Assembly: GCA_046597605.1 (NCBI GenBank)
Contig: JBKJKE010000237.1
Span: forward strand, 22,490-86,489
Length of the DNA stretch: 64,000 nt
Direction: 5' to 3'
Origin: Limisphaerales bacterium
GTDB lineage: Bacteria; Verrucomicrobiota; Verrucomicrobiia; Limisphaerales; JACDHS01
Numbering within the stretch: the first letter of the stretch is position 1; the number at the start of each line of letters is the position of its first letter. The position numbers and the translations under genes were made by a program. Below are positions 1 through 64,000 of this stretch, in pieces. The notes beneath the pieces are model-generated. The model made no database searches. It was not told the origin of the DNA and worked only from the letters and a program-made list of their open reading frames with translations.

Positions 1-487
1 ATTCGCAATCTTCATCTGCGATCTTGTGGTGATAGAACGTCCCGCGGACAACGGCGTCGACGAACTTGTTCCAACCGGTGGGAAAAACGACATTGGGATT
101 GTTGGCGAAATTGTCGGTCGTTACTCCATACAGAGTCGGTTGCATCGAACCGGTCGGAATTTTAAACGGCTGAACAAAGAACGTGCGAATTGCCATCGCC
201 ACAGCAATTGCAACCAAAAACACTTCCACGTTCTCGCGCCAACCCGAATTTGGGTAAGGCCTCAGGTACTTGTTTGCGGTGGTCTCAAGCTCCTGGATCT
301 TGTTCTTAATTGTCGCAGAATCTGCGTTGGAATTGATGGTCTTGTTTGTGTCCGCCAGCGAGGCAGTCACCGCGCTAATGGCGTCCTTGGATAGCAAATC
401 GCGCTGCGCATTGAGCATGCGGCGAACTTGCTTATATGCTTCGGTTGCCTGACGCACTTGCCCTGACAAAAACCATCTCAAAATCAT
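1..487 (-). CDS. lepB: signal peptidase I (N-terminal part; gene runs off the left edge of the window)
   Basis: Absent from the ORF track because it has no stop codon inside the window. My own minus-strand translation from the ATG at 485-487 gives MILRWFLSGQ...RENVEVFLVAIAVAMAIRTFFVQPFKIPTGSMQPTLYG. That is a TM anchor followed by the S26 catalytic-serine box (GSMxPTL). It lies directly downstream of lepA, as in the classical lepA-lepB operon. Confidence 0.8.
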   Translation of the reverse strand, partial: MILRWFLSGQVRQATEAYKQVRRMLNAQRDLLSKDAISAVTASLADTNKTINSNADSATIKNKIQELETTANKYLRPYPNSGWRENVEVFLVAIAVAMAIRTFFVQPFKIPTGSMQPTLYGVTTDNFANNPNVVFPTGWNKFVDAVVRGTFYHHKIADEDCE

Positions 488-511
488 ATAATATCGTAGG
501 TTACCAGAGCC

Positions 512-2302
512 CTAGGCTTTCAAAACTTCAATGAACGCTTCTTGTGGAATGTTTACAGTGCCGAAAGATTTCATTCGTTTTTTTCCCTCTTTCTGTTTCT
601 CCAGGAGTTTGCGTTTACGAGAAATATCACCGCCGTAGCACTTAGCGGTAACATCTTTGCGTAGTGCGCTGACTGTTTCGCGACCAACAATTTTACCACC
701 GATGGCAGCTTGAATGGCGACCTGATACTGCTGGGGGGGGATTACTTCTTTAAGTTTCGCCGCGAGTGCGCGCCCACGGTATTCCGCCTTGGAGCTATGG
801 ACGATGCAAGAAAATGCATCGACCGATTCTCCGTTTACCAACATGTCCAGTTTCACCATGTCGGACTCGGCATAATCCGCGTGCTCATAATCCATCGACC
901 CAAACCCGCGAGTGGTGCTCTTGATTCGATCATGAAAATCGATCAAAATTTCATTCAGTGGAAGCATGCTGGTCAACATCACGCGACGTGTATCCAGCGT
1001 CTCCGTATGATCAACCATGCCTCGTTTTTCAGAGATCAGATTCATCATGTCACCGATGTGCTCATTCGGACAAATGACAAACGCCTTCACCATCGGTTCT
1101 TCGATTTTCTGAATGTAATTGACCTCCGGCATGAAGGCAGGATTGTCGACTTCCTTGACCGTTCCATCGCTCAGCGTGATTCGGTACACAACGCTCGGAT
1201 ACGTCGCGATGATATCCATGTTGTATTCGCGGCGCAGACGTTCCTGAACGATTTCAAGATGCAACAGACCAAGGAAGCCACAGCGGAAACCAAATCCCAA
1301 AGCCACAGAGCTTTCGCTTTGAAAAACGAATGCCGAGTCATTCAACTGGAGCTTAGCCAGGTTCGCTTTGAGATGTTCGTAATCGGCCGTGTTAATGGGA
1401 TAAATCCCACTGAACACCATGGGATGAATTTCCTGGAATCCTGGGAGCGCCTCGGAAGGATTACGGGAATCCGTAATCGTATCGCCCATTTTGGTTTCCA
1501 ATGGACTCTTGATGTTGGCAGTGATGTAGCCAGTCTCTCCCACTTCCAATTTGTCTCGAACGTATGGCTTGGGATTAAAACTACCGACCTCCTTCACTTC
1601 CACTGTCTTGCCGGAGTGAAGTAGCTTTACCTGCATTCCCGGTTTTAATTCGCCATTGAAAACCCGCACGTGGGTAACTACACCTTTGTAAGTGTCAAAA
1701 TAGGAATCGAAAGCTAACGCCTGGAGCGATTTGGCTCCTGTCGGTTTTGGAGGTGGGATACGTTCCACGATGGCTTCGAGAATTTCTTCAATACCAATCC
1801 CCGCCTTTGCACTTGCAGAAATTGCTGTATCCGCCGGTATCGCCAAAATATCTTCCAACTGCTGCTTCGTCATTTCGACGTTCGCATGCGGCAGATCTAT
1901 CTTATTGATCACCGGGATGATCGTGAGATTTTGCTTCATCGCCAGATGAACGTTCGCGACCGTCTGCGCTTCGACCCCCTGAGCGGCATCGATGATCAAC
2001 AACGCACCTTCGCAAGCGCTCAAACTTCGGGAAACTTCATACGAAAAATCGACGTGTCCTGGCGTGTCGATCAGATTCAGTTCGTATCGTTCACCATTCT
2101 TGGCCGTGTAATACATTGTGACCGGATGGGCCTTGATGGTAATTCCGCGCTCCTTTTCGAGATCCATGGCATCGAGCAACTGGTCAGACATATCGCGATT
2201 CGCGATAGTTCCTGTCATGTTGAGCAACCGGTCGGAAAGCGTTGTTTTCCCGTGATCAATGTGGGCGATGATACTAAAATTTCGGATGTGGGCGGCGTCC
2301 AT
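512..2302 (-). CDS. lepA: translation elongation factor 4 (LepA)
   Basis: 596 aa, full length. GTPase boxes AHIDHGKTT, DTPGH and NKID are present, followed by an EF-G-like region and the LepA-specific C-terminus. Confidence 0.97.
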   Translation of the reverse strand: MDAAHIRNFSIIAHIDHGKTTLSDRLLNMTGTIANRDMSDQLLDAMDLEKERGITIKAHPVTMYYTAKNGERYELNLIDTPGHVDFSYEVSRSLSACEGALLIIDAAQGVEAQTVANVHLAMKQNLTIIPVINKIDLPHANVEMTKQQLEDILAIPADTAISASAKAGIGIEEILEAIVERIPPPKPTGAKSLQALAFDSYFDTYKGVVTHVRVFNGELKPGMQVKLLHSGKTVEVKEVGSFNPKPYVRDKLEVGETGYITANIKSPLETKMGDTITDSRNPSEALPGFQEIHPMVFSGIYPINTADYEHLKANLAKLQLNDSAFVFQSESSVALGFGFRCGFLGLLHLEIVQERLRREYNMDIIATYPSVVYRITLSDGTVKEVDNPAFMPEVNYIQKIEEPMVKAFVICPNEHIGDMMNLISEKRGMVDHTETLDTRRVMLTSMLPLNEILIDFHDRIKSTTRGFGSMDYEHADYAESDMVKLDMLVNGESVDAFSCIVHSSKAEYRGRALAAKLKEVIPPQQYQVAIQAAIGGKIVGRETVSALRKDVTAKCYGGDISRKRKLLEKQKEGKKRMKSFGTVNIPQEAFIEVLKA

Positions 2303-2409
2303 TTCGATACAAAACTAACAATAAAACAGTTCGCGAGAAGATACCGTTGAACTTAGCAATGGAAAGGGTAATTTTGCGGGCTTGCTCCCCTGCTCTACCT
2401 CCTGGTTTG

Positions 2410-2817
2410 CTAGGTGACTTTTACATTTTGCAAACGGTCCATAGCAGCTTGCACAGCTTGAAGTGCCATCAGCATTTGGGCACGGATCTGATCATCAGGA
2501 GGCGCCTGTGGGTCATTAATCAGCTTGCTCATGGTTGCCAAAATCGCAGGCGTACGCTTTTGCAAACTACTCATGTGCTTCTCCCATGTGAGTTTTTTAT
2601 TGGCACACTTCAGTAAATCTTCCAGGTAAGCGATGTCATCACGCGTCGTCTTGCGCTCTTTGTGTTCCACGTTTACCCGCTCCAATTCGCTTTGGAGGTC
2701 CAGAACAGTCTTTTCGCAACGTTCGATGTCTTTTACCAACGTCACGAGCTCGGCGATCACCTCGCGTTGGTGCTCCGCCGCCTTTTCCATGTGCTTGAAC
2801 TGCTTTAAAGATGACAT
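2410..2817 (-). CDS. hypothetical coiled-coil protein
   Basis: 135 aa, charged and heptad-rich. Co-directional and immediately upstream of lepA. No family recognised. Confidence 0.5.
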   Translation of the reverse strand: MSSLKQFKHMEKAAEHQREVIAELVTLVKDIERCEKTVLDLQSELERVNVEHKERKTTRDDIAYLEDLLKCANKKLTWEKHMSSLQKRTPAILATMSKLINDPQAPPDDQIRAQMLMALQAVQAAMDRLQNVKVT

Positions 2818-2839
2818 GCGAATTTGTACCCAGTGAAGC

Positions 2840-5389
2840 TTATTTTAATTTCAACAATTCCGCCTCGGTCCACGCCTCGGAGCGCTCGCCGCTAGTCTCG
2901 CGAATCTTCTTAATCATTTCCGGAGTGACGGGTTTTCCTGTGTGCTCCCATTCCCGTTTGGCGTAGGTCATGATAGCCGCGATCTGTTCATCGTCAAAAA
3001 ACGGCAGACCAGGCATTTCCATCTCCCACTTCTTGCCATTCACGGTGATAGGCCCTTTGACCCCATGTAAAATTATTCGACCCAGCCGATCATCGGAACC
3101 AAGAACCCAATCAGAATTAAGTAGCGGTGGTGCCAGACCTTCCATTCCGGTTCCCGTTGCCTGGTGACAGGTTGCACACGTCATCGTGAAGAGTTCTTTG
3201 CCAGCTTCGAACCGTTTCTGTTCTTCTGCACTCAGCGGTTTGGCAGCAACCGCTGCCGTATAGCCTGCCTTCCCGGTCCATACGATTAAGGGATCAATCT
3301 TCTTCACCAACTCCCCGGTTTCCTTCCCAGCGTCCTCCGACAATTTCTTCCATGCTGCGGGTTCAGTTGAGAACACGATCGGTTTGAAGTTGGCTTGAGC
3401 CTTTCCTTTTGGCGCGGTCGCGGCGATCCCTTTGAGGATAGCAGCTTGTCGCCAGTCTGAAAGACTCGCCGCGATGGCAAGTAATCGGTCCACATTCTCA
3501 GGCTTTCGCTCGGCAATGACACACTGAGCAAGCGCGGCGACGAAGCTTTCGTTCCCCGGTTGCTCTCTCTCCCACATTTTTTCCCGGCCAACTTTTTCCA
3601 GGAACGTGAGCTCCCGCTTGTGCAAGCCAGATACCAAGGCATCGCGGAGATAAACAGAATCCCCTGCACTCCTCGCCAGGATAACCATACCTACCTCGGA
3701 CGCCACATCTGGAATTTCACCAAAACTGAGCGCTAACTGAAGGCGAACCTCTGCATTGGTGGTGTTTACCTGTCGCAGTATTGCTGTCAGCAACTGGTCG
3801 TTTGACCCTGCCTTCAAAATAGATTCTGACAAGCGGATCGCAACTGCTTTAACCTTCGGTTCCGGATCGTTCAAAACCTGTATGATAAACTCTGCAGAGA
3901 GTTGGTTCATCCCCTCAAGAGTCCATAAGGCGTGCAGTCGCGCCAGCGATTCAACCCCCTTTACTGCAGTAGACCGCAATTCAGACACTGCGTTCGTGTC
4001 ATTGCCTTCCACCAGAAGTCGCTGCGCCGTTTCCCGGATCGCTCCATTTGGATTCGATAACTGCTGAATCAAATCCGCTGTTTTTGCACCGCCCAATCGT
4101 GGAACCTTCGCCAATTTTTTCCCTTCGTGCACGACCCTGTAGATGCGGCCCATTCCTATCGGTTGATCCAGGCCCCGCGATTCGGATTGTTTCCGTAGAT
4201 AACTTGTCAGAAAAATTTTGTGCTGAATCACACCTCGATACAAATCTACGATGTACAGTGCCCCATCCGGTCCATTGTTTAAGTTCACCGGGCGAAAACG
4301 TTCGTCGGTAGACGCCAGAAACTCCGCATTCGTGTAAGCCTGCCAACCTGTGATTTCGCCGTTCTTCTCCAGGAGAACATTGCGCTTGATCAAATTTGCC
4401 GAAGGTTCGCAAACGAAAGCGTTGCCATAGAACTCACTTGGGAAGTTGTCACCCCGATAAATCAACGGAGCACACGCCGCAGTAAACGTCGTCAGGGTAC
4501 CATCCGCTCGCAAGACACCCTCCCGGTAGCCGCGGTTGACTCCGGGTGTTACCCGAATGGGAAAGGTAGCTTGATTGCGAATCGGATCTACGTTAGCGCC
4601 CTTCGCCTCCTTGTAATTCGGATTACGAATCAGGTAATGGTGGGGAATGATGTCCATCCGAAACTGGTCTGAGTTCGAATTATAAACAAGACGTCCGAAA
4701 TCATCCTGGCCGATACCCCATTGCCCGCGAAACAGCGTCGTGTCGCGTTTCCATTCTCCATTAGGCAAACTTTTGAAGCGAATAGTGGTGTCGGCTGAAT
4801 AGATGTAGTTATCGAGAGCCCAGAACAGTCCATTGGCCGTGTGTTCTGGATTTTTCCGATCACCGTAATCTGTGGCAACTGCGACCTTGGTATCGCATTT
4901 CAAATCACCATTGGTGTCCTGGCAGAACCAAAGATTTGGGGGTTCAGCAATCAAGACGCCACCGCGCACCACCGAGATAGCTCGTGGCATCACCAGTTTA
5001 TCCAAAAAGATGGTTCGTTTATCCATCTTCCCGTCCCCATTCGCATCTTCCAGCACCACGACATTCCCGACCGGTTGGTCTTCCCCTTTACCGTCGTAAG
5101 TCTGCATATAGCCGGACATTTCGGCCACCCAGATCCTGCCATCCGCATCGAACGCCATCGCCACCGGATCATGCACAAGGGTGTCGTCCGCAACGGCTTC
5201 CACCCGGAATCCAGACTGAACTTTGAAGCATTTAAGCGACTGTTCAATGGTGAGCACCGGCGAGGGTGGAATTTTTTCCTTAGGAACGCGGGATTCCTGC
5301 ACTTCCCCCGGGGTATCCTTCTTATCTCCTTCTTGCGCCTGAAGACAACTGCCTGTTAAAGCGATGAGAAATACGGCTTTTTTAAACAT
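2840..5389 (-). CDS. PVC-type dehydrogenase-domain / HEAT-repeat / c-type cytochrome domain protein
   Basis: 849 aa. Signal peptide MFKKAVFLIALTGSCLQAQ, an N-terminal propeller-like region, a helical HEAT-like middle and a C-terminal heme motif (FTMTCATCHQATG). From memory this architecture is typical of Planctomycetes/Verrucomicrobia. Confidence 0.7.
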   Translation of the reverse strand: MFKKAVFLIALTGSCLQAQEGDKKDTPGEVQESRVPKEKIPPSPVLTIEQSLKCFKVQSGFRVEAVADDTLVHDPVAMAFDADGRIWVAEMSGYMQTYDGKGEDQPVGNVVVLEDANGDGKMDKRTIFLDKLVMPRAISVVRGGVLIAEPPNLWFCQDTNGDLKCDTKVAVATDYGDRKNPEHTANGLFWALDNYIYSADTTIRFKSLPNGEWKRDTTLFRGQWGIGQDDFGRLVYNSNSDQFRMDIIPHHYLIRNPNYKEAKGANVDPIRNQATFPIRVTPGVNRGYREGVLRADGTLTTFTAACAPLIYRGDNFPSEFYGNAFVCEPSANLIKRNVLLEKNGEITGWQAYTNAEFLASTDERFRPVNLNNGPDGALYIVDLYRGVIQHKIFLTSYLRKQSESRGLDQPIGMGRIYRVVHEGKKLAKVPRLGGAKTADLIQQLSNPNGAIRETAQRLLVEGNDTNAVSELRSTAVKGVESLARLHALWTLEGMNQLSAEFIIQVLNDPEPKVKAVAIRLSESILKAGSNDQLLTAILRQVNTTNAEVRLQLALSFGEIPDVASEVGMVILARSAGDSVYLRDALVSGLHKRELTFLEKVGREKMWEREQPGNESFVAALAQCVIAERKPENVDRLLAIAASLSDWRQAAILKGIAATAPKGKAQANFKPIVFSTEPAAWKKLSEDAGKETGELVKKIDPLIVWTGKAGYTAAVAAKPLSAEEQKRFEAGKELFTMTCATCHQATGTGMEGLAPPLLNSDWVLGSDDRLGRIILHGVKGPITVNGKKWEMEMPGLPFFDDEQIAAIMTYAKREWEHTGKPVTPEMIKKIRETSGERSEAWTEAELLKLK

Positions 5390-5479
5390 TGGTGCTTATT
5401 AGGTAGGGCGAAACCTAAAATAGCGTGTGCCGGTTGCCAAGTTTTCTCCGCTTGCAGATTCTTGAAAAACTCCATTCAG

Positions 5480-5705
5480 ACTTCCCTGATCGCCTTTTTC
5501 CAATGGAAAACTGCGTTTAAACTTCCCCGATCGCCTTTTTCCAATGGAAAATTGCGTCTAAACTTCCCCAATCGTCTTTTTCCAATGGAAAATTGCGTTT
5601 AAACTTCCCCGATCGTCTTTTTCCAATGGAAAACTGCGTCTAAACTTCCCCGATCGTCCTTTTCCAATGGAAAACTGCGTTCGAACTTCCCCGATCGCCT
5701 TTTTT
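5480..5705. repeat. tandem array A: 5.5 copies of a 41-bp unit (ACTTCCCCGATCGCCTTTTTCCAATGGAAAACTGCGTTTAA)
   Basis: Unit starts counted by hand at 5480, 5521, 5562, 5603, 5644 and 5685 (partial), with 1-4 substitutions per unit. Each unit holds CGATCG and the inverted repeat TTTTCCA-A-TGGAAAA. The array fills the divergent intergenic region between 5389 and 5798. Confidence 0.95.
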
Positions 5706-5797
5706 CTTACGTTGCTGAAACTATTTTTGAAAAGTAGGCGGTTCCCTGATTTGCAAGAGGCAGAAAGGTGTCCAGTCTACCGCCCAAGTATCTAAGT

Positions 5798-7627
5798 ATG
5801 GAGATTGTCATAGTTTTTAGCTTGCTCGTCGTAGCCATTGTTCTGTTTTGGAAAGAGTTATTCTCTGTAGACATTACCACGCTCATCGTCCTGATCGCTC
5901 TGATCGTTTTCAAAATCCTGACACCGGACGAGGCCTTTTCCGGGTTTAGCTCGGACATCATCATTATCCTCGCTTCGATTTTTGTGTTAAGTGGTGCTTT
6001 GCAGAAAACAGGAGTAGTGGATGCCTTGGGAGGCCAATTGCTTCGATTTTCTGGGAAAAGCGAGGGCTGGCTTCTATTTCTCATGATGGCTTTGGTTGCC
6101 GCGGTTTCCGCGTTCATGAATAACACCACGGTAACGGCGCTCTTCGTGGCACCAGTGATGGGCCTCGCCCGGAAAATGAAGATTGGCCCATCCCGGTTGC
6201 TGATGCCACTGGCTTACGCTTCCATTCTCGGTGGCACCTGCACGTTGATTGGAACGTCGACCAATGTGGCGGTAAGCGGCTACGTCAAAACGTTGGGACT
6301 GGAACCAATCGGCCTGTTTGAGATCACTCCCATTGGACTCATCTTTGTGGGAACTGGCATCGCTTACATGATGATAGTCGGTCGGAAACTCGTCCCAGAT
6401 TACCCGGATGAAAGCCTCACGAAAGATTATGCCATACGCGAGTACATCAGTGAAATCATCGTGCTTGCTGATTCCAGCATGCTTGGGCAAAAGGTTTTCG
6501 AATCCGACCTCGCCAAACTGGAATTTCAAATCCTCGCGGTGATTCGCAACCATCAGAAGATGATTCCTGATCGAAATATGAGGGTGGAGAGCGGCGATGT
6601 TCTCCTGGTGAAGGCCCGGGCTGAAGAATTGATGAAGGTAAAGCAGACGGCTGGTATCGAGATCAAACCAGAGCTGAAGTTGGATGATCCCAGCTTGCAG
6701 AGCGAAGATATCAAGATCGCTGAGGTGCTGGTCTCTCCGAATTCAGACCTGATCGGGCGTACATTAAAGGAAGCGAACTTCCGTCAAAAGTACGGTTTGA
6801 CCGCCCTTGCTCTTTACCGACAGGGCCATTCCCTGCGCGACAAAATCAAGTATGTCAGGTTGCGCCTGGGTGATTTGTTACTGGTGCAAGGTCCGCCGGA
6901 ACGGATTGAAACTCTTAAGGGTGGCCGGAATCTGACTCTTTTGGAGGAGATTGAGCCTGGTTTGTATCGTCGCAAGAAAGGACTGGTGGTAGCCGGTTTT
7001 TTTGCTGCCGCCCTCGTCGCCAGTGGCCTGGGATGGCTTCCACTTTCGGTCGCCGTTCTGGCATCGGCGGTGTGTGTTATTCTCACTAAATGCATTCGAA
7101 TCGAAGAGGCTTATGAATTCATCGATTGGCGGCTTTTGATCCTGATTGGTGGAATGACGGCGTTTGGTGTCGCGATGCAAAAAACGGGCGCGGCGGAATG
7201 GATGGCAAACAACATTGTACATATCCTTGGACCTCTCGGGCCAAAGGGCATCATGGCTGGCTTTTTTATGGTTACCATTTTCCTGACCCAGCCCATGTCC
7301 AATGCCGCAGCCGCCCTGGTTGTTTTGCCAGTGGCATTAAGTGCCGCCGCAAAACTGGGCGTAGACCAGCGAAGTTTTGCCATCGCTATCATGCTGGCTG
7401 CTTCGATATCGCTAATCACCCCGTTGGAACCCTCGTGCATCCTGGTCTATGGTCCCGGAAAATATAAGTTCTCTGATTTCGTCAAAACGGGTCTCGGTTT
7501 GACCGTCATCCTGGCGGCAATCATCTACTTTCTTGTCCCGGTTTTCTGGCCGTTTTATCCAGAAAAAAAAGCTCCTGTTAAAGGTGGCGAATCAACGATT
7601 CAAGCCACACCGCTTCCAGCAAAATGA
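5798..7627 (+). CDS. SLC13/DASS-family anion permease with two central TrkA-C (RCK_C) domains
   Basis: Two multi-TM halves flank two TrkA-C-like segments (ISEIIVLADSSMLGQKV and IAEVLVSPNSDLIGRTLKE). I moved the start from the track start 5768 to the ATG at 5798 (MEIVIVFSLL). Confidence 0.85.
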   Translation: MEIVIVFSLLVVAIVLFWKELFSVDITTLIVLIALIVFKILTPDEAFSGFSSDIIIILASIFVLSGALQKTGVVDALGGQLLRFSGKSEGWLLFLMMALVAAVSAFMNNTTVTALFVAPVMGLARKMKIGPSRLLMPLAYASILGGTCTLIGTSTNVAVSGYVKTLGLEPIGLFEITPIGLIFVGTGIAYMMIVGRKLVPDYPDESLTKDYAIREYISEIIVLADSSMLGQKVFESDLAKLEFQILAVIRNHQKMIPDRNMRVESGDVLLVKARAEELMKVKQTAGIEIKPELKLDDPSLQSEDIKIAEVLVSPNSDLIGRTLKEANFRQKYGLTALALYRQGHSLRDKIKYVRLRLGDLLLVQGPPERIETLKGGRNLTLLEEIEPGLYRRKKGLVVAGFFAAALVASGLGWLPLSVAVLASAVCVILTKCIRIEEAYEFIDWRLLILIGGMTAFGVAMQKTGAAEWMANNIVHILGPLGPKGIMAGFFMVTIFLTQPMSNAAAALVVLPVALSAAAKLGVDQRSFAIAIMLAASISLITPLEPSCILVYGPGKYKFSDFVKTGLGLTVILAAIIYFLVPVFWPFYPEKKAPVKGGESTIQATPLPAK

Positions 7628-8154
7628 GTCGTAAACCAACATGCTGGAGTTTGGATGTCAACGCTCCCCTGGATGATGTGTTTGAATGGTGTATTCAGAA
7701 CCATAGTGTTGATCGAATACTGTTGGCGCTTCGAATGCAGCAGGTACATGGCCGGTGGGGCCCACTGGTTCCGGGACTGGATACGAAAGCTAAACAATTG
7801 TTTGGTGCGCACCTCGTCGACTCATTTTTGGCCTCTGCCTGGCCTGCAACGAAACTGATTCAGCATCCGGCCCAAATCATGATCATCGCCTTCAATGCGG
7901 AGACTAAGAGAACAGTCCTTGAAAATGGATCCACGCTATCGGCCTGGCTCCACAATGCTCAATCGCCATTGCCAGAGGACCTTTGTCTGTTTAGTGAAAA
8001 AAGCGCAATGCCGGTCCTTGTCAGTTGCACACATGAACGGGACGCATGGCTCATCACAGACAAAGCCATGACTTTGAGGGGGACAGCCAAGGCTCGGCTT
8101 AAGACTGCCGAATTGACGATCCCACAAACCAAATATTTTTGTAAGCGGTGGTAG
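7624..8154 (+). CDS. hypothetical protein
   Basis: 176 aa. Its start overlaps the stop of the upstream permease (ATGA), which suggests co-translation. No family recognised. Confidence 0.4.
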   Translation: MSRKPTCWSLDVNAPLDDVFEWCIQNHSVDRILLALRMQQVHGRWGPLVPGLDTKAKQLFGAHLVDSFLASAWPATKLIQHPAQIMIIAFNAETKRTVLENGSTLSAWLHNAQSPLPEDLCLFSEKSAMPVLVSCTHERDAWLITDKAMTLRGTAKARLKTAELTIPQTKYFCKRW

Positions 8155-8174
8155 GAGCTCGGACACTTAGCTAA

Positions 8175-9074
8175 TCAGACAGTTTTCGGCAACTCCGCCA
8201 CCGCCCCTCGGCTCAATACACGGGTGACGAAAAATCCAGCGATGCATGCGATCAGAATCCAGACGCTGACCACCTGAGAGAATGTAAGACCTGCAAAATA
8301 GGTTTGTGGACTATCAGCACGAATAAATTCCACGGGAAATCGGACAATCGCGTATCCGATTCCGCAGAACCAGACGATGTCTCCATCGCGTTGTTTCGCT
8401 TTAAACCTTGAGTTCAACCACAGGCACAACCCCAGTGCCAATATGACTTCGTAAATCTGCGTGGGATGCACTGGCAACGATTTCGTTTCTCCGTGAGAGA
8501 GCAAACCGAGTTTATGATGTTGCTCGAACGCTGCAGACTCAGCCGGAAATTGAACCGCAAATGGCATATTCGCGGAAGACACCGAGGGGACTGTTTGCAC
8601 CTGCAATTGTTTTACCGGTGAAAGCGCGCTCAAAGTCTGCGGAGTTGCACAGACGTCTCCCCAGCAGCAACCCGACATAAAGCAGCCCACCCGCCCAAAC
8701 GCCAGGCCAAGTGCCAACGAGGGTGCCATGATATCCAACAGCCTGGGGGTTGAAATTTTTCGGACCTTCGCATAGATGATCACTGTGAGAAATCCAGCAA
8801 TTGCTCCTCCGTAGAACACCAGTCCCCCGCCCTCCCAGAGTTTAAGTGTCTCCCAAAACCCAAGAGGCTTTGGAGAGTAGAACATCCGACTGCATAAGCG
8901 TGCTCCGGCCGGACCGATAACCATCAGAAGTAAGACCAGGTTATCGATATGCCGTGGGGAAAGACCGGACTTTTTGGCGCGCCACCGAGCGAGGAGGAAT
9001 CCCCCGATGAAGCCAAGCAGGAGCATCGCTCGATAAGAGCCAATGTAAGGTTCCGCCCAAAGATATGGATGCAT
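8175..9074 (-). CDS. lgt: phosphatidylglycerol-prolipoprotein diacylglyceryl transferase
   Basis: 299-aa polytopic membrane protein with HPTQIYE and GRVGCFMSGCCWG boxes characteristic of Lgt. Confidence 0.9.
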   Translation of the reverse strand: MHPYLWAEPYIGSYRAMLLLGFIGGFLLARWRAKKSGLSPRHIDNLVLLLMVIGPAGARLCSRMFYSPKPLGFWETLKLWEGGGLVFYGGAIAGFLTVIIYAKVRKISTPRLLDIMAPSLALGLAFGRVGCFMSGCCWGDVCATPQTLSALSPVKQLQVQTVPSVSSANMPFAVQFPAESAAFEQHHKLGLLSHGETKSLPVHPTQIYEVILALGLCLWLNSRFKAKQRDGDIVWFCGIGYAIVRFPVEFIRADSPQTYFAGLTFSQVVSVWILIACIAGFFVTRVLSRGAVAELPKTV

Positions 9075-9108
9075 GATGTTTTACACCGAATCGGCAGTGC
9101 GCAACGCT

Positions 9109-9525
9109 TTAGACGCCAAATGGCCCGAGTAATGAACGATCCTTGCCCGGTACCGGCAGCCGGCTCGCCATCCGCAATCGCGCACCAATTTGCTTCGCGG
9201 TCGCGATCATTTCCGTTGCGCAGTCTGCAGGAAGCCAGATCTTGCAGTTATGTTCCCATAACCCAAGCCACGCCTGAAAGTGTTCTTCTTTCAACGAGAG
9301 CGGCACGTGTCGCATTGCCATTGCTCCATTATAGAGAGAAGGCCCGCCCGTCACCGTTGACCAGAAATTTGCGATCTTCTCCAAATGCTCCGGCCAATTC
9401 TCGATCTGCTCATTGAACACCGGCCCAATCAACTGATGTTGCTGCACATCAATATAAAAGTGTCGCAGCAACTCCATTAACTTTGTGCGTCCGCCAATTC
9501 GATCAAACAGAGTCTGCTCAGTCAT
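9109..9525 (-). CDS. truncated-hemoglobin-like globin (group III type)
   Basis: 138 aa with LFDRIGG...FY...NWPEHLEKIANFW...GGPSLYNG...HFQAWLGLW. The pattern matches my memory of Ctb-like group III truncated globins. Confidence 0.65.
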   Translation of the reverse strand: MTEQTLFDRIGGRTKLMELLRHFYIDVQQHQLIGPVFNEQIENWPEHLEKIANFWSTVTGGPSLYNGAMAMRHVPLSLKEEHFQAWLGLWEHNCKIWLPADCATEMIATAKQIGARLRMASRLPVPGKDRSLLGPFGV

Positions 9526-9597
9526 ATATAATCTCGTCCAGCCGTACTCATGCGGATTGAACTACCGGTAAATACCTTATTCGGGGAAGCCGAACGA

Positions 9598-11067
9598 TTA
9601 AGCCAATATACCCTTTACCAATTCTCCATGCACATCGGTCAGACGATGGTGACGCCCTTGATACTTGAAGGTCAGCTTGGTGTGATCCACTCCCATCCGG
9701 TTGAGGATGGTTGCATTCAAGTCATGTACATGCACGGGATCACGGACGATGTTGTAGGAATAGTCATCGGTTTCACCGTAAACGACTCCCGGCTTTATGC
9801 CACCACCCGCCAGCCACATGCTGAAGCACCGCGGATGATGATCGCGGCCGTAGCTTTCTTTCGTCAGCGGACCTTGGGTGTATACCGTGCGACCAAATTC
9901 CCCACCCCAGACAATCAGTGTATCCTCGAACATTCCCCGTTGCTTCAAGTCGTTTATTAACGCAGCACTCGGCTGATCGGTGTCCCGACATTGACCCGGG
10001 AGCTGTCGCGGCACTGATTCATGATGGTCCCAGCCGATATGATACAACTGGATAAATCGCACATCCCGCTCCGCCAGTCGCCGTGCGAGAATGCAATTGT
10101 AGGCATAAGTCCCTGGCCTACGAGAATCCGGCCCATACATTTCGAAGGTGGACGCAGGTTCGCTGGAAAGGTCCGTCAAATCAGGGACCGAACTCTGCAT
10201 CTTGAAAGCCATCTCATACTGCGCGATCCGCGTGGCAATCTCAGGATCGCCATACTCCTGAAAATTCATTTCGTTCAATTTACCAATGTCATCCAGCATG
10301 GATCGACGCGATTTGGCGCTCAGTCCCGGAGGGTCTGTCAGATACAGAACCGGGTCCCCATTGGAACGAAACTTTACCCCTTGATAACGTGAAGCAAGGA
10401 AGCCGCTGCCCCACAGGCGGTCATACAACGGTTGATCCACTTTCCGCCCGGTGCCGCGCGAAATCATGACGATGAATGCCGGAAGGTTTTTGTTTTCGCT
10501 CCCGAGCCCATAGGCAAACCAGGAACCCATGCAGGGCCGACCCGCAATCTGGCTGCCGGTCTGAATAAAGGTAATGGCAGGATCGTGGTTGATGGCTTCC
10601 GTGTGCATCGATCGAATGATGCAGATGTCGTCCACTACTTTCGCGGTGTGCGGCAACAATTCGCTGAGCCACGCCCCGCTCTTGCCGTGTTGCGCAAATT
10701 TGAAGAGAGAGGGTGCGACCGGAAACTCCTTCTGGTTGGAAGTCATCCCGGTGAGACGTTGTCCTTTGCGAATGGAGTTTGGCAATTCCTCAGCAAACTT
10801 CTCTTTCAACCCCGGCTTATAATCGAATGTATCCATTTGCGAAGGAGCCCCGGACTGAAACAGGTAAATGATTCGCTTGGCCTTGGCAGCGAAGTGGGGC
10901 AAACCCGGCAACCCTGCATTGATGCCCTCTTGTGGGCCAGGAAGTGCAGCGCCGAAAAGGTTCGGATTCAACAAGGATCCCAAAGCCGCTGCGCCGATGC
11001 CGGTGGCTGCTTTTCCGAAGAATTGCCGCCGCGTGAGCATCAACTTGTGTTCTTGTTCCAGGTTCAT
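9598..11067 (-). CDS. DUF1501 family protein (sulfatase/alkaline-phosphatase-like, Tat signal)
   Basis: 489 aa. Twin-arginine leader [17 protein letters not shown] and a DUF1501-like core. It starts 3 nt after the stop of the upstream DUF1553 protein. Confidence 0.85.
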
Positions 11068-11069
11068 GG

Positions 11070-14000
11070 CTATTGCTTTGTAACTACTTCGTCGAGGTTC
11101 AGGATGACGCTCGCCACGGTGGTGTAGGCGGCAAGTTCTGAGGAATTCAATGCGGCGTTGGGCTTGGAGTCACCCAGAGTGAGGAATTTCGTAGCCGCAC
11201 TTTCGTCGCCTTTGAATTCAGCAAGGCGCCGTTCCAAGCCAGCTTTCAGGACCGTTATTTCCGCCTCTTTAGGTTTGCGGGCGGTTGCCAGCAGGAAGCC
11301 ATGAGCTATGCGCTGCTCAATCGAGGATCCGCCCTCCACCAACATGCGTTGCGCCAGCGCCCGGGCTGCTTCCACGTAAGTCACATCATTCAACAATGCC
11401 AAAGCCTGCAATGGCGTTGAAGTTCTCGAGCGCGACACCGTGCAAATCTCACGGGTTGGCGCATCAAAGGTCGACATCGCCGGCGGGGACACGGTTCGTT
11501 TCCAGAAGGTATAAAGGCTGCGCCGGTATAAATCTTCCCCCGTCCCCTGCTTGTAAGTGGCGAACCCGGTTCCCTCCGGTCCTGCCGCAAGCTCCTCCCA
11601 CAAACCGGTCGGCTGGTATGGTTTTACGGCAGGTCCACCCATCTTCTCCGAAAGCAAACCGGAAAGGGACAGCGCCTGGTCGCGAATCATCTCCGCGCCC
11701 AGCCGCAACCGCGGCCCGCGTGTCATCAGGATGTTCCCGGGATCACGTTCCAACAACTCGGGGGAAACACGTGAGGACTGACGATAGCTGGCGCTCATCA
11801 CGATCAGTTTCTGCATCGCTTTCATGTCCCAACCGCTCCGCATGAATTCTGTTGCCAGCCAATCGAGCAATTCCGGATCAGTCGGCTGATCCCCTTGCAA
11901 CCCAAAGTTCTCAATGGACTTCACCAGCCCGTTGCCGAAGTAAGCGGCCCAAAAGCGATTCATCGTGACACGTGCCGTGAGCGGATTTTCCGGCGAGACG
12001 AGCCAGCGAGCCAGACCAAGACGATTGGTGGGCGCGTCTGATGGAAGCTGCGGCAAGATTGCGGGGACAGCCGGAAAAACACGCTCCCCGGGTTGATCGT
12101 AAGCTCCCCGGACAAGAATGAAGGCCGGCCTCACTTCTCCCTCCTGTTCCTGCATCACCATGGTGGAGGGAATATCTTCGTCGACGTTTTTGCGCTCACC
12201 ATTGAGCTGCGCCATCTCCTCCGAGAGGCGTTGATATTCCGGCTGATAGGACAGAAAATATTCCCGAGCCATCTTCACATCTGCCTCGGTTCGCTTCGGC
12301 ACCGGTTTGTTTCTGAAGATTCTGGCTAATAGTGGGTTAAGCGTCGGGTGCTCGTCGTCGGTGACGGTCAGCCGGAATTTTCCAATCTGAGTCTTGCCGG
12401 GGTTGTTCTGGGTCAGCTTGAATTTTAGAGCCGCCCCTTTCGGCAAAGTGAATGGCGACTTCACTTCAAAAAACGCGGTGGTTGCCTCGCCGTTGGTTGA
12501 CACCGCGCTCCATCCGCCAATCCCGTTCGAACGTGGAGATAAGAGGAGCGATGCTTTGAAACCGGCCAGTTCGCTGCTGGCGTTTACCTTTCGAAATTCA
12601 ACCGGCTTACTGCTTCCGTCCGGGTTCGTAAGTTCCACCGAAAAGGAGTGCAAAACAAACTTTCCATCCGCACTTCGGCCCAGCTGATTACTGCTCCCGG
12701 TAATCGGCAATACATCCAGCCGAATTCCAGTTATGTTGGTCACTTCGGTCTGCCCCACAACCACGTAAGTATCTGTCTCGGCGATATCTCCTTCCGCCAC
12801 GATCGAAGCATCTTCCAGGCTCCTCAGAGTTGGCTTCCCACTCTCCGCTTTGAACTCACTTAGCTTCAGTGTGCTCCAAACTGGCTCGTTGGTAAGAACT
12901 TGTTTCTCCCAGTCGTTCTGCTGTCCCTTCAATACGGTGACCAACTCATCCATCTTTTTCTGTTTCGTCCCTATCTTCGTGTCGAGGACCGCCAGTTTTG
13001 CATCGAGCTCCGGAACCGGGAGTTTCAGGGTCGGTTTCGTGCTGACCACATTATTGCGTTGCACGTTTGAGCGATCCACTGCCCGCTCAGCAATGTTGTT
13101 GAAGAACGCAAACATGCTGTAGAAATCTTTGGCGGTGAGCGGATCGTATTTATGATCGTGACAGCGCGCGCAGCCCAGGGTCAGCCCGAGCCAGACCGTG
13201 GCCGTCGTATCAACACGATCGATGACCTGTTCGGCGAAGAATTCTTCGGCAATGCTTCCCGCTTCCATGTTGATCCGTTGATTTCGATGGAAACCGGTCG
13301 CGATTTTTTGGTCCAACGTCGGAGTGGGTAAAAGGTCTCCGGCGATTTGTTCAATGGTGAACTCATCGAATTTTTTATTCTCGTTGAACGCTTGGACGAC
13401 CCAGTCCCGCCATGGCCACATAACCCGTTCGCGATCTACCTGGTAACCATGTGTATCGGAGTAACGTGCGAGGTCGAGCCAATCGACTGCCATGCGCTCG
13501 CCATAACGCGGCGAAGCCAGCAAACGATCGACCACCCGTTCGTAGGCATTGGGTGACGTATCTTCCTGAAACGCCTGGAGTTCCGACGGGGTCGGAGGCA
13601 ACCCCGTGACATCCAGGGTAACGCGTCGCAGGAGCGTCGCTTTGTCTGCTTCCCGTGAAGGTTTCAATCCTTCCGTTTCCAGGCGGGACAAGATGAAATG
13701 ATCAATCCCATTACGGGTCCACCCTTTGGCCTTTACCTGGGGAAGTTCTGGATGCCGGGGTTTTTGAAAGGCCCAATGTTCTTCCCATTTAGCCCCCTGC
13801 CCTATCCATTTCTTGAGGGTTTCCTTTTGCGCGACCGTCGGTTGCCGGGGGTAATCCGGAGGGGGCATCTGCTCATCGGGATCTGTTGAAAAAATTCGCT
13901 TAACGATTTCGCTCTCGTCCGGTTTACCCGGCACTATCGGGAATCTACCCTTCCGCTCTGCGAAAATGCCTTCCCTGGTATCAAAGCGCATCTTCGCTTT

Positions 14001-14219
14001 ACGCGTGGATTCATCAGGCCCGTGACAGTGGAAACAATTGTCAGAAAGGATCGGGCGAATATCACGGGTGAAACTGACCTGCGCAGAATTGTTCGCCGGC
14101 TTTTTAGTTTCTGCATTCACTGTCCATGCCATGCTCACCAAGGCGCACAGAATGACCGAGCTGGTAACAACCTGTCTGATGAAACGTTTGATCACGAGAA
14201 TTCGGCTGTAAATTACCAA
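11070..14219 (-). CDS. PSCyt / DUF1549 / DUF1553 domain protein (planctomycete cytochrome-c-like)
   Basis: 1049 aa. N-terminal CFHCHGPD motif, a [11 protein letters not shown] box and a long C-terminal DUF1553-like region. It is the canonical partner of DUF1501. Confidence 0.85.
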
Positions 14220-14256
14220 CGAATCCCTCGGTTCCCCAGAAAAAACGTTCTTAGAC

Positions 14257-15741
14257 TCAACTGAAAATCAAAAAACAAAGGACCGCGATTACCGTCGGAG
14301 CCAGTGCTCCCAAAAAAAGCTTCACAGGCGAGACTCCATCTGGAAAAAACTTGGACAAGATAGATTGCCCGGCGGGGTTTGGTGCATTGGCTATGACCGT
14401 CAATCCTCCACCGGCCAGAGCTCCCGCCATGACAGCGTATTTCAGCTCCGGACTGAAACTCGGCACTAACGACGCGAGATAGGTAATGGCCGCATTGTCA
14501 TTGAAACCGGTCAACACGGTCGCTCCCAGCAGGAGCGGAATCTTGTCGAGCCTGCTCAGAACTGGTTCAAGCCACCACCCCTGTAAACCTCCATGCACCA
14601 CCAGCCCCGCAAGGAAGAAGCCGACCATCAATGGCTGGCGCAGACGCAGCTCATTCTGGTGATGCTCCGTTGCTTCGCTGAACGCCAGGTAAAACAAGAA
14701 TCCACCAATGAAAAAACTGGGGTAATGACTATTCAGAACGGTCCAGGCAAGAAACACGATGTGGACCGCCGTGATCCAGAATGGAATCGGGTCATTGCGG
14801 TTCTCCCGAATATCCGCCGCATCACCATCCGAAGTAACGGCGGGCAACATGCGCGCAAATTCCTTACGAAAAATAAAGTAATAGAGACAATTGGAGGTGA
14901 CGATTGCCAGGACCGCTTTCCAGCCGAAAGTTGTGAGCATATGAGCCGTTCCCCATCCCCACTTCCCTGCCACCATCAGAACGGGAGGCGCGGCAAAGTT
15001 GGTCAGGACTCCCCCAATGGAAACGTTCACGAAAAGTAAACCGAGGGTGGCATAGGCGAAGGTTGCACTTGGCTTGCGGTCATAAAACTTTTGCCCGAGC
15101 AGGATTGCACCAATCGTCATGGCAGCCGGTTCCGTGATGAATGAACCAAGAACAGGAGCAACCGTTAGGATCGATAGCCACCATGCCGCCGCTGATTGCT
15201 TTCCAATTCGTGCGACACCCGACATCAGTTGTTCAGCAAACCGGAGAATCGGTCGGCTGGCGGCAATCGCCATGATAACGACCACGAACAACGGTTCCGT
15301 GAAATTTAATCCAGAGTGGAAATAATGTTTGGCGCTCGACCATCCTTTCGAAATCGTAATCGCAATCAATAAAGGAATAATCCAAATGCCGAAAATTGCC
15401 TCGACCTCGCCCAGGAAATGAAAAACCTGTGCCCGGAATGACACTTCATCCGAGCCATTGGTCCGTTCCCTGTGTTCCGCCTCGTAACGATGGGATAGTT
15501 TTGTAAAAAACGGCGCGAGAAATGTGTGCAGGATCGCGAGGATGAAAATGACAGTAGCAACAAGGTTGAACGGTTCTTCCTGAAACCGACTCGTCAATAC
15601 CGTGACGATGGATGGGCTATTAGTTACCGCATACTCCGAAAGAGGACGAGGGAAGTGGGCACCGGCAGCAGGCTCAGACGCCAGACAGGATATCCCTGCC
15701 GTGAAACAGGTTGCCAGGATCGGTGCTAAAAATCGTCTCAT
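14257..15741 (-). CDS. polytopic membrane transporter, DUF1504-like putative Na+/H+ antiporter
   Basis: About 494 aa from M30 of the tracked ORF (MRRFLAPILATC). More than 10 predicted TM helices. The HFLGEVEAIFGIW segment resembles my memory of the Na_H_antiport_2 family. The function is not secure. Confidence 0.5.
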   Translation of the reverse strand: MRRFLAPILATCFTAGISCLASEPAAGAHFPRPLSEYAVTNSPSIVTVLTSRFQEEPFNLVATVIFILAILHTFLAPFFTKLSHRYEAEHRERTNGSDEVSFRAQVFHFLGEVEAIFGIWIIPLLIAITISKGWSSAKHYFHSGLNFTEPLFVVVIMAIAASRPILRFAEQLMSGVARIGKQSAAAWWLSILTVAPVLGSFITEPAAMTIGAILLGQKFYDRKPSATFAYATLGLLFVNVSIGGVLTNFAAPPVLMVAGKWGWGTAHMLTTFGWKAVLAIVTSNCLYYFIFRKEFARMLPAVTSDGDAADIRENRNDPIPFWITAVHIVFLAWTVLNSHYPSFFIGGFLFYLAFSEATEHHQNELRLRQPLMVGFFLAGLVVHGGLQGWWLEPVLSRLDKIPLLLGATVLTGFNDNAAITYLASLVPSFSPELKYAVMAGALAGGGLTVIANAPNPAGQSILSKFFPDGVSPVKLFLGALAPTVIAVLCFLIFS

Positions 15742-16085
15742 TTGATCGCGCAATGAAGCACGTGCCAGACTCTTTGTAGAAGCGGTGCGGATTTGCTCCC
15801 GACCGGGGCCTACCAAGGGAAATGACACGCATCATTGCATTTCTGCAATTCAATCGCTGAATGGCGGCCCGACCATTCAAAAACCTCCAGGCACACACGC
15901 ACCTGAACCCTTTTTTCGTTCGGCGGCAAGCTAGCCTCGCAGCGGCTGAAAATAAACAAAAAATGTCCTGAAGGCGAAGCAAACGTCCTGGCCACCCAAC
16001 AGTATGGGATCAGAAACGCTGGCCAAACGGCGCAAATCCCGGCTAGACACTTCTCCTAAAAACCGGCATAACCATATGCATAAGC

Positions 16086-17054
16086 ATGCTGCATAATTAT
16101 TCAGACGATCAAGTCCGCCTTGCAGCACAGCTTTATTACCGGGACGGACTGCCCCAGGCGGAAGTCGCAAAATTCACAAATGTTTCCCAGGCTAAAGTTT
16201 CTCGGTTGCTTTCTCTCGCCCGTGAACGTGGCATCGTGCGGATCACGGTGGAAGAATACCAACCTCGCGATCTGGAATTGGAATCTGCGATCAAGCGGCA
16301 ACTCGGCATCGGGACTGTAGCTGTGATCAAGACGGCGCAGGACCTGTCCGCTGCGGATCTTCGAAGAACCGTCGGGCACTTTGCCGCTCAATTTGTGGCG
16401 ACACTGCTGAAGTCGGAAAGTGTCGTGACCATCTCTGGTGGACGAACCATGCGGGAACTGGTCTTCGCCCTTCCCCAGGGTGGTAACAAACAAGTTACGG
16501 TGGTGCAGGCGATGGGGAGCGTGGATTCCAGTGTTAGCCCCGTAGATGCATTGGAACTTGGCCGCACACTGGCCCAACGTTTTGGTGGAACGTTTCTCAC
16601 GTTGAACACCCCGGCCTTTGTTCCGGATAAAAAGACTCGTACAGCTTTTCTTCAACTCGAACAGATTCAAGACATACGGCGCCGCCTGAATCGGGCCGAG
16701 ATAGCTTTGGTTGGTATCGGCACATTGCAAAATTCGGTGTTCGCAGAAAGAGGCATTTTGGAACGCAAAGATGTTGCTGAACTGAAGGACGCCGGAGCGA
16801 TCGGCGAAGTTTGCGGACGTTTTTTTGATGCCCAGGGCAAAGAATGTCAGACCGAGTGGAAAGACCGCGTCATCAGCATCGATTTTGAGCAGTTGCGAAA
16901 GATCCCCCAGGTGGTTGGGATCATTGCGGGAAGTGATCGCACGGAAGCAATTCGCGCAGCAGTTAAGGGCAAACTTTTGAAATCCCTTGTCATAGATGAA
17001 ACAGGTGCCCGCGCACTGCTCCAAGATGACAAAAAGAAGAATCACAAATTATGA
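16086..17054 (+). CDS. SorC/DeoR(Bsu)-family sugar-phosphate-binding transcriptional regulator
   Basis: 322 aa. N-terminal HTH (QAEVAKFTNVSQAKVSRLLSLARERGIVRI) followed by a SorC-type effector domain. Confidence 0.85.
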   Translation: MLHNYSDDQVRLAAQLYYRDGLPQAEVAKFTNVSQAKVSRLLSLARERGIVRITVEEYQPRDLELESAIKRQLGIGTVAVIKTAQDLSAADLRRTVGHFAAQFVATLLKSESVVTISGGRTMRELVFALPQGGNKQVTVVQAMGSVDSSVSPVDALELGRTLAQRFGGTFLTLNTPAFVPDKKTRTAFLQLEQIQDIRRRLNRAEIALVGIGTLQNSVFAERGILERKDVAELKDAGAIGEVCGRFFDAQGKECQTEWKDRVISIDFEQLRKIPQVVGIIAGSDRTEAIRAAVKGKLLKSLVIDETGARALLQDDKKKNHKL

Positions 17055-18004
17055 AAACTCAATTCCTCACACTACTCCTCGGCATGACATCGCTCCTGAC
17101 CGTGGCTGCTGATAAGCAGGCCTCCGTCCCAACGAAAGCAAAGTGGAACGTCACGGAACATGTCCCCCTCGATAAATTCATCCTCCAGAGTCATCGCGGG
17201 GCGGGTGTGCTCTCGCCCGAGAACACCACTGAAGCGTTCGAGCTCGGATGGAAGTTGAAGACTTATCCAGAAGCGGATATTCGCACGACCAAAGATGGGG
17301 TGATCGTCGCCTTTCACGACGCAAACTTCAGCCGCGTGGTGAAAGGGGCCAGCGAAGAATTAAAAAAGAAAGGTGTTCAGGATCTGACTTTCGCAGAGCT
17401 GCTCAAACTGGATGTGGGAGCATGGCATGGCGACAATTTTCAGGGCCGCCGGGTTTGCAAGATGTCAGAGATTTTCGAACTGATGCGCAATCGGCCTGGG
17501 CGACACCTCTACCTCGACATCAAGAATGTGGATTTGAAGAAACTCTCCGACGAAGTGAAGCATGCCGGTGTTTCAAAACAGGTGATTCTGGCCAGCCCGA
17601 AGCCGGAACAGATTCGGGAGTGGAAATCGTATCTCCCTGATTCCGGAACGCTGCTATGGATGAGCGGGGATGAACCAACAAGACGCGCACGCATTGAACA
17701 GCTCAAGAAAGAAAACTTCGCCGGGATTACCCAACTACAGATCCATATTCATCCCAACACAAAGAAGGAGAGCTCTGACCCGTTCCTCCCGTCGAACGCC
17801 TTCATTATTGAAGTTGGAGACGAACTGCGAAGTCGCGGCATTCTCTACCAGGCACTTCCCTACATGGACGATCGAACCGCTTACGCTACCTTGATGGACC
17901 TTGGTCTTGCCTCCTTTTCGACCGATTATCCGGATACCACGCTGCAGGAGATTCGCTCGTATTATCAAAAGCATGGAAAAGCAGTTACGACCAGTCGCCG
18001 TTAA
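17051..18004 (+). CDS. secreted glycerophosphodiester phosphodiesterase family protein
   Basis: 317 aa. Signal peptide MKTQFLTLLLGMTSLLTVAA and the GDPD boxes HRGAG..SPENT and AFHD. Its start overlaps the sorC stop by 4 nt. Confidence 0.8.
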   Translation: MKTQFLTLLLGMTSLLTVAADKQASVPTKAKWNVTEHVPLDKFILQSHRGAGVLSPENTTEAFELGWKLKTYPEADIRTTKDGVIVAFHDANFSRVVKGASEELKKKGVQDLTFAELLKLDVGAWHGDNFQGRRVCKMSEIFELMRNRPGRHLYLDIKNVDLKKLSDEVKHAGVSKQVILASPKPEQIREWKSYLPDSGTLLWMSGDEPTRRARIEQLKKENFAGITQLQIHIHPNTKKESSDPFLPSNAFIIEVGDELRSRGILYQALPYMDDRTAYATLMDLGLASFSTDYPDTTLQEIRSYYQKHGKAVTTSRR

Positions 18005-18025
18005 GTTTCTCCTGACTCACACCAA

Positions 18026-19378
18026 ATGAAATTCGCCACCCGCAAACTGACCCTCGCTGAAGCTTTAAGTTCCGCTCGAGAAACTCGCTCCCTCGAGATT
18101 GGCAAAAACAACCTGCATAAAACCGAGGCCTTGTTCCGCAAACATTTTACGGGAAGGACTGCGGTGATCGTGGCGGATCAATATACGCTACCAATCGCCG
18201 GCGACGCTGCGATGGACGCAGTTGCAAAAGGCGGACATGCAGTTGAAAAGCCTTTCGTCTTCACAGATCCCGATCTCTATGCCGAATACAGTTACGTCCA
18301 AGACCTCGTGGACTCTTTGCAAAAACACGACGCTATCCCGATTGCAGTTGGCTCGGGCGCAATCAACGACATCGTAAAACTTGCCGCGCATAACACAGGT
18401 CGTCCTTATATGTGTGTAGCAACCGCGGCTTCCATGGACGGTTATACTGCTTTCGGTGCATCGATTACGTTCCGTGGTTCGAAGCAGACGTTCAACTGCC
18501 CTGCCCCCACGGCTGTCCTCGCAGATATTGAAATCATTCGCAATGCGCCAGGCCACATGACCGCTTCGGGATACGCCGATCTTCTGGCGAAAATGACTGC
18601 CGGTGCGGATTGGATTGTGGCGGATGCGTTAGGCATTGAGGCGATCGATGAACAAGCTTGGAACATCGTTCAAGGAGGGTTGCGTGATGCATTGCGAAAT
18701 CCAGCTGGCGCCAGTGCCAAAGATGAAACTGCTATCGGACAACTTACCGAAGGCCTGATGCTCGGTGGGTTCGCCATGCAATGGTCCAAGTCCAGCCGAC
18801 CGGCCAGTGGCGCAGAACACCAGTTCAGCCATCTGTGGGATATGCAGGACCACACCCATAACGGGCACGCTCCCTCTCATGGGTTTAAAGTGGGAATTGG
18901 AACGCTCGCGGTTGCGGCTCTATACGAACATTTGCTCCAACAGCCGATTGAGAAACTTGATGTAGATCAGGCGTGCGCTGCGTGGCCGGATCTTTCGACA
19001 ATTGAAAAGCGCATTCGCAGCGTTTTCGCCGGAAGCGATTTCACCGCGAAAGCCATTGAGGAAACGTCGGCCAAATACATCAGCAGAAACGATCTCCATG
19101 TTCAATTGAATGAACTGAGGTCCAGGTGGCCGCAGATCAAATCCGATCTTAAGGAACAACTCCTGCCCCACTCTGAGTTGAAGCTGATGTTATCCGCAGC
19201 AGGAGCACCAACAGAGCCTGAGCAGATCGGCATCTCCCGCCAGCGTCTTCGCGACAGCTTCGAGCAAGCCTACTATATCCGACGCCGCTTCACAGTTTTA
19301 GACCTGATCATGACAGCAAACCTGCACACCTCCAGCATGGAGGCGCTGTTTGGACCTCGCGGTGTTTGGCCCGTTTGA
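18026..19378 (+). CDS. sn-glycerol-1-phosphate dehydrogenase family protein (AraM/EgsA-like, Fe/Zn-ADH superfamily)
   Basis: 450 aa with GSGAINDIVK, ASMDGYTA, SRPASGAEHQFSHLWDM and HGFKVGIG. These line up with my memory of B. subtilis AraM (SRPASGGEHHISHW, HGAKVG). Confidence 0.75.
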   Translation: MKFATRKLTLAEALSSARETRSLEIGKNNLHKTEALFRKHFTGRTAVIVADQYTLPIAGDAAMDAVAKGGHAVEKPFVFTDPDLYAEYSYVQDLVDSLQKHDAIPIAVGSGAINDIVKLAAHNTGRPYMCVATAASMDGYTAFGASITFRGSKQTFNCPAPTAVLADIEIIRNAPGHMTASGYADLLAKMTAGADWIVADALGIEAIDEQAWNIVQGGLRDALRNPAGASAKDETAIGQLTEGLMLGGFAMQWSKSSRPASGAEHQFSHLWDMQDHTHNGHAPSHGFKVGIGTLAVAALYEHLLQQPIEKLDVDQACAAWPDLSTIEKRIRSVFAGSDFTAKAIEETSAKYISRNDLHVQLNELRSRWPQIKSDLKEQLLPHSELKLMLSAAGAPTEPEQIGISRQRLRDSFEQAYYIRRRFTVLDLIMTANLHTSSMEALFGPRGVWPV

Positions 19379-19382
19379 CGTT

Positions 19383-19781
19383 ATGGAACCACGAATCAGT
19401 TTTATCACTCTGGGCGTTTCGGACTTGAAGCGGTCGACAGCGTTCTACTCCGAAGTTCTGAAACTTCCGATCAAGCAGGCACTGCCAGAAGTAACCTTTT
19501 TCGAACTGGGCAAGACCTGGCTCGCTCTCTATCCACGCGAACTGCTGGCTGCCGATGCGGGAGTGTCGGCGGAAGGTTCCGGCTTCCATGGTTTTGCCCT
19601 GGCCCACAATGTCTCGACCGAGAATGGCGTGGACGAGTTGCTGCGCGAAGTCGAAGCCGGAGGTGGTCGCGTAGTGAAGCCCGCAAAAAAAGCGGATTGG
19701 GGTGGCCGCTCTGGTTACTTCGCTGATCCTGACAATTTTATGTGGGAAGTAGCCTGGAACCCTCAATTTCCGCACGTATAA
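19383..19781 (+). CDS. VOC (glyoxalase/bleomycin-resistance fold) family protein
   Basis: ISFITLGVSDLKRSTAFY...FFADPDNFMWEVAWNP. I moved the start to the ATG at 19383, which removes the overlap with the upstream gene. Confidence 0.75.
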   Translation: MEPRISFITLGVSDLKRSTAFYSEVLKLPIKQALPEVTFFELGKTWLALYPRELLAADAGVSAEGSGFHGFALAHNVSTENGVDELLREVEAGGGRVVKPAKKADWGGRSGYFADPDNFMWEVAWNPQFPHV

Positions 19782-19784
19782 CCT

Positions 19785-21221
19785 ATGCTGCAAACACCCC
19801 AGCCTCATCACGCCTCAAGCCCTTCTGCCCGAGCCGGTTTGATCGGTCGCTTCTTCGCACCGGCAGAGTCAGCGCCGCAAATCGCAGGAAACGATCAAGA
19901 GATAAAAGCGCAGTTCAAGTATTGGCAGAAACGCGTGGTGATCTCTTCTCTGATTGGATACGCAATCTTCTACATCGTCCGGAAGAACCTGAGCATCGCG
20001 ATGCCGCTGATGGAGAAGGACCTTGGTATTACCAAAACACAGCTTGGAATTTTCCTGACTCTCCACGGGCTGATTTATGGGGTTTCAAAATTCGCGAATG
20101 GTTACCTCGGTGACCGATCGAATGCCCGAAGTTTCATGGTCTGTGGACTGATCCTTTCGGCGTTGTGCAACATCGCGTTCGGCTTTAGCTCTGCCGTGTT
20201 TGCCCTGGGAATATTCTGGATGGCGAATGGATGGTTCCAGGGAATGGGATTCCCCCCCTGCGCGCGCCTCATGACACATTGGATTCCGCCGCGGGAGTTG
20301 GCCACGAAGATGTCCGTGTGGAACACATCACACTCCATTGGGGCGGGCCTCGTAGTCGTGCTTTGCGGCTATCTGGTTGTGTTCGGGTGGCGGTGGGCGT
20401 TGTTCGGCCCGGCGATCATAGCCCTCCTTGGCTCCGTGTTCATTTGGATGACGTTGCCTGACACCCCTCGTTCTGTTGGACTGCCGGAACTTACCGAAAC
20501 GGAACTGGGCAAAAGCAATAACACCGGGAGCCCGGCTGAATTCAAGGCGTTTGTCCGCAAGCATGTGTTCGGGAACCCATATATTTGGATATTCGCATTC
20601 GCAAACTTCTTCGTTTACGCCATGCGCTACGCAATCCTCGATTGGGGTCCCACGGTGCTGCACCAGTTCAAAGGTTTCGATTTGAAAAAGGCGGCGTTGA
20701 TGACGGGTGCCTTCGAATTGTCCGGCATCGCGGGAATGCTCCTTATGGGATGGCTCACGGACAAGGTGTTCAAGAGTCGTGGAGCAAGGACCTGTTTCTT
20801 CTGTATGGGCATGGCGGCACTGTCTGTATTAGCCTTTTGGAAACTGCCTGAACTCGTCAAGATGCTTACGGCGGCAGGTATTCCAAATCTCAAAGCAGAC
20901 TCACTTGTTTTGAACACAATAACTTTTTGTTGCGCGGGTTTCTTTATCTACGGACCCCAGGCGCTCGTTGGGATCGCCGTTGCCAACCTTGCGACTAAAA
21001 AAGCGGCAGGCACCGCCATCGGTTTTACCGGACTGTTCGGCTACGCCAGCACGATCCTTTCCGGATGGGGGTTGGGTTCCCTGGTGGACAAACATGGCTG
21101 GGACGCCGCATTCCTTGGCATAATGACTGCTGGCCTGATCGGAACCATCCTCTTCGCCTGTGCCTGGCCCGCAAAAGCGCATGGTTATAATGTGGAGCCC
21201 GACAGGAAACCAGTGACTTAA
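19785..21221 (+). CDS. MFS organophosphate:phosphate antiporter (GlpT/UhpC-like)
   Basis: 478 aa, 12-TM MFS. The N-terminal FKYWQKRVVISSLIGYAIFYIVRKNLSIAMP is typical of the OPA family. It starts 4 nt after the VOC gene. Confidence 0.8.
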   Translation: MLQTPQPHHASSPSARAGLIGRFFAPAESAPQIAGNDQEIKAQFKYWQKRVVISSLIGYAIFYIVRKNLSIAMPLMEKDLGITKTQLGIFLTLHGLIYGVSKFANGYLGDRSNARSFMVCGLILSALCNIAFGFSSAVFALGIFWMANGWFQGMGFPPCARLMTHWIPPRELATKMSVWNTSHSIGAGLVVVLCGYLVVFGWRWALFGPAIIALLGSVFIWMTLPDTPRSVGLPELTETELGKSNNTGSPAEFKAFVRKHVFGNPYIWIFAFANFFVYAMRYAILDWGPTVLHQFKGFDLKKAALMTGAFELSGIAGMLLMGWLTDKVFKSRGARTCFFCMGMAALSVLAFWKLPELVKMLTAAGIPNLKADSLVLNTITFCCAGFFIYGPQALVGIAVANLATKKAAGTAIGFTGLFGYASTILSGWGLGSLVDKHGWDAAFLGIMTAGLIGTILFACAWPAKAHGYNVEPDRKPVT

Positions 21222-21522
21222 GCGATGCGGTCGATAGTCCGTGATCCTTGGAGTGCGCCACTTGCCGTAGCCAACTGAGTGGCACGATAGACTGAATCAA
21301 TAATTGGTGGATCCCAGTTTGTGCCGAAAATCAAACGGTTGCGGGGCATCCAAACACATCGTGCGGAGTCGCCATTTCTCGGGCCCGGAAGTGTATGGTT
21401 CCTGATAGGGAATGGTTTGCGCTTACAATGTGGACCAAAAATGGGATCGAGCGGTGAGACATTTAGCGGTATTGACCGGGCAAGGCAAATCCAGTCGAAC
21501 AGCCTTGCATCGTTGACTTTCT

Positions 21523-21924
21523 TTGGGGAGCTACATCAATATCCGGCAGGTGTTTCGTCTTGCGACAAGATGGTTGATCGTTGCGCTTTTAGCGTTCACG
21601 CTCGGCTTTCACTGGACCATCCTCCAATCCGCGGCGTGGATGGGCATGATGGTTCGTTATTCTCAGGAAACCTCTTTCACCCAGGCTGTCGAAAAAACGT
21701 TCAACGGTCAGCATCCCTGCAAGCTTTGTCATTTTGTGAAGGAAGGTAAGCAGGCGGAAAAAAAGACCGAAGGTGAACTTAGCCTGAAGAAGTTCGATCC
21801 TTTCTCTGAACACAATAGGGTTGTTTTTTACTTTGCATTGTCCCGGTTGATTCTTGAAGAGCGAGCCCTTTCCTTTGAGGTTCGCACTGAAACACCTCCC
21901 CTGCCCCCTCCCCGGTTGGCGTAA
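21523..21924 (+). CDS. hypothetical small membrane protein with HPCKLCHF motif
   Basis: 133 aa with one clear TM ([13 protein letters not shown]), then [11 protein letters not shown] and [18 protein letters not shown]. The start is uncertain (non-ATG). Confidence 0.35.
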
Positions 21925-22033
21925 CAGGTTTCCCACCATTCTCTTCAGCTGTTCGTGGCTGAACTTAGTTCCGAGTTTTTTGCTCGGATCATTATCTCTG
22001 TTCCTGAAAAGCGCCGAAGTGTCGGTGCATCCG

Positions 22034-22672
22034 ATGAAACGTTTTACGCGCGGATTTACGCTGGTTGAACTCCTGGTTGTCATTGCCATTATCGCCATCC
22101 TGGCGGGAATGCTGTTGCCTGCCCTGGGGCGAGCCAGGGAAAAGGCGTGGTCTGCCAACTGTCTCAGCAATCTCCGTCAGATCGGGATCGCCAGCCGTTT
22201 GTATGCAGACGATAACGACGATTCGCTGCCTCGTTCGGCCCACCAGGGACAATCCTGGGTAGCCCGATTGCAACCGTATGCTGGCGGCACGAACCTATGG
22301 CGTTGTCCCCGGGACACCAACAAGACACGACGCTACAGCTTCGCGATCAACGACTTCCTTTTGCCGGAACAGAATGGAACCGGAGGCACGGACTTTTCGC
22401 GAACTACTCGAGTGCCTTCTCCTACCGACACGTTTTTCATGGCGGAGTGCAGCGATACCTACGCCAACAACGATCACTTTCACTTCGCAGATCCAGATGA
22501 TGGGGATTATTCGCCCGCTGGATTCACTGGAAGCATTGCCGTAAACCGGCATCAAAACGGAGCCAATTACCTGTTCGTCGCTGGCAACGTGCAATTCCTG
22601 AAATGGAACCTTCTCCAGACGGACTTAAACCGAAAGGGATCACGCTTTGTGAATCCCGTCGGAAAACCTTAA
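22034..22672 (+). CDS. DUF1559 / prepilin-type N-terminal cleavage-methylation domain protein
   Basis: [31 protein letters not shown], plus a C-terminal [17 protein letters not shown] that is a variant of the H-X9-DG box. I moved the start to the ATG at 22034. Confidence 0.85.
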
Positions 22673-22696
22673 TTGCAGCTTGTTGACACCTGGAAA

Positions 22697-23515
22697 ATGA
22701 AAATTATTAATTGGATTGTTGCGTTGGTCGGTTCCATCGCACTTGTTTCGCACAGTTTTGGGCAGGATCATGGTCATTTGGAAATCGGGGCCGCCAGTAC
22801 GAACCAGAATGCACCATTGATCTTCGCTAATGGTTCCATCTTTGCCACAGAATCGAGTTACATAAAAACTCTCAACTACACCAACAGCGGCCGATACGCC
22901 GGCTTCTATGAAGGCAACATCACGTTGACTGTTCGCGCGGCGACGCAGGATTACGCGGGCCCGGAAGCGGATCACCCGGCATTGGGGGCGCATGTTTACG
23001 CACAGATCGTTTCGGTGGAAGGTCCCACTGGGGGAGTCCTTGGTTGGTGGGAAGCGTTGGCGAACAGCCCGACTATCTCGGTCCTTACAGGAACAACATC
23101 GAGCAACACCTTTCGCGTGAGCAGTACCGATGGCTCTCCGCTCGCGGATCCCTTCGGGCATATCCATGGCCGACGTTTTACCGCCACACTGCCGGGGATA
23201 TACAAGGTGACGTTCAAAGCTTTCGACGTTTCCACAAATGGAGTGGGGGGTGATCCGATTCATACACCATCAGCACCAGTGACGATTTACTTCCAAGCCG
23301 GCATCAACATCGCCTCAATTGAACGAAACGGCACCACGAGCGAGGTGCGTTTTGGTTCGGTTGCCAATCGCACCTTTGCATTGGAATACAAAGATTTTCT
23401 CAGCGGCACCAACTGGACACAGACTGGCAACGAGGTGGTGGGCAATGACCTGCTTCAATCATTAACTGACACCAATGCGAATCCGACTCGCTTTTACCGC
23501 ATCAAGAGGTTTTAG
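22697..23515 (+). CDS. secreted hypothetical protein
   Basis: 272 aa from MKIINWIVALVGSIALVSHSFG (signal peptide). Follows the DUF1559 gene directly. No family recognised. Confidence 0.5.
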   Translation: MKIINWIVALVGSIALVSHSFGQDHGHLEIGAASTNQNAPLIFANGSIFATESSYIKTLNYTNSGRYAGFYEGNITLTVRAATQDYAGPEADHPALGAHVYAQIVSVEGPTGGVLGWWEALANSPTISVLTGTTSSNTFRVSSTDGSPLADPFGHIHGRRFTATLPGIYKVTFKAFDVSTNGVGGDPIHTPSAPVTIYFQAGINIASIERNGTTSEVRFGSVANRTFALEYKDFLSGTNWTQTGNEVVGNDLLQSLTDTNANPTRFYRIKRF

Positions 23516-23527
23516 CTTCCCGACCTG

Positions 23528-23560
23528 ACAGGAAGGAACTGCGGTTCCTTCCTGTTTCCT
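23528..23560 (+). terminator. hairpin terminator candidate
   Basis: 12-bp perfect stem ACAGGAAGGAAC / GTTCCTTCCTGT with loop TGCG, followed by TTCCT. It lies 13 nt after the stop at 23515. Confidence 0.55.
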
Positions 23561-23590
23561 CCCAAAACCAGCTTGCTTTCACAAGGTAAG

Positions 23591-24157
23591 ATGAGCATCT
23601 ATTTGGACTTTAGGAGAAAACAACATTCTGACAAAACCGCTAATTTCATTTGGCCCATGCTGACCTCACACGAACTCTTCGGTTTTATGCCTCCTGCTCT
23701 CGCGATGCAGATCCTGGATTACACCTACGAAAACGATCGCGATCTGTATAAATTGACGGTGAACGCGGTGGCTGACGCCCGGAAGCTCCGTCCGGTTTTT
23801 TACGAACGCAAGCCCCGTCCCGAACGGAATCAGGAAATGATCGCGATGTTGGGCAAACCTCGTCTGGACCTGGCCGCCGGAACTCTAATCCGAGGCTGGC
23901 TCCTGAAAAAGCATCGGAACATGCTGATCGATTTCCTCACCATTCTTGGAATCGAGCATAAGGAAGGTGTTGTGGATGATCTGCCAACGAACGTAACCGA
24001 CATGAAGCTCACCGCCGCGATCGACACATTGCTTTCCAAGTACCCGCGGGAGGAAGTCGCTGTTTATCTGAACGCGTTCTACGCCATGAACGACATTTCC
24101 TGGTTGAATCTAAAGCAAATGCTTCAAAACGATTCGCGTTTGCAATTCAACGGTTAG
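23591..24157 (+). CDS. hypothetical protein
   Basis: About 188 aa from MSIYLDF. The track start at 23573 is non-ATG. No family recognised. Confidence 0.45.
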   Translation: MSIYLDFRRKQHSDKTANFIWPMLTSHELFGFMPPALAMQILDYTYENDRDLYKLTVNAVADARKLRPVFYERKPRPERNQEMIAMLGKPRLDLAAGTLIRGWLLKKHRNMLIDFLTILGIEHKEGVVDDLPTNVTDMKLTAAIDTLLSKYPREEVAVYLNAFYAMNDISWLNLKQMLQNDSRLQFNG

Positions 24158-24354
24158 TTCCTCCGTTTAAGACCGCCGGTTGTAAATACATCCGATGAGG
24201 GAAACGGATCCATCCACGGATCCTTTCCCTGACAGTGCCGTCCAACGGCGTCCTCGCTCCCTCTCTCTAACGTTCCTTCGTTTCAAACCTGGTGCCTCCT
24301 CTGGAGATTCAAAAATGGCCTTTTTCCTCGTTTTTTCCCGTGCAAGCACCTGTA

Positions 24355-24546
24355 ACGCAGGTTTCATGTGCTCGCGGGATCCGCAACGACCGGAAACGTA
24401 GGTTTCATGTGCTCGCGGGATCCGCAGCGACCTGAAACGCAGGTTTCACGTGCTCGCGGGATCCGCAACGACCGGAAACGCAGGTTTCATGTGCTCGCGG
24501 GATCCGCGACGACCGGAAACGCAGGTTTCACGTGCTCGCGGGACCT
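24355..24546. repeat. tandem array B: about 4.6 copies of a 41-bp unit (ACGCAGGTTTCATGTGCTCGCGGGATCCGCAACGACCGGAA)
   Basis: Unit starts at 24355, 24396, 24437, 24478 and 24519 (decaying). Each unit carries GCGG-GAT-CCGC (with GGATCC inside). The array lies between convergent gene ends (24157 and 24623). Confidence 0.95.
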
Positions 24547-24622
24547 CCAACTACCTGGGATCCAGGTTCAGGTCCCAGCCGTGGTGAAATCTGTATCTGA
24601 CGCCTCTGGAAATCCGGAATTC

Positions 24623-25540
24623 TCACCTCGATTTTAAAAACCGCTTCAATTCCGGCAGCGTCGGGACTCCTGCTTGCGCTCCCAGTCGTGTTGCTTGAAG
24701 TGCGGCCGCGACCGTGGCGGTTTGAATACGTTCAAGGGAAGGCAACCCTTGCGAAAGGGCCCAGGCGTAAGCTCCGTGAAAGACATCGCCGCAGCCCGTG
24801 GTGTCCAGCACTTCGACCTTGTAGATGGGTTGATGCCGGATCTTCCCAGGTTCGGCCGCGTCAATAAACCAGCATCCCTCTGTTCCGAAAGTTACCGCAA
24901 GAAATGTGTGCTGCCGACTCCAAAGCTTGCGAAGCACCTTCTCCGGTTCCGTTTCACCACTTAATTGCAGCGCCAGTTTGCGTGGAAGAATCAGGTGGTC
25001 GATGAGCCCGAGCAGTTCTTCAAATTCCGGGCCCGAGTTCCGTTCCAAATCCGCAACCACTGGAATCCCAACTTTCCGCGCAATCTTCGCGACCCGAATC
25101 ATTGCCTTAAGATCGGAATGATCCACGTAAAGGACACGTGTGGCGGCGATCAATTCCCGAGGAGGCCAGTTGACTGGCATTCGGTAAGGAATTGCCCGGT
25201 GGGAAAAGACATTCCGGGTGTGTTGGGAGGAATCCACCACGATGAAGGAATGAACCGGGGGATTATTTTCACGACGATGCAGATGACGGAGATTTATTTT
25301 CTCTTTTTCCAATTCTCGAATCGCATAGAGGGAAAGATCATCGCGACCGAGGACCCCGGCGTAGGCGACCTTCCCTCCAAGACGAGCAGCGGCCAGCAAG
25401 GCAATCGCCGTCAAACCGCCCAACTGACGTTCACATTGCTGCACCCGAACTTTTGCATCCGCCACCGGATAGTTTTCCACGACGATGGAGTCGTCCACCG
25501 AAACCGTCCCGATACCAAGAACATCAAACAGCTTTCTCAT
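24623..25540 (-). CDS. PfkB-family carbohydrate kinase
   Basis: 305 aa with a ribokinase-like fold and the C-terminal DTTGCGDVFHGAY anion-hole motif. Confidence 0.8.
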   Translation of the reverse strand: MRKLFDVLGIGTVSVDDSIVVENYPVADAKVRVQQCERQLGGLTAIALLAAARLGGKVAYAGVLGRDDLSLYAIRELEKEKINLRHLHRRENNPPVHSFIVVDSSQHTRNVFSHRAIPYRMPVNWPPRELIAATRVLYVDHSDLKAMIRVAKIARKVGIPVVADLERNSGPEFEELLGLIDHLILPRKLALQLSGETEPEKVLRKLWSRQHTFLAVTFGTEGCWFIDAAEPGKIRHQPIYKVEVLDTTGCGDVFHGAYAWALSQGLPSLERIQTATVAAALQATRLGAQAGVPTLPELKRFLKSR

Positions 25541-26298
25541 TCGCCGTCTTCTTCTTTTTCTTCGTCTTCATCCGGTCCGCTAATCAGGACGACAAACTCT
25601 CCTTTGAGAGAACGCTTTTTAAGAACCTCCAACAGTTGTGCTGGTTTCCCTCTAAGGAACTCTTCGAACTTCTTGGTCAACTCACGTGCGAGCACCACAT
25701 TGCGAGTTGGAAAAATATCATTTAGTTCAGTGAGGAGTTTCTCGATTCGATACGGTGACTCGTAAAGGATGAGCGTGCCCGGGACTGCTTTCAGCTTCTC
25801 CAGTCGATTTCGACGTTGTCCGGATTTGTGGGGCAGAAATCCGATGAAATGAAATTCGTCCGCAGGCAATCCACTGGCGGTCAATGCCACAACAAGGGCA
25901 CAAGCGCCCGGAACCGCTTCCACGCGAAAACCGGCATTAACCGCAGCCCTGACCACCCGCTCACCTGGGTCACTAATCCCAGGGCTGCCGGCGTCTGTGA
26001 CAAGAGCGACCTTTTCGCCACGACGCAATCGTTCGATGATTTCCTCACTCCGCTTGGCTTCATTGAACTGGAAATAGCTCAGTATCGGTTTCGAGATGCC
26101 AAAGTGTTTTAGCAACTGCCCGGAATGCCGGGTGTCCTCCGCGGCGATAATGTCGCATTCTCTTAACACTCGCACTGCCCGCAAGGTCATGTCTTCGAGA
26201 TTACCGATTGGAGTAGCGACGAGATAAAGCGTACTCGCCGTTAGCGGCGGCAAATGCGCACTGGCGCTGTTTGAGATGTTGATCGGCGCGTCGTCCAC
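25537..26298 (-). CDS. rsmI: 16S rRNA (cytidine1402-2'-O)-methyltransferase
   Basis: LYLVATPIGNLEDMTLRAVRVLRECDIIAAEDTRHSGQLLKHFGI is the typical RsmI N-terminus. There is an acidic C-terminal tail. Confidence 0.9.
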   Translation of the reverse strand: MDDAPINISNSASAHLPPLTASTLYLVATPIGNLEDMTLRAVRVLRECDIIAAEDTRHSGQLLKHFGISKPILSYFQFNEAKRSEEIIERLRRGEKVALVTDAGSPGISDPGERVVRAAVNAGFRVEAVPGACALVVALTASGLPADEFHFIGFLPHKSGQRRNRLEKLKAVPGTLILYESPYRIEKLLTELNDIFPTRNVVLARELTKKFEEFLRGKPAQLLEVLKKRSLKGEFVVLISGPDEDEEKEEDGE

Positions 26299-26845
26299 AT
26301 TAACGAGACTGCCCTATTTTCTTTGTGTCGCAAGTGCGTACCGCACTGGGGCGCTCGCAAGCGAGTGACTCAGTCAATTAAAAGGCTTGCACCGGTGATT
26401 TAGTTTTAGTTCATTGAGCTCGTTAAGCCCTTTAAACGCAAGTATGCGCGACAAATCTGTCAAAACATTCCTTTCGCTTTGCCTGCTTAACCTGTTCTTC
26501 TTTCTGCAACTGGTTGCTGTCTCGGACCGGATCAGTCAGAACATCTCTCACGGAAAAGATTCCGAACTCCGTTGCGCCGTAGCTCACCAGGCCTGGCATG
26601 TTGATGCGGAAATTGTTTCGACTGACATCCTCATTGCAGATCCCGGCTATTTTTTCGTGCCGGAAACTTCTGAGGTTCTCCTGTCCATCTCGACGGACTA
26701 CATCTTCAGCCCGGGTCGCGGTCCTCCAGCGTTTCACGTTTAATTGTTTGGTTCTCCGCAAGTCGAACTTGCCGGGGAAAGGTCTCTCAACCAACACTGT
26801 CCTGTCCCCGAAGAACCGTTCTTCAGCAGACAGTGAGTCAGAAGT

Positions 26846-27130
26846 GTGAAACAAATTCTCGCAGTCCTATTACTGAGCTTTGGAGTTTATAGCTTTGCGT
26901 TCGGGTTATACCTCGCCGTGACGTCCCTGGAGATCGAACGAATGGAGAAGGTGAAAAAGATCGTTTATCCGGAAGGCCAATCGGAGGGTACTGCCCTGAA
27001 AGCAGATCCCGTTGAGAAGTATCCGCTTGGTCTATTTCTCCTCAGTGCCAGTGGGACCACCTTTGGTCTCTGGAGTGGCGTTCATCTCCTGTTCCGAAGT
27101 AAGGCTGCGAAGAAAAAGAAAAAAACGTGA
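26846..27130 (+). CDS. hypothetical small two-TM membrane protein
   Basis: 94 aa, GTG start, two hydrophobic helices and a lysine-rich tail. Weak call. Confidence 0.3.
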   Translation: MKQILAVLLLSFGVYSFAFGLYLAVTSLEIERMEKVKKIVYPEGQSEGTALKADPVEKYPLGLFLLSASGTTFGLWSGVHLLFRSKAAKKKKKT

Positions 27131-27263
27131 ACCGCCGCGAATTCTGACCCAGGGTCGAAATCGAGGATCCCTCGTTCACTTTCACACATTCAAGAGACCT
27201 GAATTGTTGCCGCTGATCTGCGGTGTTGTCCCCTCAACCTAGCCAATTCTTTTAACCCAAAAT

Positions 27264-29357
27264 TTGTCTCTTATGAAACGTAAACTTTTCCGCAAGTCCC
27301 GTGGAGCACGCCATCTTGGCATGCTCATGTCCGCTCTCTCTGTCTCTACGATCCCCAGTTTCGCACAAACCAATGCACCGTCTGTTCCGGAGCGTCTGGA
27401 CGAAGTCGTCATCGAAGGTCGCGATGAAAGCCTGATTGGGATCGCCGAATCCGCTTCGCAAGGCACCGTCGGTGCGGAACAACTGGAAATCCGTCCCCTC
27501 TCCCGCCCGGGTGAAGTCCTCGAAACAGTCCCCGGACTCATCCTCACGCAGCACAGCGGCGCCGGCAAAGCCAACCAGTTTTTCATGCGGGGATTCAACC
27601 TGGATCATGGCACCGACTTCGCCACGCACGTCGACGGAATGCCGATCAACAACCCCAGCCATGGACATGGTCAGGGCTACACTGATCTGAATATGCTCAT
27701 TCCGGAACTGGTTTACCGGCTGAACTATAAGAAGGGCCCTTATTATGCCGAAGAAGGCGATTTCTCGACTGCGGGTGCAGCCGACATCGAACTCTTCAAA
27801 ACACTTCCGCTAAGTCTCGCTCGTATTGAAGGCGGTAGTTTTGGTTATGCCCGCGGGTTGTTTGCCTCTTCGCCCAAAGTCGGTGCTGGCAACTTGCTTT
27901 ACGGCATTGAACTCTCCCACAACAACGGACCCTGGAGGAACCCTGACAATTATAAAAAATTGAACGGTATCCTGCGTTATAGCGAGGGCGACGACACCCT
28001 CGGTTTTAGTATCACTGGCATGACCTACATCGGTGATTGGGATGCCAGCGACCAGGTTCCAAAACGGGCCGTCGATTCTGGCCTCTCGCGTTACGATGCG
28101 ATCGATTCCACCAGCGGTGGGGATTCCCAGCGCCATAGCCTTTCCGCGGAATGGCATCGAACGGATGCGAATTCAGCCACTAAAATTTCTGCCTACGGCT
28201 TCTACTATGACCTCGATCTGTTCTCCAACTTCACCTACTTCCTGAATGATCCGGTGAATGGCGATCAGTTCCATCAACATGACGACCGCATTACCTCGGG
28301 CATCAAAGCGAGCCATACAATGTATCACACCGTCTGGGAACGTGAGACGGAGAACACCATCGGCCTCCAGATCCGTAGCGATGCCATCGACAACGGCCTG
28401 CACAACACTGCAGCCCGCCAGAGGCTTAGCACTGTTCGTCAGGATGAAATCTGGGAGATGAGCATCTCGCCCTACGTACAGAACAAAACGCAATGGGCAG
28501 AAAAGTTCCGCACTGTTGCCGGCGTGCGCGCTGATATCTATCACTTCGATGTCGAAAGCGATCTCGGCGCAAATTCTGGCAATGACGACGACGCCATTGT
28601 TAGTCCGAAATTAAGCCTGGTGTTTGGTCCCTGGGCGAAGACCGAAGTTTATCTCAACGGAGGACTTGGGTTTCACAGCAACGATGCTCGCGGAACTACT
28701 TCCCGCATCGATCCCGCCACTGGATTGCCGATTGATCCCGTTGATCCACTCGTTCGCACTTATGGAGCAGAAGTCGGAGTTCGCACCACCTGGGTTCCGG
28801 GCCTCCACAGCTCAGCGACACTCTGGTGGCTCGATATTGATTCCGAACTCCTGTTCATCGGAGATGCTGGCAACACTGAAGCAAGCCGCCCGAGTCGTCG
28901 CTATGGATTGGAATTCGCCAATTACTACACCCCGCTCGATTGGCTTACCATTGACCTCGACTATTCTTTGTCGCAATCGGAGTTTCGCGACAGCGATCCA
29001 GTCGGCGACAAAATTCCAGGATCCATCGAAAATGTCGTAGCTGCGGGCATCGCCGTGCATGACCTGAACGGATTCTTCGGCAGCATCCGCTTGCGCTACT
29101 TTGGGCCGCGCCCCCTGATCGAAGACGATTCCATCCGATCTGGCGAAACGTTACTCTTAAGCGCACAGGTTGGTTACGAGTTTAACAAGACATGGACCCT
29201 CAGCGCTGAAGTTTTCAACCTGCTTAATCGCAAGGACAGCGAAATTGATTATTCCTACGAATCGCAGTTGCCTGGCGAAGCTGGCCCTGTGACAGACATT
29301 CACTTCCATCCTGTGGAGCCGATCTCATTCCGCATCGCCCTGAGTGCGCGGTTTTGA
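27264..29357 (+). CDS. TonB-dependent outer-membrane receptor
   Basis: 697 aa. Signal peptide, a plug region (DEVVIEGR...GAEQLEIRPLSRPGEVLETVPG) and a beta-barrel ending in ...RIALSARF. Confidence 0.85.
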   Translation: MSLMKRKLFRKSRGARHLGMLMSALSVSTIPSFAQTNAPSVPERLDEVVIEGRDESLIGIAESASQGTVGAEQLEIRPLSRPGEVLETVPGLILTQHSGAGKANQFFMRGFNLDHGTDFATHVDGMPINNPSHGHGQGYTDLNMLIPELVYRLNYKKGPYYAEEGDFSTAGAADIELFKTLPLSLARIEGGSFGYARGLFASSPKVGAGNLLYGIELSHNNGPWRNPDNYKKLNGILRYSEGDDTLGFSITGMTYIGDWDASDQVPKRAVDSGLSRYDAIDSTSGGDSQRHSLSAEWHRTDANSATKISAYGFYYDLDLFSNFTYFLNDPVNGDQFHQHDDRITSGIKASHTMYHTVWERETENTIGLQIRSDAIDNGLHNTAARQRLSTVRQDEIWEMSISPYVQNKTQWAEKFRTVAGVRADIYHFDVESDLGANSGNDDDAIVSPKLSLVFGPWAKTEVYLNGGLGFHSNDARGTTSRIDPATGLPIDPVDPLVRTYGAEVGVRTTWVPGLHSSATLWWLDIDSELLFIGDAGNTEASRPSRRYGLEFANYYTPLDWLTIDLDYSLSQSEFRDSDPVGDKIPGSIENVVAAGIAVHDLNGFFGSIRLRYFGPRPLIEDDSIRSGETLLLSAQVGYEFNKTWTLSAEVFNLLNRKDSEIDYSYESQLPGEAGPVTDIHFHPVEPISFRIALSARF

Positions 29358-29698
29358 TTTTGGTTTTTGACCATCGCCGCTAACCCCGAGGCCTATGTCA
29401 TCGCGCCAGATGTAGAGTTCTTTGCCGTTCCAGTTTGTGAACTGGTGTTGGCAGATTCGCCAGGGTCAACCGGGGCGGATACTTCATGCATGAATCCAGG
29501 CTATGACACGAAGGACAGTCATCTGGAAAAATACGTTACTCACCCTTCTCTCCCTGTCTGACATAAGTCTCCCCAGCGAAAGCCAAAAATAAAACAGCCT
29601 GACGATTTACATTTGAAACTGGGTCAAAACTGCGCTACAAAGGTTCTCACCCCACGGACACGATTAGTCGTAAACAGCCCTGATATCCAATACATCCG

Positions 29699-31399
29699 AT
29701 GAAACGAAAATTACTCACCGCAACGGCAGTCGCGTGCCTCGCACTATTCGGCACCTTGTCGAACACACAGGCGCAGACACTCACCCGTGGACCCTACCTC
29801 CAAAACGGAAGCAGCTCAGCTGTGTCCATCCGTTGGAAGACCAGCAGCAACGCCAGTAGCGTTGTGCGGTATGGCACAAGTTCAACAAGTCTGACGCAGT
29901 CAATGACAAACGCGACGTTGAAGACTTCTCATGAATTGCGGATCACCGGCCTAACCGCCAATACAAAGTATTTCTATTCGGTAGGAACCACCACCGCGAC
30001 TCTTGCAAGCGGCACTGGCTACTTTGTTGTTACCGCACCGACGACGGCGAGGCCGACTCGAATATGGGTGATTGGGGATGCTGGCACAGGCACTACGAAT
30101 CAAACCGCGGTTCGCAACGCTTACTACACCTATACCGGCACTCGTCATACCGACCTCTGGCTGATGCTGGGAGATAATGCCTACGACACCGGGACGGACG
30201 CTGAATATCAGAGCAACATGTTCAACGTGTATACGACCATGTTTCGCAAATCGGTACTCTGGGCAACACTCGGCAATCATGATGGTATGTCCGCCTCCTC
30301 GGCAACCCAGACCGGTCCCTACTATAGTATTCATACCTTTCCGAAAGCTGGCGAAGCGGGTGGCGTGGCTTCAGGCACAGAAGCTTATTACTCCTTCAAT
30401 TACGGAAACATTCATTTCGTCTGCCTCAATTCCTACGACGTGGATCGATCGAGCACCGGGACTATGGCGAATTGGCTGCGGAACGATCTCGCCAACAACA
30501 CCAAAGATTGGCTGATCGCCTTCTTTCATCATCCTCCCTACAGCAAAGGTTCGCATGACTCCGATGTGGACGTTGAAATGGTTCAAATGCGCGCGAACAT
30601 TCTCCCTATCCTCGAAGACAATGGTGTCGATCTCGTCCTTTCTGGTCACAGTCATTCTTACGAGCGATCCAAATTGCTGGATGGTCACTATGGTCTTTCC
30701 GGCACCCTGACTGCCGCCATGATCAAAAACAGTGGCAGCGGACGGGAAGATGGCACCGGTGCTTACATCAAATCTGCGGTCGGACCGCAACCGCACGAAG
30801 GTGCCGTTTATGCAGTGGCCGGGGCGTCGGGGAAAATCAGCGGCGGCACACTGAATCATCCCGCAATGTACGTCTCGATGAGTGTTCTCGGTTCGATGAT
30901 TGTCGATGTGGACCAGAATCGTCTCGATGCCAAATACCTGGACGACAAGGGAGTTGTGCGTGACTACTTCACCCTCGTCAAAGGCGGACTCAGTCGATCA
31001 ATCGTCACAGTGGATAACAGCAATGCCGGTTTTACCGTTGTAGGCGCCTGGTCTACTGGCACAGCCGCTACGGAAAAATTCGGTATCGATTATCGCTTTC
31101 GTAGCACGCAAGCAGTCAGTGAACCAGCCACATGGAGCGGCAACTTAACCGGTGGTGGGCTCTACGCAGTTCAAGCGTGGTGGAGCGCTGGTCCCAACCG
31201 ATCAACGACGACACCCTACATTGTTTACCATTCAGCCGGTTCGAGCACGTCCAACATGAACCAACAGGTGAATGGTGGAAAGTGGAACACTTTAGGTTCC
31301 TACAACTTCACTTCAGGTTTGAATGAAGTTAAAATGTCTTGCTGGACGACCACAGGTTTTGTGGTACTCGCCGATGCCGTGCGATGGGTCCCTCAATAG
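29699..31399 (+). CDS. secreted purple-acid-phosphatase-like metallophosphoesterase with a C-terminal about 130-aa putative carbohydrate-binding domain
   Basis: Signal peptide, then the metallophosphoesterase boxes GDAGTG, GDNAY, GNHD, FFHHPPYS and GHSHSYER. The C-terminal domain (31001-31396) is shared with two neighbouring proteins. Confidence 0.75.
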   Translation: MKRKLLTATAVACLALFGTLSNTQAQTLTRGPYLQNGSSSAVSIRWKTSSNASSVVRYGTSSTSLTQSMTNATLKTSHELRITGLTANTKYFYSVGTTTATLASGTGYFVVTAPTTARPTRIWVIGDAGTGTTNQTAVRNAYYTYTGTRHTDLWLMLGDNAYDTGTDAEYQSNMFNVYTTMFRKSVLWATLGNHDGMSASSATQTGPYYSIHTFPKAGEAGGVASGTEAYYSFNYGNIHFVCLNSYDVDRSSTGTMANWLRNDLANNTKDWLIAFFHHPPYSKGSHDSDVDVEMVQMRANILPILEDNGVDLVLSGHSHSYERSKLLDGHYGLSGTLTAAMIKNSGSGREDGTGAYIKSAVGPQPHEGAVYAVAGASGKISGGTLNHPAMYVSMSVLGSMIVDVDQNRLDAKYLDDKGVVRDYFTLVKGGLSRSIVTVDNSNAGFTVVGAWSTGTAATEKFGIDYRFRSTQAVSEPATWSGNLTGGGLYAVQAWWSAGPNRSTTTPYIVYHSAGSSTSNMNQQVNGGKWNTLGSYNFTSGLNEVKMSCWTTTGFVVLADAVRWVPQ

Positions 31400-31416
31400 A
31401 CTTTATATACAAACAC

Positions 31417-31452
31417 CCCCGGGCAACGTTTGTTGTCCGGGGTTTTGCTTTA
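31417..31452 (+). terminator. Rho-independent terminator
   Basis: CCCCGGGCAAC-GTTT-GTTGTCCGGGG (11-bp stem, one mismatch) followed by TTTTGCTTTAT. It lies 18 nt after the stop at 31399. Confidence 0.7.
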
Positions 31453-31486
31453 TGGCAGTCATATTCTGTCCCCACCAATCCACACT

Positions 31487-32329
31487 ATGAAGCGATTCAG
31501 CATTATCCTTCTAACTTCACTGTTTTGCCTCGTCACCATCAGCCGGGCCCTGGCGCATGGGGATTTACATGAGCAAATTCAGGAAGTCTCGAAGCTGCTC
31601 AAGAACGATCCCAGGAACGCGATGCTTTATCACAAACGGGGTGAACTGCATCGGGCTCACGCCGAATATCCCGAGGCACTGAAAGATTATGCAGAAGCCG
31701 AGAAGATTACCCCCTCGCTGGACGTCATTTTTCTTTCGCGAGGCCGTGCTCTTTACGAGTTTACAAAATTCAATGAGGCGTTGGGCCCGTTAAATACGTT
31801 TCTCTCCAGACAACCGGGACACGTTTCTGCGCGGTGGGTCCGCGGACAGGTATATGCCAGGTTGAATCAGCGGGAGGATGCTGAAGAAGACTTCCGGCAG
31901 GCGATCGAGTCGGGATCCGAGACATCGCCCGATCAGTTCATTGAGCGTTCGCAGAATCTGGGGCAAGCGGGCTACAATGAAAAAGCCCTGATAGTGATCA
32001 AAGAAGGCATCAAGCGGCTAGGCCCATTGATTACGCTCGAAATGGAAGCTTTGGAACTGGAACTGTCTCTAAAAGACCATGGTGCTGCCCACCAGCGGAT
32101 CGATGTCCTTTTGGAGAACGCAGAGCGAAAAGAAACCTATCTGGTTCGGAAAGCGGAAATTTTCGATCAAATGAATGACAAGCGTCAGTCGCAGGAATGG
32201 TATACGAAAGCCCTGAAAGCGATTGCAGAACTGCCCGAGCGTCAGAGAAATCTAAAAGCCACCTCAGCTCTGGAGAACAAAATTCGCATTCGCCTTACCG
32301 ATAAGGAACAAAAAGCACCTGCGCAATAA
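31487..32329 (+). CDS. secreted TPR-repeat protein
   Basis: Signal peptide MKRFSIILLTSLFCLVTISRALA followed by several TPR-like helical pairs. I moved the start to the ATG at 31487. Confidence 0.7.
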   Translation: MKRFSIILLTSLFCLVTISRALAHGDLHEQIQEVSKLLKNDPRNAMLYHKRGELHRAHAEYPEALKDYAEAEKITPSLDVIFLSRGRALYEFTKFNEALGPLNTFLSRQPGHVSARWVRGQVYARLNQREDAEEDFRQAIESGSETSPDQFIERSQNLGQAGYNEKALIVIKEGIKRLGPLITLEMEALELELSLKDHGAAHQRIDVLLENAERKETYLVRKAEIFDQMNDKRQSQEWYTKALKAIAELPERQRNLKATSALENKIRIRLTDKEQKAPAQ

Positions 32330-32401
32330 ATCAGCAGACCGTTTAACTGGAGCATTCCCCTGCTCGTTCTCGGGTATTCCTGCGCAGGTAAGAACGAGTC
32401 T

Positions 32402-32431
32402 GAGGTCGCTGCCCTGCCAGGCAGCGACCTC
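32402..32431. terminator. bidirectional hairpin between convergent genes
   Basis: Perfect 12-bp stem GAGGTCGCTGCC / GGCAGCGACCTC with a 6-nt loop, between the gene ends at 32329 (+) and 32460 (-). Confidence 0.55.
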
Positions 32432-32459
32432 GTTCGACTCAATCAGAATTGGCGGGTGC

Positions 32460-32915
32460 TCACTGCCATTTAATGGCATCAGCGACTACCACAAATCCGG
32501 CGGTGGTCCAGGGTGTTAACTTCACTTGATTTGTTCCGCTACCGAAGTTGAACGTTCCCAAGAGATTCCACTGGCCTCCGTTTATCTGCTGATTCTTCAC
32601 AACCGTTGTGGTTCCACCGGAATGGTAAATAAGATAGGTAGCTGTAGTCGTCCGATTAGCCCCAGCCGGCCACCATGCATACACCTGATAAACACCACCC
32701 GAATTGAACCCCGCGGCCCAAGTGGCAGGATCCGCTACCGGAGCGGTTGAACGATATCGGAAGGTGCCGCCGTATCCTCCGGTGCCGGTCAGCCAATTGG
32801 AGGAAGCCGAGAAGCCCTTGCTACTGTTATCCACAATGATTTGAGCGTGCCCCTCGGTAGACAGCCCAATGCAGATGCTCCCGAGAACTCCTAATGTGAA
32901 CAGAATTTTTTTCAT
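32460..32915 (-). CDS. secreted stand-alone copy of the about 130-aa domain found at the C-terminus of 29699..31399
   Basis: 151 aa: a signal peptide and then IIVDNSSKGF...VYQVYAWWPAGANRTTTATYLIYHSGG...NQQINGGQWNLLGTFNF...GFVVVADAIKWQ. It aligns residue for residue by eye with the phosphoesterase C-terminus. Confidence 0.6.
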   Translation of the reverse strand: MKKILFTLGVLGSICIGLSTEGHAQIIVDNSSKGFSASSNWLTGTGGYGGTFRYRSTAPVADPATWAAGFNSGGVYQVYAWWPAGANRTTTATYLIYHSGGTTTVVKNQQINGGQWNLLGTFNFGSGTNQVKLTPWTTAGFVVVADAIKWQ

Positions 32916-33235
32916 AGTAATGTGTTTTGAATGGTATCAAACCGAAGAGAGCCTGAAGGGATGCGAGACCTTCCGCTTTTAAGGAGTTATCCGTCAAGAT
33001 GAAACACTCAGGAGGAGGTCTCCTGGGAGATAAGTATCTGAAAACAGAAAACCGAAGCTAACCAGTTTTGCTCTCAAAAGCTTATTTGTTTTGATCTCGC
33101 GACGGGACGAAAGCGAGGTTTTCGGAAGCCCGTGCTTGAGCCCTCGTTGTTTGATTCATTAGACTCCTTTTGCAGACTTCGCTTTTCATCTGGCGAAATA
33201 GGACGCTAGTCTGTTTCCTCTGCCCTGCATTGAAA

Positions 33236-35764
33236 ATGATCATACGACTTCTCTCCGTGCTGATGTTCAGCTGTCTTTCCGCTCCTTGTTTTGCGGTCGC
33301 TGAGTTCCGTGAATCTCTATCCAATGGCGAGTATCCGCCCGCCATTTCCGGCGAAACATCGTGGGAAACCAACTTCGTGGGGGCCGCTCGTCAACCCGTC
33401 GGCAACCTGGCGAATCGAATCGTGTTCACAACAGGGGGACACGGGTGGACATGGAGTAGTAAAAAAGGCTGGTACACACAACGTGGCATCAGCCAGGAAA
33501 TGAACGAGGATTACGGAAACCTCGATCAACAAAATTCATTCGTTCCCTACGTGTTCAATGCTGGAGCAACCGTTGTCACTTTCCGACCCGTTGGACAACA
33601 GACAAATGAAGTCGTCCTGGACAACGACTCACATGGAGTGAGTTTTTCTGGAAACTGGTTCGCGAGCAATTCAGAGGTGTATTGGGGAAAGGCACATGCG
33701 GTACCCTATCTGTTCGCTCCCCTTTCCGCTTCGGAAACCGCTTCCGCGAGTTACACACCACACATACCAGCGGCCGGTTTTTACCCAGTCTATTGTTGGG
33801 CGAGACATGGGTGCGATCGCACGAGCCAATTGTACCGCATTCTACACACCGGCGGACAGACTCTGGTCCGCGTGCCCCATCACATGGTTGGGAATGGCTG
33901 GGTGTATCTCGGGACCTATTACTTCAATGCGGGCGAGCATCGCAGCAAGGGATCCGTCGTGATCAGCAATCTGCAACCATCGCCGGGCTTCGGGAGTGTC
34001 GCAGTCGCGGATGCGATCCGGTTTGGGAATGGCATGGGAGATTATCTTCCGAACGGCGGGACCATTTCCGGCTACCCACGTGAAGAGGAGGCTTCCCGCT
34101 ACTGGGTGGAACGAAGCTTTGGTCAGGGTCAAACAAACTTCCTGGCCGGTGACGACGGCGATCACCAGGGCCGCAATGTTGGCGCGCCCATTCGCATGGC
34201 GCGGGAAATGAACCGTGAATCCGAAGGCAACATGTACAAGCGGATTTATCTCGGGTTCCATTCCAATGCAGGAGGCGGTCGCGGGGTTACCGGATTATGG
34301 AACAACCCCGAACTATTCCCCGGCTCGAAAACGTTGAACCAGGAACGCTGGGCTGAACTACTCGCTTTCGAAGCTAATAACACGTTGACCAACCTCAGCA
34401 GCCCCCCCTTGGAAGTGCCCTGGTTTAATCGCACGCGCCTGACGTATGCACGAGACGATTATCCTTTTGGTGAGTTAAACGACCGTTACATCGGTGGAGA
34501 ATTCGATGCCACAATTCTCGAAGCGGCATTCCACGACAGTCAGGACGATGCCAAACTCCTGCGGGACCCGAAGGTGCGAGATATCCTGAGCCGTTCCAGC
34601 TACCAGGCGACGATCCGTTACATGAATGAGTTCGATGGCGTTCCGCTGGAATTCATTTCGGAACCTCCTCAAAATCCGCGCGCACGCATCACTGGTGATA
34701 CCGTGGTTGTAGGATGGGATCGCCCAAGAGATGTGAAGGCGAACACGCCGGATCACTACCTCGTCTACCAATCAAAGGATGGCTATGGATTCGGCAATCC
34801 GTTGCGAGTCGCTGCCACGGAGTCGTTTGTTCGCATTGAAGATCTCCCAAAAAACGAGACGTTTTACTTCCGGGTCACAGCCGTAAATCGTGGAGGCGAA
34901 TCGTTGCCTTCCGCGGTAGTCGGAGCGCGTCACACAGGTCGGAAGGATGCTCCGCGGATTCTGTTCGTAAATGGATTTACTCAGTTCGACCGTTTCAACA
35001 ATCCGAAGCAAACGATCGAGGCTACCAACTACGTTGCACTGAGTGCCTTTGGAAAAATGAATCGCGTGATACCTCGTTTAAATAACGCATTCGATTATGT
35101 GGTGCAGCACGGGGAAGCCCTGGAGAAAAAGAAAGTGAACTTTGACAGCTGCCAACGGGAAGCCATCTCCAGCGGGTTTATGAAGTTGGAGGATTACGAT
35201 TCGATCATCTGGGCGGCGGGACGCCAGCAGACAGGTTTATTCGATGGGAGCGAACATCGTGCTTTGTCAGACTTCACCCAAGCGGGTGGCAACTTCTTTC
35301 TTTCGGGTGCTTATCTTTCTGATCCCCTCGGATCAGATCTGAATGAAGAATCGCTCGTTCGCAATCTCCTGGCCTGCGGTGACTGTCCGAATCAATCCGT
35401 TACATCCAGTGACGTGCATTCTGAGCGCGAGTCAATCTTTCACGGGAACCAGTCGATAAGTTTTAGTGAAGGTCGTGAACAAAGTTACTTTCTGGCGAGC
35501 ACCCGGTCTTTGAGCCCGAACGCGAATGCGCGTGTGGCGATGCAATATGGAGACGGTTCCGGGATCGCGGCGTTGCAGCATGAAGATCCTTTTAGTGGCG
35601 GCAAAATGGTATATTTCGGCTTTCCTTTCGAAGCCATTTCCACATCCGAGAGGCGGGCTGAATACCTCTCCGACATTCTGCACTTCTTCGAGGGAAAGAA
35701 ACATAAGCGACTGGTGTCCCCACGACTGACTTCCATGGCAACTCCAGAACCTATTGCGTGGTGA
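33236..35764 (+). CDS. secreted multidomain protein: the same about 140-aa domain, an Amidase_3-like region and fibronectin type III
   Basis: Signal peptide MIIRLLSVLMFSCLSAPCFA. Domain copy at 33608-34033 (VVLDNDSHGVSF...FYPVYCWARHG...LYRILHTGG...VAVADAIRFG). IYLGFHSNAGGGRG resembles the MurNAc-L-Ala amidase box. FN3 segment YLVYQSKDGYGF...FYFRVTAVNRGGES. Confidence 0.6.
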   Translation: MIIRLLSVLMFSCLSAPCFAVAEFRESLSNGEYPPAISGETSWETNFVGAARQPVGNLANRIVFTTGGHGWTWSSKKGWYTQRGISQEMNEDYGNLDQQNSFVPYVFNAGATVVTFRPVGQQTNEVVLDNDSHGVSFSGNWFASNSEVYWGKAHAVPYLFAPLSASETASASYTPHIPAAGFYPVYCWARHGCDRTSQLYRILHTGGQTLVRVPHHMVGNGWVYLGTYYFNAGEHRSKGSVVISNLQPSPGFGSVAVADAIRFGNGMGDYLPNGGTISGYPREEEASRYWVERSFGQGQTNFLAGDDGDHQGRNVGAPIRMAREMNRESEGNMYKRIYLGFHSNAGGGRGVTGLWNNPELFPGSKTLNQERWAELLAFEANNTLTNLSSPPLEVPWFNRTRLTYARDDYPFGELNDRYIGGEFDATILEAAFHDSQDDAKLLRDPKVRDILSRSSYQATIRYMNEFDGVPLEFISEPPQNPRARITGDTVVVGWDRPRDVKANTPDHYLVYQSKDGYGFGNPLRVAATESFVRIEDLPKNETFYFRVTAVNRGGESLPSAVVGARHTGRKDAPRILFVNGFTQFDRFNNPKQTIEATNYVALSAFGKMNRVIPRLNNAFDYVVQHGEALEKKKVNFDSCQREAISSGFMKLEDYDSIIWAAGRQQTGLFDGSEHRALSDFTQAGGNFFLSGAYLSDPLGSDLNEESLVRNLLACGDCPNQSVTSSDVHSERESIFHGNQSISFSEGREQSYFLASTRSLSPNANARVAMQYGDGSGIAALQHEDPFSGGKMVYFGFPFEAISTSERRAEYLSDILHFFEGKKHKRLVSPRLTSMATPEPIAW

Positions 35765-35878
35765 CGATTGCACGACTGAACGTGTTCCTTTCCGTTGCGC
35801 TATAAGAACACTTTAGTGGGATTAGAGTTTCGCCACGAAGAAAACCAGACCGAAGGTTTTGCTCCTAATTGACCGAAT

Positions 35879-37534
35879 CTATTTTTTTTCCTCCGTTGTG
35901 ATTGCGGATTTGCGGGCGTTTCTGTTGCGAAAAAAGGATAGAAGGAACAGAAGCGCGGGAGAACAGCAGAGCAAGGTGAATAAGTTTCGGTGCTTTGCCT
36001 CCCGTAAATCCATCCACGAAAGCAGCTGGAAGAATTCCTTCGCCGCAGCATCGTTTGCATGCTGGGCAATCGCGCCCCCACCCAGGGCATAAGTCTTGGC
36101 GATTGCCATTCCTCCTTGTGCTGCCACCCATCCCGTTGCCAACCCACCTACTGCAATAACGCCGATGGCAGCACCGCCGACAGCGAATCCTCCAATGGCC
36201 ATGCCGCCGATCGCCAAAACACCTAGGGTGGCTCCCCCCAATGCAATCACTCCGACTGCTACACCACCCATGGCCAATCCCCCCACCGCGATTCCGCCGG
36301 CGGCGAACAGAATTCCAAAAGCGCGATCACCGATTGCAATCCAGCCGACTGCGGGCTTGGATTTACTTCCAATCCGGACACCGGCGCAGACGTGAATTAG
36401 CGGAACCCCGAAGAGTGCCAATTTGCTGCGATACTCTCGACCAGCTTTGCCGTCCAGCAATTCAGGTTCGTACATCTCCGGGTGGGCGGCCTTCTCCTGG
36501 GTCCGAATTGCATGGAATTGTCGGTTCGACTCGAAGGCAGACTTACAAATCCAGGTAAGGAATATCAGCGGCAAGCCTACTCCCATGAGTCCGAATAAAA
36601 TCGGGTGGTGTTTCCAGTGCCTCACCGCGAGGGAAATAAAGCAGAGAAGAAGAACGTTGAACACAACCCCGCCCAGAATCGCCTGCTTCGATGCCCTCGC
36701 TATAAACGCGCGTTCTCGGGGTGTGCGCGTGGATTTGAGTCCTGCGCGAATCCCAATGTAGCCGCCGAGAAGTCCGACCAGTGGCCCAATCAGGCCGGCG
36801 AATATTGCAACAATAGTTGCAGAACTCGCTACCACGCTCCCTTTCGCTGCCCCGGCGCCAATCGTTGCGGCGGTGGCGCTGGTCGCAAACACCGGCAATG
36901 AAGCCAACACTCCCGCGGTGAAGGCCCGTCCCGGTGTCGACCGCTTTAATGCACCTTCCACAAATGCAGTAACTTCATCCGCCAGCATCTTCCGTCCACG
37001 AGAGAGACGTTGCTTAACAGCATCTTCAGTAAGTTCGAGATGCTGGGCAACGCGCTCCACCGACTCCCCTTCCCTGTAAAATAAAATCAGCGGCTCACGA
37101 TAATTCGTCGGGATCTGTTCCAGCGAACGCCACAGAATAGCTTCCTCCTCTTCCCGAATAACCCCTTCCGCGGCCGATTTCTGATCTGACGGCAGTTCAG
37201 AAATTAGATCGATGGATTCGGCTTTGTGAACCGGCTGATGCTGCTGCCGTCGCACCGCGTTTGCGGTAAGATTGCGCGCAATACCGCAAAGCCAGGAACG
37301 CAGCTTATTCGCTTCGCGCAAGTGTTTCAGTTCACGCCAGGCTACCAGGAACGTTTCCTGCGCCAGATCTTCACTATCACTGAGGCTGCCGGTGGCATTA
37401 TAGGCCAATGAGCAGATGAGAGACTGGTATCGACGCACAATTTGAGCAAACGCGTCGCGGTCGCCGCGAACGCTCGCTGCAACCAGGACTTCATCATCGC
37501 AGGTGACACTCGGCATGGATCGTTCGAAAAGCAT
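35879..37534 (-). CDS. ECF-type sigma-70 factor fused to a multi-pass membrane C-terminal region
   Basis: Region 2 (DLAQETFLVAWRELKHL) and region 4 (REPLILFYREGESVERVAQHLELTEDAVKQRLSRGRKML) are followed by about 350 aa of TM helices and a glycine-rich decapeptide repeat. I moved the start from 37822 to M97 (ATG 37532-37534) or M103. Confidence 0.75.
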   Translation of the reverse strand: MLFERSMPSVTCDDEVLVAASVRGDRDAFAQIVRRYQSLICSLAYNATGSLSDSEDLAQETFLVAWRELKHLREANKLRSWLCGIARNLTANAVRRQQHQPVHKAESIDLISELPSDQKSAAEGVIREEEEAILWRSLEQIPTNYREPLILFYREGESVERVAQHLELTEDAVKQRLSRGRKMLADEVTAFVEGALKRSTPGRAFTAGVLASLPVFATSATAATIGAGAAKGSVVASSATIVAIFAGLIGPLVGLLGGYIGIRAGLKSTRTPRERAFIARASKQAILGGVVFNVLLLCFISLAVRHWKHHPILFGLMGVGLPLIFLTWICKSAFESNRQFHAIRTQEKAAHPEMYEPELLDGKAGREYRSKLALFGVPLIHVCAGVRIGSKSKPAVGWIAIGDRAFGILFAAGGIAVGGLAMGGVAVGVIALGGATLGVLAIGGMAIGGFAVGGAAIGVIAVGGLATGWVAAQGGMAIAKTYALGGGAIAQHANDAAAKEFFQLLSWMDLREAKHRNLFTLLCCSPALLFLLSFFRNRNARKSAITTEEKK

Positions 37535-37873
37535 AACACCGCATAAGTGTGCGAAACCAGCCTGAGGTGACAATGTGAAGATCCAAACACCATCTTTCTG
37601 ACCCGGTTCCAGGTGAATGAAACCGCATTCGATCCTGCAGATAAAGAAAAACCAGTGTCTGCGCTCCATCGTGTGGACACCTCCGCCAAGGCCTCCTTTT
37701 TGACGTCTCGCAGATGCTCTACTCCGTGTCAGAACCGTCTCCAAAACCTTAATCATAAGTAATCCACTCGTCTTACCTATGAAACCAGATCTGGAGCGCG
37801 TAAGTTGCGTCCAATAAGCCACTTACAACTACAGCAACCCCATATTTGCGGTCGTTTCCCCGGGGGGGACGGT

Positions 37874-38201
37874 CGTAAATATATTTTTACGCCCCCCGCC
37901 CCGTGGGAAATGACCGTAAATATATTTTTGTCGTCGTCGCCCGCGGGGGAAAGGACGTAAAAATATATTTACGACCTTTTCCCGCGGGGTGGACATCGTA
38001 AAAATATATTTACGTACTCCGCCCCAGGGGGAACGAGCGTAAAAACGTTTTTGCCTACTCCGCCCCGGGGGCGAAGACCGTAAAAATATATTTGCGATGT
38101 TTTCCCCGCGGGCGAAGACGATAAAAACGTTTTTACGACCGCCGCCCCGCGGGAAATGAGCGTAAAAATATTTTTATGCTCTTCGCCCCAGTTGAAAAAT
38201 G
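37874..38201. repeat. tandem array C: 8 diverged copies of a 41-bp unit (CGTAAAAATATATTTACG + N5-7 + CCCCGCGGGG-like + N)
   Basis: Unit starts at 37874, 37915, 37956, 37997, 38038, 38079, about 38120 and 38161. The two palindromic modules are conserved while the linkers diverge. Confidence 0.9.
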
Positions 38202-38361
38202 GCGATAAATCGGGCAAACTCTTCGCCTCTCCAAATGGCATCGTTTTGGCCGTTTAAGCTTTAATGACCGATTGGCAGCGATTGGAAACGAGTTTGAAAA
38301 GAAATCCACCGAAGAACGAGACAGCCGACGTCAATTGAGCAAAGAAAACTTAAAGATGCCC

Positions 38362-38409
38362 TTATAAAAAGATGACCGGCTCCAGATGCAACCAATCACC
38401 TGGAACCGG
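38362..38409 (-). terminator. Rho-independent terminator of the sulfatase-FGE operon
   Basis: On the minus strand: CCGGUUCCAG...CUGGAGCCGG (10 bp including one G-U pair), a 14-nt loop, then UCAUCUUUUUAU. Confidence 0.6.
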
Positions 38410-38580
38410 TCGGTCTTATCCCCCCAAACAACAGGATTAACTTATAAAGTACGGTCAAAGGTTTCAATCAGGGCGCTACTGCTTCTACCCTCCCCTATTC
38501 CCCTGATGCGAATTGTACTATTTAAGCAAATATCCAATGGGAAACAACCCTGACAACGAATATCGCCCTCCGCTTCGCCA

Positions 38581-39693
38581 TCATTTCATTGCCAGGCTGG
38601 GTGCGGGAGCATCTTTGACACAACGAAATCCAGTGTGCGACAGCCCCGTGTCGGGAGTCGTTTTCATGCGGGCGCTTGGACGATATCCGATGCAATAAGA
38701 CTCGTTGCAGAGGTAAGATCCACCGCGGGTCACTCTTTTCATCACGCCCGGTTCATTCGGATCATAGCTGGTGTTCGGTCCTTTCGGATTGTTGGAAGGA
38801 CTCTTTTCATAATAATCGGGCAAATACCAATCGGAGCACCATTCCCAAACATTGCCCGCCATATCAGACAAACCGTATCCATTGGCGGAAAACGCTCCTG
38901 CCGCGCTGGTAAGACGTGAACCGTCTTTGAGATTATTCTCCACGGGAAACTCACCCTGCCAGATGTTCGCCTGCCATTTCCCTCCCGGGACTTGTTCTTC
39001 TCCCCATGTATAGTTTTTCTGATCGAGCCCACCCCGCGCGGCGCATTCCCATTCAGCTTCCGTGGGCAACCGTTTTCCGGCCCAGTTGCAGTAAGCCACT
39101 GCATCATCAAAACAGATGTGAACCACGGGATGCTTCTCGCGTCCCTTAAAATCGGACTCCGGGCCTTCGGGATGCCGCCAGCTTGCACCTGGAACGTAAC
39201 GCCACCATTGCATGTGGTCGTCGAGAGAAACGGGTGTAGAAGGAGGCGTAAACACAACGGACCCAGGGACCAGGAGCTCGGGATCAGCACCGGGAAAATC
39301 TTCTGGATTCGGCGTCCGCTCAGCCATGGTGACATACCTGGTTGCCTGCACGAACTTCTCAAATTGTTCGTTGGTCACCTCAGTTTTATCCATCCAGTAG
39401 CCGGATAAACTGACTTTATGAACCGGCTTTTCATCAGCCTGACCAGAATTGGACCCCATCCAGAAATCCCCGCCGGAAATCCAGACCATATCATTGGTCC
39501 AGGTGCCGGAGGCGTTACTCGAAGGTGAAGAATTGGTCGACTCGTTTGTACTTTTCAAACTTTGCAACCCGGCGCTCCTCTGCGCCACGCGCTTCACCTC
39601 TTTGGAAACCCAAATTACAGCCAGTGCAATTCCGAGGATTACTCCAAGGATCGCGAACATGGGCCACATCCGTTTTGATTGATTGCTGCTCAT
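38581..39693 (-). CDS. formylglycine-generating enzyme (SUMF1/FGE family)
   Basis: HPVVHICFDDAVAYCNWAGKRLPTEAEWECAARGG, GNVWEWCSDWY and RVTRGGSYLC. A 4-nt overlap with the upstream sulfatase gene. Confidence 0.9.
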   Translation of the reverse strand: MSSNQSKRMWPMFAILGVILGIALAVIWVSKEVKRVAQRSAGLQSLKSTNESTNSSPSSNASGTWTNDMVWISGGDFWMGSNSGQADEKPVHKVSLSGYWMDKTEVTNEQFEKFVQATRYVTMAERTPNPEDFPGADPELLVPGSVVFTPPSTPVSLDDHMQWWRYVPGASWRHPEGPESDFKGREKHPVVHICFDDAVAYCNWAGKRLPTEAEWECAARGGLDQKNYTWGEEQVPGGKWQANIWQGEFPVENNLKDGSRLTSAAGAFSANGYGLSDMAGNVWEWCSDWYLPDYYEKSPSNNPKGPNTSYDPNEPGVMKRVTRGGSYLCNESYCIGYRPSARMKTTPDTGLSHTGFRCVKDAPAPSLAMK

Positions 39694-41129
39694 TTCTTTT
39701 TCAAACCTTCCGTCTTACGCACTTCGTACTCAGCGAGTCGATCTGCCACCAAACCTCGCTCGATTAATTCTCTCTCAGGAATTGCGCCTAAATCTTTAGT
39801 CTCTGCAACCCATTTGTCCAATGCCGTCCGTAATTCCGCCATTTTTTTTGCGTGCTTCGGATTGTTCGCCAGGTTCTTGATTTCGTGCGGATCCGCCTCG
39901 CAATCGTAAAGCTCTTCAGTTGGTTTTGCAGGAGCGAAGAATAATTTCTGGATGGCGTTCAGTTTTCCATCTTCATTCCATTTCCTCCATACCTGCATCG
40001 TTGGCATCTCCTCACCATACGCAACTCGCTGGGCATAGGGCAATTTGGGTTCGAAGTTACGTATGTATTTAAACCTTTCATCACGCACTGCTCGAATCCG
40101 GTCGCAGGTTTCATCCATCCGATCACGCGCTGCAAAAATGTAGTCGCGCTTCTGCGCTTGAGGACCCAGAAAAGGAATACCCTGGAAAGTTGGCTTCGCT
40201 GCTTTCTTCTCCTTGTCGAAAGGCAAAATGTCACTTGTGATTTCAACTCCTGCCACACTCAACATCGTGGGAGCCAAATCGACAAAGCTCACCAGATCGT
40301 TGCGAACCTCGCCACGTTTGATTTGTCCCGGCCACCGCACCATCAGCGGAACATGAATGCCGCTGTCGTAAACCCAGCGTTTGCTGCGCGGCAGCCCACG
40401 GCCGTGATCACCAAAGAAAATGACGATGGTGTTCGTGGCGATGTTCCATTTATCCAACGCAGCCAAAACCTCCCCTACTTTGTAATCCACGGCCGTGACC
40501 AATTCGTAATAGTTGGCCAGGTCACGACGGACTTCTGGTGCATCTGGATGATATGGAGGTATTTTCATCTTTGCCGGATTCTGTCGTTCCGAAGGTTTTA
40601 GTTTCTCGGTAAGCTTCGCAAATTCCTCTTTGGGGGCGCGAATCTTACTCTCATGCGAAACCGCGACGTTAAAATAGCCAAAGAATGGTTCCTGCGGCTT
40701 GGACTGTGTCCAATCTTCACGCACGTCGAACGCATTTTTAGGCACTTCAAAGTTGAAATCTGTTTTTCCAAAATTGTTCTTCGGCCAGCAGATGGTGTAT
40801 CCCGCCTTTTTCAGGTATTCGGTGAACATCGGCGGCGGCTCGAGTAGTTGCGACCGCATATGATGAGCGCCGGCGCTGGTGGGATATTGTCCTGTGATCA
40901 AGCCAAACCGACTCGGGGCGCAGACCGGTGCGTGCGTGAAACAATGGGTATAACGCGCTCCTTCCCTCGCGAGGCGATCCATGTTGGGGGTAATCGCGTT
41001 CTGGTCCCCGTAACAGCGGAGTTCCGGCCCCATGTCTTCGCCAATAATCCAAACAATATTGGGACGGCCAGCTGCGTTGAGACAAAACGTGGCGCAAAAG
41101 GCTAAAAACGCGAAAAGACGAAGACACAT
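39690..41129 (-). CDS. sulfatase (formylglycine-dependent)
   Basis: 479 aa. Signal peptide and the CAPSRFGLITGQYP sulfatase signature. Confidence 0.9.
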   Translation of the reverse strand: MCLRLFAFLAFCATFCLNAAGRPNIVWIIGEDMGPELRCYGDQNAITPNMDRLAREGARYTHCFTHAPVCAPSRFGLITGQYPTSAGAHHMRSQLLEPPPMFTEYLKKAGYTICWPKNNFGKTDFNFEVPKNAFDVREDWTQSKPQEPFFGYFNVAVSHESKIRAPKEEFAKLTEKLKPSERQNPAKMKIPPYHPDAPEVRRDLANYYELVTAVDYKVGEVLAALDKWNIATNTIVIFFGDHGRGLPRSKRWVYDSGIHVPLMVRWPGQIKRGEVRNDLVSFVDLAPTMLSVAGVEITSDILPFDKEKKAAKPTFQGIPFLGPQAQKRDYIFAARDRMDETCDRIRAVRDERFKYIRNFEPKLPYAQRVAYGEEMPTMQVWRKWNEDGKLNAIQKLFFAPAKPTEELYDCEADPHEIKNLANNPKHAKKMAELRTALDKWVAETKDLGAIPERELIERGLVADRLAEYEVRKTEGLKKK

Positions 41130-41199
41130 TGCGGTAAAAGACGGGTTTTCACCCGGAAGAGTAACAGATATTTAGCTTCTGGCTGCAGAAGCAGGCTAA

Positions 41200-41454
41200 T
41201 CAGCCTGGAACGTGAGCAAGATTTGCCGGGCGTTGCCCTTTTGTGGCTGAAACAAACCCTAATGTGAGGGCATTTGCCTCACCACCGGTCATGGCGTAAA
41301 TAAGGATCTTCTCCAAAGTAAGGTTCTGGTGCGGCTTGGAACAAATGCTGACCATCTCTTCGAGGGTCTTGAACGGGACTGTTTCTTCCTCAAAATCGGG
41401 AGTATCCGTTCGCAAAAACACCGCCTGGCCAATGGCATATGCTGAATTTTCCAT
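41200..41454 (-). CDS. hypothetical protein
   Basis: 84 aa. No family recognised. Weak call. Confidence 0.3.
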   Translation of the reverse strand: MENSAYAIGQAVFLRTDTPDFEEETVPFKTLEEMVSICSKPHQNLTLEKILIYAMTGGEANALTLGFVSATKGQRPANLAHVPG

Positions 41455-41701
41455 GCAAAGCGGTCGAACCGGCTTAAAGCCGCCTCTTCCTTAAGTTGAT
41501 ACCTGCACTTTTAATGCCAAGTCCGTCAAACCCAACGGCAGGAATTAAACCCACTTCAGAATGAATGGATATCGCAATACGCGCTTTAGAGGGGTCGATT
41601 TGGGACGATATCGGGATAAACTCCGGGAAGTGTTCCCTTGGATACAGGGGGAACCGATAAACTGTGGCTAAGCCATACGGGTTCTGCTAATTAAGCCACT
41701 C

Positions 41702-43297
41702 ATGAAACGTCTTCTGCAGGCTTTCGTCCTCGCGGTTTCCTCAATCGCTGCCCTCCAGGCCGAAACCTATGATTTTATTATTCGTGACGGTCGTGTGGTC
41801 GATGGCACGGGGAACCCTGCTTATTTCGCGGATATTGCAGTGAAAGAAGGGAAAGTCGTGTCCATCGGGAAGGTCAAAGGGTTGGCCGCGAAAGAATATA
41901 GCGCCAAGGGTCTTGTGATAGCACCAGGCTTCATCGACGTCCACACCCATGCTGAGGGAGTTGATGATTTGCCACTGGGAGAGAACTTCGTGCGAATGGG
42001 GGTCACAACACTGGTTCTCGGTAATTGCGGTGGATCAACCGAGAACGTCGCCGATTTCTTCAAGAAAGTGGAAGAAGTCAAAATTACGCCGAACATCTGC
42101 ACCCTGGTCGGTCATGGAACAGTTCGCCAGAAAGTGATGGGCGGCTCGTTCATGCGCCCACCGACCAATGAGGAACTGGAGAAAATGAAGGCTCTTATCG
42201 ACAAGGCGATGAAAGAAGGCGCAGTGGGAATGTCGACGGGTCTTATTTATTTGCCCGGCGTTTTTGCAAAGACCGAAGAACTTATTGAACTTGCGAAGGT
42301 TGTTTCTGCTTATGACGGGATTTATGCAACTCATCAACGGAGTGAAAGCGATGGCATTTTTGATTCGCTTGATGAAATCTTTCGCATCGCCCGGGAAGCC
42401 CATGTGCGGGCAGAAATTTCTCACCTGAAACTCTCAGGAAAGTCGAGCTGGGGCCAAACCGATAAAGTGCTCGGTGCCATTGAGAAAGCGCGCGCTGAAG
42501 GTCTGGATGTTACCCAGGATCAATACTCTTACACAGCTTCAAGCACCGGAATCAGTCAGGTTATTCCAGACGCGGCCAAGGATGGTGGCCGCGAAGCATT
42601 CATCAAGCTGCTCAATGATCCGAAGAAGAAAGCGGCTATAGTCAAGGAGATGAAGGCGACTTTGAAGAAACGGGGTAATAAAGATTACTCCTATGCTGTG
42701 ATCGCTTCCTATCGGCCCAACCGGGGGCTTAACGGGTTGAACATTGCTGAGGCCGCCAAAAAAGTCCGCGGATCGAAATCTTTAAACAACCAGATCGAAT
42801 TGATCTTTGAACTGGAACGGAACGGTGGCGCCTCCGGAGTTTTTCATGGAATGAGCGAGGACGATGTGGCGAAGTTTATGCGACATCCCAATACGATGAT
42901 CGCCTCGGATAGCGGTGTTCGTAAATTTGGATCGGAAGTGCCGCATCCGCGTGGTTACGGAAACAACGCGCGTGTCCTTGGCCGGTATGTTCGGGAAAAG
43001 AAAGTCCTTCGCCTTGAAGATGCTATCCGCAAAATGACCTCTCTCCCGGCCAATACCTTTCGCTTGAAAGAGCGGGGTGAACTCCGTGAAGGGAATTGGG
43101 CTGACATCGTTATCTTCGATCCTGCTACGGTCACCGACCATGCGACTTACGATGATCCCCATCACTACTCCACGGGATTCAAGTATGTGTTCGTGAATGG
43201 CGTCCTGGTAATCGAAGATGACAAGCATCTTGGAGAAAAACCGGGCAAAACTCTTCGTCACAACAATGCTTCTGCAGTGGCTCAAATTACGCCTTAA
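41702..43297 (+). CDS. N-acyl-D-amino-acid deacylase (D-aminoacylase) family amidohydrolase
   Basis: 531 aa. Signal peptide, then DGTGNPAYFADIAVKEGKVVSIG...VIAPGFIDVHTHAE, which is the typical amidohydrolase metal motif. Confidence 0.85.
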   Translation: MKRLLQAFVLAVSSIAALQAETYDFIIRDGRVVDGTGNPAYFADIAVKEGKVVSIGKVKGLAAKEYSAKGLVIAPGFIDVHTHAEGVDDLPLGENFVRMGVTTLVLGNCGGSTENVADFFKKVEEVKITPNICTLVGHGTVRQKVMGGSFMRPPTNEELEKMKALIDKAMKEGAVGMSTGLIYLPGVFAKTEELIELAKVVSAYDGIYATHQRSESDGIFDSLDEIFRIAREAHVRAEISHLKLSGKSSWGQTDKVLGAIEKARAEGLDVTQDQYSYTASSTGISQVIPDAAKDGGREAFIKLLNDPKKKAAIVKEMKATLKKRGNKDYSYAVIASYRPNRGLNGLNIAEAAKKVRGSKSLNNQIELIFELERNGGASGVFHGMSEDDVAKFMRHPNTMIASDSGVRKFGSEVPHPRGYGNNARVLGRYVREKKVLRLEDAIRKMTSLPANTFRLKERGELREGNWADIVIFDPATVTDHATYDDPHHYSTGFKYVFVNGVLVIEDDKHLGEKPGKTLRHNNASAVAQITP

Positions 43298-43300
43298 ACT

Positions 43301-43804
43301 CTAAGCGGACGATCGAATCGTCTTCACAACCTTGACCTGGCTGGAAACAGACATGTCGGTCATGGAAGTCGTCTTTCGAACCACGCCCGTGATTGTTTCC
43401 ACAATGATATGAGGCTCGCTGGGGTACCAGATAGTTGCAATTTTCATGTTACGGACAAACCGGAGGACTGCCGGGTCGGTTTGCGCATCTATAAAAAACA
43501 ATAATCGCCGGGTCAGATACGGGCGCACCCGCTCCACGCCCCGGTAGAACATTTCGGCAGGAAATTCAGGAGACAACTGACAGAGAACGACTTCGAACTC
43601 CGATTGGATGATCCGTTTGAGGGCGTCTACCGAAGTTCTAACACGCTCCATCGTATACAAGCTTCTTTCCAGCTCTGCATGCATTTGCTCGGCAAATACT
43701 CCCTCTGCCACAAACAAAATGCGCTCAAAAATCCAAGGGCGTTGATGACCAGAAAGCCAGTCTGTCTCCGTGTTGATTTGATGCGTAGTTCCTCCAAATT
43801 CCAT
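43301..43804 (-). CDS. hypothetical protein
   Basis: 167 aa. Possibly a degenerate receiver-like fold (ILFVAEG...FEVVLCQL), but the phospho-acceptor context is not convincing. Confidence 0.4.
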   Translation of the reverse strand: MEFGGTTHQINTETDWLSGHQRPWIFERILFVAEGVFAEQMHAELERSLYTMERVRTSVDALKRIIQSEFEVVLCQLSPEFPAEMFYRGVERVRPYLTRRLLFFIDAQTDPAVLRFVRNMKIATIWYPSEPHIIVETITGVVRKTTSMTDMSVSSQVKVVKTIRSSA

Positions 43805-43971
43805 AACGTTCCCAGGTTCAAAATCTTAGCAGAAAACAGCCCGGTGTATTCGGAACCTTGTATGAACACCGAGTCCGCCACTGGCGATGAACGTCCTCGG
43901 GACATGTGAAAATCGAAGCTCCGAAGAAGGCGTGGCATGGATTGGGCTTTTCCGCTAGACTCGACAGACAG

Positions 43972-46020
43972 ATGAAGCTTTTTCGATCGATTCTTGCACT
44001 CGCTCTTGCCGCGTACCCCTTGGTTGCCAGCAGTCAAACCGTACTCGATGAGCGCGTCAATGTGCAGACTGTTAATTCAGTTCGGTCCTTTCCCGAGATG
44101 CGAACGAAAGGAGATTGGGAAACCCGTGCGGAATCCATTCGCAACCAGGTCCTGGTCAGTTGCGGCTTGTGGCCGATGCCAGAAAAGACCGCCTTGAACG
44201 CCAAAATTTTCGGAAAGGTCATTCGTGACGGCTATTCCGTTGAGAAAGTTTACTTTGAAAGTTATCCAGGTTTTTTCGTGGCCGGCAATGTCTACCGTCC
44301 AATCGGAAAAGGAGCGGGACCTTTCCCAGCAATCTTGAATCCACACGGTCACTGGGACAACGGTCGGATGGCGAATGAAAAGGAGGGCAGTATCGCGGCT
44401 CGCTGCATTCATTTTGCACGGGAAGGAATGATTGCTCTTACCTACGACATGGCGGGCTACAACGATACGTTCTTTCTGGACCATGCGGTTACGGATGAGA
44501 AGAACCCTAAGTTCTACGAACGCCACAGGCGGTTTGGGACAAATGCCACGAACCTGCTCTGGAACATCAACCTGATGGGTTTACAGACATGGAACAGCAT
44601 TCGCGCCCTGGATTTCCTGGAGTCGTTGCCGGACGTCGATAAAACACGATTGGCTTGCACAGGGGAATCCGGCGGAGGCACCCAGACTTTTATGTTGGCT
44701 GCGATCGACCCGCGCCTGACCGCAGTCGCTCCAGTGGTGATGGTGAGTCACACCATGCAGGGTGGATGTTCCTGCGAGAATGCTCCCGGGCTCAGGATCA
44801 ATCATTCAAATATGGAAATTGCCGCCTGCGCAGCTCCAAAGCCGCAGATCCTCGTGGGCGCCAGTGGCGATTGGACTCGTGACACTGCAAAAATGGAAGG
44901 ACCGGCAATACAGAACATCTATAAGCTTTTCGGCGAACAGGATAAATTTCGATTCACCGTGTTTGATTTTCGCCACAACTACAACCAGACCAGTCGCGAA
45001 GCAGTTTACGATTTCTTTAATGGGGTCCTCAAGCCAGTTGCACCCGCGGGCAAGGAAACGGCATACACGAAAGAACCCGATCAGGATCTGCGCGTCTTTC
45101 CCGGCGGAAAACTTCCGGCAGGAGCCAAAAGTGAATCCGCCCTGATTTCATATGTTATCGCACAAACAAAAACCGAACTGGCGCAGATGCGTCCATCGAA
45201 TCGAAAGGCACTGAGCACCTACAAGCAAGCCATGCTTCCAGCCTGGAAACAAACCCTCCAGGTATCATTGAACGATCCCGTGATTGAACAATCGATTTAT
45301 CTAAAGAGCGCTCCCACCTATACACAGGAGAAATTGATGCTGGGGCGCAAAGGAAAAGGCGATCGCATCCCTGCCCTTTTATTCACCCCGACAGAAAAGC
45401 CGCAGCGCCGAGCTGTTATCCTCGTTCACCCCGGCGGAATGGCCGCTTTCCTGGGTAAAGATTCTGTCCCAAAAGGCATCGCTCAAATGCTTCTCGATAA
45501 GAATATTCCAGTGCTGATGCTCGACACGTTCTTAACCGGCGAAATGGAGAATCATGAAATTTCCAATGCCCGGGTGCAGGCCGAACTGTTCTTCACCACT
45601 TATAACGTCACGGATACCCAGGCTCGTGTTCAGGATTTAATCACTGCGGCCACATTCTTGAAAAAGAAACGGCATGGTGGCGATATTCTCGCATGCGGCT
45701 TTGGGCGAGCCGGCTTGTGGACATTACTTGCGGCCCCTGCCATGGACGGCATTATTTCCGATTTCGCACAGGTTGATCTCTCATCCGATCAGGAACTTCT
45801 TGCCCCAGATCTTTTTGTTCCAGGACTAAGGAAGCTGGGAGGCTTCGAGACGTGTACACTGCTTGCGGCACCGAACCCTTTATACGTGTACAATGCCAGA
45901 TCCCACTTCTCCGCAGAAACACTGAATCTACTCTATTCGGGAAACCGTAACCCGGTCCATGTCAGCTCCGGCGAATCTTCCCAGGAATCGTTAGCTGCCT
46001 GGATCGACGGATTGAAATAA
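43972..46020 (+). CDS. secreted alpha/beta-hydrolase (acetyl-xylan-esterase-like) two-domain protein
   Basis: Signal peptide MKLFRSILALALAAYPLVASS and the nucleophile elbow CTGESGGGTQT. I moved the start to the ATG at 43972. Confidence 0.65.
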   Translation: MKLFRSILALALAAYPLVASSQTVLDERVNVQTVNSVRSFPEMRTKGDWETRAESIRNQVLVSCGLWPMPEKTALNAKIFGKVIRDGYSVEKVYFESYPGFFVAGNVYRPIGKGAGPFPAILNPHGHWDNGRMANEKEGSIAARCIHFAREGMIALTYDMAGYNDTFFLDHAVTDEKNPKFYERHRRFGTNATNLLWNINLMGLQTWNSIRALDFLESLPDVDKTRLACTGESGGGTQTFMLAAIDPRLTAVAPVVMVSHTMQGGCSCENAPGLRINHSNMEIAACAAPKPQILVGASGDWTRDTAKMEGPAIQNIYKLFGEQDKFRFTVFDFRHNYNQTSREAVYDFFNGVLKPVAPAGKETAYTKEPDQDLRVFPGGKLPAGAKSESALISYVIAQTKTELAQMRPSNRKALSTYKQAMLPAWKQTLQVSLNDPVIEQSIYLKSAPTYTQEKLMLGRKGKGDRIPALLFTPTEKPQRRAVILVHPGGMAAFLGKDSVPKGIAQMLLDKNIPVLMLDTFLTGEMENHEISNARVQAELFFTTYNVTDTQARVQDLITAATFLKKKRHGGDILACGFGRAGLWTLLAAPAMDGIISDFAQVDLSSDQELLAPDLFVPGLRKLGGFETCTLLAAPNPLYVYNARSHFSAETLNLLYSGNRNPVHVSSGESSQESLAAWIDGLK

Positions 46021-46071
46021 GAGCGACCCGCACTCTTTTGACAATTCGTGCGGACTCTATATTTTTCGGCC

Positions 46072-46563
46072 ATGGAAAACCTGCACGCACCGTGGCGCAT
46101 CGAATACATTCTCTCGCCCAAAGAGCCGGTGAATGGAACTTCGATTTTCACACAAATTGCCCAGTCGAGTGACGACATCGAAAACCTTGTCATCGCGCGC
46201 GGGAAAAGTTGCTATGCCGTGCTGAATCGCTACCCCTACACAGGCGGCCATCTCATGATCGTGCCGTACAAGCAGGTGAACGATTGGAATGAACTGAACG
46301 AAGATGAGTTGCTTGAACTCATGCTTCTCTTGCGCCGCTGTCAAAATGCGCTCGCCAAGGTCATGAGGCCAGATGGATTCAACATTGGGGTTAACCTGGG
46401 AAAATGTGCCGGCGCGGGCATTTTAGAACACCTTCACATGCATATTGTTCCCCGTTGGAACGGCGACACAAATTTCATGCCAGTCCTGAGCAAAACCACG
46501 GTCGTGCCAGAAGCCTTAAAAGAGGTGGCAGCCAAATTACGCGGGGCTTTAGACCTCGCCTAA
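46072..46563 (+). CDS. HIT-family protein (Ap4A-phosphorylase-like)
   Basis: NRYPYTGGHLMIVP and the histidine triad HLHMHIVPRWNGDTNFMPV. Start at the ATG at 46072. Confidence 0.8.
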   Translation: MENLHAPWRIEYILSPKEPVNGTSIFTQIAQSSDDIENLVIARGKSCYAVLNRYPYTGGHLMIVPYKQVNDWNELNEDELLELMLLLRRCQNALAKVMRPDGFNIGVNLGKCAGAGILEHLHMHIVPRWNGDTNFMPVLSKTTVVPEALKEVAAKLRGALDLA

Positions 46564-46751
46564 GCATACTCTTTTTCGCCTTCAAAAGGGATTCCACGTA
46601 GTGGTCTTTCCAGATTTGGTGTCTTCGCGGATCCCGCAAGCACGTCATCTCCCGGTTTCGGCGCTTTGCAACCAGCGGAGATTTCAATCAATCCATCCGC
46701 AGGCAATTTCCATTCTCCGAGAGAAACAAAAGTGCTGGTCGAATTCTTTAA

Positions 46752-46782
46752 GAGAACAAAAAGCTGCTCGTTTTACGAGCGG
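46752..46782 (-). terminator. terminator candidate for the M28 peptidase gene
   Basis: On the minus strand: CCGCTCG-TAAAA-CGAGCAG (one mismatch), then CTTTTTGTTCTCTT. Confidence 0.45.
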
Positions 46783-46839
46783 AGGTGCTAAAATGAGACG
46801 ATGGATCGGGAAAGCATGGACATCGTTGAAATCGCTCAT

Positions 46840-48228
46840 CTAAGGCGTTGTCTTGACCGGATTTGGCGGCAATCGCTCTGGCAAATCAGCCACCACATAA
46901 GCCATCACAGTCATCGCAGCAATACAGCGGTTAAAATCATTCTTATCGATTTTGTCCATCGCATCGGCGGCAGTGTGATGATACCAAAAGTATTTCGTGG
47001 GATCGACCTTCAGGTCCATCAACGGAACACCATCATCTTCCATTTGGGAAATATCTGCGCCACCCGCGTCGTAGGTGAGCTCAACCGCGTGAACTGGTTT
47101 CAACAGCGTCATGATTTCTCGGATTGTCCCGGTCGCCTTTTCCGTTCCTTTGAAAGCGAATCCACGAGGATCGAAGACTCCCTCGTCTGACTCGATGGCG
47201 AGCACATGATTTGTAAGAGTGGCTTTATACTTTTCACGATATTCTCGAGCTCCGCGCAAACCATTCTCCTCATTCGTCCACAACACCACGCGAACCGTCC
47301 TGCGCGGACGCAGATTCAACGTGTGCATCAATCGGACCGCTTCCCATGCGGCGAGACATCCCCCTGCGTCGTCCATGGCACCCTGCCCTAAATCCCACGA
47401 ATCGATGTGGCCACTGATTACGACAACTTCTTCCGGTTTCTCGCGACCGACGATCTCGGCGATGACGTTTCGCGACCTGGAGGGCGGAAGCGTCTGTGCT
47501 TCCATCCTCAGCCGTAGCATCACCTTCTGTCCCCGATCCTGCATTCGCTGCATCATTTCAGCATCTTCGAGAGTGATGGCGGCATGGGGAATTTTTGGAA
47601 TATCGTCGGCATAGCGCATCCCACCGGTGTGGGGACTATAAATCGAAACCGGGGTAATCGAGCGCACAAGGCTCGCAACAGCCCCGGCTTTCGCAGCTTC
47701 CATGGCGCCACGACTCCGATAGAGCACCGTGCTGGAGTACTCTGTGAAGGGTGCATTAAAGACCACAATCTTTCCCTTTGCTTTCCCCGCCGCATTGATC
47801 AGTTCTGCGAAATCTTTGACGACAAAAACCTCGGCAGTAATTCCTTCGGGCGGGGTGGCGATACTTCCACCCAGACCGAGCAAGCTCAGCTTTCTATAAT
47901 GTGGGGCGAGGAGCTCCAGGGATTCATTTCCTCTTACCCAATGGGGCACCATCACATCATCGCCACGGACATTCTGCAGCCCGTCTTTCTTCATCTCAGC
48001 CAATATCCAATCAATCGAGTTTTCCAGATTGGTGGATCCACTGAGACGGGGTCCAAAAGTATCGCACAGATAACTCAGCCGTTGAAACATGGCATCCGAA
48101 TTAGTCGCAGCCTGGATCAGGCGCCCTGCCGGCTCCATATAAGCCTTATCGATAGATGGTTGGTTGGTTTGGGCGGGCGCTTTCCCCGCGAAAAGCAGAG
48201 CTACGATTGCTAAAAACAGGTTCCTCAT
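46840..48228 (-). CDS. M28-family aminopeptidase
   Basis: Signal peptide MRNLFLAIVALLFAGKAPAQ, a PA-like insert and the metal ligand region GHIDSWDLGQGAMDDAGG. Confidence 0.8.
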   Translation of the reverse strand: MRNLFLAIVALLFAGKAPAQTNQPSIDKAYMEPAGRLIQAATNSDAMFQRLSYLCDTFGPRLSGSTNLENSIDWILAEMKKDGLQNVRGDDVMVPHWVRGNESLELLAPHYRKLSLLGLGGSIATPPEGITAEVFVVKDFAELINAAGKAKGKIVVFNAPFTEYSSTVLYRSRGAMEAAKAGAVASLVRSITPVSIYSPHTGGMRYADDIPKIPHAAITLEDAEMMQRMQDRGQKVMLRLRMEAQTLPPSRSRNVIAEIVGREKPEEVVVISGHIDSWDLGQGAMDDAGGCLAAWEAVRLMHTLNLRPRRTVRVVLWTNEENGLRGAREYREKYKATLTNHVLAIESDEGVFDPRGFAFKGTEKATGTIREIMTLLKPVHAVELTYDAGGADISQMEDDGVPLMDLKVDPTKYFWYHHTAADAMDKIDKNDFNRCIAAMTVMAYVVADLPERLPPNPVKTTP

Positions 48229-48281
48229 AATTGATTTACCGGACGGCAGATGCATTTATAGTCGCACGTAAGACTCTGGAA

Positions 48282-49403
48282 ATGAAAAAACAACTTGTTC
48301 TGGGAATCATGTCAGGCACCAGCCTCGGCAGTGTTGACTACGCCCTGTGCGAAATCGCCGGTCGCAGTGTGGTGCTTAAAGAACTTTGGGAGGTGAATTA
48401 TCCCACCAAACTTCAGAAACAATTAAACGAAGCTGCCAAAGGCGCATTGAACAGTTGGGAGTTCTGCCAGGTACACCACGATCTCGGCCGCTTTTACGCA
48501 AAGCACGCGACGACCGGGAAAATCAAGCCGCAACTGGTTGGCTTGCACGGGCAAACTGTTTTTCATAATCCCGATCCTAAGACTCCGGCCACTTTTCAAC
48601 TCGGCGAATCATCGTATCTGGTCGAGGTGCTAAAAGTGCCAGTGGTAAATAATTTTCGAGTCGCTGACCTGGCGGCCGGAGGGCAAGGAGCTCCCCTCGC
48701 AACCATTTTCCACGAGTACGTTTTTGCAGAACGAGGAAAGCATATTTGCGTCAACAACCTCGGCGGCATCAGCAATGTCACTTCTCTTGACTGGAGCAAC
48801 CGGAAGCTGTCGAGACCCAAGGTGTTGGCATTCGACACCGGTCCGGCCAACATGCTGATCGACTTCGGGATGCGGCATTTCAGCGGCGGCAAGATAAGTT
48901 TCGATCGCGATGGTTCTTTTGCCTCGCAAGGAATGGTGAATCAAAAACTGGTGGCTGGATGGTTGAAGCACCCGTATTTCAGAAAAAGCCCACCGAAAAG
49001 CACCGGTCGAGAACTCTTCGGAGAACCATTCTTTTCGAAATCCATCCAGCAAATGATCGCAATGTCTGCCTTCGATGCAATCGCCACCCTGACCGAGTTC
49101 ACAGCAAGATCCCTCGCATTAAACTACAAATCTCACCTCCCCGGGAATCCTGATCGTGTAATCCTGACAGGAGGGGGCGCGAGCAACCCGGATCTGGCAC
49201 GCCGCATCGGAAATGCCCTGTCAGAGGTGGGCATTCCCACCACCCCTATGAGCAGTGAGGCATTGAAGTGGCCCGTTCAATCGATCGAACCCGCAGCCTT
49301 TGCCCTGCTGGCTTACCTGCGCTACAGCCATATCGCTGGAAACATTCCCGGCACTACCGGTGCCAATGCAGCGGTCCTTTGTGGCCAGTTGGCTGAGCGC
49401 TGA
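48282..49403 (+). CDS. anmK: anhydro-N-acetylmuramic acid kinase
   Basis: LGIMSGTSLGSVDYAL at the N-terminus and ...GGGASNPDL near the C-terminus. Start at the ATG at 48282. Confidence 0.85.
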   Translation: MKKQLVLGIMSGTSLGSVDYALCEIAGRSVVLKELWEVNYPTKLQKQLNEAAKGALNSWEFCQVHHDLGRFYAKHATTGKIKPQLVGLHGQTVFHNPDPKTPATFQLGESSYLVEVLKVPVVNNFRVADLAAGGQGAPLATIFHEYVFAERGKHICVNNLGGISNVTSLDWSNRKLSRPKVLAFDTGPANMLIDFGMRHFSGGKISFDRDGSFASQGMVNQKLVAGWLKHPYFRKSPPKSTGRELFGEPFFSKSIQQMIAMSAFDAIATLTEFTARSLALNYKSHLPGNPDRVILTGGGASNPDLARRIGNALSEVGIPTTPMSSEALKWPVQSIEPAAFALLAYLRYSHIAGNIPGTTGANAAVLCGQLAER

Positions 49404-49515
49404 TTACCGGTTTCGATTATCTAATTATTGTGAACAAGTTGGAATTGCTTCCGTTGGCCAGAACACTAGTTTTGATCATCCTGTCCGGCGCAAAGGGATT
49501 GTTTGAAAGGGCACA

Positions 49516-51099
49516 ATGGAAGAGGGGAACAGAACACATACTCCTGCGGAACTCGTGTCGAGAGTCGCAGATGAATTTGAAGAGCGCTATCGCGCCTTGC
49601 TCGAGCAAAGTCCTAACCCCGTTTGTGTTCACCAAAATGGCCGACTTGTTTACGCCAATGCAGCGGCACTTAAGCTTACCGGTTTCCGTGGCATCCATGA
49701 ACTGATCGGCGCCTCGATCTTCGATTTCGTTCCGCCGGAGTCTCATCCGATAATCAAGGATCGCATCCGATTAATGCACGAGACTGGTCAACCACCTCCC
49801 CTCATTGAACTAAATTGTAACTGGCCCAATGGATCGCATTCGGAAGTGGAGATCATCGCCATGCCTGTACCGTGGCATGGTGAGACTGCCATCCAAATCA
49901 TCCTTCGCGATATCACCGAGCAAAAACGTGCAGAGCGCAGACTGCAAGAGAGCGAAAGGCTATTTCACCAACTTGCTGACTCAATGCCACAAATTGTCTG
50001 GATGGCCAAACCGGACGGCACAATCGATTACCGGAACGCCAAATTCTTCGATCAAACCGGATTAACGAGGGACGAAGCTGAGGCTGCTCTAGTTATCTGG
50101 CCCCTGGTCCTTCATCCACACGACGTTCAACGCGCCACGGAGAAGTGGTTCCGGTGTGTTCGCGATGGTGTTCCCTTTGAAATGGAGTATCGCTATAAAA
50201 AAAAGGGGGACGGTTACCGATGGCATCTGGGGCGAGCGCTTCCAATCAAGGATGAGCATGGGGATGTTATTCGCTGGTTTGGAACCTGCACAGATATACA
50301 TCACATTAAGACCACGGAACTTGAACTCGAACAGGCACGGCAGGATCTGGCCAATTCGAAGAAGTCTCTTCAAAAAGAGGTGAGCTCTCGGTCGGCAAAA
50401 CTAAATGCCAGCATCAAGTCTATGGAAGATTTTTGCTACAGCATCGCCCACAATCTCCGAGCTCCCGTGCGAGCCATGCAGGGCTTTTCAACCGCCCTTC
50501 TCGAAGATTACCACCACACGTTGGACCCCGCTGGTCTGGACTACATCGAACGCATCCACCACTCGGCGGCCAATATGGATTCTTTGATTCTGGACCTTCT
50601 CGCCTATGGGCGCGTGGACCATCAGGAAGTGACGCTACAGACGATCCACTTGCATGATGCAATCGAGTTGATTCTCCGGCACATGATGCCCGATGTAAAA
50701 GAGAGCGAAGCTAAGTTTGAGCTGGAGAACCTGAACTTTCAGCTGACGGCAGACGAAAACATGCTGAGATACATTTTCCTCAACCTTTTCAGCAACGCAA
50801 TCAAGTTTTCGAAGCCAGGGGAAACGCCGTCGGTTCGCATCTGGGCGGAGGAGATAGATGATAAGATCAAAGTGGTGGTTCAGGACAACGGAATCGGCAT
50901 TCAGCCCGATCATCAACAAAGAATTTTTTATGCCTTCGAACGTTTGAACGTTGTGGATCAGTATCCTGGCACAGGAATTGGCCTTGCGATCGCCCGCAAA
51001 GCAACAGCCCGACTCGGCGGTAAAATGGGGGTGGAATCACAGGTAAACAAAGGAAGCTGTTTTTGGGTTGAACTCCCGAAAGCGGGACCCGAAAAATAA
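49516..51099 (+). CDS. PAS-domain sensor histidine kinase
   Basis: Two PAS-like segments, the H-box SIAHNLRAPVRAM, an N-box and the G-box GTGIGLAI. Confidence 0.85.
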   Translation: MEEGNRTHTPAELVSRVADEFEERYRALLEQSPNPVCVHQNGRLVYANAAALKLTGFRGIHELIGASIFDFVPPESHPIIKDRIRLMHETGQPPPLIELNCNWPNGSHSEVEIIAMPVPWHGETAIQIILRDITEQKRAERRLQESERLFHQLADSMPQIVWMAKPDGTIDYRNAKFFDQTGLTRDEAEAALVIWPLVLHPHDVQRATEKWFRCVRDGVPFEMEYRYKKKGDGYRWHLGRALPIKDEHGDVIRWFGTCTDIHHIKTTELELEQARQDLANSKKSLQKEVSSRSAKLNASIKSMEDFCYSIAHNLRAPVRAMQGFSTALLEDYHHTLDPAGLDYIERIHHSAANMDSLILDLLAYGRVDHQEVTLQTIHLHDAIELILRHMMPDVKESEAKFELENLNFQLTADENMLRYIFLNLFSNAIKFSKPGETPSVRIWAEEIDDKIKVVVQDNGIGIQPDHQQRIFYAFERLNVVDQYPGTGIGLAIARKATARLGGKMGVESQVNKGSCFWVELPKAGPEK

Positions 51100-51126
51100 A
51101 AACTGCCGGTATTGCCACCGGCAGTT
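51092..51126 (-). terminator. Rho-independent terminator of icd
   Basis: Perfect 10-bp stem AACTGCCGGT / ACCGGCAGTT with a 6-nt loop. On the minus strand it is followed by TTTTATTTTTC. Confidence 0.6.
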
Positions 51127-51153
51127 CGTGCAAAAAAACGAATGTCGGACAGA

Positions 51154-52515
51154 TTACATGTGAGCAATCATGTTGTCACCGAACTCAGAACATTTGATCT
51201 GCGTACCGCCTTCCATCTGTCGTGCGAAATCATAGGTCACACGCTTGGATTGAATCGCTCCGTTGAGTCCTTTGATAATCAAATCTGCCGCTTCCGTCCA
51301 CCCCAGGTGGCGCAGCATCATCTCACCGGAAAGAACCACGCTGCCGGGGTTGACCATGTCTTTACCGGCATACTTCGGTGCGGTTCCATGAGTCGCTTCG
51401 AAAATAGCGTGCCCGGTCACGTAATTGATATTGCCACCAGGAGCAATCCCGATTCCGCCGACCTGCGCAGCCAGAGCGTCGCTTAAATAATCGCCGTTGA
51501 GATTCAAGGTTGCAATCACATCAAAATCTTCCGGACGCGTCAGGACCTGTTGAAGAGCAATATCAGCAATCGCGTCTTTGATTAGGATAGCGCCTTTTCC
51601 GAGAGCCGCTTTTTGTTCCGCGTTGGCAGCTTCCTCGCCTTTGTCTTTCTTGGTCCGTTCCCACTGTGCCCAGGTGTAAACTTTGTCACCGAAGATTCGT
51701 TCTGCCGCGCTGTAGCTCCAATCGCGGAAGGCGCCTTCGGTGTATTTCATGATATTACCTTTATGCACAATCGTCACGCTCTTGCGCTTGTTGCGAATGG
51801 CGTAATCGACCGCTGATTTCATGAGACGAATCGTTCCCACGGCAGAAACTGGTTTGATTCCCAGGCCGACAAGAAGTGGCATGTTCTCGGCGCTGTGATC
51901 AGGCGAGGCCATCTTCATGTACTCTGTAATCTTCTCCTTGGTGCCGAAACGAATCTTCGCGAAATCTTTTGGGAATTCTTTGGCAAGGAAATCGAGCACC
52001 TTCTGTGCTTCTGGGGTGCCTGCAGCGTATTCGATACCAGCGTAGATGTCTTCGGTGTTTTCACGGAAGATTACCATTTCAACTTTTTCAGGAGCCTTCA
52101 CCGGGGATGGCACACCAGTGAAATACTGAACCGGACGCAAGCAAACATAGAGGTCCAACATCTGGCGCAATGCAACGTTCAACGAACGAATACCACCCCC
52201 GACTGGCGTGGTGAGAGGTCCTTTGATCCCGACGAGGTATTCTTTGAATGCTTCGACCGTATCGTCCGGAAGCCAGTTGTTGAATTTCTTGAAAGATTCT
52301 TCGCCCGCGAACACTTCGAACCACGAGATCTTCCTTTTACCGCCGTAGGCTTTTTCCACAGCAGCATTGAACACGCGTTCGCTCGCTGCCCAGATGTCCG
52401 GGCCTGTGCCGTCACCACGGATAAAAGGAATGATAGGATTCTCTGGAACGATTAGTTTGCCGTTCTGGATCGTGATTTTACCGCCAGCAGGCGGGGTAAT
52501 GTCTTTGTAGGCCAT
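51154..52515 (-). CDS. icd: NADP-dependent isocitrate dehydrogenase
   Basis: 453 aa. [26 protein letters not shown] and [10 protein letters not shown] are typical of homodimeric IDH. Confidence 0.92.
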
Positions 52516-52540
52516 TGTTTAGTTTATTGGTTAAAGAGAA

Positions 52541-52882
52541 TTAAATTTGAGAAAATATTTTGGCTTCCAGTTCGGTAATCCTACCATCCCGGTTGGTATC
52601 GCATTTCGACACAGCATCGTTAAATTGGAAATTTTCACTGCGAACGACTTTCCGTTTATGTTCGAAAACGATCGGCAAGCTTACCTCAGTATTTCGCTCC
52701 TGACGATTCACCGCACCCTGCTTGCTGAGCGTCTGGTAGAAAATTCGGCCAGCCGCTTCGCTTTCGAATTCGACTTTCGTGCGATCCACATCACGGTAGA
52801 CAGTCTCCTGCTGGCTGATACAGCCGCAAAAGAAAACAGCTCCCATCAGAAGCACAAAAAACCCCGTGTTTCGCGTTTTCAT
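52541..52882 (-). CDS. small lipoprotein with an EF-hand-like loop
   Basis: MKTRNTGFFVLLMGAVFFCGC lipobox and a C-terminal DTNRDGRITELE. I moved the start to M62 of the tracked ORF. Confidence 0.45.
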   Translation of the reverse strand: MKTRNTGFFVLLMGAVFFCGCISQQETVYRDVDRTKVEFESEAAGRIFYQTLSKQGAVNRQERNTEVSLPIVFEHKRKVVRSENFQFNDAVSKCDTNRDGRITELEAKIFSQI

Positions 52883-52961
52883 AGAAGTTCCGTCAATTAC
52901 CAGAGCGTTGAGAGATAAGGGGATCACACCGGAAATCAAGCCGAGAATGAGTTCTGCCCCT

Positions 52962-53564
52962 TCATGACGAACTACTTCGATACCGCGCCAAAAACCCTGG
53001 GCCTGATGCAGCCAGATCTTCCTTGCGCTGCCTTGCCAGCAATTCTCCGTAAACAGAAACGTCACGGACCATCATCTGCAAACGTTTCCGAAAGCTATCA
53101 CTGACGATTTCTCCTTCCCTGACATCTTCCTTCTCGATAAACGACAATCCATAAGGAAGCGACCATGCATAACATTGGCGGGCGACCGTACGAAGCTGGT
53201 CAGTGACGGTCAAACCCTTCTCGTGCGAGGCAACGATGCTGGCGAACAGTTTTCCCGCAAATTCATGCCAAAAATGGTCCAGGAAACTTTTCATCGTACT
53301 ACTCATGCAACCATGGTAATCGGGAGTCCCCAATATCAAGACGTCAGCCTGTTCCACCCGTTCTTTCAACGGAGCATACTCCGGGGATTTGTAGGATGTG
53401 TCAGGATTGAACAAAGCCATCGGCTCCTGCTGGAAATCCAACACATCCACTGTGCATCCGAGACCTCTCAATTGCTCGGCCACATTCACAATGACGGTTC
53501 GCGTCAATGAAGCGCGATTCATGCTGCCGATGACGGCAAGAACGTGAAGAGGCTTGTCAGACAT
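52962..53564 (-). CDS. NAD(P)H-dependent FMN reductase family oxidoreductase
   Basis: 200 aa, flavodoxin-like, with LAVIGSMNRASLTR and ILGTPDYHG. Confidence 0.75.
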   Translation of the reverse strand: MSDKPLHVLAVIGSMNRASLTRTVIVNVAEQLRGLGCTVDVLDFQQEPMALFNPDTSYKSPEYAPLKERVEQADVLILGTPDYHGCMSSTMKSFLDHFWHEFAGKLFASIVASHEKGLTVTDQLRTVARQCYAWSLPYGLSFIEKEDVREGEIVSDSFRKRLQMMVRDVSVYGELLARQRKEDLAASGPGFLARYRSSSS

Positions 53565-53603
53565 GCGTTAAGGCTATCATTTTCCGGTTTCCACGCAACG
53601 GCT

Positions 53604-54674
53604 CTAAGACATCCAACCAAACATCTGAGCCATTCGGACAAATCCATAAGCCAACCCGGCACAGACCGGAATCGTCAGGACCCACGCCATGACCATCCGC
53701 TGAACCACGCTCCATTTAACCGCGTTTAGACGTTTAGCCGCTCCAACACCCATGATGGCCGAAGAAATAACGTGCGTGGTAGATAGCGGGATTCCCCAAT
53801 GGCTGGCGGAAACTATAATACCAGCCGCGGTCGTCTCCGCGGCGAAACCATGGACCTGTTGGAGCTTGACCATTTTGTGGCCAAGAGTCCGTATGATTCT
53901 CCATCCACCCGCCCACGTTCCGGCAGCCATAGTGAAAGCACAAACTATCTTGATCCAAGTTGCGATCTCTAGTGGAGCTCCTGCCGCCGGCTCCGGGGTG
54001 TGAAGAAAGCCAAAAGAGGTCGGGAGGTTGGCAAACACACCAGATTTTGTGGCGGCCACCAGGGCCAAAGCAATGATACCCATCGTTTTCTGTGCATCAT
54101 TCATACCATGGCCTAATGCCATGCCTGCACTGCTCAGTAGTTGAAGGCGACCAAAGACCCTGTTCACAGTGTTGGGACGCCAGTTACGCAAGAGGAAATA
54201 CAGCAGACCCATTATCACAAAACCGATCAGCAGACCACACACCGGTGAAATGAACATGGGATAAATCACCTTTTGGAGCAGCCCTCCTTTCTCAGCGAGC
54301 TTAATGACAGACCAATTCCCGTGGGCTGCAGCGAAAGTGGAACCAACGATCCCTCCGATCAGTGCGTGACTTGAGCTGGAAGGGAGACCGAAATACCAGG
54401 TGATCAAATTCCAGATGATCCCTGCGGTGAGCCCACACAAAATCGTGGTGGTAGTGACAAAGGCGATATCTACGATCCCCTTTCCAATCGTACTCGCAAC
54501 TTCTGCCCCCAACATGGCTCCCAGCAAATTGAAGAACGCTGCCATGGCGACAGCCTGCTTCGGGGTCAATACCTTGGTGGAAACCACCGTGGCAATCGAG
54601 TTCGCCGTATCATGGAAGCCGTTGATGTATTCAAAAATCAACGCTACCAGAATGACGCAAATAATCAGTGTCAT
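53604..54674 (-). CDS. inorganic phosphate transporter, PiT family
   Basis: GFHDTANSIATVVSTKVL and a second GMNDAQKTMGII repeat. Confidence 0.9.
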   Translation of the reverse strand: MTLIICVILVALIFEYINGFHDTANSIATVVSTKVLTPKQAVAMAAFFNLLGAMLGAEVASTIGKGIVDIAFVTTTTILCGLTAGIIWNLITWYFGLPSSSSHALIGGIVGSTFAAAHGNWSVIKLAEKGGLLQKVIYPMFISPVCGLLIGFVIMGLLYFLLRNWRPNTVNRVFGRLQLLSSAGMALGHGMNDAQKTMGIIALALVAATKSGVFANLPTSFGFLHTPEPAAGAPLEIATWIKIVCAFTMAAGTWAGGWRIIRTLGHKMVKLQQVHGFAAETTAAGIIVSASHWGIPLSTTHVISSAIMGVGAAKRLNAVKWSVVQRMVMAWVLTIPVCAGLAYGFVRMAQMFGWMS

Positions 54675-54683
54675 GCCGACTGA

Positions 54684-55313
54684 TCAGGAATTTTTCAGAA
54701 CGATGTGAGAAACAACATTGCCCGCGTCGCGACAGCGATCGATGACCTTCTCCAACAGCTCATAGAGATCGTGTACGATCAGTGCTTTCAGAGCCTCGTG
54801 TTTACCGCTGTAGAGCTCCTTCAACAGCTCGATCATGATTTTGTCCGCATCTCCTTCTGCTTGCTGCAGGCGATCGTTCAATATCTTGATCTTTTCCAGT
54901 GGCGGAATCTTGCGAAGATGTTTCACCATTTCAACCAGGGTATCACTCGCTTTGATCATGAGTTCCCCCTGGCGCATAAATTCGATACCGCTGAGTTGTG
55001 CCGCCGCAATTTTGTAGCGTTCGGCAAATTTTTCCGTTGTCTTGGTGATCTTATAGAGCGCGATGGATAGAGCCTCGATGTCCTCGCGTTCCAGTCCGGT
55101 TACAAAGGTAGTCACCAGTTCGGCGCTGATTTCCTCGGTGATCCGCTTATCTTTGCGCCGTGCGAGCACAAAATCGTCAAGAGTAATGGCCGAAGCCGGC
55201 ATTTGAAGGATCTTCACCAGCGCATGCACACTGACGTTCACTTCCTCAGCACTTGCTTCAAGAAGATCGAAGAACTTGTCACCTTTTCCAAAAATACGCT
55301 GCAACGAGAACAT
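54684..55313 (-). CDS. DUF47 (PhoU-like) phosphate-transport accessory protein
   Basis: 209 aa helical protein, the canonical upstream partner of PiT (YkaA-like). Confidence 0.85.
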   Translation of the reverse strand: MFSLQRIFGKGDKFFDLLEASAEEVNVSVHALVKILQMPASAITLDDFVLARRKDKRITEEISAELVTTFVTGLEREDIEALSIALYKITKTTEKFAERYKIAAAQLSGIEFMRQGELMIKASDTLVEMVKHLRKIPPLEKIKILNDRLQQAEGDADKIMIELLKELYSGKHEALKALIVHDLYELLEKVIDRCRDAGNVVSHIVLKNS

Positions 55314-55574
55314 AATTGCGCCTTGTCGTAACAGAATGGAAGCAAAGCGCCATTAAAAACTGCTTTGGCGTCCGACCCTAATCGGGGCGTTGTGGTGCCG
55401 CGGGATCCTCGAAGGGGCACTATTTTTAAACCGAATTCTTTCTGGGATTGCCAAAAATAATTCCGTACAGCGCAAATGGAAGACCCTTTCGCAGAGGATG
55501 CCGCGATGCATGATTTGTTTTTGGGAAGCATGGAGTGATCCACAATCCAGTCATCAACACTGCCCTTATCCGTG

Positions 55575-55740
55575 CTATTTCAGTTAGTTGGGCGTTCAGG
55601 GCCAACGGCCCGCTTTATACCAGCCTGGGTCGGAGCGATAGCGCAGGCCCAGGAACATGTCGCCTCGGTAATTCCAAGCGCTGAAGGCGCGGTCTATTTC
55701 ATTCGCACGCGTCGGGGGCATTGCTTTAGCCTTGCCAAAA
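55575..55740. repeat. short interspersed noncoding element of a type common in PVC genomes (candidate)
   Basis: It translates to ...SGPTARFIPAWVGAIAQAQE...PSAEGAVYF, which resembles the spurious SPGQ..IPAQGNALG..ALKGR peptides I remember from many PVC genomes. It contains several 5-6-bp hairpins (GGGCC-AAC-GGCCC, CCTGGG...CCCAGG). Confidence 0.35.
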
Positions 55741-55951
55741 AACAAAGTCAAAGCTGCGATCCCGGCAAAACATTGGAGAACAGTAACTATCTATGCCGCA
55801 ATCATTGAGTCTTGTTATCAAGTGTCCAAAGAAGCAGGAAGAAAACCGCAAACTATTTGCCGATACCCATGACGCAGGGTATCAGGAGACCCGCCATCAA
55901 CAAGATTTGATGAACACCGCTCCAAACAAAGTCCATCCCCTAGAAGACCGA

Positions 55952-57382
55952 TTACTCCCGCGCCTTCATGATCTCATTCCCTTTGGTGGCGCCGCCGTTC
56001 CAGCGATCCCATTTGGGATCGATATATTGGGCGAAAAAGGCACTGAGCTTTTTCTCTAAACCTTTGATCACAGGACCATTGCCCGGGATATGGATGACGT
56101 TCTCACGTTCTTCCGGGTCGCTCTCCATGTTGTAAAGTTCGTCGGGTCCGTAGGGATAACGCACCGTCAACTTCCACTTCGACGTCCGGATCATCCGCAC
56201 ATTTTCGAACTCATGATAAATCACGTTCTCCCAGTCGATTGGTTTTCCGTTGAGCGCAGCGGCAAAGCTATGTCCCGGCAAAGGGGGTGAGTTCGGTGTT
56301 TTGTCCTTGAGGCCGACGTAATCCAGCACCGTGGGGAGGAAATCATGATTGTGTACCATCAAGTCCGAAGTCTTGCCGGCATCGCCCTGCCCTGGCTTGC
56401 GGAAAATCAGCGGGATACGAACCGTTGCCTCCTGGGTATGAATCGGACGCGCGTGATCGCCCATTCCCCAATAACCGTTGTGACCGGCATTCAATCCCTG
56501 GTCTGCGCTAAACACCACAAGTGTATTCTTATCGAGACCGAGTTCCTTCAACGTTTCCATGACGCGCCCTACCCCGTCGTCGACTCCGCTGATGGCTGCG
56601 GCATAGTTGCGCATCGCCGTCACGTTGTTGATCAGGTTGCGTTGACTCTTCAGGTAGGGATTCACTTTTTCCCGGGGAAATGAATCCATGTTTTTGTCCG
56701 CGTAATAGGAGGTGTGCCGATTGTGATGCTCTTTTGCAATCGCACCTCCCAATCCGTAAGGGCCGTTGTAGGCGAGATAGAGGAAGAACGGTTTCTTTGA
56801 ATTCTGTTGAAGGAACTCCACCGCGTGGTCGGTGATGACTTCGGTGGTGTAGTTGGTCTCCACATACACCTTCCCGTCCTTGATCATATCATCATTGTAA
56901 AACTTGTCGGTGTGCCCGCCCGCTTTGGAATACCAATAGGTGAAGCCTTGTTGTGGAACATTGTTTTCGCCCAAATGCCATTTGCCGGACAGACCGCAGG
57001 TGTAGCCGTTTTCAGAGAGTATTTTTGGCAACGTCCGAAATTCTTCCAGAGTCTGATAAGCGTTAGGTCCAAGTTGTGCCGCATTCGGAATGTAGGCATG
57101 CACTCCATGTTGCGATGGGATCAATCCGGTGAGAAACGCCGCCCGACTGGGTGAACAAACCGAGTTGTTACAATAGGCACGGGTGAAGAGAGTTCCTTCC
57201 GCAGCGAGCCGATCGATATTCGGCGTCTTGATCTCTTTATTCCCATAGCATCCCAGGGTCCAGGCTCCATGATTATCCGTGAGAATGAAAACGATATTGG
57301 TCTTCTGATCAGCAGCGCTGCTCTGGAGAACAAGGCACATCACACTCAAAGTCAGGAGCAGACTACTAATAGAGTTATTCAT
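55952..57382 (-). CDS. sulfatase (formylglycine-dependent)
   Basis: Signal peptide MNNSISSLLLTLSVMCLVLQSSA and the CSPSRAAFLTGL signature. I moved the start to M48 of the tracked ORF, whose own start is TTG. Confidence 0.88.
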   Translation of the reverse strand: MNNSISSLLLTLSVMCLVLQSSAADQKTNIVFILTDNHGAWTLGCYGNKEIKTPNIDRLAAEGTLFTRAYCNNSVCSPSRAAFLTGLIPSQHGVHAYIPNAAQLGPNAYQTLEEFRTLPKILSENGYTCGLSGKWHLGENNVPQQGFTYWYSKAGGHTDKFYNDDMIKDGKVYVETNYTTEVITDHAVEFLQQNSKKPFFLYLAYNGPYGLGGAIAKEHHNRHTSYYADKNMDSFPREKVNPYLKSQRNLINNVTAMRNYAAAISGVDDGVGRVMETLKELGLDKNTLVVFSADQGLNAGHNGYWGMGDHARPIHTQEATVRIPLIFRKPGQGDAGKTSDLMVHNHDFLPTVLDYVGLKDKTPNSPPLPGHSFAAALNGKPIDWENVIYHEFENVRMIRTSKWKLTVRYPYGPDELYNMESDPEERENVIHIPGNGPVIKGLEKKLSAFFAQYIDPKWDRWNGGATKGNEIMKARE

Positions 57383-57584
57383 TGGGTCAAATTCAGATCG
57401 TTGGTTCGGGAGATGGGACGTTTTTAAAGGGTAAAAGGTTTCTGCGCAAAGATTACACCTTGCAGAACAGGTGTGCTGTTGTTTGCGGTTCAATAAAAGG
57501 CAGGAATCAATTTCGATAAACAAACAGGACTGTCCGGAACGACATTCGCCAAGATCCCAAGGGCTTAGACCTGTTATAGTCCGG

Positions 57585-57735
57585 GTTTGAATTCCTCAAC
57601 CCCAAGGGGGTTGCGCAACAAAGCCAAGGGTTGCTCGGCAAGAGCTACCCTGAGTACGATGCAATCAAATTGGCCAACCCCAAAGCGGGTTGCGTCAAGT
57701 CTTCGTTGCGGAATCCATTTGGGATTAGACACCGC
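57585..57735. repeat. short interspersed noncoding element with two AACCCC-loop-GGGTT hairpins (candidate)
   Basis: AACCCCAAGGGGGTTGCG and AACCCCAAAGCGGGTTGCG lie about 78 nt apart. The minus strand translates to LRVALAEQPLALLRNPLGV, which resembles the PRVA..SQPWA..RNPFGI pseudo-peptides I remember as recurrent in PVC genomes. Confidence 0.4.
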
Positions 57736-57745
57736 GCTTTCCCGT

Positions 57746-58729
57746 CTATCTCCGCACCACCCAGATGTTCCTGAAGAAAACAGGATTGCCGTGGCCCTGG
57801 AGGTAGAACGGCCCGCCACTTGGATCCTCTTTTTTGTTATTTCCCGCGGTGGGTTGCTTCAGTTCGAACTGATCGTGAATGGCCACTCCATTGTGTTTCA
57901 CGGTGACGAAGGCATTTTTAGTCTTGGTTCCAGCCGCGTCGTATTGCGCTGAGGTGAAGTCGATGTCGTAAGTCTGCCAGACCAGCGGAGGCAAACACAT
58001 GTTCACCGCAGGCCGGGCTTGCTTATAGAATCCACCGCATTCGTTGTCTTCACCGGTCAGGCCAAAAGAGTCCAGGATCTGAACTTCATAGCGATCTTGT
58101 AAATACAGTCCGCTGTTCCCTCGATCCTGTCCGCGGCCCAGCGGTTTGAAAGGCAGCAAAAATTCCAGATGAATCGTAAAGTTGGTGAAGCTTTCCTTGG
58201 TTCTGGAACCCGCAGCCAAAAGATGGCGTTCATCCATCACCCCATTTTCCCATGCCTCGGCATTATTACCTTCAAACAAAATCACCGCACCGACCGGAGG
58301 CTTCGCATTCAAAGTGGGACTCACCCGCTCAGCCCTTGTCATGGTCCATGGCCCCCCGTTGGTGCTCTTGATGACGAGAGAGCCCTTGGCAAGTTCAGCG
58401 CGATATCCGTTGGTTCCGATGAACACAACCTTTTCGACGGCACGTGTTCCCTCGATTTCCGTCCTGGATTTCTTATCCCACCCTGCCCCGGGCAGTCCAC
58501 CCGGGTAACTCACCAGTCGGAATGAATCGTCGCCCAGTGCGATGACCTGAACCCCTCCCCATGAGTTCGTATACTCCCCTTGCGGACCGAAATCCGGACC
58601 GGCGTTCGCTGGATCGAGAAACGTTTCCAACTCGGCTTTTGCCTTCGGCTTCTGCGGGGAGGTTTCTTTATTTTCGGCCGCGCCACAGAGTGCAGCGACC
58701 AGAACAAACGGAACAACGATCCATTTCAT
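57746..58729 (-). CDS. DUF1080 (3-keto-disaccharide hydrolase-like) domain protein
   Basis: Signal peptide, then HLEFLLPF...GNSGLYLQDRYEVQILDSFG...WQTYDIDF...GPFYLQGHGNPVFFRNIWV. Confidence 0.85.
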   Translation of the reverse strand: MKWIVVPFVLVAALCGAAENKETSPQKPKAKAELETFLDPANAGPDFGPQGEYTNSWGGVQVIALGDDSFRLVSYPGGLPGAGWDKKSRTEIEGTRAVEKVVFIGTNGYRAELAKGSLVIKSTNGGPWTMTRAERVSPTLNAKPPVGAVILFEGNNAEAWENGVMDERHLLAAGSRTKESFTNFTIHLEFLLPFKPLGRGQDRGNSGLYLQDRYEVQILDSFGLTGEDNECGGFYKQARPAVNMCLPPLVWQTYDIDFTSAQYDAAGTKTKNAFVTVKHNGVAIHDQFELKQPTAGNNKKEDPSGGPFYLQGHGNPVFFRNIWVVRR

Positions 58730-58904
58730 GCACCGAAAATGTCTTGAGGAGCTGGAAAGTTAAAGCAGAAAACAACCGAGGCAACACGATGACCTCGCTA
58801 CGTTTAAAAGACCTGAATGGCCCCATGGTCCCCAGGCTCTCAAATGAAAGAGCCGCCCGGTTGCCCCGAGCGGCTTTGTGTTTTCTCATGCGATCGTTCA
58901 GCGT

Positions 58905-59846
58905 TTATGCCGTCACCACAACTACCACTTCACTCCGCGCACTTTCCCCACCGTTATTCACGGCCGAGATGGATACCTCCACCTGAGAAGCCGCCGGCAT
59001 GGTCTCGATCATGTAGTCGAGATCCGTCGGACTTCCCACCGGTATCGCTTCGTCGTCCACACCGATCACCTTCAACCAGACACGATAATACTCCGCCCGT
59101 GCCGACTTCGCCCATTTCACTGCAGCTTTCCCTCCCGCCTGCAGGACAATAGTGATCTTCCCTGGACGCTCCGGCGCCTGTTTGAGCCCCGGTTGATTCA
59201 ACCCAAACGCATCCCAGCGCCCATCGATCGGTCCGACCACCCGTTTGAGTTCCTCCACCACTCCGCGGATACGGCTACGCAACACTTTCTCTTTCTGTTT
59301 GCGTGCTGCGAGCAGTGTCCGAACTGCCCCGCGTTTCACCGTCACCGCCTCCTTGGCCGTGGAAAGCGCGGTGAGGGCAGCTTCCACAAGCGCCGCTGTC
59401 GCGACATCTTCCACTTCGTGCTGCGGGTTGGACGTGTAAAACGCCTTTAACGACCGCAACAGTTCTTCCAGGCGAGCGACCGATTTCGGAACGACGAGTG
59501 TGCTCGTGAATCCCGTGCCTTCCCATCGCACGTTGTAACTGCGTCCGAAGGAACGTTTGAGTGAATCGCGAACCACGAAGGCGATGTCATAGGCGTCCGT
59601 TTGTTTGAGGGTCAACGCGGTCCGCAACCCGCGCAGATCGTGTTTCCCCTGGAGAAGCGAAGCCGTTCCGTTGGTGACACCCAGGACATCGGCATCGACT
59701 AACGGTTTGGTGGCGACCACCAACCCGAGACCGGCGGCATGGGCTGCTGCTCCGGAACTAACGAGGTTTCCGGCTGCGACGAGACTGGCGACTGTTTTAT
59801 ATGGTTTCTGCTGCACTGTTTTCCTTTTCTGTCCGACGTCCGCCAC
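58905..59846 (-). CDS. hypothetical protein with a C-terminal fibronectin type III-like domain
   Basis: 313 aa. The C-terminus AEYYRVWLKVIGVDDE...VSISAVNNGGESARS is FN3-like. The N-terminal two thirds are helical with no family recognised. Confidence 0.5.
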   Translation of the reverse strand: MADVGQKRKTVQQKPYKTVASLVAAGNLVSSGAAAHAAGLGLVVATKPLVDADVLGVTNGTASLLQGKHDLRGLRTALTLKQTDAYDIAFVVRDSLKRSFGRSYNVRWEGTGFTSTLVVPKSVARLEELLRSLKAFYTSNPQHEVEDVATAALVEAALTALSTAKEAVTVKRGAVRTLLAARKQKEKVLRSRIRGVVEELKRVVGPIDGRWDAFGLNQPGLKQAPERPGKITIVLQAGGKAAVKWAKSARAEYYRVWLKVIGVDDEAIPVGSPTDLDYMIETMPAASQVEVSISAVNNGGESARSEVVVVVTA

Positions 59847-60255
59847 ACTTTTTTGATGTGACAGAAGGTGTTTTTTTGTTGTGACACCTGCGAATCATTC
59901 GCTCAATTTCGAACTGGGAAGTTTATGCCATATCGACGGGTGGTCGCATAAGGCCAATCATTGGTATCAATCGCTGGCCTCCCCCCTGCACCGTTGTTAA
60001 CCCCTTGATCTTCAGGACTTTAAAAATGTGAAAAAAAAGTGATTTATGAGCGATTTTCCCAAAGTTGGCAGACGCCAAAGCGGGGTAAATGACACGAATC
60101 CTGAGGGAGAAGTTGAAACCTGCCCGTTTCTATTCGTGTTTTCTTGTGTTCATTCGTGGTTAACGGCTTTAAATGCGTGAAATTTCTGTTGAACCGTCTA
60201 AAACCGACCGGTGCAACAAATAGATCTGGCGAACAACAGGGATTATCAACGGGCA

Positions 60256-60846
<591 letters not shown>

Positions 60847-60885
60847 TCAGCAAGGGAACTCTGCTGATGTTCTCTCCAGAAAGAC

Positions 60886-61086
60886 TCATTTCGATTTAGT
60901 GCGATAAGGGGAAGGCTTTTCCTGGAGTGTGCCTTCAGGACCAGAAGGAACCGAACCACCACGGATAGCGAGTTCACGTTCGCGCATGGCATCGAGCATG
61001 CGCAGTTTTTCCACCAACGGCAGGGCGGCGAGATTGCGGCGCATGGCGCGTTTGCTTTCGAGAATTTTTTCGAGGTCGAAACTCAT
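60886..61086 (-). CDS. hypothetical small protein (second gene of a two-gene module)
   Basis: 66 aa (MSFDLEKILESKRAMRRNLAALPLVEKLRMLDAMRERE...). Its start overlaps the stop of the upstream gene by 4 nt (ATGA). Confidence 0.4.
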   Translation of the reverse strand: MSFDLEKILESKRAMRRNLAALPLVEKLRMLDAMRERELAIRGGSVPSGPEGTLQEKPSPYRTKSK

Positions 61087-61616
61087 GGCGTGTCGCTGAG
61101 GAATTGTCGTTCAAACTTCTGCCAGGCGTCAACAAGTCGATGCCGGGCTATGATCTGTTGAAAGCGTGCCGCATCAAGTGCGCCAGCCTCAATAAACTGA
61201 AGCAAGCGGGCCTTGTCCTTGGCCCGTCCGGTTTGCAGGGCAATCGCGGCCAGGTGTTCCGCGGTGAAAACATGAGCGGTTGTGCCACCTATGTCCCGCG
61301 TGACAGCATCTTTCAGTGCTTCTTCCAGGAGCGCAGTTTCAGCAGGAAGAAACTGCAGGGGCCACCCGCAGACGACAATGTATTCGCCCTGCATTTCACC
61401 GCCCTGCGCTTGCAGGTAATCGAAAATAGGTTGCGGACTTACCAACAAACTTCCCAGCTCAGGGCGGAACGTCACGAAAATATCCACATCCAGCGTGGCC
61501 ATCGGTTCAAGATAAAACGTTGCGCCGACCGCTCCACCAATGGCGTAACGATCAATCACGCCGTCGGCTTGCATCTGGTTGATAGTGTTGATGGCTTCCT
61601 TGATATCCATACTCAA
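61083..61616 (-). CDS. putative minimal nucleotidyltransferase-fold protein
   Basis: 177 aa. YAIGGAVGATFYLEPMATLDVDIFV fits the G-[GS]-x(9-16)-D-x-D pattern of pol-beta-type NTases. It starts 5 nt after the stop of the hsdR-tail reading frame. Confidence 0.45.
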   Translation of the reverse strand: MSMDIKEAINTINQMQADGVIDRYAIGGAVGATFYLEPMATLDVDIFVTFRPELGSLLVSPQPIFDYLQAQGGEMQGEYIVVCGWPLQFLPAETALLEEALKDAVTRDIGGTTAHVFTAEHLAAIALQTGRAKDKARLLQFIEAGALDAARFQQIIARHRLVDAWQKFERQFLSDTP

Positions 61617-61621
61617 AATAT

Positions 61622-61810
61622 CTAAGCGGCCAGAACTTCGTTCAACTCATCCAATAACTTTGGCAGTTGCTCACCAAACAGTTGATGAGCTTTACCCAGG
61701 CCGCCGCGTTGGCTGAAGGGGGCGTATTCGAAATCTTCGGGTTCGATGCGTCCCGGCTCTTTTTGCTTATTGAGTAACTTACGGGAATCGGCTTTCCCTG
61801 GGAAGCGGAT
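61622..61810 (-). pseudogene. hsdR: type I restriction enzyme R subunit, extreme C-terminal tail (EcoEI-R-C-like), in a different frame from the tracked ORF
   Basis: My own translation of the minus strand after REP copy 3 gives ...KADSRKLLNKQKEPGRIEPEDFEYAPFSQRGGLGKAHQLFGEQLPKLLDELNEVLAA followed by a stop (61622-61624). This matches my memory of the conserved HsdR C-terminal motif PF..GGLGKA..LFG..L..LLDELN..LAA. Confidence 0.6.
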
Positions 61811-61834
61811 AAGCGGCGGGACGCCGCTTCTACT
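61811..61834 (-). repeat. REP-like element copy 3 (AGTAGAAGCGGCGTCCCGCCGCTT)
   Basis: Same 24-mer with one substitution in the 2-nt spacer between GTAG and the stem. It forms the 3' boundary of the RAYT-like fragment. Confidence 0.85.
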
Positions 61835-62341
61835 TTAAGAATCTCCTTTGCGGTAAAACTTTTCCATGAATGCAAAATCTCGCTGAGAAGATGACCGTTG
61901 GTCGGGGTCACCAAAACGTGGACGTGGTTTTTAGCGACGACGAATTCATCTAACGAATAGCGTTCGCCTTTGAAAAATTTCAGTGCTTTCTCAACCAATT
62001 CTTTGACGGGTTCGATGCCCAGAATGCAAGATCCGTAACCAGCATCCAGCCACCTTTGGATCCGGGCTGGAAACCGATCGTAAAATTCCTGGCGTGTTGT
62101 TTCGTCATGAGGTTCGGGATGAGCTTCCAACCAATCCTCCATCTCTGCACGCCAGCGTTGCAACTTTTCCTGCGAGAGTGAATCGGCCAACCGGAAGGTC
62201 ACGAAGTATGTCACCCCATCCTGGCGCCAATGAGGCAAGTTGCCGGTCAAATGTCCTACGGGAGCTTCGGGATCAAAATAGTTGATTAAGGACGGAGTAA
62301 AGTCGTCGGGAGCGGTGGGGTCGTTTAGACGGTCCAGGAGA
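61835..62341 (-). mobile_element. RAYT-like / IS200-type HUH (Y1) transposase fragment, lacking the catalytic-tyrosine C-terminus
   Basis: GNLPHWRQDGVTYFVTFRLADSL...VVAKNHVHVLVTP (HUH = HVHVL)...HSWKSFTAKEI. The homology stops about 10-15 aa before the expected WQ..Y.DR tyrosine motif, exactly at REP copy 3. Confidence 0.7.
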
Positions 62342-62365
62342 AAGCGGCGGGACGCCGCTTCTACT
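62342..62365 (-). repeat. REP-like element copy 4
   Basis: Identical to copy 3. It forms the 5' boundary of the RAYT-like fragment. Confidence 0.85.
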
Positions 62366-62616
62366 TCATCGGGATCGCAGGCGCGCAGGAGCGCACCGGC
62401 TAATGATGCAACCGATTGGCCATCGGCAACGGCGGCGATCTGTTGGCGTTGCGTGGTGTCGAGTTCGCGGTCGAGCCGGGCAAGGCGTGCGGCTAGGGTC
62501 GTGAGGGTGTCCTCATCGCGGCCAGCGGTAAAGAGGACGCGTTGCAACAATGTTTTCAACGGCACGCTTTTTTGGCGATTGAGCGGGCGGGATTCAGTTT
62601 TGTTTCGGTCAGGCAT
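62366..62616 (-). pseudogene. hsdR: probable HsdR helical-region fragment
   Basis: LTTLAARLARLDRELDTTQRQQIAAVADGQSVASLAGALLRACDPD resembles a segment I remember from the C-terminal third of type I R subunits. The helicase and nuclease parts are absent. Confidence 0.4.
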
Positions 62617-62862
62617 CGCGATCCCGTGGATGTTTATCTTTATAGGTAAATACCTGATACGCAGGCAAGAAGATTGGAAAGATAAACGGCAAATGGTGTA
62701 GTGCGCTTTTGGAGGTGCTCTCAGGTTGGGAGCGAGGCGGAGATTCGAAACTGCAAAAACCGCCGACCAGGCGCAACCGGAAGAGGGAATCCGACAAGTC
62801 TTCCAATCTGCGATTCAGAGCACCATTTCCACGCTCATTTCGGAATGTATTCCGAGGTGCTG

Positions 62863-63190
62863 AGAAAATTATCTGCCGTCAAAAACAGATTGGCGAGGTG
62901 CCGGGAAAATTTTCTCACTACTCCGCCAGATTGGAAAAGTGCTCAGATAATTTTCTCACGTCTCGGCCAGATTGGCAGAGTAGCCAGATAATTTTCTCAC
63001 GCCTCGGCAAGATTGGCGGAGTAGCCAGATAATTTTCTCACGTCCCGACAAGATTGGCGGAGTAGCCAGATAATTTTCTCGCGTCCCGGCAAGATTGGCG
63101 GAGTAGTCAGATAATTTTCTCGCGTCCCGGCAAGACTGGCAGAGTAGTGAGATAATTATCTCGCGTCCCGGCAAATCTGTCGGAGACGTG
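62863..63190. repeat. tandem array D: 8 copies of a 41-bp unit (AGATAATTTTCTCACGTCCCGGCAAGATTGGCGGAGTAGCC)
   Basis: Unit starts at 62863, 62904, 62945, 62986, 63027, 63068, 63109 and 63150. The first two units are about 65-70 percent identical to the consensus and the rest more than 85 percent. Each unit holds GTAG plus an AT-rich imperfect palindrome, which is perfect (GAGATAATTATCTC) in the last unit. Confidence 0.9.
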
Positions 63191-63419
63191 AGAAAACGCA
63201 CTTCAGACGCTTAAAGCCGTTGGTAGCATTGGGTTTTAACCGCCTGGCACCTTTCCTGGATTGCCCAATGAGCCCACACGCATTTTGCAATTTGGGGGCT
63301 GTTTTTTGAAGGGATTTTAACCACGGATTTCACGGGTAAACACGGATAAGGGATAGGTCTGAATGGGTGTGCGACCTGCCCTCCTTCCATGGTAAAGAGA
63401 ACGGCGAGGTATCACCCCT

Positions 63420-63995
63420 TCACTGACCAGGATCGGCACTTGTCCCCTGCCCGCCCCACGTTTCGGGAGCAAAGGTTCCTTCGGCCACTCGCGCGGCGAT
63501 GATTGTTTCCCAATCGAAGTCAGGAAGGGTCAGTTTGTAGCCGACGACTTCATCGTAGCGGAACTCGCCTTCGGTCGGCTTATACTGCATGACGTCAGGG
63601 CCAGGGATGTAATCTGTGAAATAGATTTGGGAACCCGGACCGTATCCCTCCTCCCGCTTCATTCTTCGCCCATAGGCGGCGACTTCCTCCCAGGTGAATG
63701 GCTTTTCACCCGGTTTCATCGGTTCGATCGGAGTCGGTTTCACTTTCCGCTCCCAACGCTGAAAATAGTCCTGCATCTCCTGGACCGGAATCCAATTGCG
63801 GATCCTGGGTCGCACAAAAGGCAGGTCGTAATGCAGGGTGATGGTGTGAGGGGGAATTTCCGGCATCATCGAGGTGATCTCATTGATGGTGAGACAGCTC
63901 GTCAGGAAGAACTCGTTGGCGGTCTCTTTGTAGGGAAACGCGAGGATGGAGCCATTATGGGAAACGACAAACGCCCGCCCGGGACCGACCGGCAT
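63420..63995 (-). CDS. hypothetical protein
   Basis: 191 aa. No family recognised. The true start may lie beyond the window edge. Confidence 0.4.
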   Translation of the reverse strand: MPVGPGRAFVVSHNGSILAFPYKETANEFFLTSCLTINEITSMMPEIPPHTITLHYDLPFVRPRIRNWIPVQEMQDYFQRWERKVKPTPIEPMKPGEKPFTWEEVAAYGRRMKREEGYGPGSQIYFTDYIPGPDVMQYKPTEGEFRYDEVVGYKLTLPDFDWETIIAARVAEGTFAPETWGGQGTSADPGQ

Positions 63996-64000
63996 GGCGA

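Follow-up and report, generated by a model that had tools for sequence, protein, structure and literature searches.

Why should tandem repeats of largely unrelated sequence agree in unit length to the base pair? The question is raised by four arrays in a 64,000-nt stretch of a Limisphaerales genome (the window), for which a sequence-only reading had counted by hand a strict 41-nt spacing, proposing that a conserved period with unconserved sequence points to either a length-measuring mechanism or a shared structural constraint. Its placing of the source among the PVC bacteria was right, the organism belonging to the Verrucomicrobiota. Here, we describe the arrays, which are real, lineage-specific, non-coding palindromic minisatellites, and weigh the explanations for their constant length; the 41-bp observation itself is real and stronger than first reported.

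Four intergenic arrays with one period

Tandem Repeats Finder (TRF) and an independent autocorrelation scan over lags of 6–300 agree on exactly four strong arrays in the window, A–D, every one of them intergenic, with a period of 41 and zero indels. Neither method returned a fifth strong array, the signal of the lag scan being confined to the A–D regions at lag 41 and its multiples, and every unit keeps its register when the sequence is cut in 41-bp steps, so that the strict spacing is confirmed by all three. The unit starts given earlier are correct for A, B and C, while those of D, whose period was correctly read, were out of phase by 4 nt.

Array A (5466–5704; like B–D, given no strand) has 5.8 units at 90% matches and 0 indels in TRF, a consensus of AAAACTGCGTTTAAACTTCCCCGATCGCCTTTTTCCAATGG and the palindromes TTTTCCAATGGAAAA, GTTTAAAC and CGATCG, and it fills most of the divergent intergenic gap between a DUF7133/cytochrome c gene (2840–5389, minus strand) and a CitMHS transporter gene (5768–7627, plus strand). 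Array B (24354–24558; consensus AACGCAGGTTTCATGTGCTCGCGGGATCCGCAACGACCGGA) has 4.6–5 units, TRF reporting 4.6 copies with 93% matches over 24354–24543, and its dyads, GAAAC-GCAG-GTTTC and CGCGGGATCCGCG, lie 20.5 bp apart centre to centre; it sits between convergent genes for a 194-aa hypothetical protein (plus) and a PfkB kinase (24623–25540, minus). Array C (37842–38189), 3' of an FGE-sulfatase gene and 5' of an ECF-sigma-like gene, is detected by TRF from 37859 or 37874 to 38189 (7.7 copies, 70% matches), a symmetric half-unit reaching leftward to 37842. Its roughly eight units, each exactly 41 bp, carry an 18-bp AT-rich palindrome, CGTAAAAATATTTTTACG, and a GC-rich CCCCGCGGGG-like dyad with centres 20.5 bp apart, and although their mutual identity is only 65–70% MAFFT aligns the eight without any gap; the spacing does not, then, break down under computational alignment. 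Array D (62867–63194; consensus AATTTTCTCACGTCCCGGCAAGATTGGCGGAGTAGCCAGAT), 250 bp upstream of a truncated RayT-like gene, comprises 6.5 good units (62908–63174, 91% matches in TRF) and one degenerate unit at each end, which take it to about 62867–63194, with dyads AGATAATTTTCT/GAGATAATTATCTC and CCGGCAAGATTGGCGG at a centre-to-centre distance of 20 bp. Most palindromes named in the sequence-only reading are present as given (TTTTCCAATGGAAAA, CGATCG, GCGGGATCCGC and CGTAAAAATATTTTTACG); CCCCGCGGGG occurs in some C units only, and GAGATAATTATCTC, proposed for D, is perfect in one unit, the others reading AGATAATTTTCT.

All four arrays lie between Pfam-supported genes and A has stop codons in all six frames; the arrays are, as claimed, non-coding, and coding repeats are rejected. 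Nor are they CRISPR arrays, a second exclusion that stands: there are no cas genes in the window and no unique spacers, the ‘spacer’ blocks being homologous between units. The likeness is that of short, regularly spaced, partly palindromic repeats, in which C and two arrays from related genomes, E and G, introduced below, alternate a conserved 18–20 bp with a more variable 21–23 bp, but 18 + 23 bp falls below known repeat and spacer sizes, and a genuine CRISPR in the related genome L168, where repeats of 29 bp recur every 61 bp, is unlike the 41-bp arrays.

The period in related genomes, controls and other assemblies

About 56 kb was sampled from two related Verrucomicrobiota genomes, in which the orthologue of the gene adjoining array A is 62–70% identical. 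These loci hold four further arrays, E–H, of new sequence and with periods of 41, 41, 41 and 41/42, the last being array F, where the period alternates and units measure 40–43 bp. In a small sample of about 120 kb from three related genomes, all eight non-CRISPR arrays are therefore at 41 bp (F alternating 41/42), and the claim of a conserved period with unconserved sequence holds outside the window as well. Unit length stays at 41 bp even where units diverge by at least 30%. Control loci from other bacteria (2.06 Mb) yielded 16–21 arrays with periods of 12–156, none of them at 41 (0/16 by TRF, 0/21 by autocorrelation). With P(41) set from these at no more than about 0.045, the chance of three more period matches within the window is p about 1e-4, and of seven more over the eight arrays p about 4e-10.

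As 41 is a plausible k-mer size, and array copy numbers are those of assemblies, the arrays might be imagined as an artefact, for example a loop linked to the assembler k-mer size. Such an origin, like coincidence, can be given next to no credence. Units within an array differ by substitutions in ordered patterns, and assemblies of at least three kinds show the period, namely the window contig, the Logan contigs built from k-mers and ‘NODE’ contigs in the style of SPAdes, as do two NCBI assemblies whose assembler is unrecorded. Independent short-read Logan contigs of the same organism, from sample SRR31159418 and encoding proteins identical to those of the window, end 1 to 1.5 units within A, B and D, and within C as judged by length: L165 stops 1.4 units into A, L084 inside B and L001 in the first degenerate unit of D, just where near-identical repeats start and as expected for real repeats of this kind in a k-mer assembly. 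Array E is identical in three assemblies.

Array F has seven units in L168 and one in L167, alongside 10.2 kb that is 99.93% identical, showing that strains nearly identical in sequence can have very different copy numbers. Within A, D and E, units are less alike the farther apart they lie, neighbours being the most similar, as expected from whole-unit slippage or unequal exchange.

How unrelated are the units?

The earlier statement that the units share no similarity is true of most array pairs, which are no more alike than shuffled sequences, but not of all. A and the reverse complement of B have in common the word GAAA[A/C]CTGCGTTT, matching at 12/13 positions and reached by 0/300 shuffles, and C matches the reverse complement of D at 20/41 positions (p about 0.07) with a layout common to both. 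The array families are essentially single-locus, the only dispersed copy found being a solitary B-like unit at 46620–46660 (minus strand; GTCTTCGCGGATCCCGCAAGCACGTCATCTCCCGGTTTCGG), which is intergenic, separate from the region of B and about 70% identical to one reverse-complemented B unit, a match of marginal significance alone.

These resemblances, the solitary unit included, are what would remain if one dispersed 41-bp satellite had been homogenised separately at each locus by concerted evolution, its period inherited without a present cause; satellite families are homogeneous within arrays and divergent between them, as these are. Common descent of this kind nevertheless seems unlikely to us. 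Most pairs retain no similarity beyond shuffles, and a length kept to the base pair in 7/8 arrays after similarity was lost would need a length constraint anyway, particularly as indels do happen (the 40–43-bp units of F). The preferential conservation of palindromes within arrays, described below, is not neutral, and about 52 kb of LepA loci from closer-looking relatives (79–87% identity) contains no arrays.

Palindromes, symmetry and the double strand

The units are rich in perfect palindromes, most of them perfect through the centre, and all five internal double substitutions at a central dinucleotide preserve self-complementarity (in C, two changes of TA to CG; in G, one of CG to GC and one of GC to CG; in H, one of AT to GC). 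Among the four more diverged arrays, three have a main palindrome that varies far less than the linkers, whose length is invariant: variability is 12% versus 38% in C (p = 8e-6), 4% versus 43% in E (p = 6.5e-7) and 4% versus 18% in G (p = 0.003), with no such difference in H, and D shows 0% versus 9% (p = 0.03). Whole-unit two-fold symmetry is found in the more diverged arrays C, E, G and H, each unit matching its own reverse complement at 28–32/41 positions (30/41 in C; p <= 0.0025), and is absent from A and F. In B, C, D, E and H the best two dyad centres are separated by 20–21 bp. Summed over the eight units, the AT/GC signal has a 10.25-bp harmonic (p = 0.002), which comes from only 4/8 arrays and could simply result from palindromes whose centres are GC and whose arms are AT.

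As single strands, C, E, G and H form strong predicted hairpins (z = -3 to -9), while B, D and F fold no better than shuffles (z = -0.25, -1.0 and -1.0) and still keep the period. Strong folding in the first group, the convergent genes on either side of B, G and H, which are a setting of REP-like stabilisers and terminators, and weak terminator-like and promoter-like matches in D units would suit transcribed strings of hairpins that, for instance, stabilise mRNA, serve as bidirectional terminators or insulators, or give rise to small RNAs. We consider such a role very unlikely. No Rfam family matches the arrays, even at E <= 1, and a known RNA is rejected; A lies between divergent promoters; terminator and promoter matches in A, B and C do not exceed those in shuffles; and an RNA hairpin neither requires self-complementarity through the would-be loop, nor symmetric swaps, nor gives any reason for a fixed 41 nt across unrelated sequences. 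Promoter, terminator and tandem intergenic settings occur alike, so that no common regulatory role is apparent. Centre-perfect palindromes, symmetric swaps and three arrays (B, D and F) that fold poorly form a double-strand rather than a hairpin signature, which we count in favour of a constraint on duplex geometry.

A possible enzyme that measures length, and the REP elements

Duplication at a fixed stagger, known from target-site duplications and from the doubling of CRISPR repeats, has just this signature of constant length and arbitrary sequence. The arrays could on this basis be the work of a ruler-type enzyme, either a lineage-specific integrase, transposase or nuclease cutting 41 bp apart, or a hairpin-recognising HUH/Y1 enzyme of the RayT kind that moves 41-nt single-stranded units and re-inserts them alongside; each array would then start out, from any sequence whatever, with a unit of 41 bp and be lost too early for indels to build up. 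We regard these versions, taken together, as possible though somewhat improbable. The arrays are young relative to the clade, with none at the orthologous DUF7133 upstream site in relatives and seven against one unit in F; a RayT-like gene lies 250 bp from D, in a gene family that is very large in PVC bacteria; and strong hairpins in C, E, G and H and the one solitary B-like unit also count in favour. We know, however, of no enzyme with a 41-bp stagger. The RayT-like gene is the lone transposase-like gene in about 120 kb, is missing the catalytic C-terminus and has GTAG REPs of its own, different in sequence, on either side; direct inspection of the 41-bp units revealed no GTAG or CGTC tag at a fixed offset; and the families are essentially single-locus, unlike mobile REPs. 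Loopless palindromes disfavour hairpin recognition, as does the failure of B, D and F to fold well, and enzymatic birth leaves the conservation of palindromes amid linker drift unexplained.

The sequence-only reading had offered the REP/BIME arrays as the nearest analogy, and REP elements are known in PVC bacteria (PMC3733652). The analogy survives as anatomy, both being short extragenic palindromes, at times tandem, and D adjoining a RayT-like gene, but it fails as identity: the window has its own classical REP, the GTAG-tagged GTAGAAGCGGCGTCCCGCCGCTT in four copies, whose sequence is unlike the 41-bp units. REP families are high-copy and dispersed, with a terminal GTAG/CGTC tag, an unpaired loop and clusters of variable spacing or alternating orientation, whereas the 41-bp families are single-locus, without a fixed tag, palindromic through the centre and strictly periodic. 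Classical REP/BIME elements are rejected accordingly.

Other systems with fixed-length repeats

The anatomy of one array is best matched, and more closely than by REP/BIME, by the F-plasmid centromere sopC, for which PMC3177203 describes 12 repeats of 43 bp, each with a 16-bp inverted repeat and bound by SopB: in both, direct repeats some four helical turns long stand in tandem, each with a short inverted repeat suited to a dimeric protein. The sopC repeats are, however, one sequence family beside sopAB on a plasmid, whereas the 41-bp arrays are many unrelated families, four of them in 64 kb of chromosome; a plasmid centromere is rejected, there being no par or sop genes near and no DNA match to any plasmid.

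Eukaryotic satellites of unrelated sequence also have preferred monomer lengths, usually ascribed to a chromatin particle. They resemble the arrays in this, in concerted evolution within arrays and in fast copy-number change; the 41-bp arrays are bacterial, tiny (5–8 units) and intergenic, and we know of no chromatin particle with a 41-bp footprint. Bacterial VNTRs and minisatellites such as the mycobacterial MIRU likewise lie between genes, as tandem repeats tens of bp long whose copy number is polymorphic, but there period and sequence family are shared together, whereas the 41-bp arrays have the period in common and not the sequence. ARG boxes, 18-bp palindromes about 21 bp apart centre to centre, offer the same arrangement of dyad axes two helical turns apart on one helix face, but such operators are one or two boxes of one consensus near a promoter, not 5–8 units of many sequences in any intergenic context.

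A proposed constraint on the geometry of the duplex

We tentatively favour minisatellites formed in place, with the period held by a four-turn constraint on double-strand geometry, most simply an in-register oligomeric dyad-symmetric protein. Arrays would arise and grow locally by slipped-strand mispairing or unequal exchange, helped by their palindromes, and fold-back pairing may homogenise a unit against its own reverse complement, in which case arrays would mature towards X + rc(X). The 41-bp period would be imposed on the double strand, each unit spanning four helical turns and a dyad axis recurring every two, and the simplest cause would be an abundant, dyad-symmetric, oligomerising DNA-binding protein of the lineage, perhaps of the nucleoid type, or else a set of paralogues alike in geometry. 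The predicted binder would occupy the arrays in register, and arrays out of register would be neither stabilised nor able to go on expanding.

The shared structural constraint proposed at the outset thus gains indirect support from centre-perfect palindromes, their conservation in C, E and G, fixed linkers, two-fold symmetry and the 10.25-bp periodicity. Against it, no candidate binding protein was found, and the genes adjoining the arrays have no homologue in common; the palindromes differ so much between arrays that one sequence-specific dimer cannot read them all, and a shape-reading protein or many paralogues must be assumed; and helical phasing alone would also permit periods of about 21, 31 or 52 bp, none of which is seen.

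SopB on its 43-bp repeats, and the nucleosome setting the monomer length of eukaryotic satellites, may serve as working analogues. Length-locked, sequence-free arrays in a small group of related Verrucomicrobia are apparently undescribed, and units that are unrelated and yet constant at 41 bp imply some means of measuring or constraining the length of DNA in these cells.

A 41-bp period in the window

Four non-coding arrays in the window are recovered by Tandem Repeats Finder (TRF), all with a period of 41 bp: array A (5466-5704; 5.8 copies, 90% matches), array B (24354-24543; 4.6 copies, 93% matches), array C (37859/37874-38189; 7.7 copies, 70% matches) and array D (62908-63174; 6.5 copies, 91% matches). 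An independent lag scan of the window (lags 6-300) picks out these regions only, at lag 41 and its multiples. Both methods thus bear out the four arrays of exact 41-bp period proposed in the sequence-only reading, with an adjustment to array D, where the period stands and the phase of the proposed unit starts is 4 nt off. When A-D are sliced every 41 bp all units stay in register, and the eight units of array C, with a mutual identity of only 65-70%, align without gaps, which rules out compensated indels there. The TRF rows with a period of 123, or three units, reflect a weak effect in C (0.70 vs 0.65-0.67) that is absent from array G of a related genome, and a higher-order repeat of three units is accordingly given no weight.

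The surroundings are those of an ordinary Verrucomicrobiota chromosome, with LepA (87% identical to its top match among species representatives), Lgt, isocitrate dehydrogenase, sulfatases and PVC-type DUF1501/PSD1/DUF7133 proteins. All four arrays are flanked by genes with clear Pfam domains, and their position relative to those genes is not a common one: A lies in a divergent promoter region, B between convergent genes, and C and D each between genes on the same strand. No gene is common to the array neighbourhoods, and the adjoining hypothetical genes are not homologous to one another, which rules out a conserved neighbour as candidate binder.

Two further non-coding elements were seen in the window. 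The Na+/H+ antiporter gene at 14257-15828 is immediately preceded by an nhaA-I RNA (RF03057; 15859-15910, minus strand; 52 bits, gathering score 37), an ordinary, well-placed riboswitch-type element. A sub-threshold match to the full length of the Acido-Lenti-1 sRNA model (55598-55653, minus strand; E = 0.055, with 26.7 bits where the gathering score is 37) lies upstream of PhoU-like and PHO4 phosphate transporter genes.

Independent assemblies

Array copy numbers are those of the assemblies. Logan contigs from run SRR31159418 encode proteins identical to those of the window, and their ends fall 1-1.5 units inside A (contig L165), B (L084) and D (L001), as expected of a k-mer assembler meeting real, near-identical repeats; judging by its length, L084 would also end inside array C. 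A k-mer artefact is ruled out by the concordance of several assemblers and by ordered substitutions among units.

The period in related genomes

The lineage is poorly sampled, the nearest homologue of the DUF7133/cytochrome c gene beside array A being merely 70-71% identical. Three assemblies supply the contigs carrying it, two at NCBI and one a Logan run, and these contigs hold two more arrays: array E (unit GGCTTTCTGACGTCAGAAAGGTCAAAATTTCCGGAGATTTC, 5.6 copies, exactly 41 bp) is identical in all three assemblies, and array F, on the same relative's contigs, has about seven units spaced by 41, 41, 41, 42, 41 and 43 bp. A partly syntenic ENA contig with a 62% homologue of the array-A neighbour gene yields array G (unit ACCTTGTACCGGTACAAGGTCCCATTCCCGCGCGATTTTGG, 6.1 copies) and array H (unit CTCGTTCGATCGAACGAGCATTTTTGAAGGCTTTAAAATTA, 6.0 copies), both of period 41. 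The three related genomes therefore give eight non-CRISPR arrays in about 120 kb, roughly one per 15 kb, and every one has this period. Besides the MAG of the window, the assemblies that bear arrays are GCA_013820875.1, GCA_020064125.1 and the ERZ27336832 bin with contig NODE_921.

Control DNA was drawn from 80 GTDB-species LepA loci (some 17 of them Verrucomicrobiota), 80 metagenome loci with 21-62% identical homologues of a window phosphoesterase, and several other loci. In these 2.06 Mb TRF detects 16 arrays and autocorrelation 21; their periods run from 12 to 156 and none is 41. An excess at 41 bp, which had been set as a genome-wide test of the idea, was thus found over the ~120 kb read from the three genomes as against the controls, and with P(41) <= 0.045 taken from the latter, coincidence of period across the arrays has p ~4e-10. 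Together with the agreement between assemblers, this leaves artefact or chance exceedingly improbable.

The phylogenetic boundary of the arrays is sketched from a few loci. TRF and the lag scan agree on the lack of arrays at the 71% (5.8 kb) and 63% (16 kb) DUF7133/cytochrome c homologue loci, at the 59% homologue locus (20 kb) and at the four closest LepA loci (52 kb). Synteny around LepA is gone even in the closest species representatives, so a comparison of orthologous sites there yields nothing.

Intergenic arrays containing palindromes occur in other lineages with other periods, for instance 33 bp x 5.5 in an Akkermansia-labelled MAG (contig L016, 8309-8491) and 39 bp x 5.8 at 95% identity in a Pyrinomonadaceae MAG (contig L055, 15985-16211).

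Conserved palindromes and free linkers

The units had been described as unrelated and each as palindromic. The named palindromes are indeed present, and all units of all eight arrays contain palindromes; as to relatedness, unit sequences cannot be aligned across A-H, with two qualifications, namely a 12/13 word common to A and the reverse complement of B (reached in 0/300 shuffles) and 20/41 matching positions between C and the reverse complement of D (p ~0.07). The main palindromes of C (CGTAAAAATATTTTTACG), E (CTTTCTGACGTCAGAAAG), G (ACCTTGTACCGGTACAAGGT) and H (CTCGTTCGATCGAACGAG) are 18-20 bp long, perfect in the consensus and uninterrupted at the centre, and those of A, B, D and F are shorter, at 8-15 bp. 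A general richness of the genome in palindromes is ruled out by the count outside the arrays (25 observed vs 19 expected).

The palindromes are conserved between units, with linkers that are free in sequence and fixed in length. Variability between units is 12% in the palindrome and 38% in the linkers for C (p = 8e-6), 4% and 43% for E (p = 6.5e-7), 4% and 18% for G (p = 0.003) and 0% and 9% for D (p = 0.03), with no difference in H (16% and 17%); linker length is constant throughout. At palindrome centres, five of five internal double substitutions are self-complementary, against a chance expectation of 1/3 (p ~0.004, from a small sample). The more diverged arrays have two-fold symmetry: comparison of the entire unit with its reverse complement gives 28-32 agreements out of 41 for C, E, G and H (p <= 0.0025), and in B, C, D, E and H a distance of 20-21 bp separates the top two dyad centres. 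These are a single property, since a dyad combined with translation by a length L generates a second dyad at L/2, so that the mature unit takes the form X + rc(X). Summing the AT/GC signal of the eight units shows an enriched 10.25-bp harmonic (p = 0.002, uncorrected), mainly through A, D, E and G.

As single strands, five arrays fold better than shuffles (z of -7.9 for E, -9.3 for H, -4.9 for G, -3.1 for C and -2.6 for A); B, D and F do not (-0.25, -1.0 and -1.0), so it is the period, not hairpin potential, that the arrays have in common. No array matches Rfam at the gathering threshold, the sole match at E <= 1 being a meaningless miRNA model (25 bits vs a threshold of 150), and the window has no tRNA or tmRNA. 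We regard an RNA role as improbable.

Orientation switches at array ends, which may be a clue to how arrays form, were seen twice: the first unit of array G is inverted (contig L170, 3300-3345), so that the sequence surrounding the first full palindrome is itself palindromic over about 62 bp, and array F terminates (contig L168, 410-440) in an inverted copy of its own unit start, AAAAGAGTTTTAAAAC. Some 5.8 kb to the left of the window, an intergenic sequence (L165, ~11358-11385), GATCGCTTTTTTCCATGA, is similar to the array A core GATCGCCTTTTTCCAATGG and may be a solitary fragment or a chance match.

Comparison with known repeat classes

The arrays run head to tail with non-coding units in the 10-100 bp range, and array F varies in copy number between strains, as in bacterial VNTRs or minisatellites; we file them among the bacterial palindromic minisatellites, as a variant with a locked period. 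They are not coding repeats, 41 not being divisible by 3 and array A, for which in-frame stops had been reported, being interrupted by stops in each of the six frames. A, B and C are not spanned by any ORF of at least 100 aa, and a 107-aa ORF (62709-63032, plus strand) overlapping the first units of D is taken as spurious. CRISPR is ruled out by the lack of unique spacers, the variable parts being homologous between units and whole units 70-93% identical; Pfam scans find no Cas domain among the 38 window proteins. Promoter or terminator arrays are likewise rejected, with A, B and C matching no more than shuffles and D giving only weak 9/12 matches. Neither plasmid nor phage DNA matches the arrays and viral contigs give no protein match, which rules out an origin in any of these; Pfam scans of the window proteins find no par or rep genes and no integrase.

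A genuine CRISPR does occur on the contig carrying array F (L168, 10815-13839), with a 29-bp repeat CGGACCATCCCCACGTGTGTGGGGAGAAC and adjoining cas2 and cas1; its 61-bp period readily distinguishes it from the 41-bp arrays. The ORFs of 189 and 237 aa called across it are spurious.

REP elements can be reiterated in tandem, the added flank then being of variable length (PMC3733652). Across A-H no tetranucleotide stands at a constant offset from the main palindrome as the terminal GTAG or CGTC tag of a REP would. REP families are dispersed in many copies; over the ~120 kb of clade sequence, dispersal of the 41-bp families is limited to one solitary B-like unit (46620-46660), every other family occupying a single locus.

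The RayT-like gene beside array D

Array D adjoins a truncated IS200-type Y1/HUH gene, RayT-like (61642-62616, minus strand), that keeps its HUH motif; no such gene lies near the other seven arrays. It has its own REP, the GTAG-tagged GTAGAAGCGGCGTCCCGCCGCTT (GTAG-AAGCGGC-GTCCC-GCCGCTT), in four minus-strand copies (60655-60675, 60796-60816, 61810-61830 and 62341-62361) with nothing in common with the array sequences, which rules out the arrays as classical REPs of this gene. Its homologues carry a C-terminal region (VWQKESFDHIVRS...YIR), where the catalytic tyrosine would be placed, that finds no match in the window; the match ends at a GTAG REP. A ruler-type enzyme, including a HUH transposase that recognises hairpins, would account for a measured length; we consider it rather unlikely, a little ahead of the remaining alternatives to protein binding.

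Two GTAG REPs inside the RayT-like ORF encode the peptide EAASRR, found twice in distant homologues as well, and this is either a motif proper to the protein or the result of REPs having inserted in frame at conserved sites. The nearest homologues (52-57% identical; contigs L002, 10001-11629, and L003, 3423-5018) are fusions of EcoEI_R_C and RayT-like domains that follow immediately on the helicase portion of type I restriction HsdR genes, an unusual nuclease fusion, and no arrays lie near them.

Turnover at constant length

Copy number changes in place: array F has about seven units in one assembly and one in another, with the adjoining 10.2 kb 99.93% identical. The lone unit is identical to none of the array's units, so simple assembly collapse is unlikely. 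The left flank is 96.8% identical (L168, 13-168, vs L167, 8474-8628), against 99.93% over the right 10.2 kb, and array F may mark a place of locally rapid evolution or a recombination boundary. Identity between units declines with distance in A, D and E, as one-unit slippage predicts, and array ends are degenerate at both sides. Array A is missing from the orthologous DUF7133 upstream regions of relatives; taken with the change in F, this indicates turnover faster than the divergence of the lineage, and new arrays retain the 41-bp period in spite of it. Inheritance of the length under concerted evolution, by which the arrays would simply descend from older 41-bp ones, is weakened here, because full loss of similarity at unchanged length itself needs a constraint and array F shows that indels do occur; we think it doubtful.

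What might fix the period

The conserved dyads, free linkers, base-pair-exact spacing, centre-perfect palindromes and helical periodicity of composition make up the textbook signature of duplex sites for oligomeric, dyad-symmetric proteins. It is this fit that leads us to favour, tentatively, in-register binding by such a candidate protein. The arrays would grow by slippage or unequal exchange, fold-back pairing would homogenise them against their own reverse complement, and a constraint of duplex geometry, at four helical turns per unit, would fix their length. The sopC site of the F plasmid has 43-bp repeats, each with a 16-bp inverted repeat (PMC3177203), which makes it a direct anatomical precedent; the anatomy is alike, whereas the arrays here lie among chromosomal housekeeping genes (LepA, Lgt, isocitrate dehydrogenase). 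Against protein binding stand palindromes that are unlike between arrays and the lack of a protein in hand, and helical phasing would fit periods of 31 or 52 bp equally well.

A bolder form, which we hold just as provisionally, is that the lineage has a molecular ruler by which tandem arrays are created from whatever sequence is present locally, or are selectively stabilised, and are driven towards two-fold symmetry. The ruler could be a recombinase or nuclease that measures 41 bp, or a chromatin-type protein, abundant and dyad-symmetric, whose footprint is 41 bp (2 x 20.5 bp).

Implications

Full-text literature searches gave no report of such period-locked arrays, nor of anything comparable in bacteria; a recent survey finds tandem repeats enriched in prokaryotic intergenic regions, with nothing further on point (PMC12418385). 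A new length-measuring or chromatin-like factor behind the arrays is a real possibility. Occurring roughly every 15 kb, the arrays fragment the short-read assemblies of these organisms, which may be the reason that close relatives are poorly represented in databases, and they can be mistaken for CRISPR arrays. Their location at promoters and terminators and their capacity to differ in copy number between near-identical strains make them candidates for fast regulatory variation. If a protein causes the 41-bp lock, the arrays are ready bait for finding it, be it a new nucleoid-associated protein or a length-measuring enzyme. In eukaryotes, nucleosome-sized satellites, whose length is common to unrelated sequences, point to chromatin structure; a ruler, if true, would make the 41-bp arrays, which might then number hundreds per genome, a bacterial counterpart of nucleosome-phased satellite DNA.
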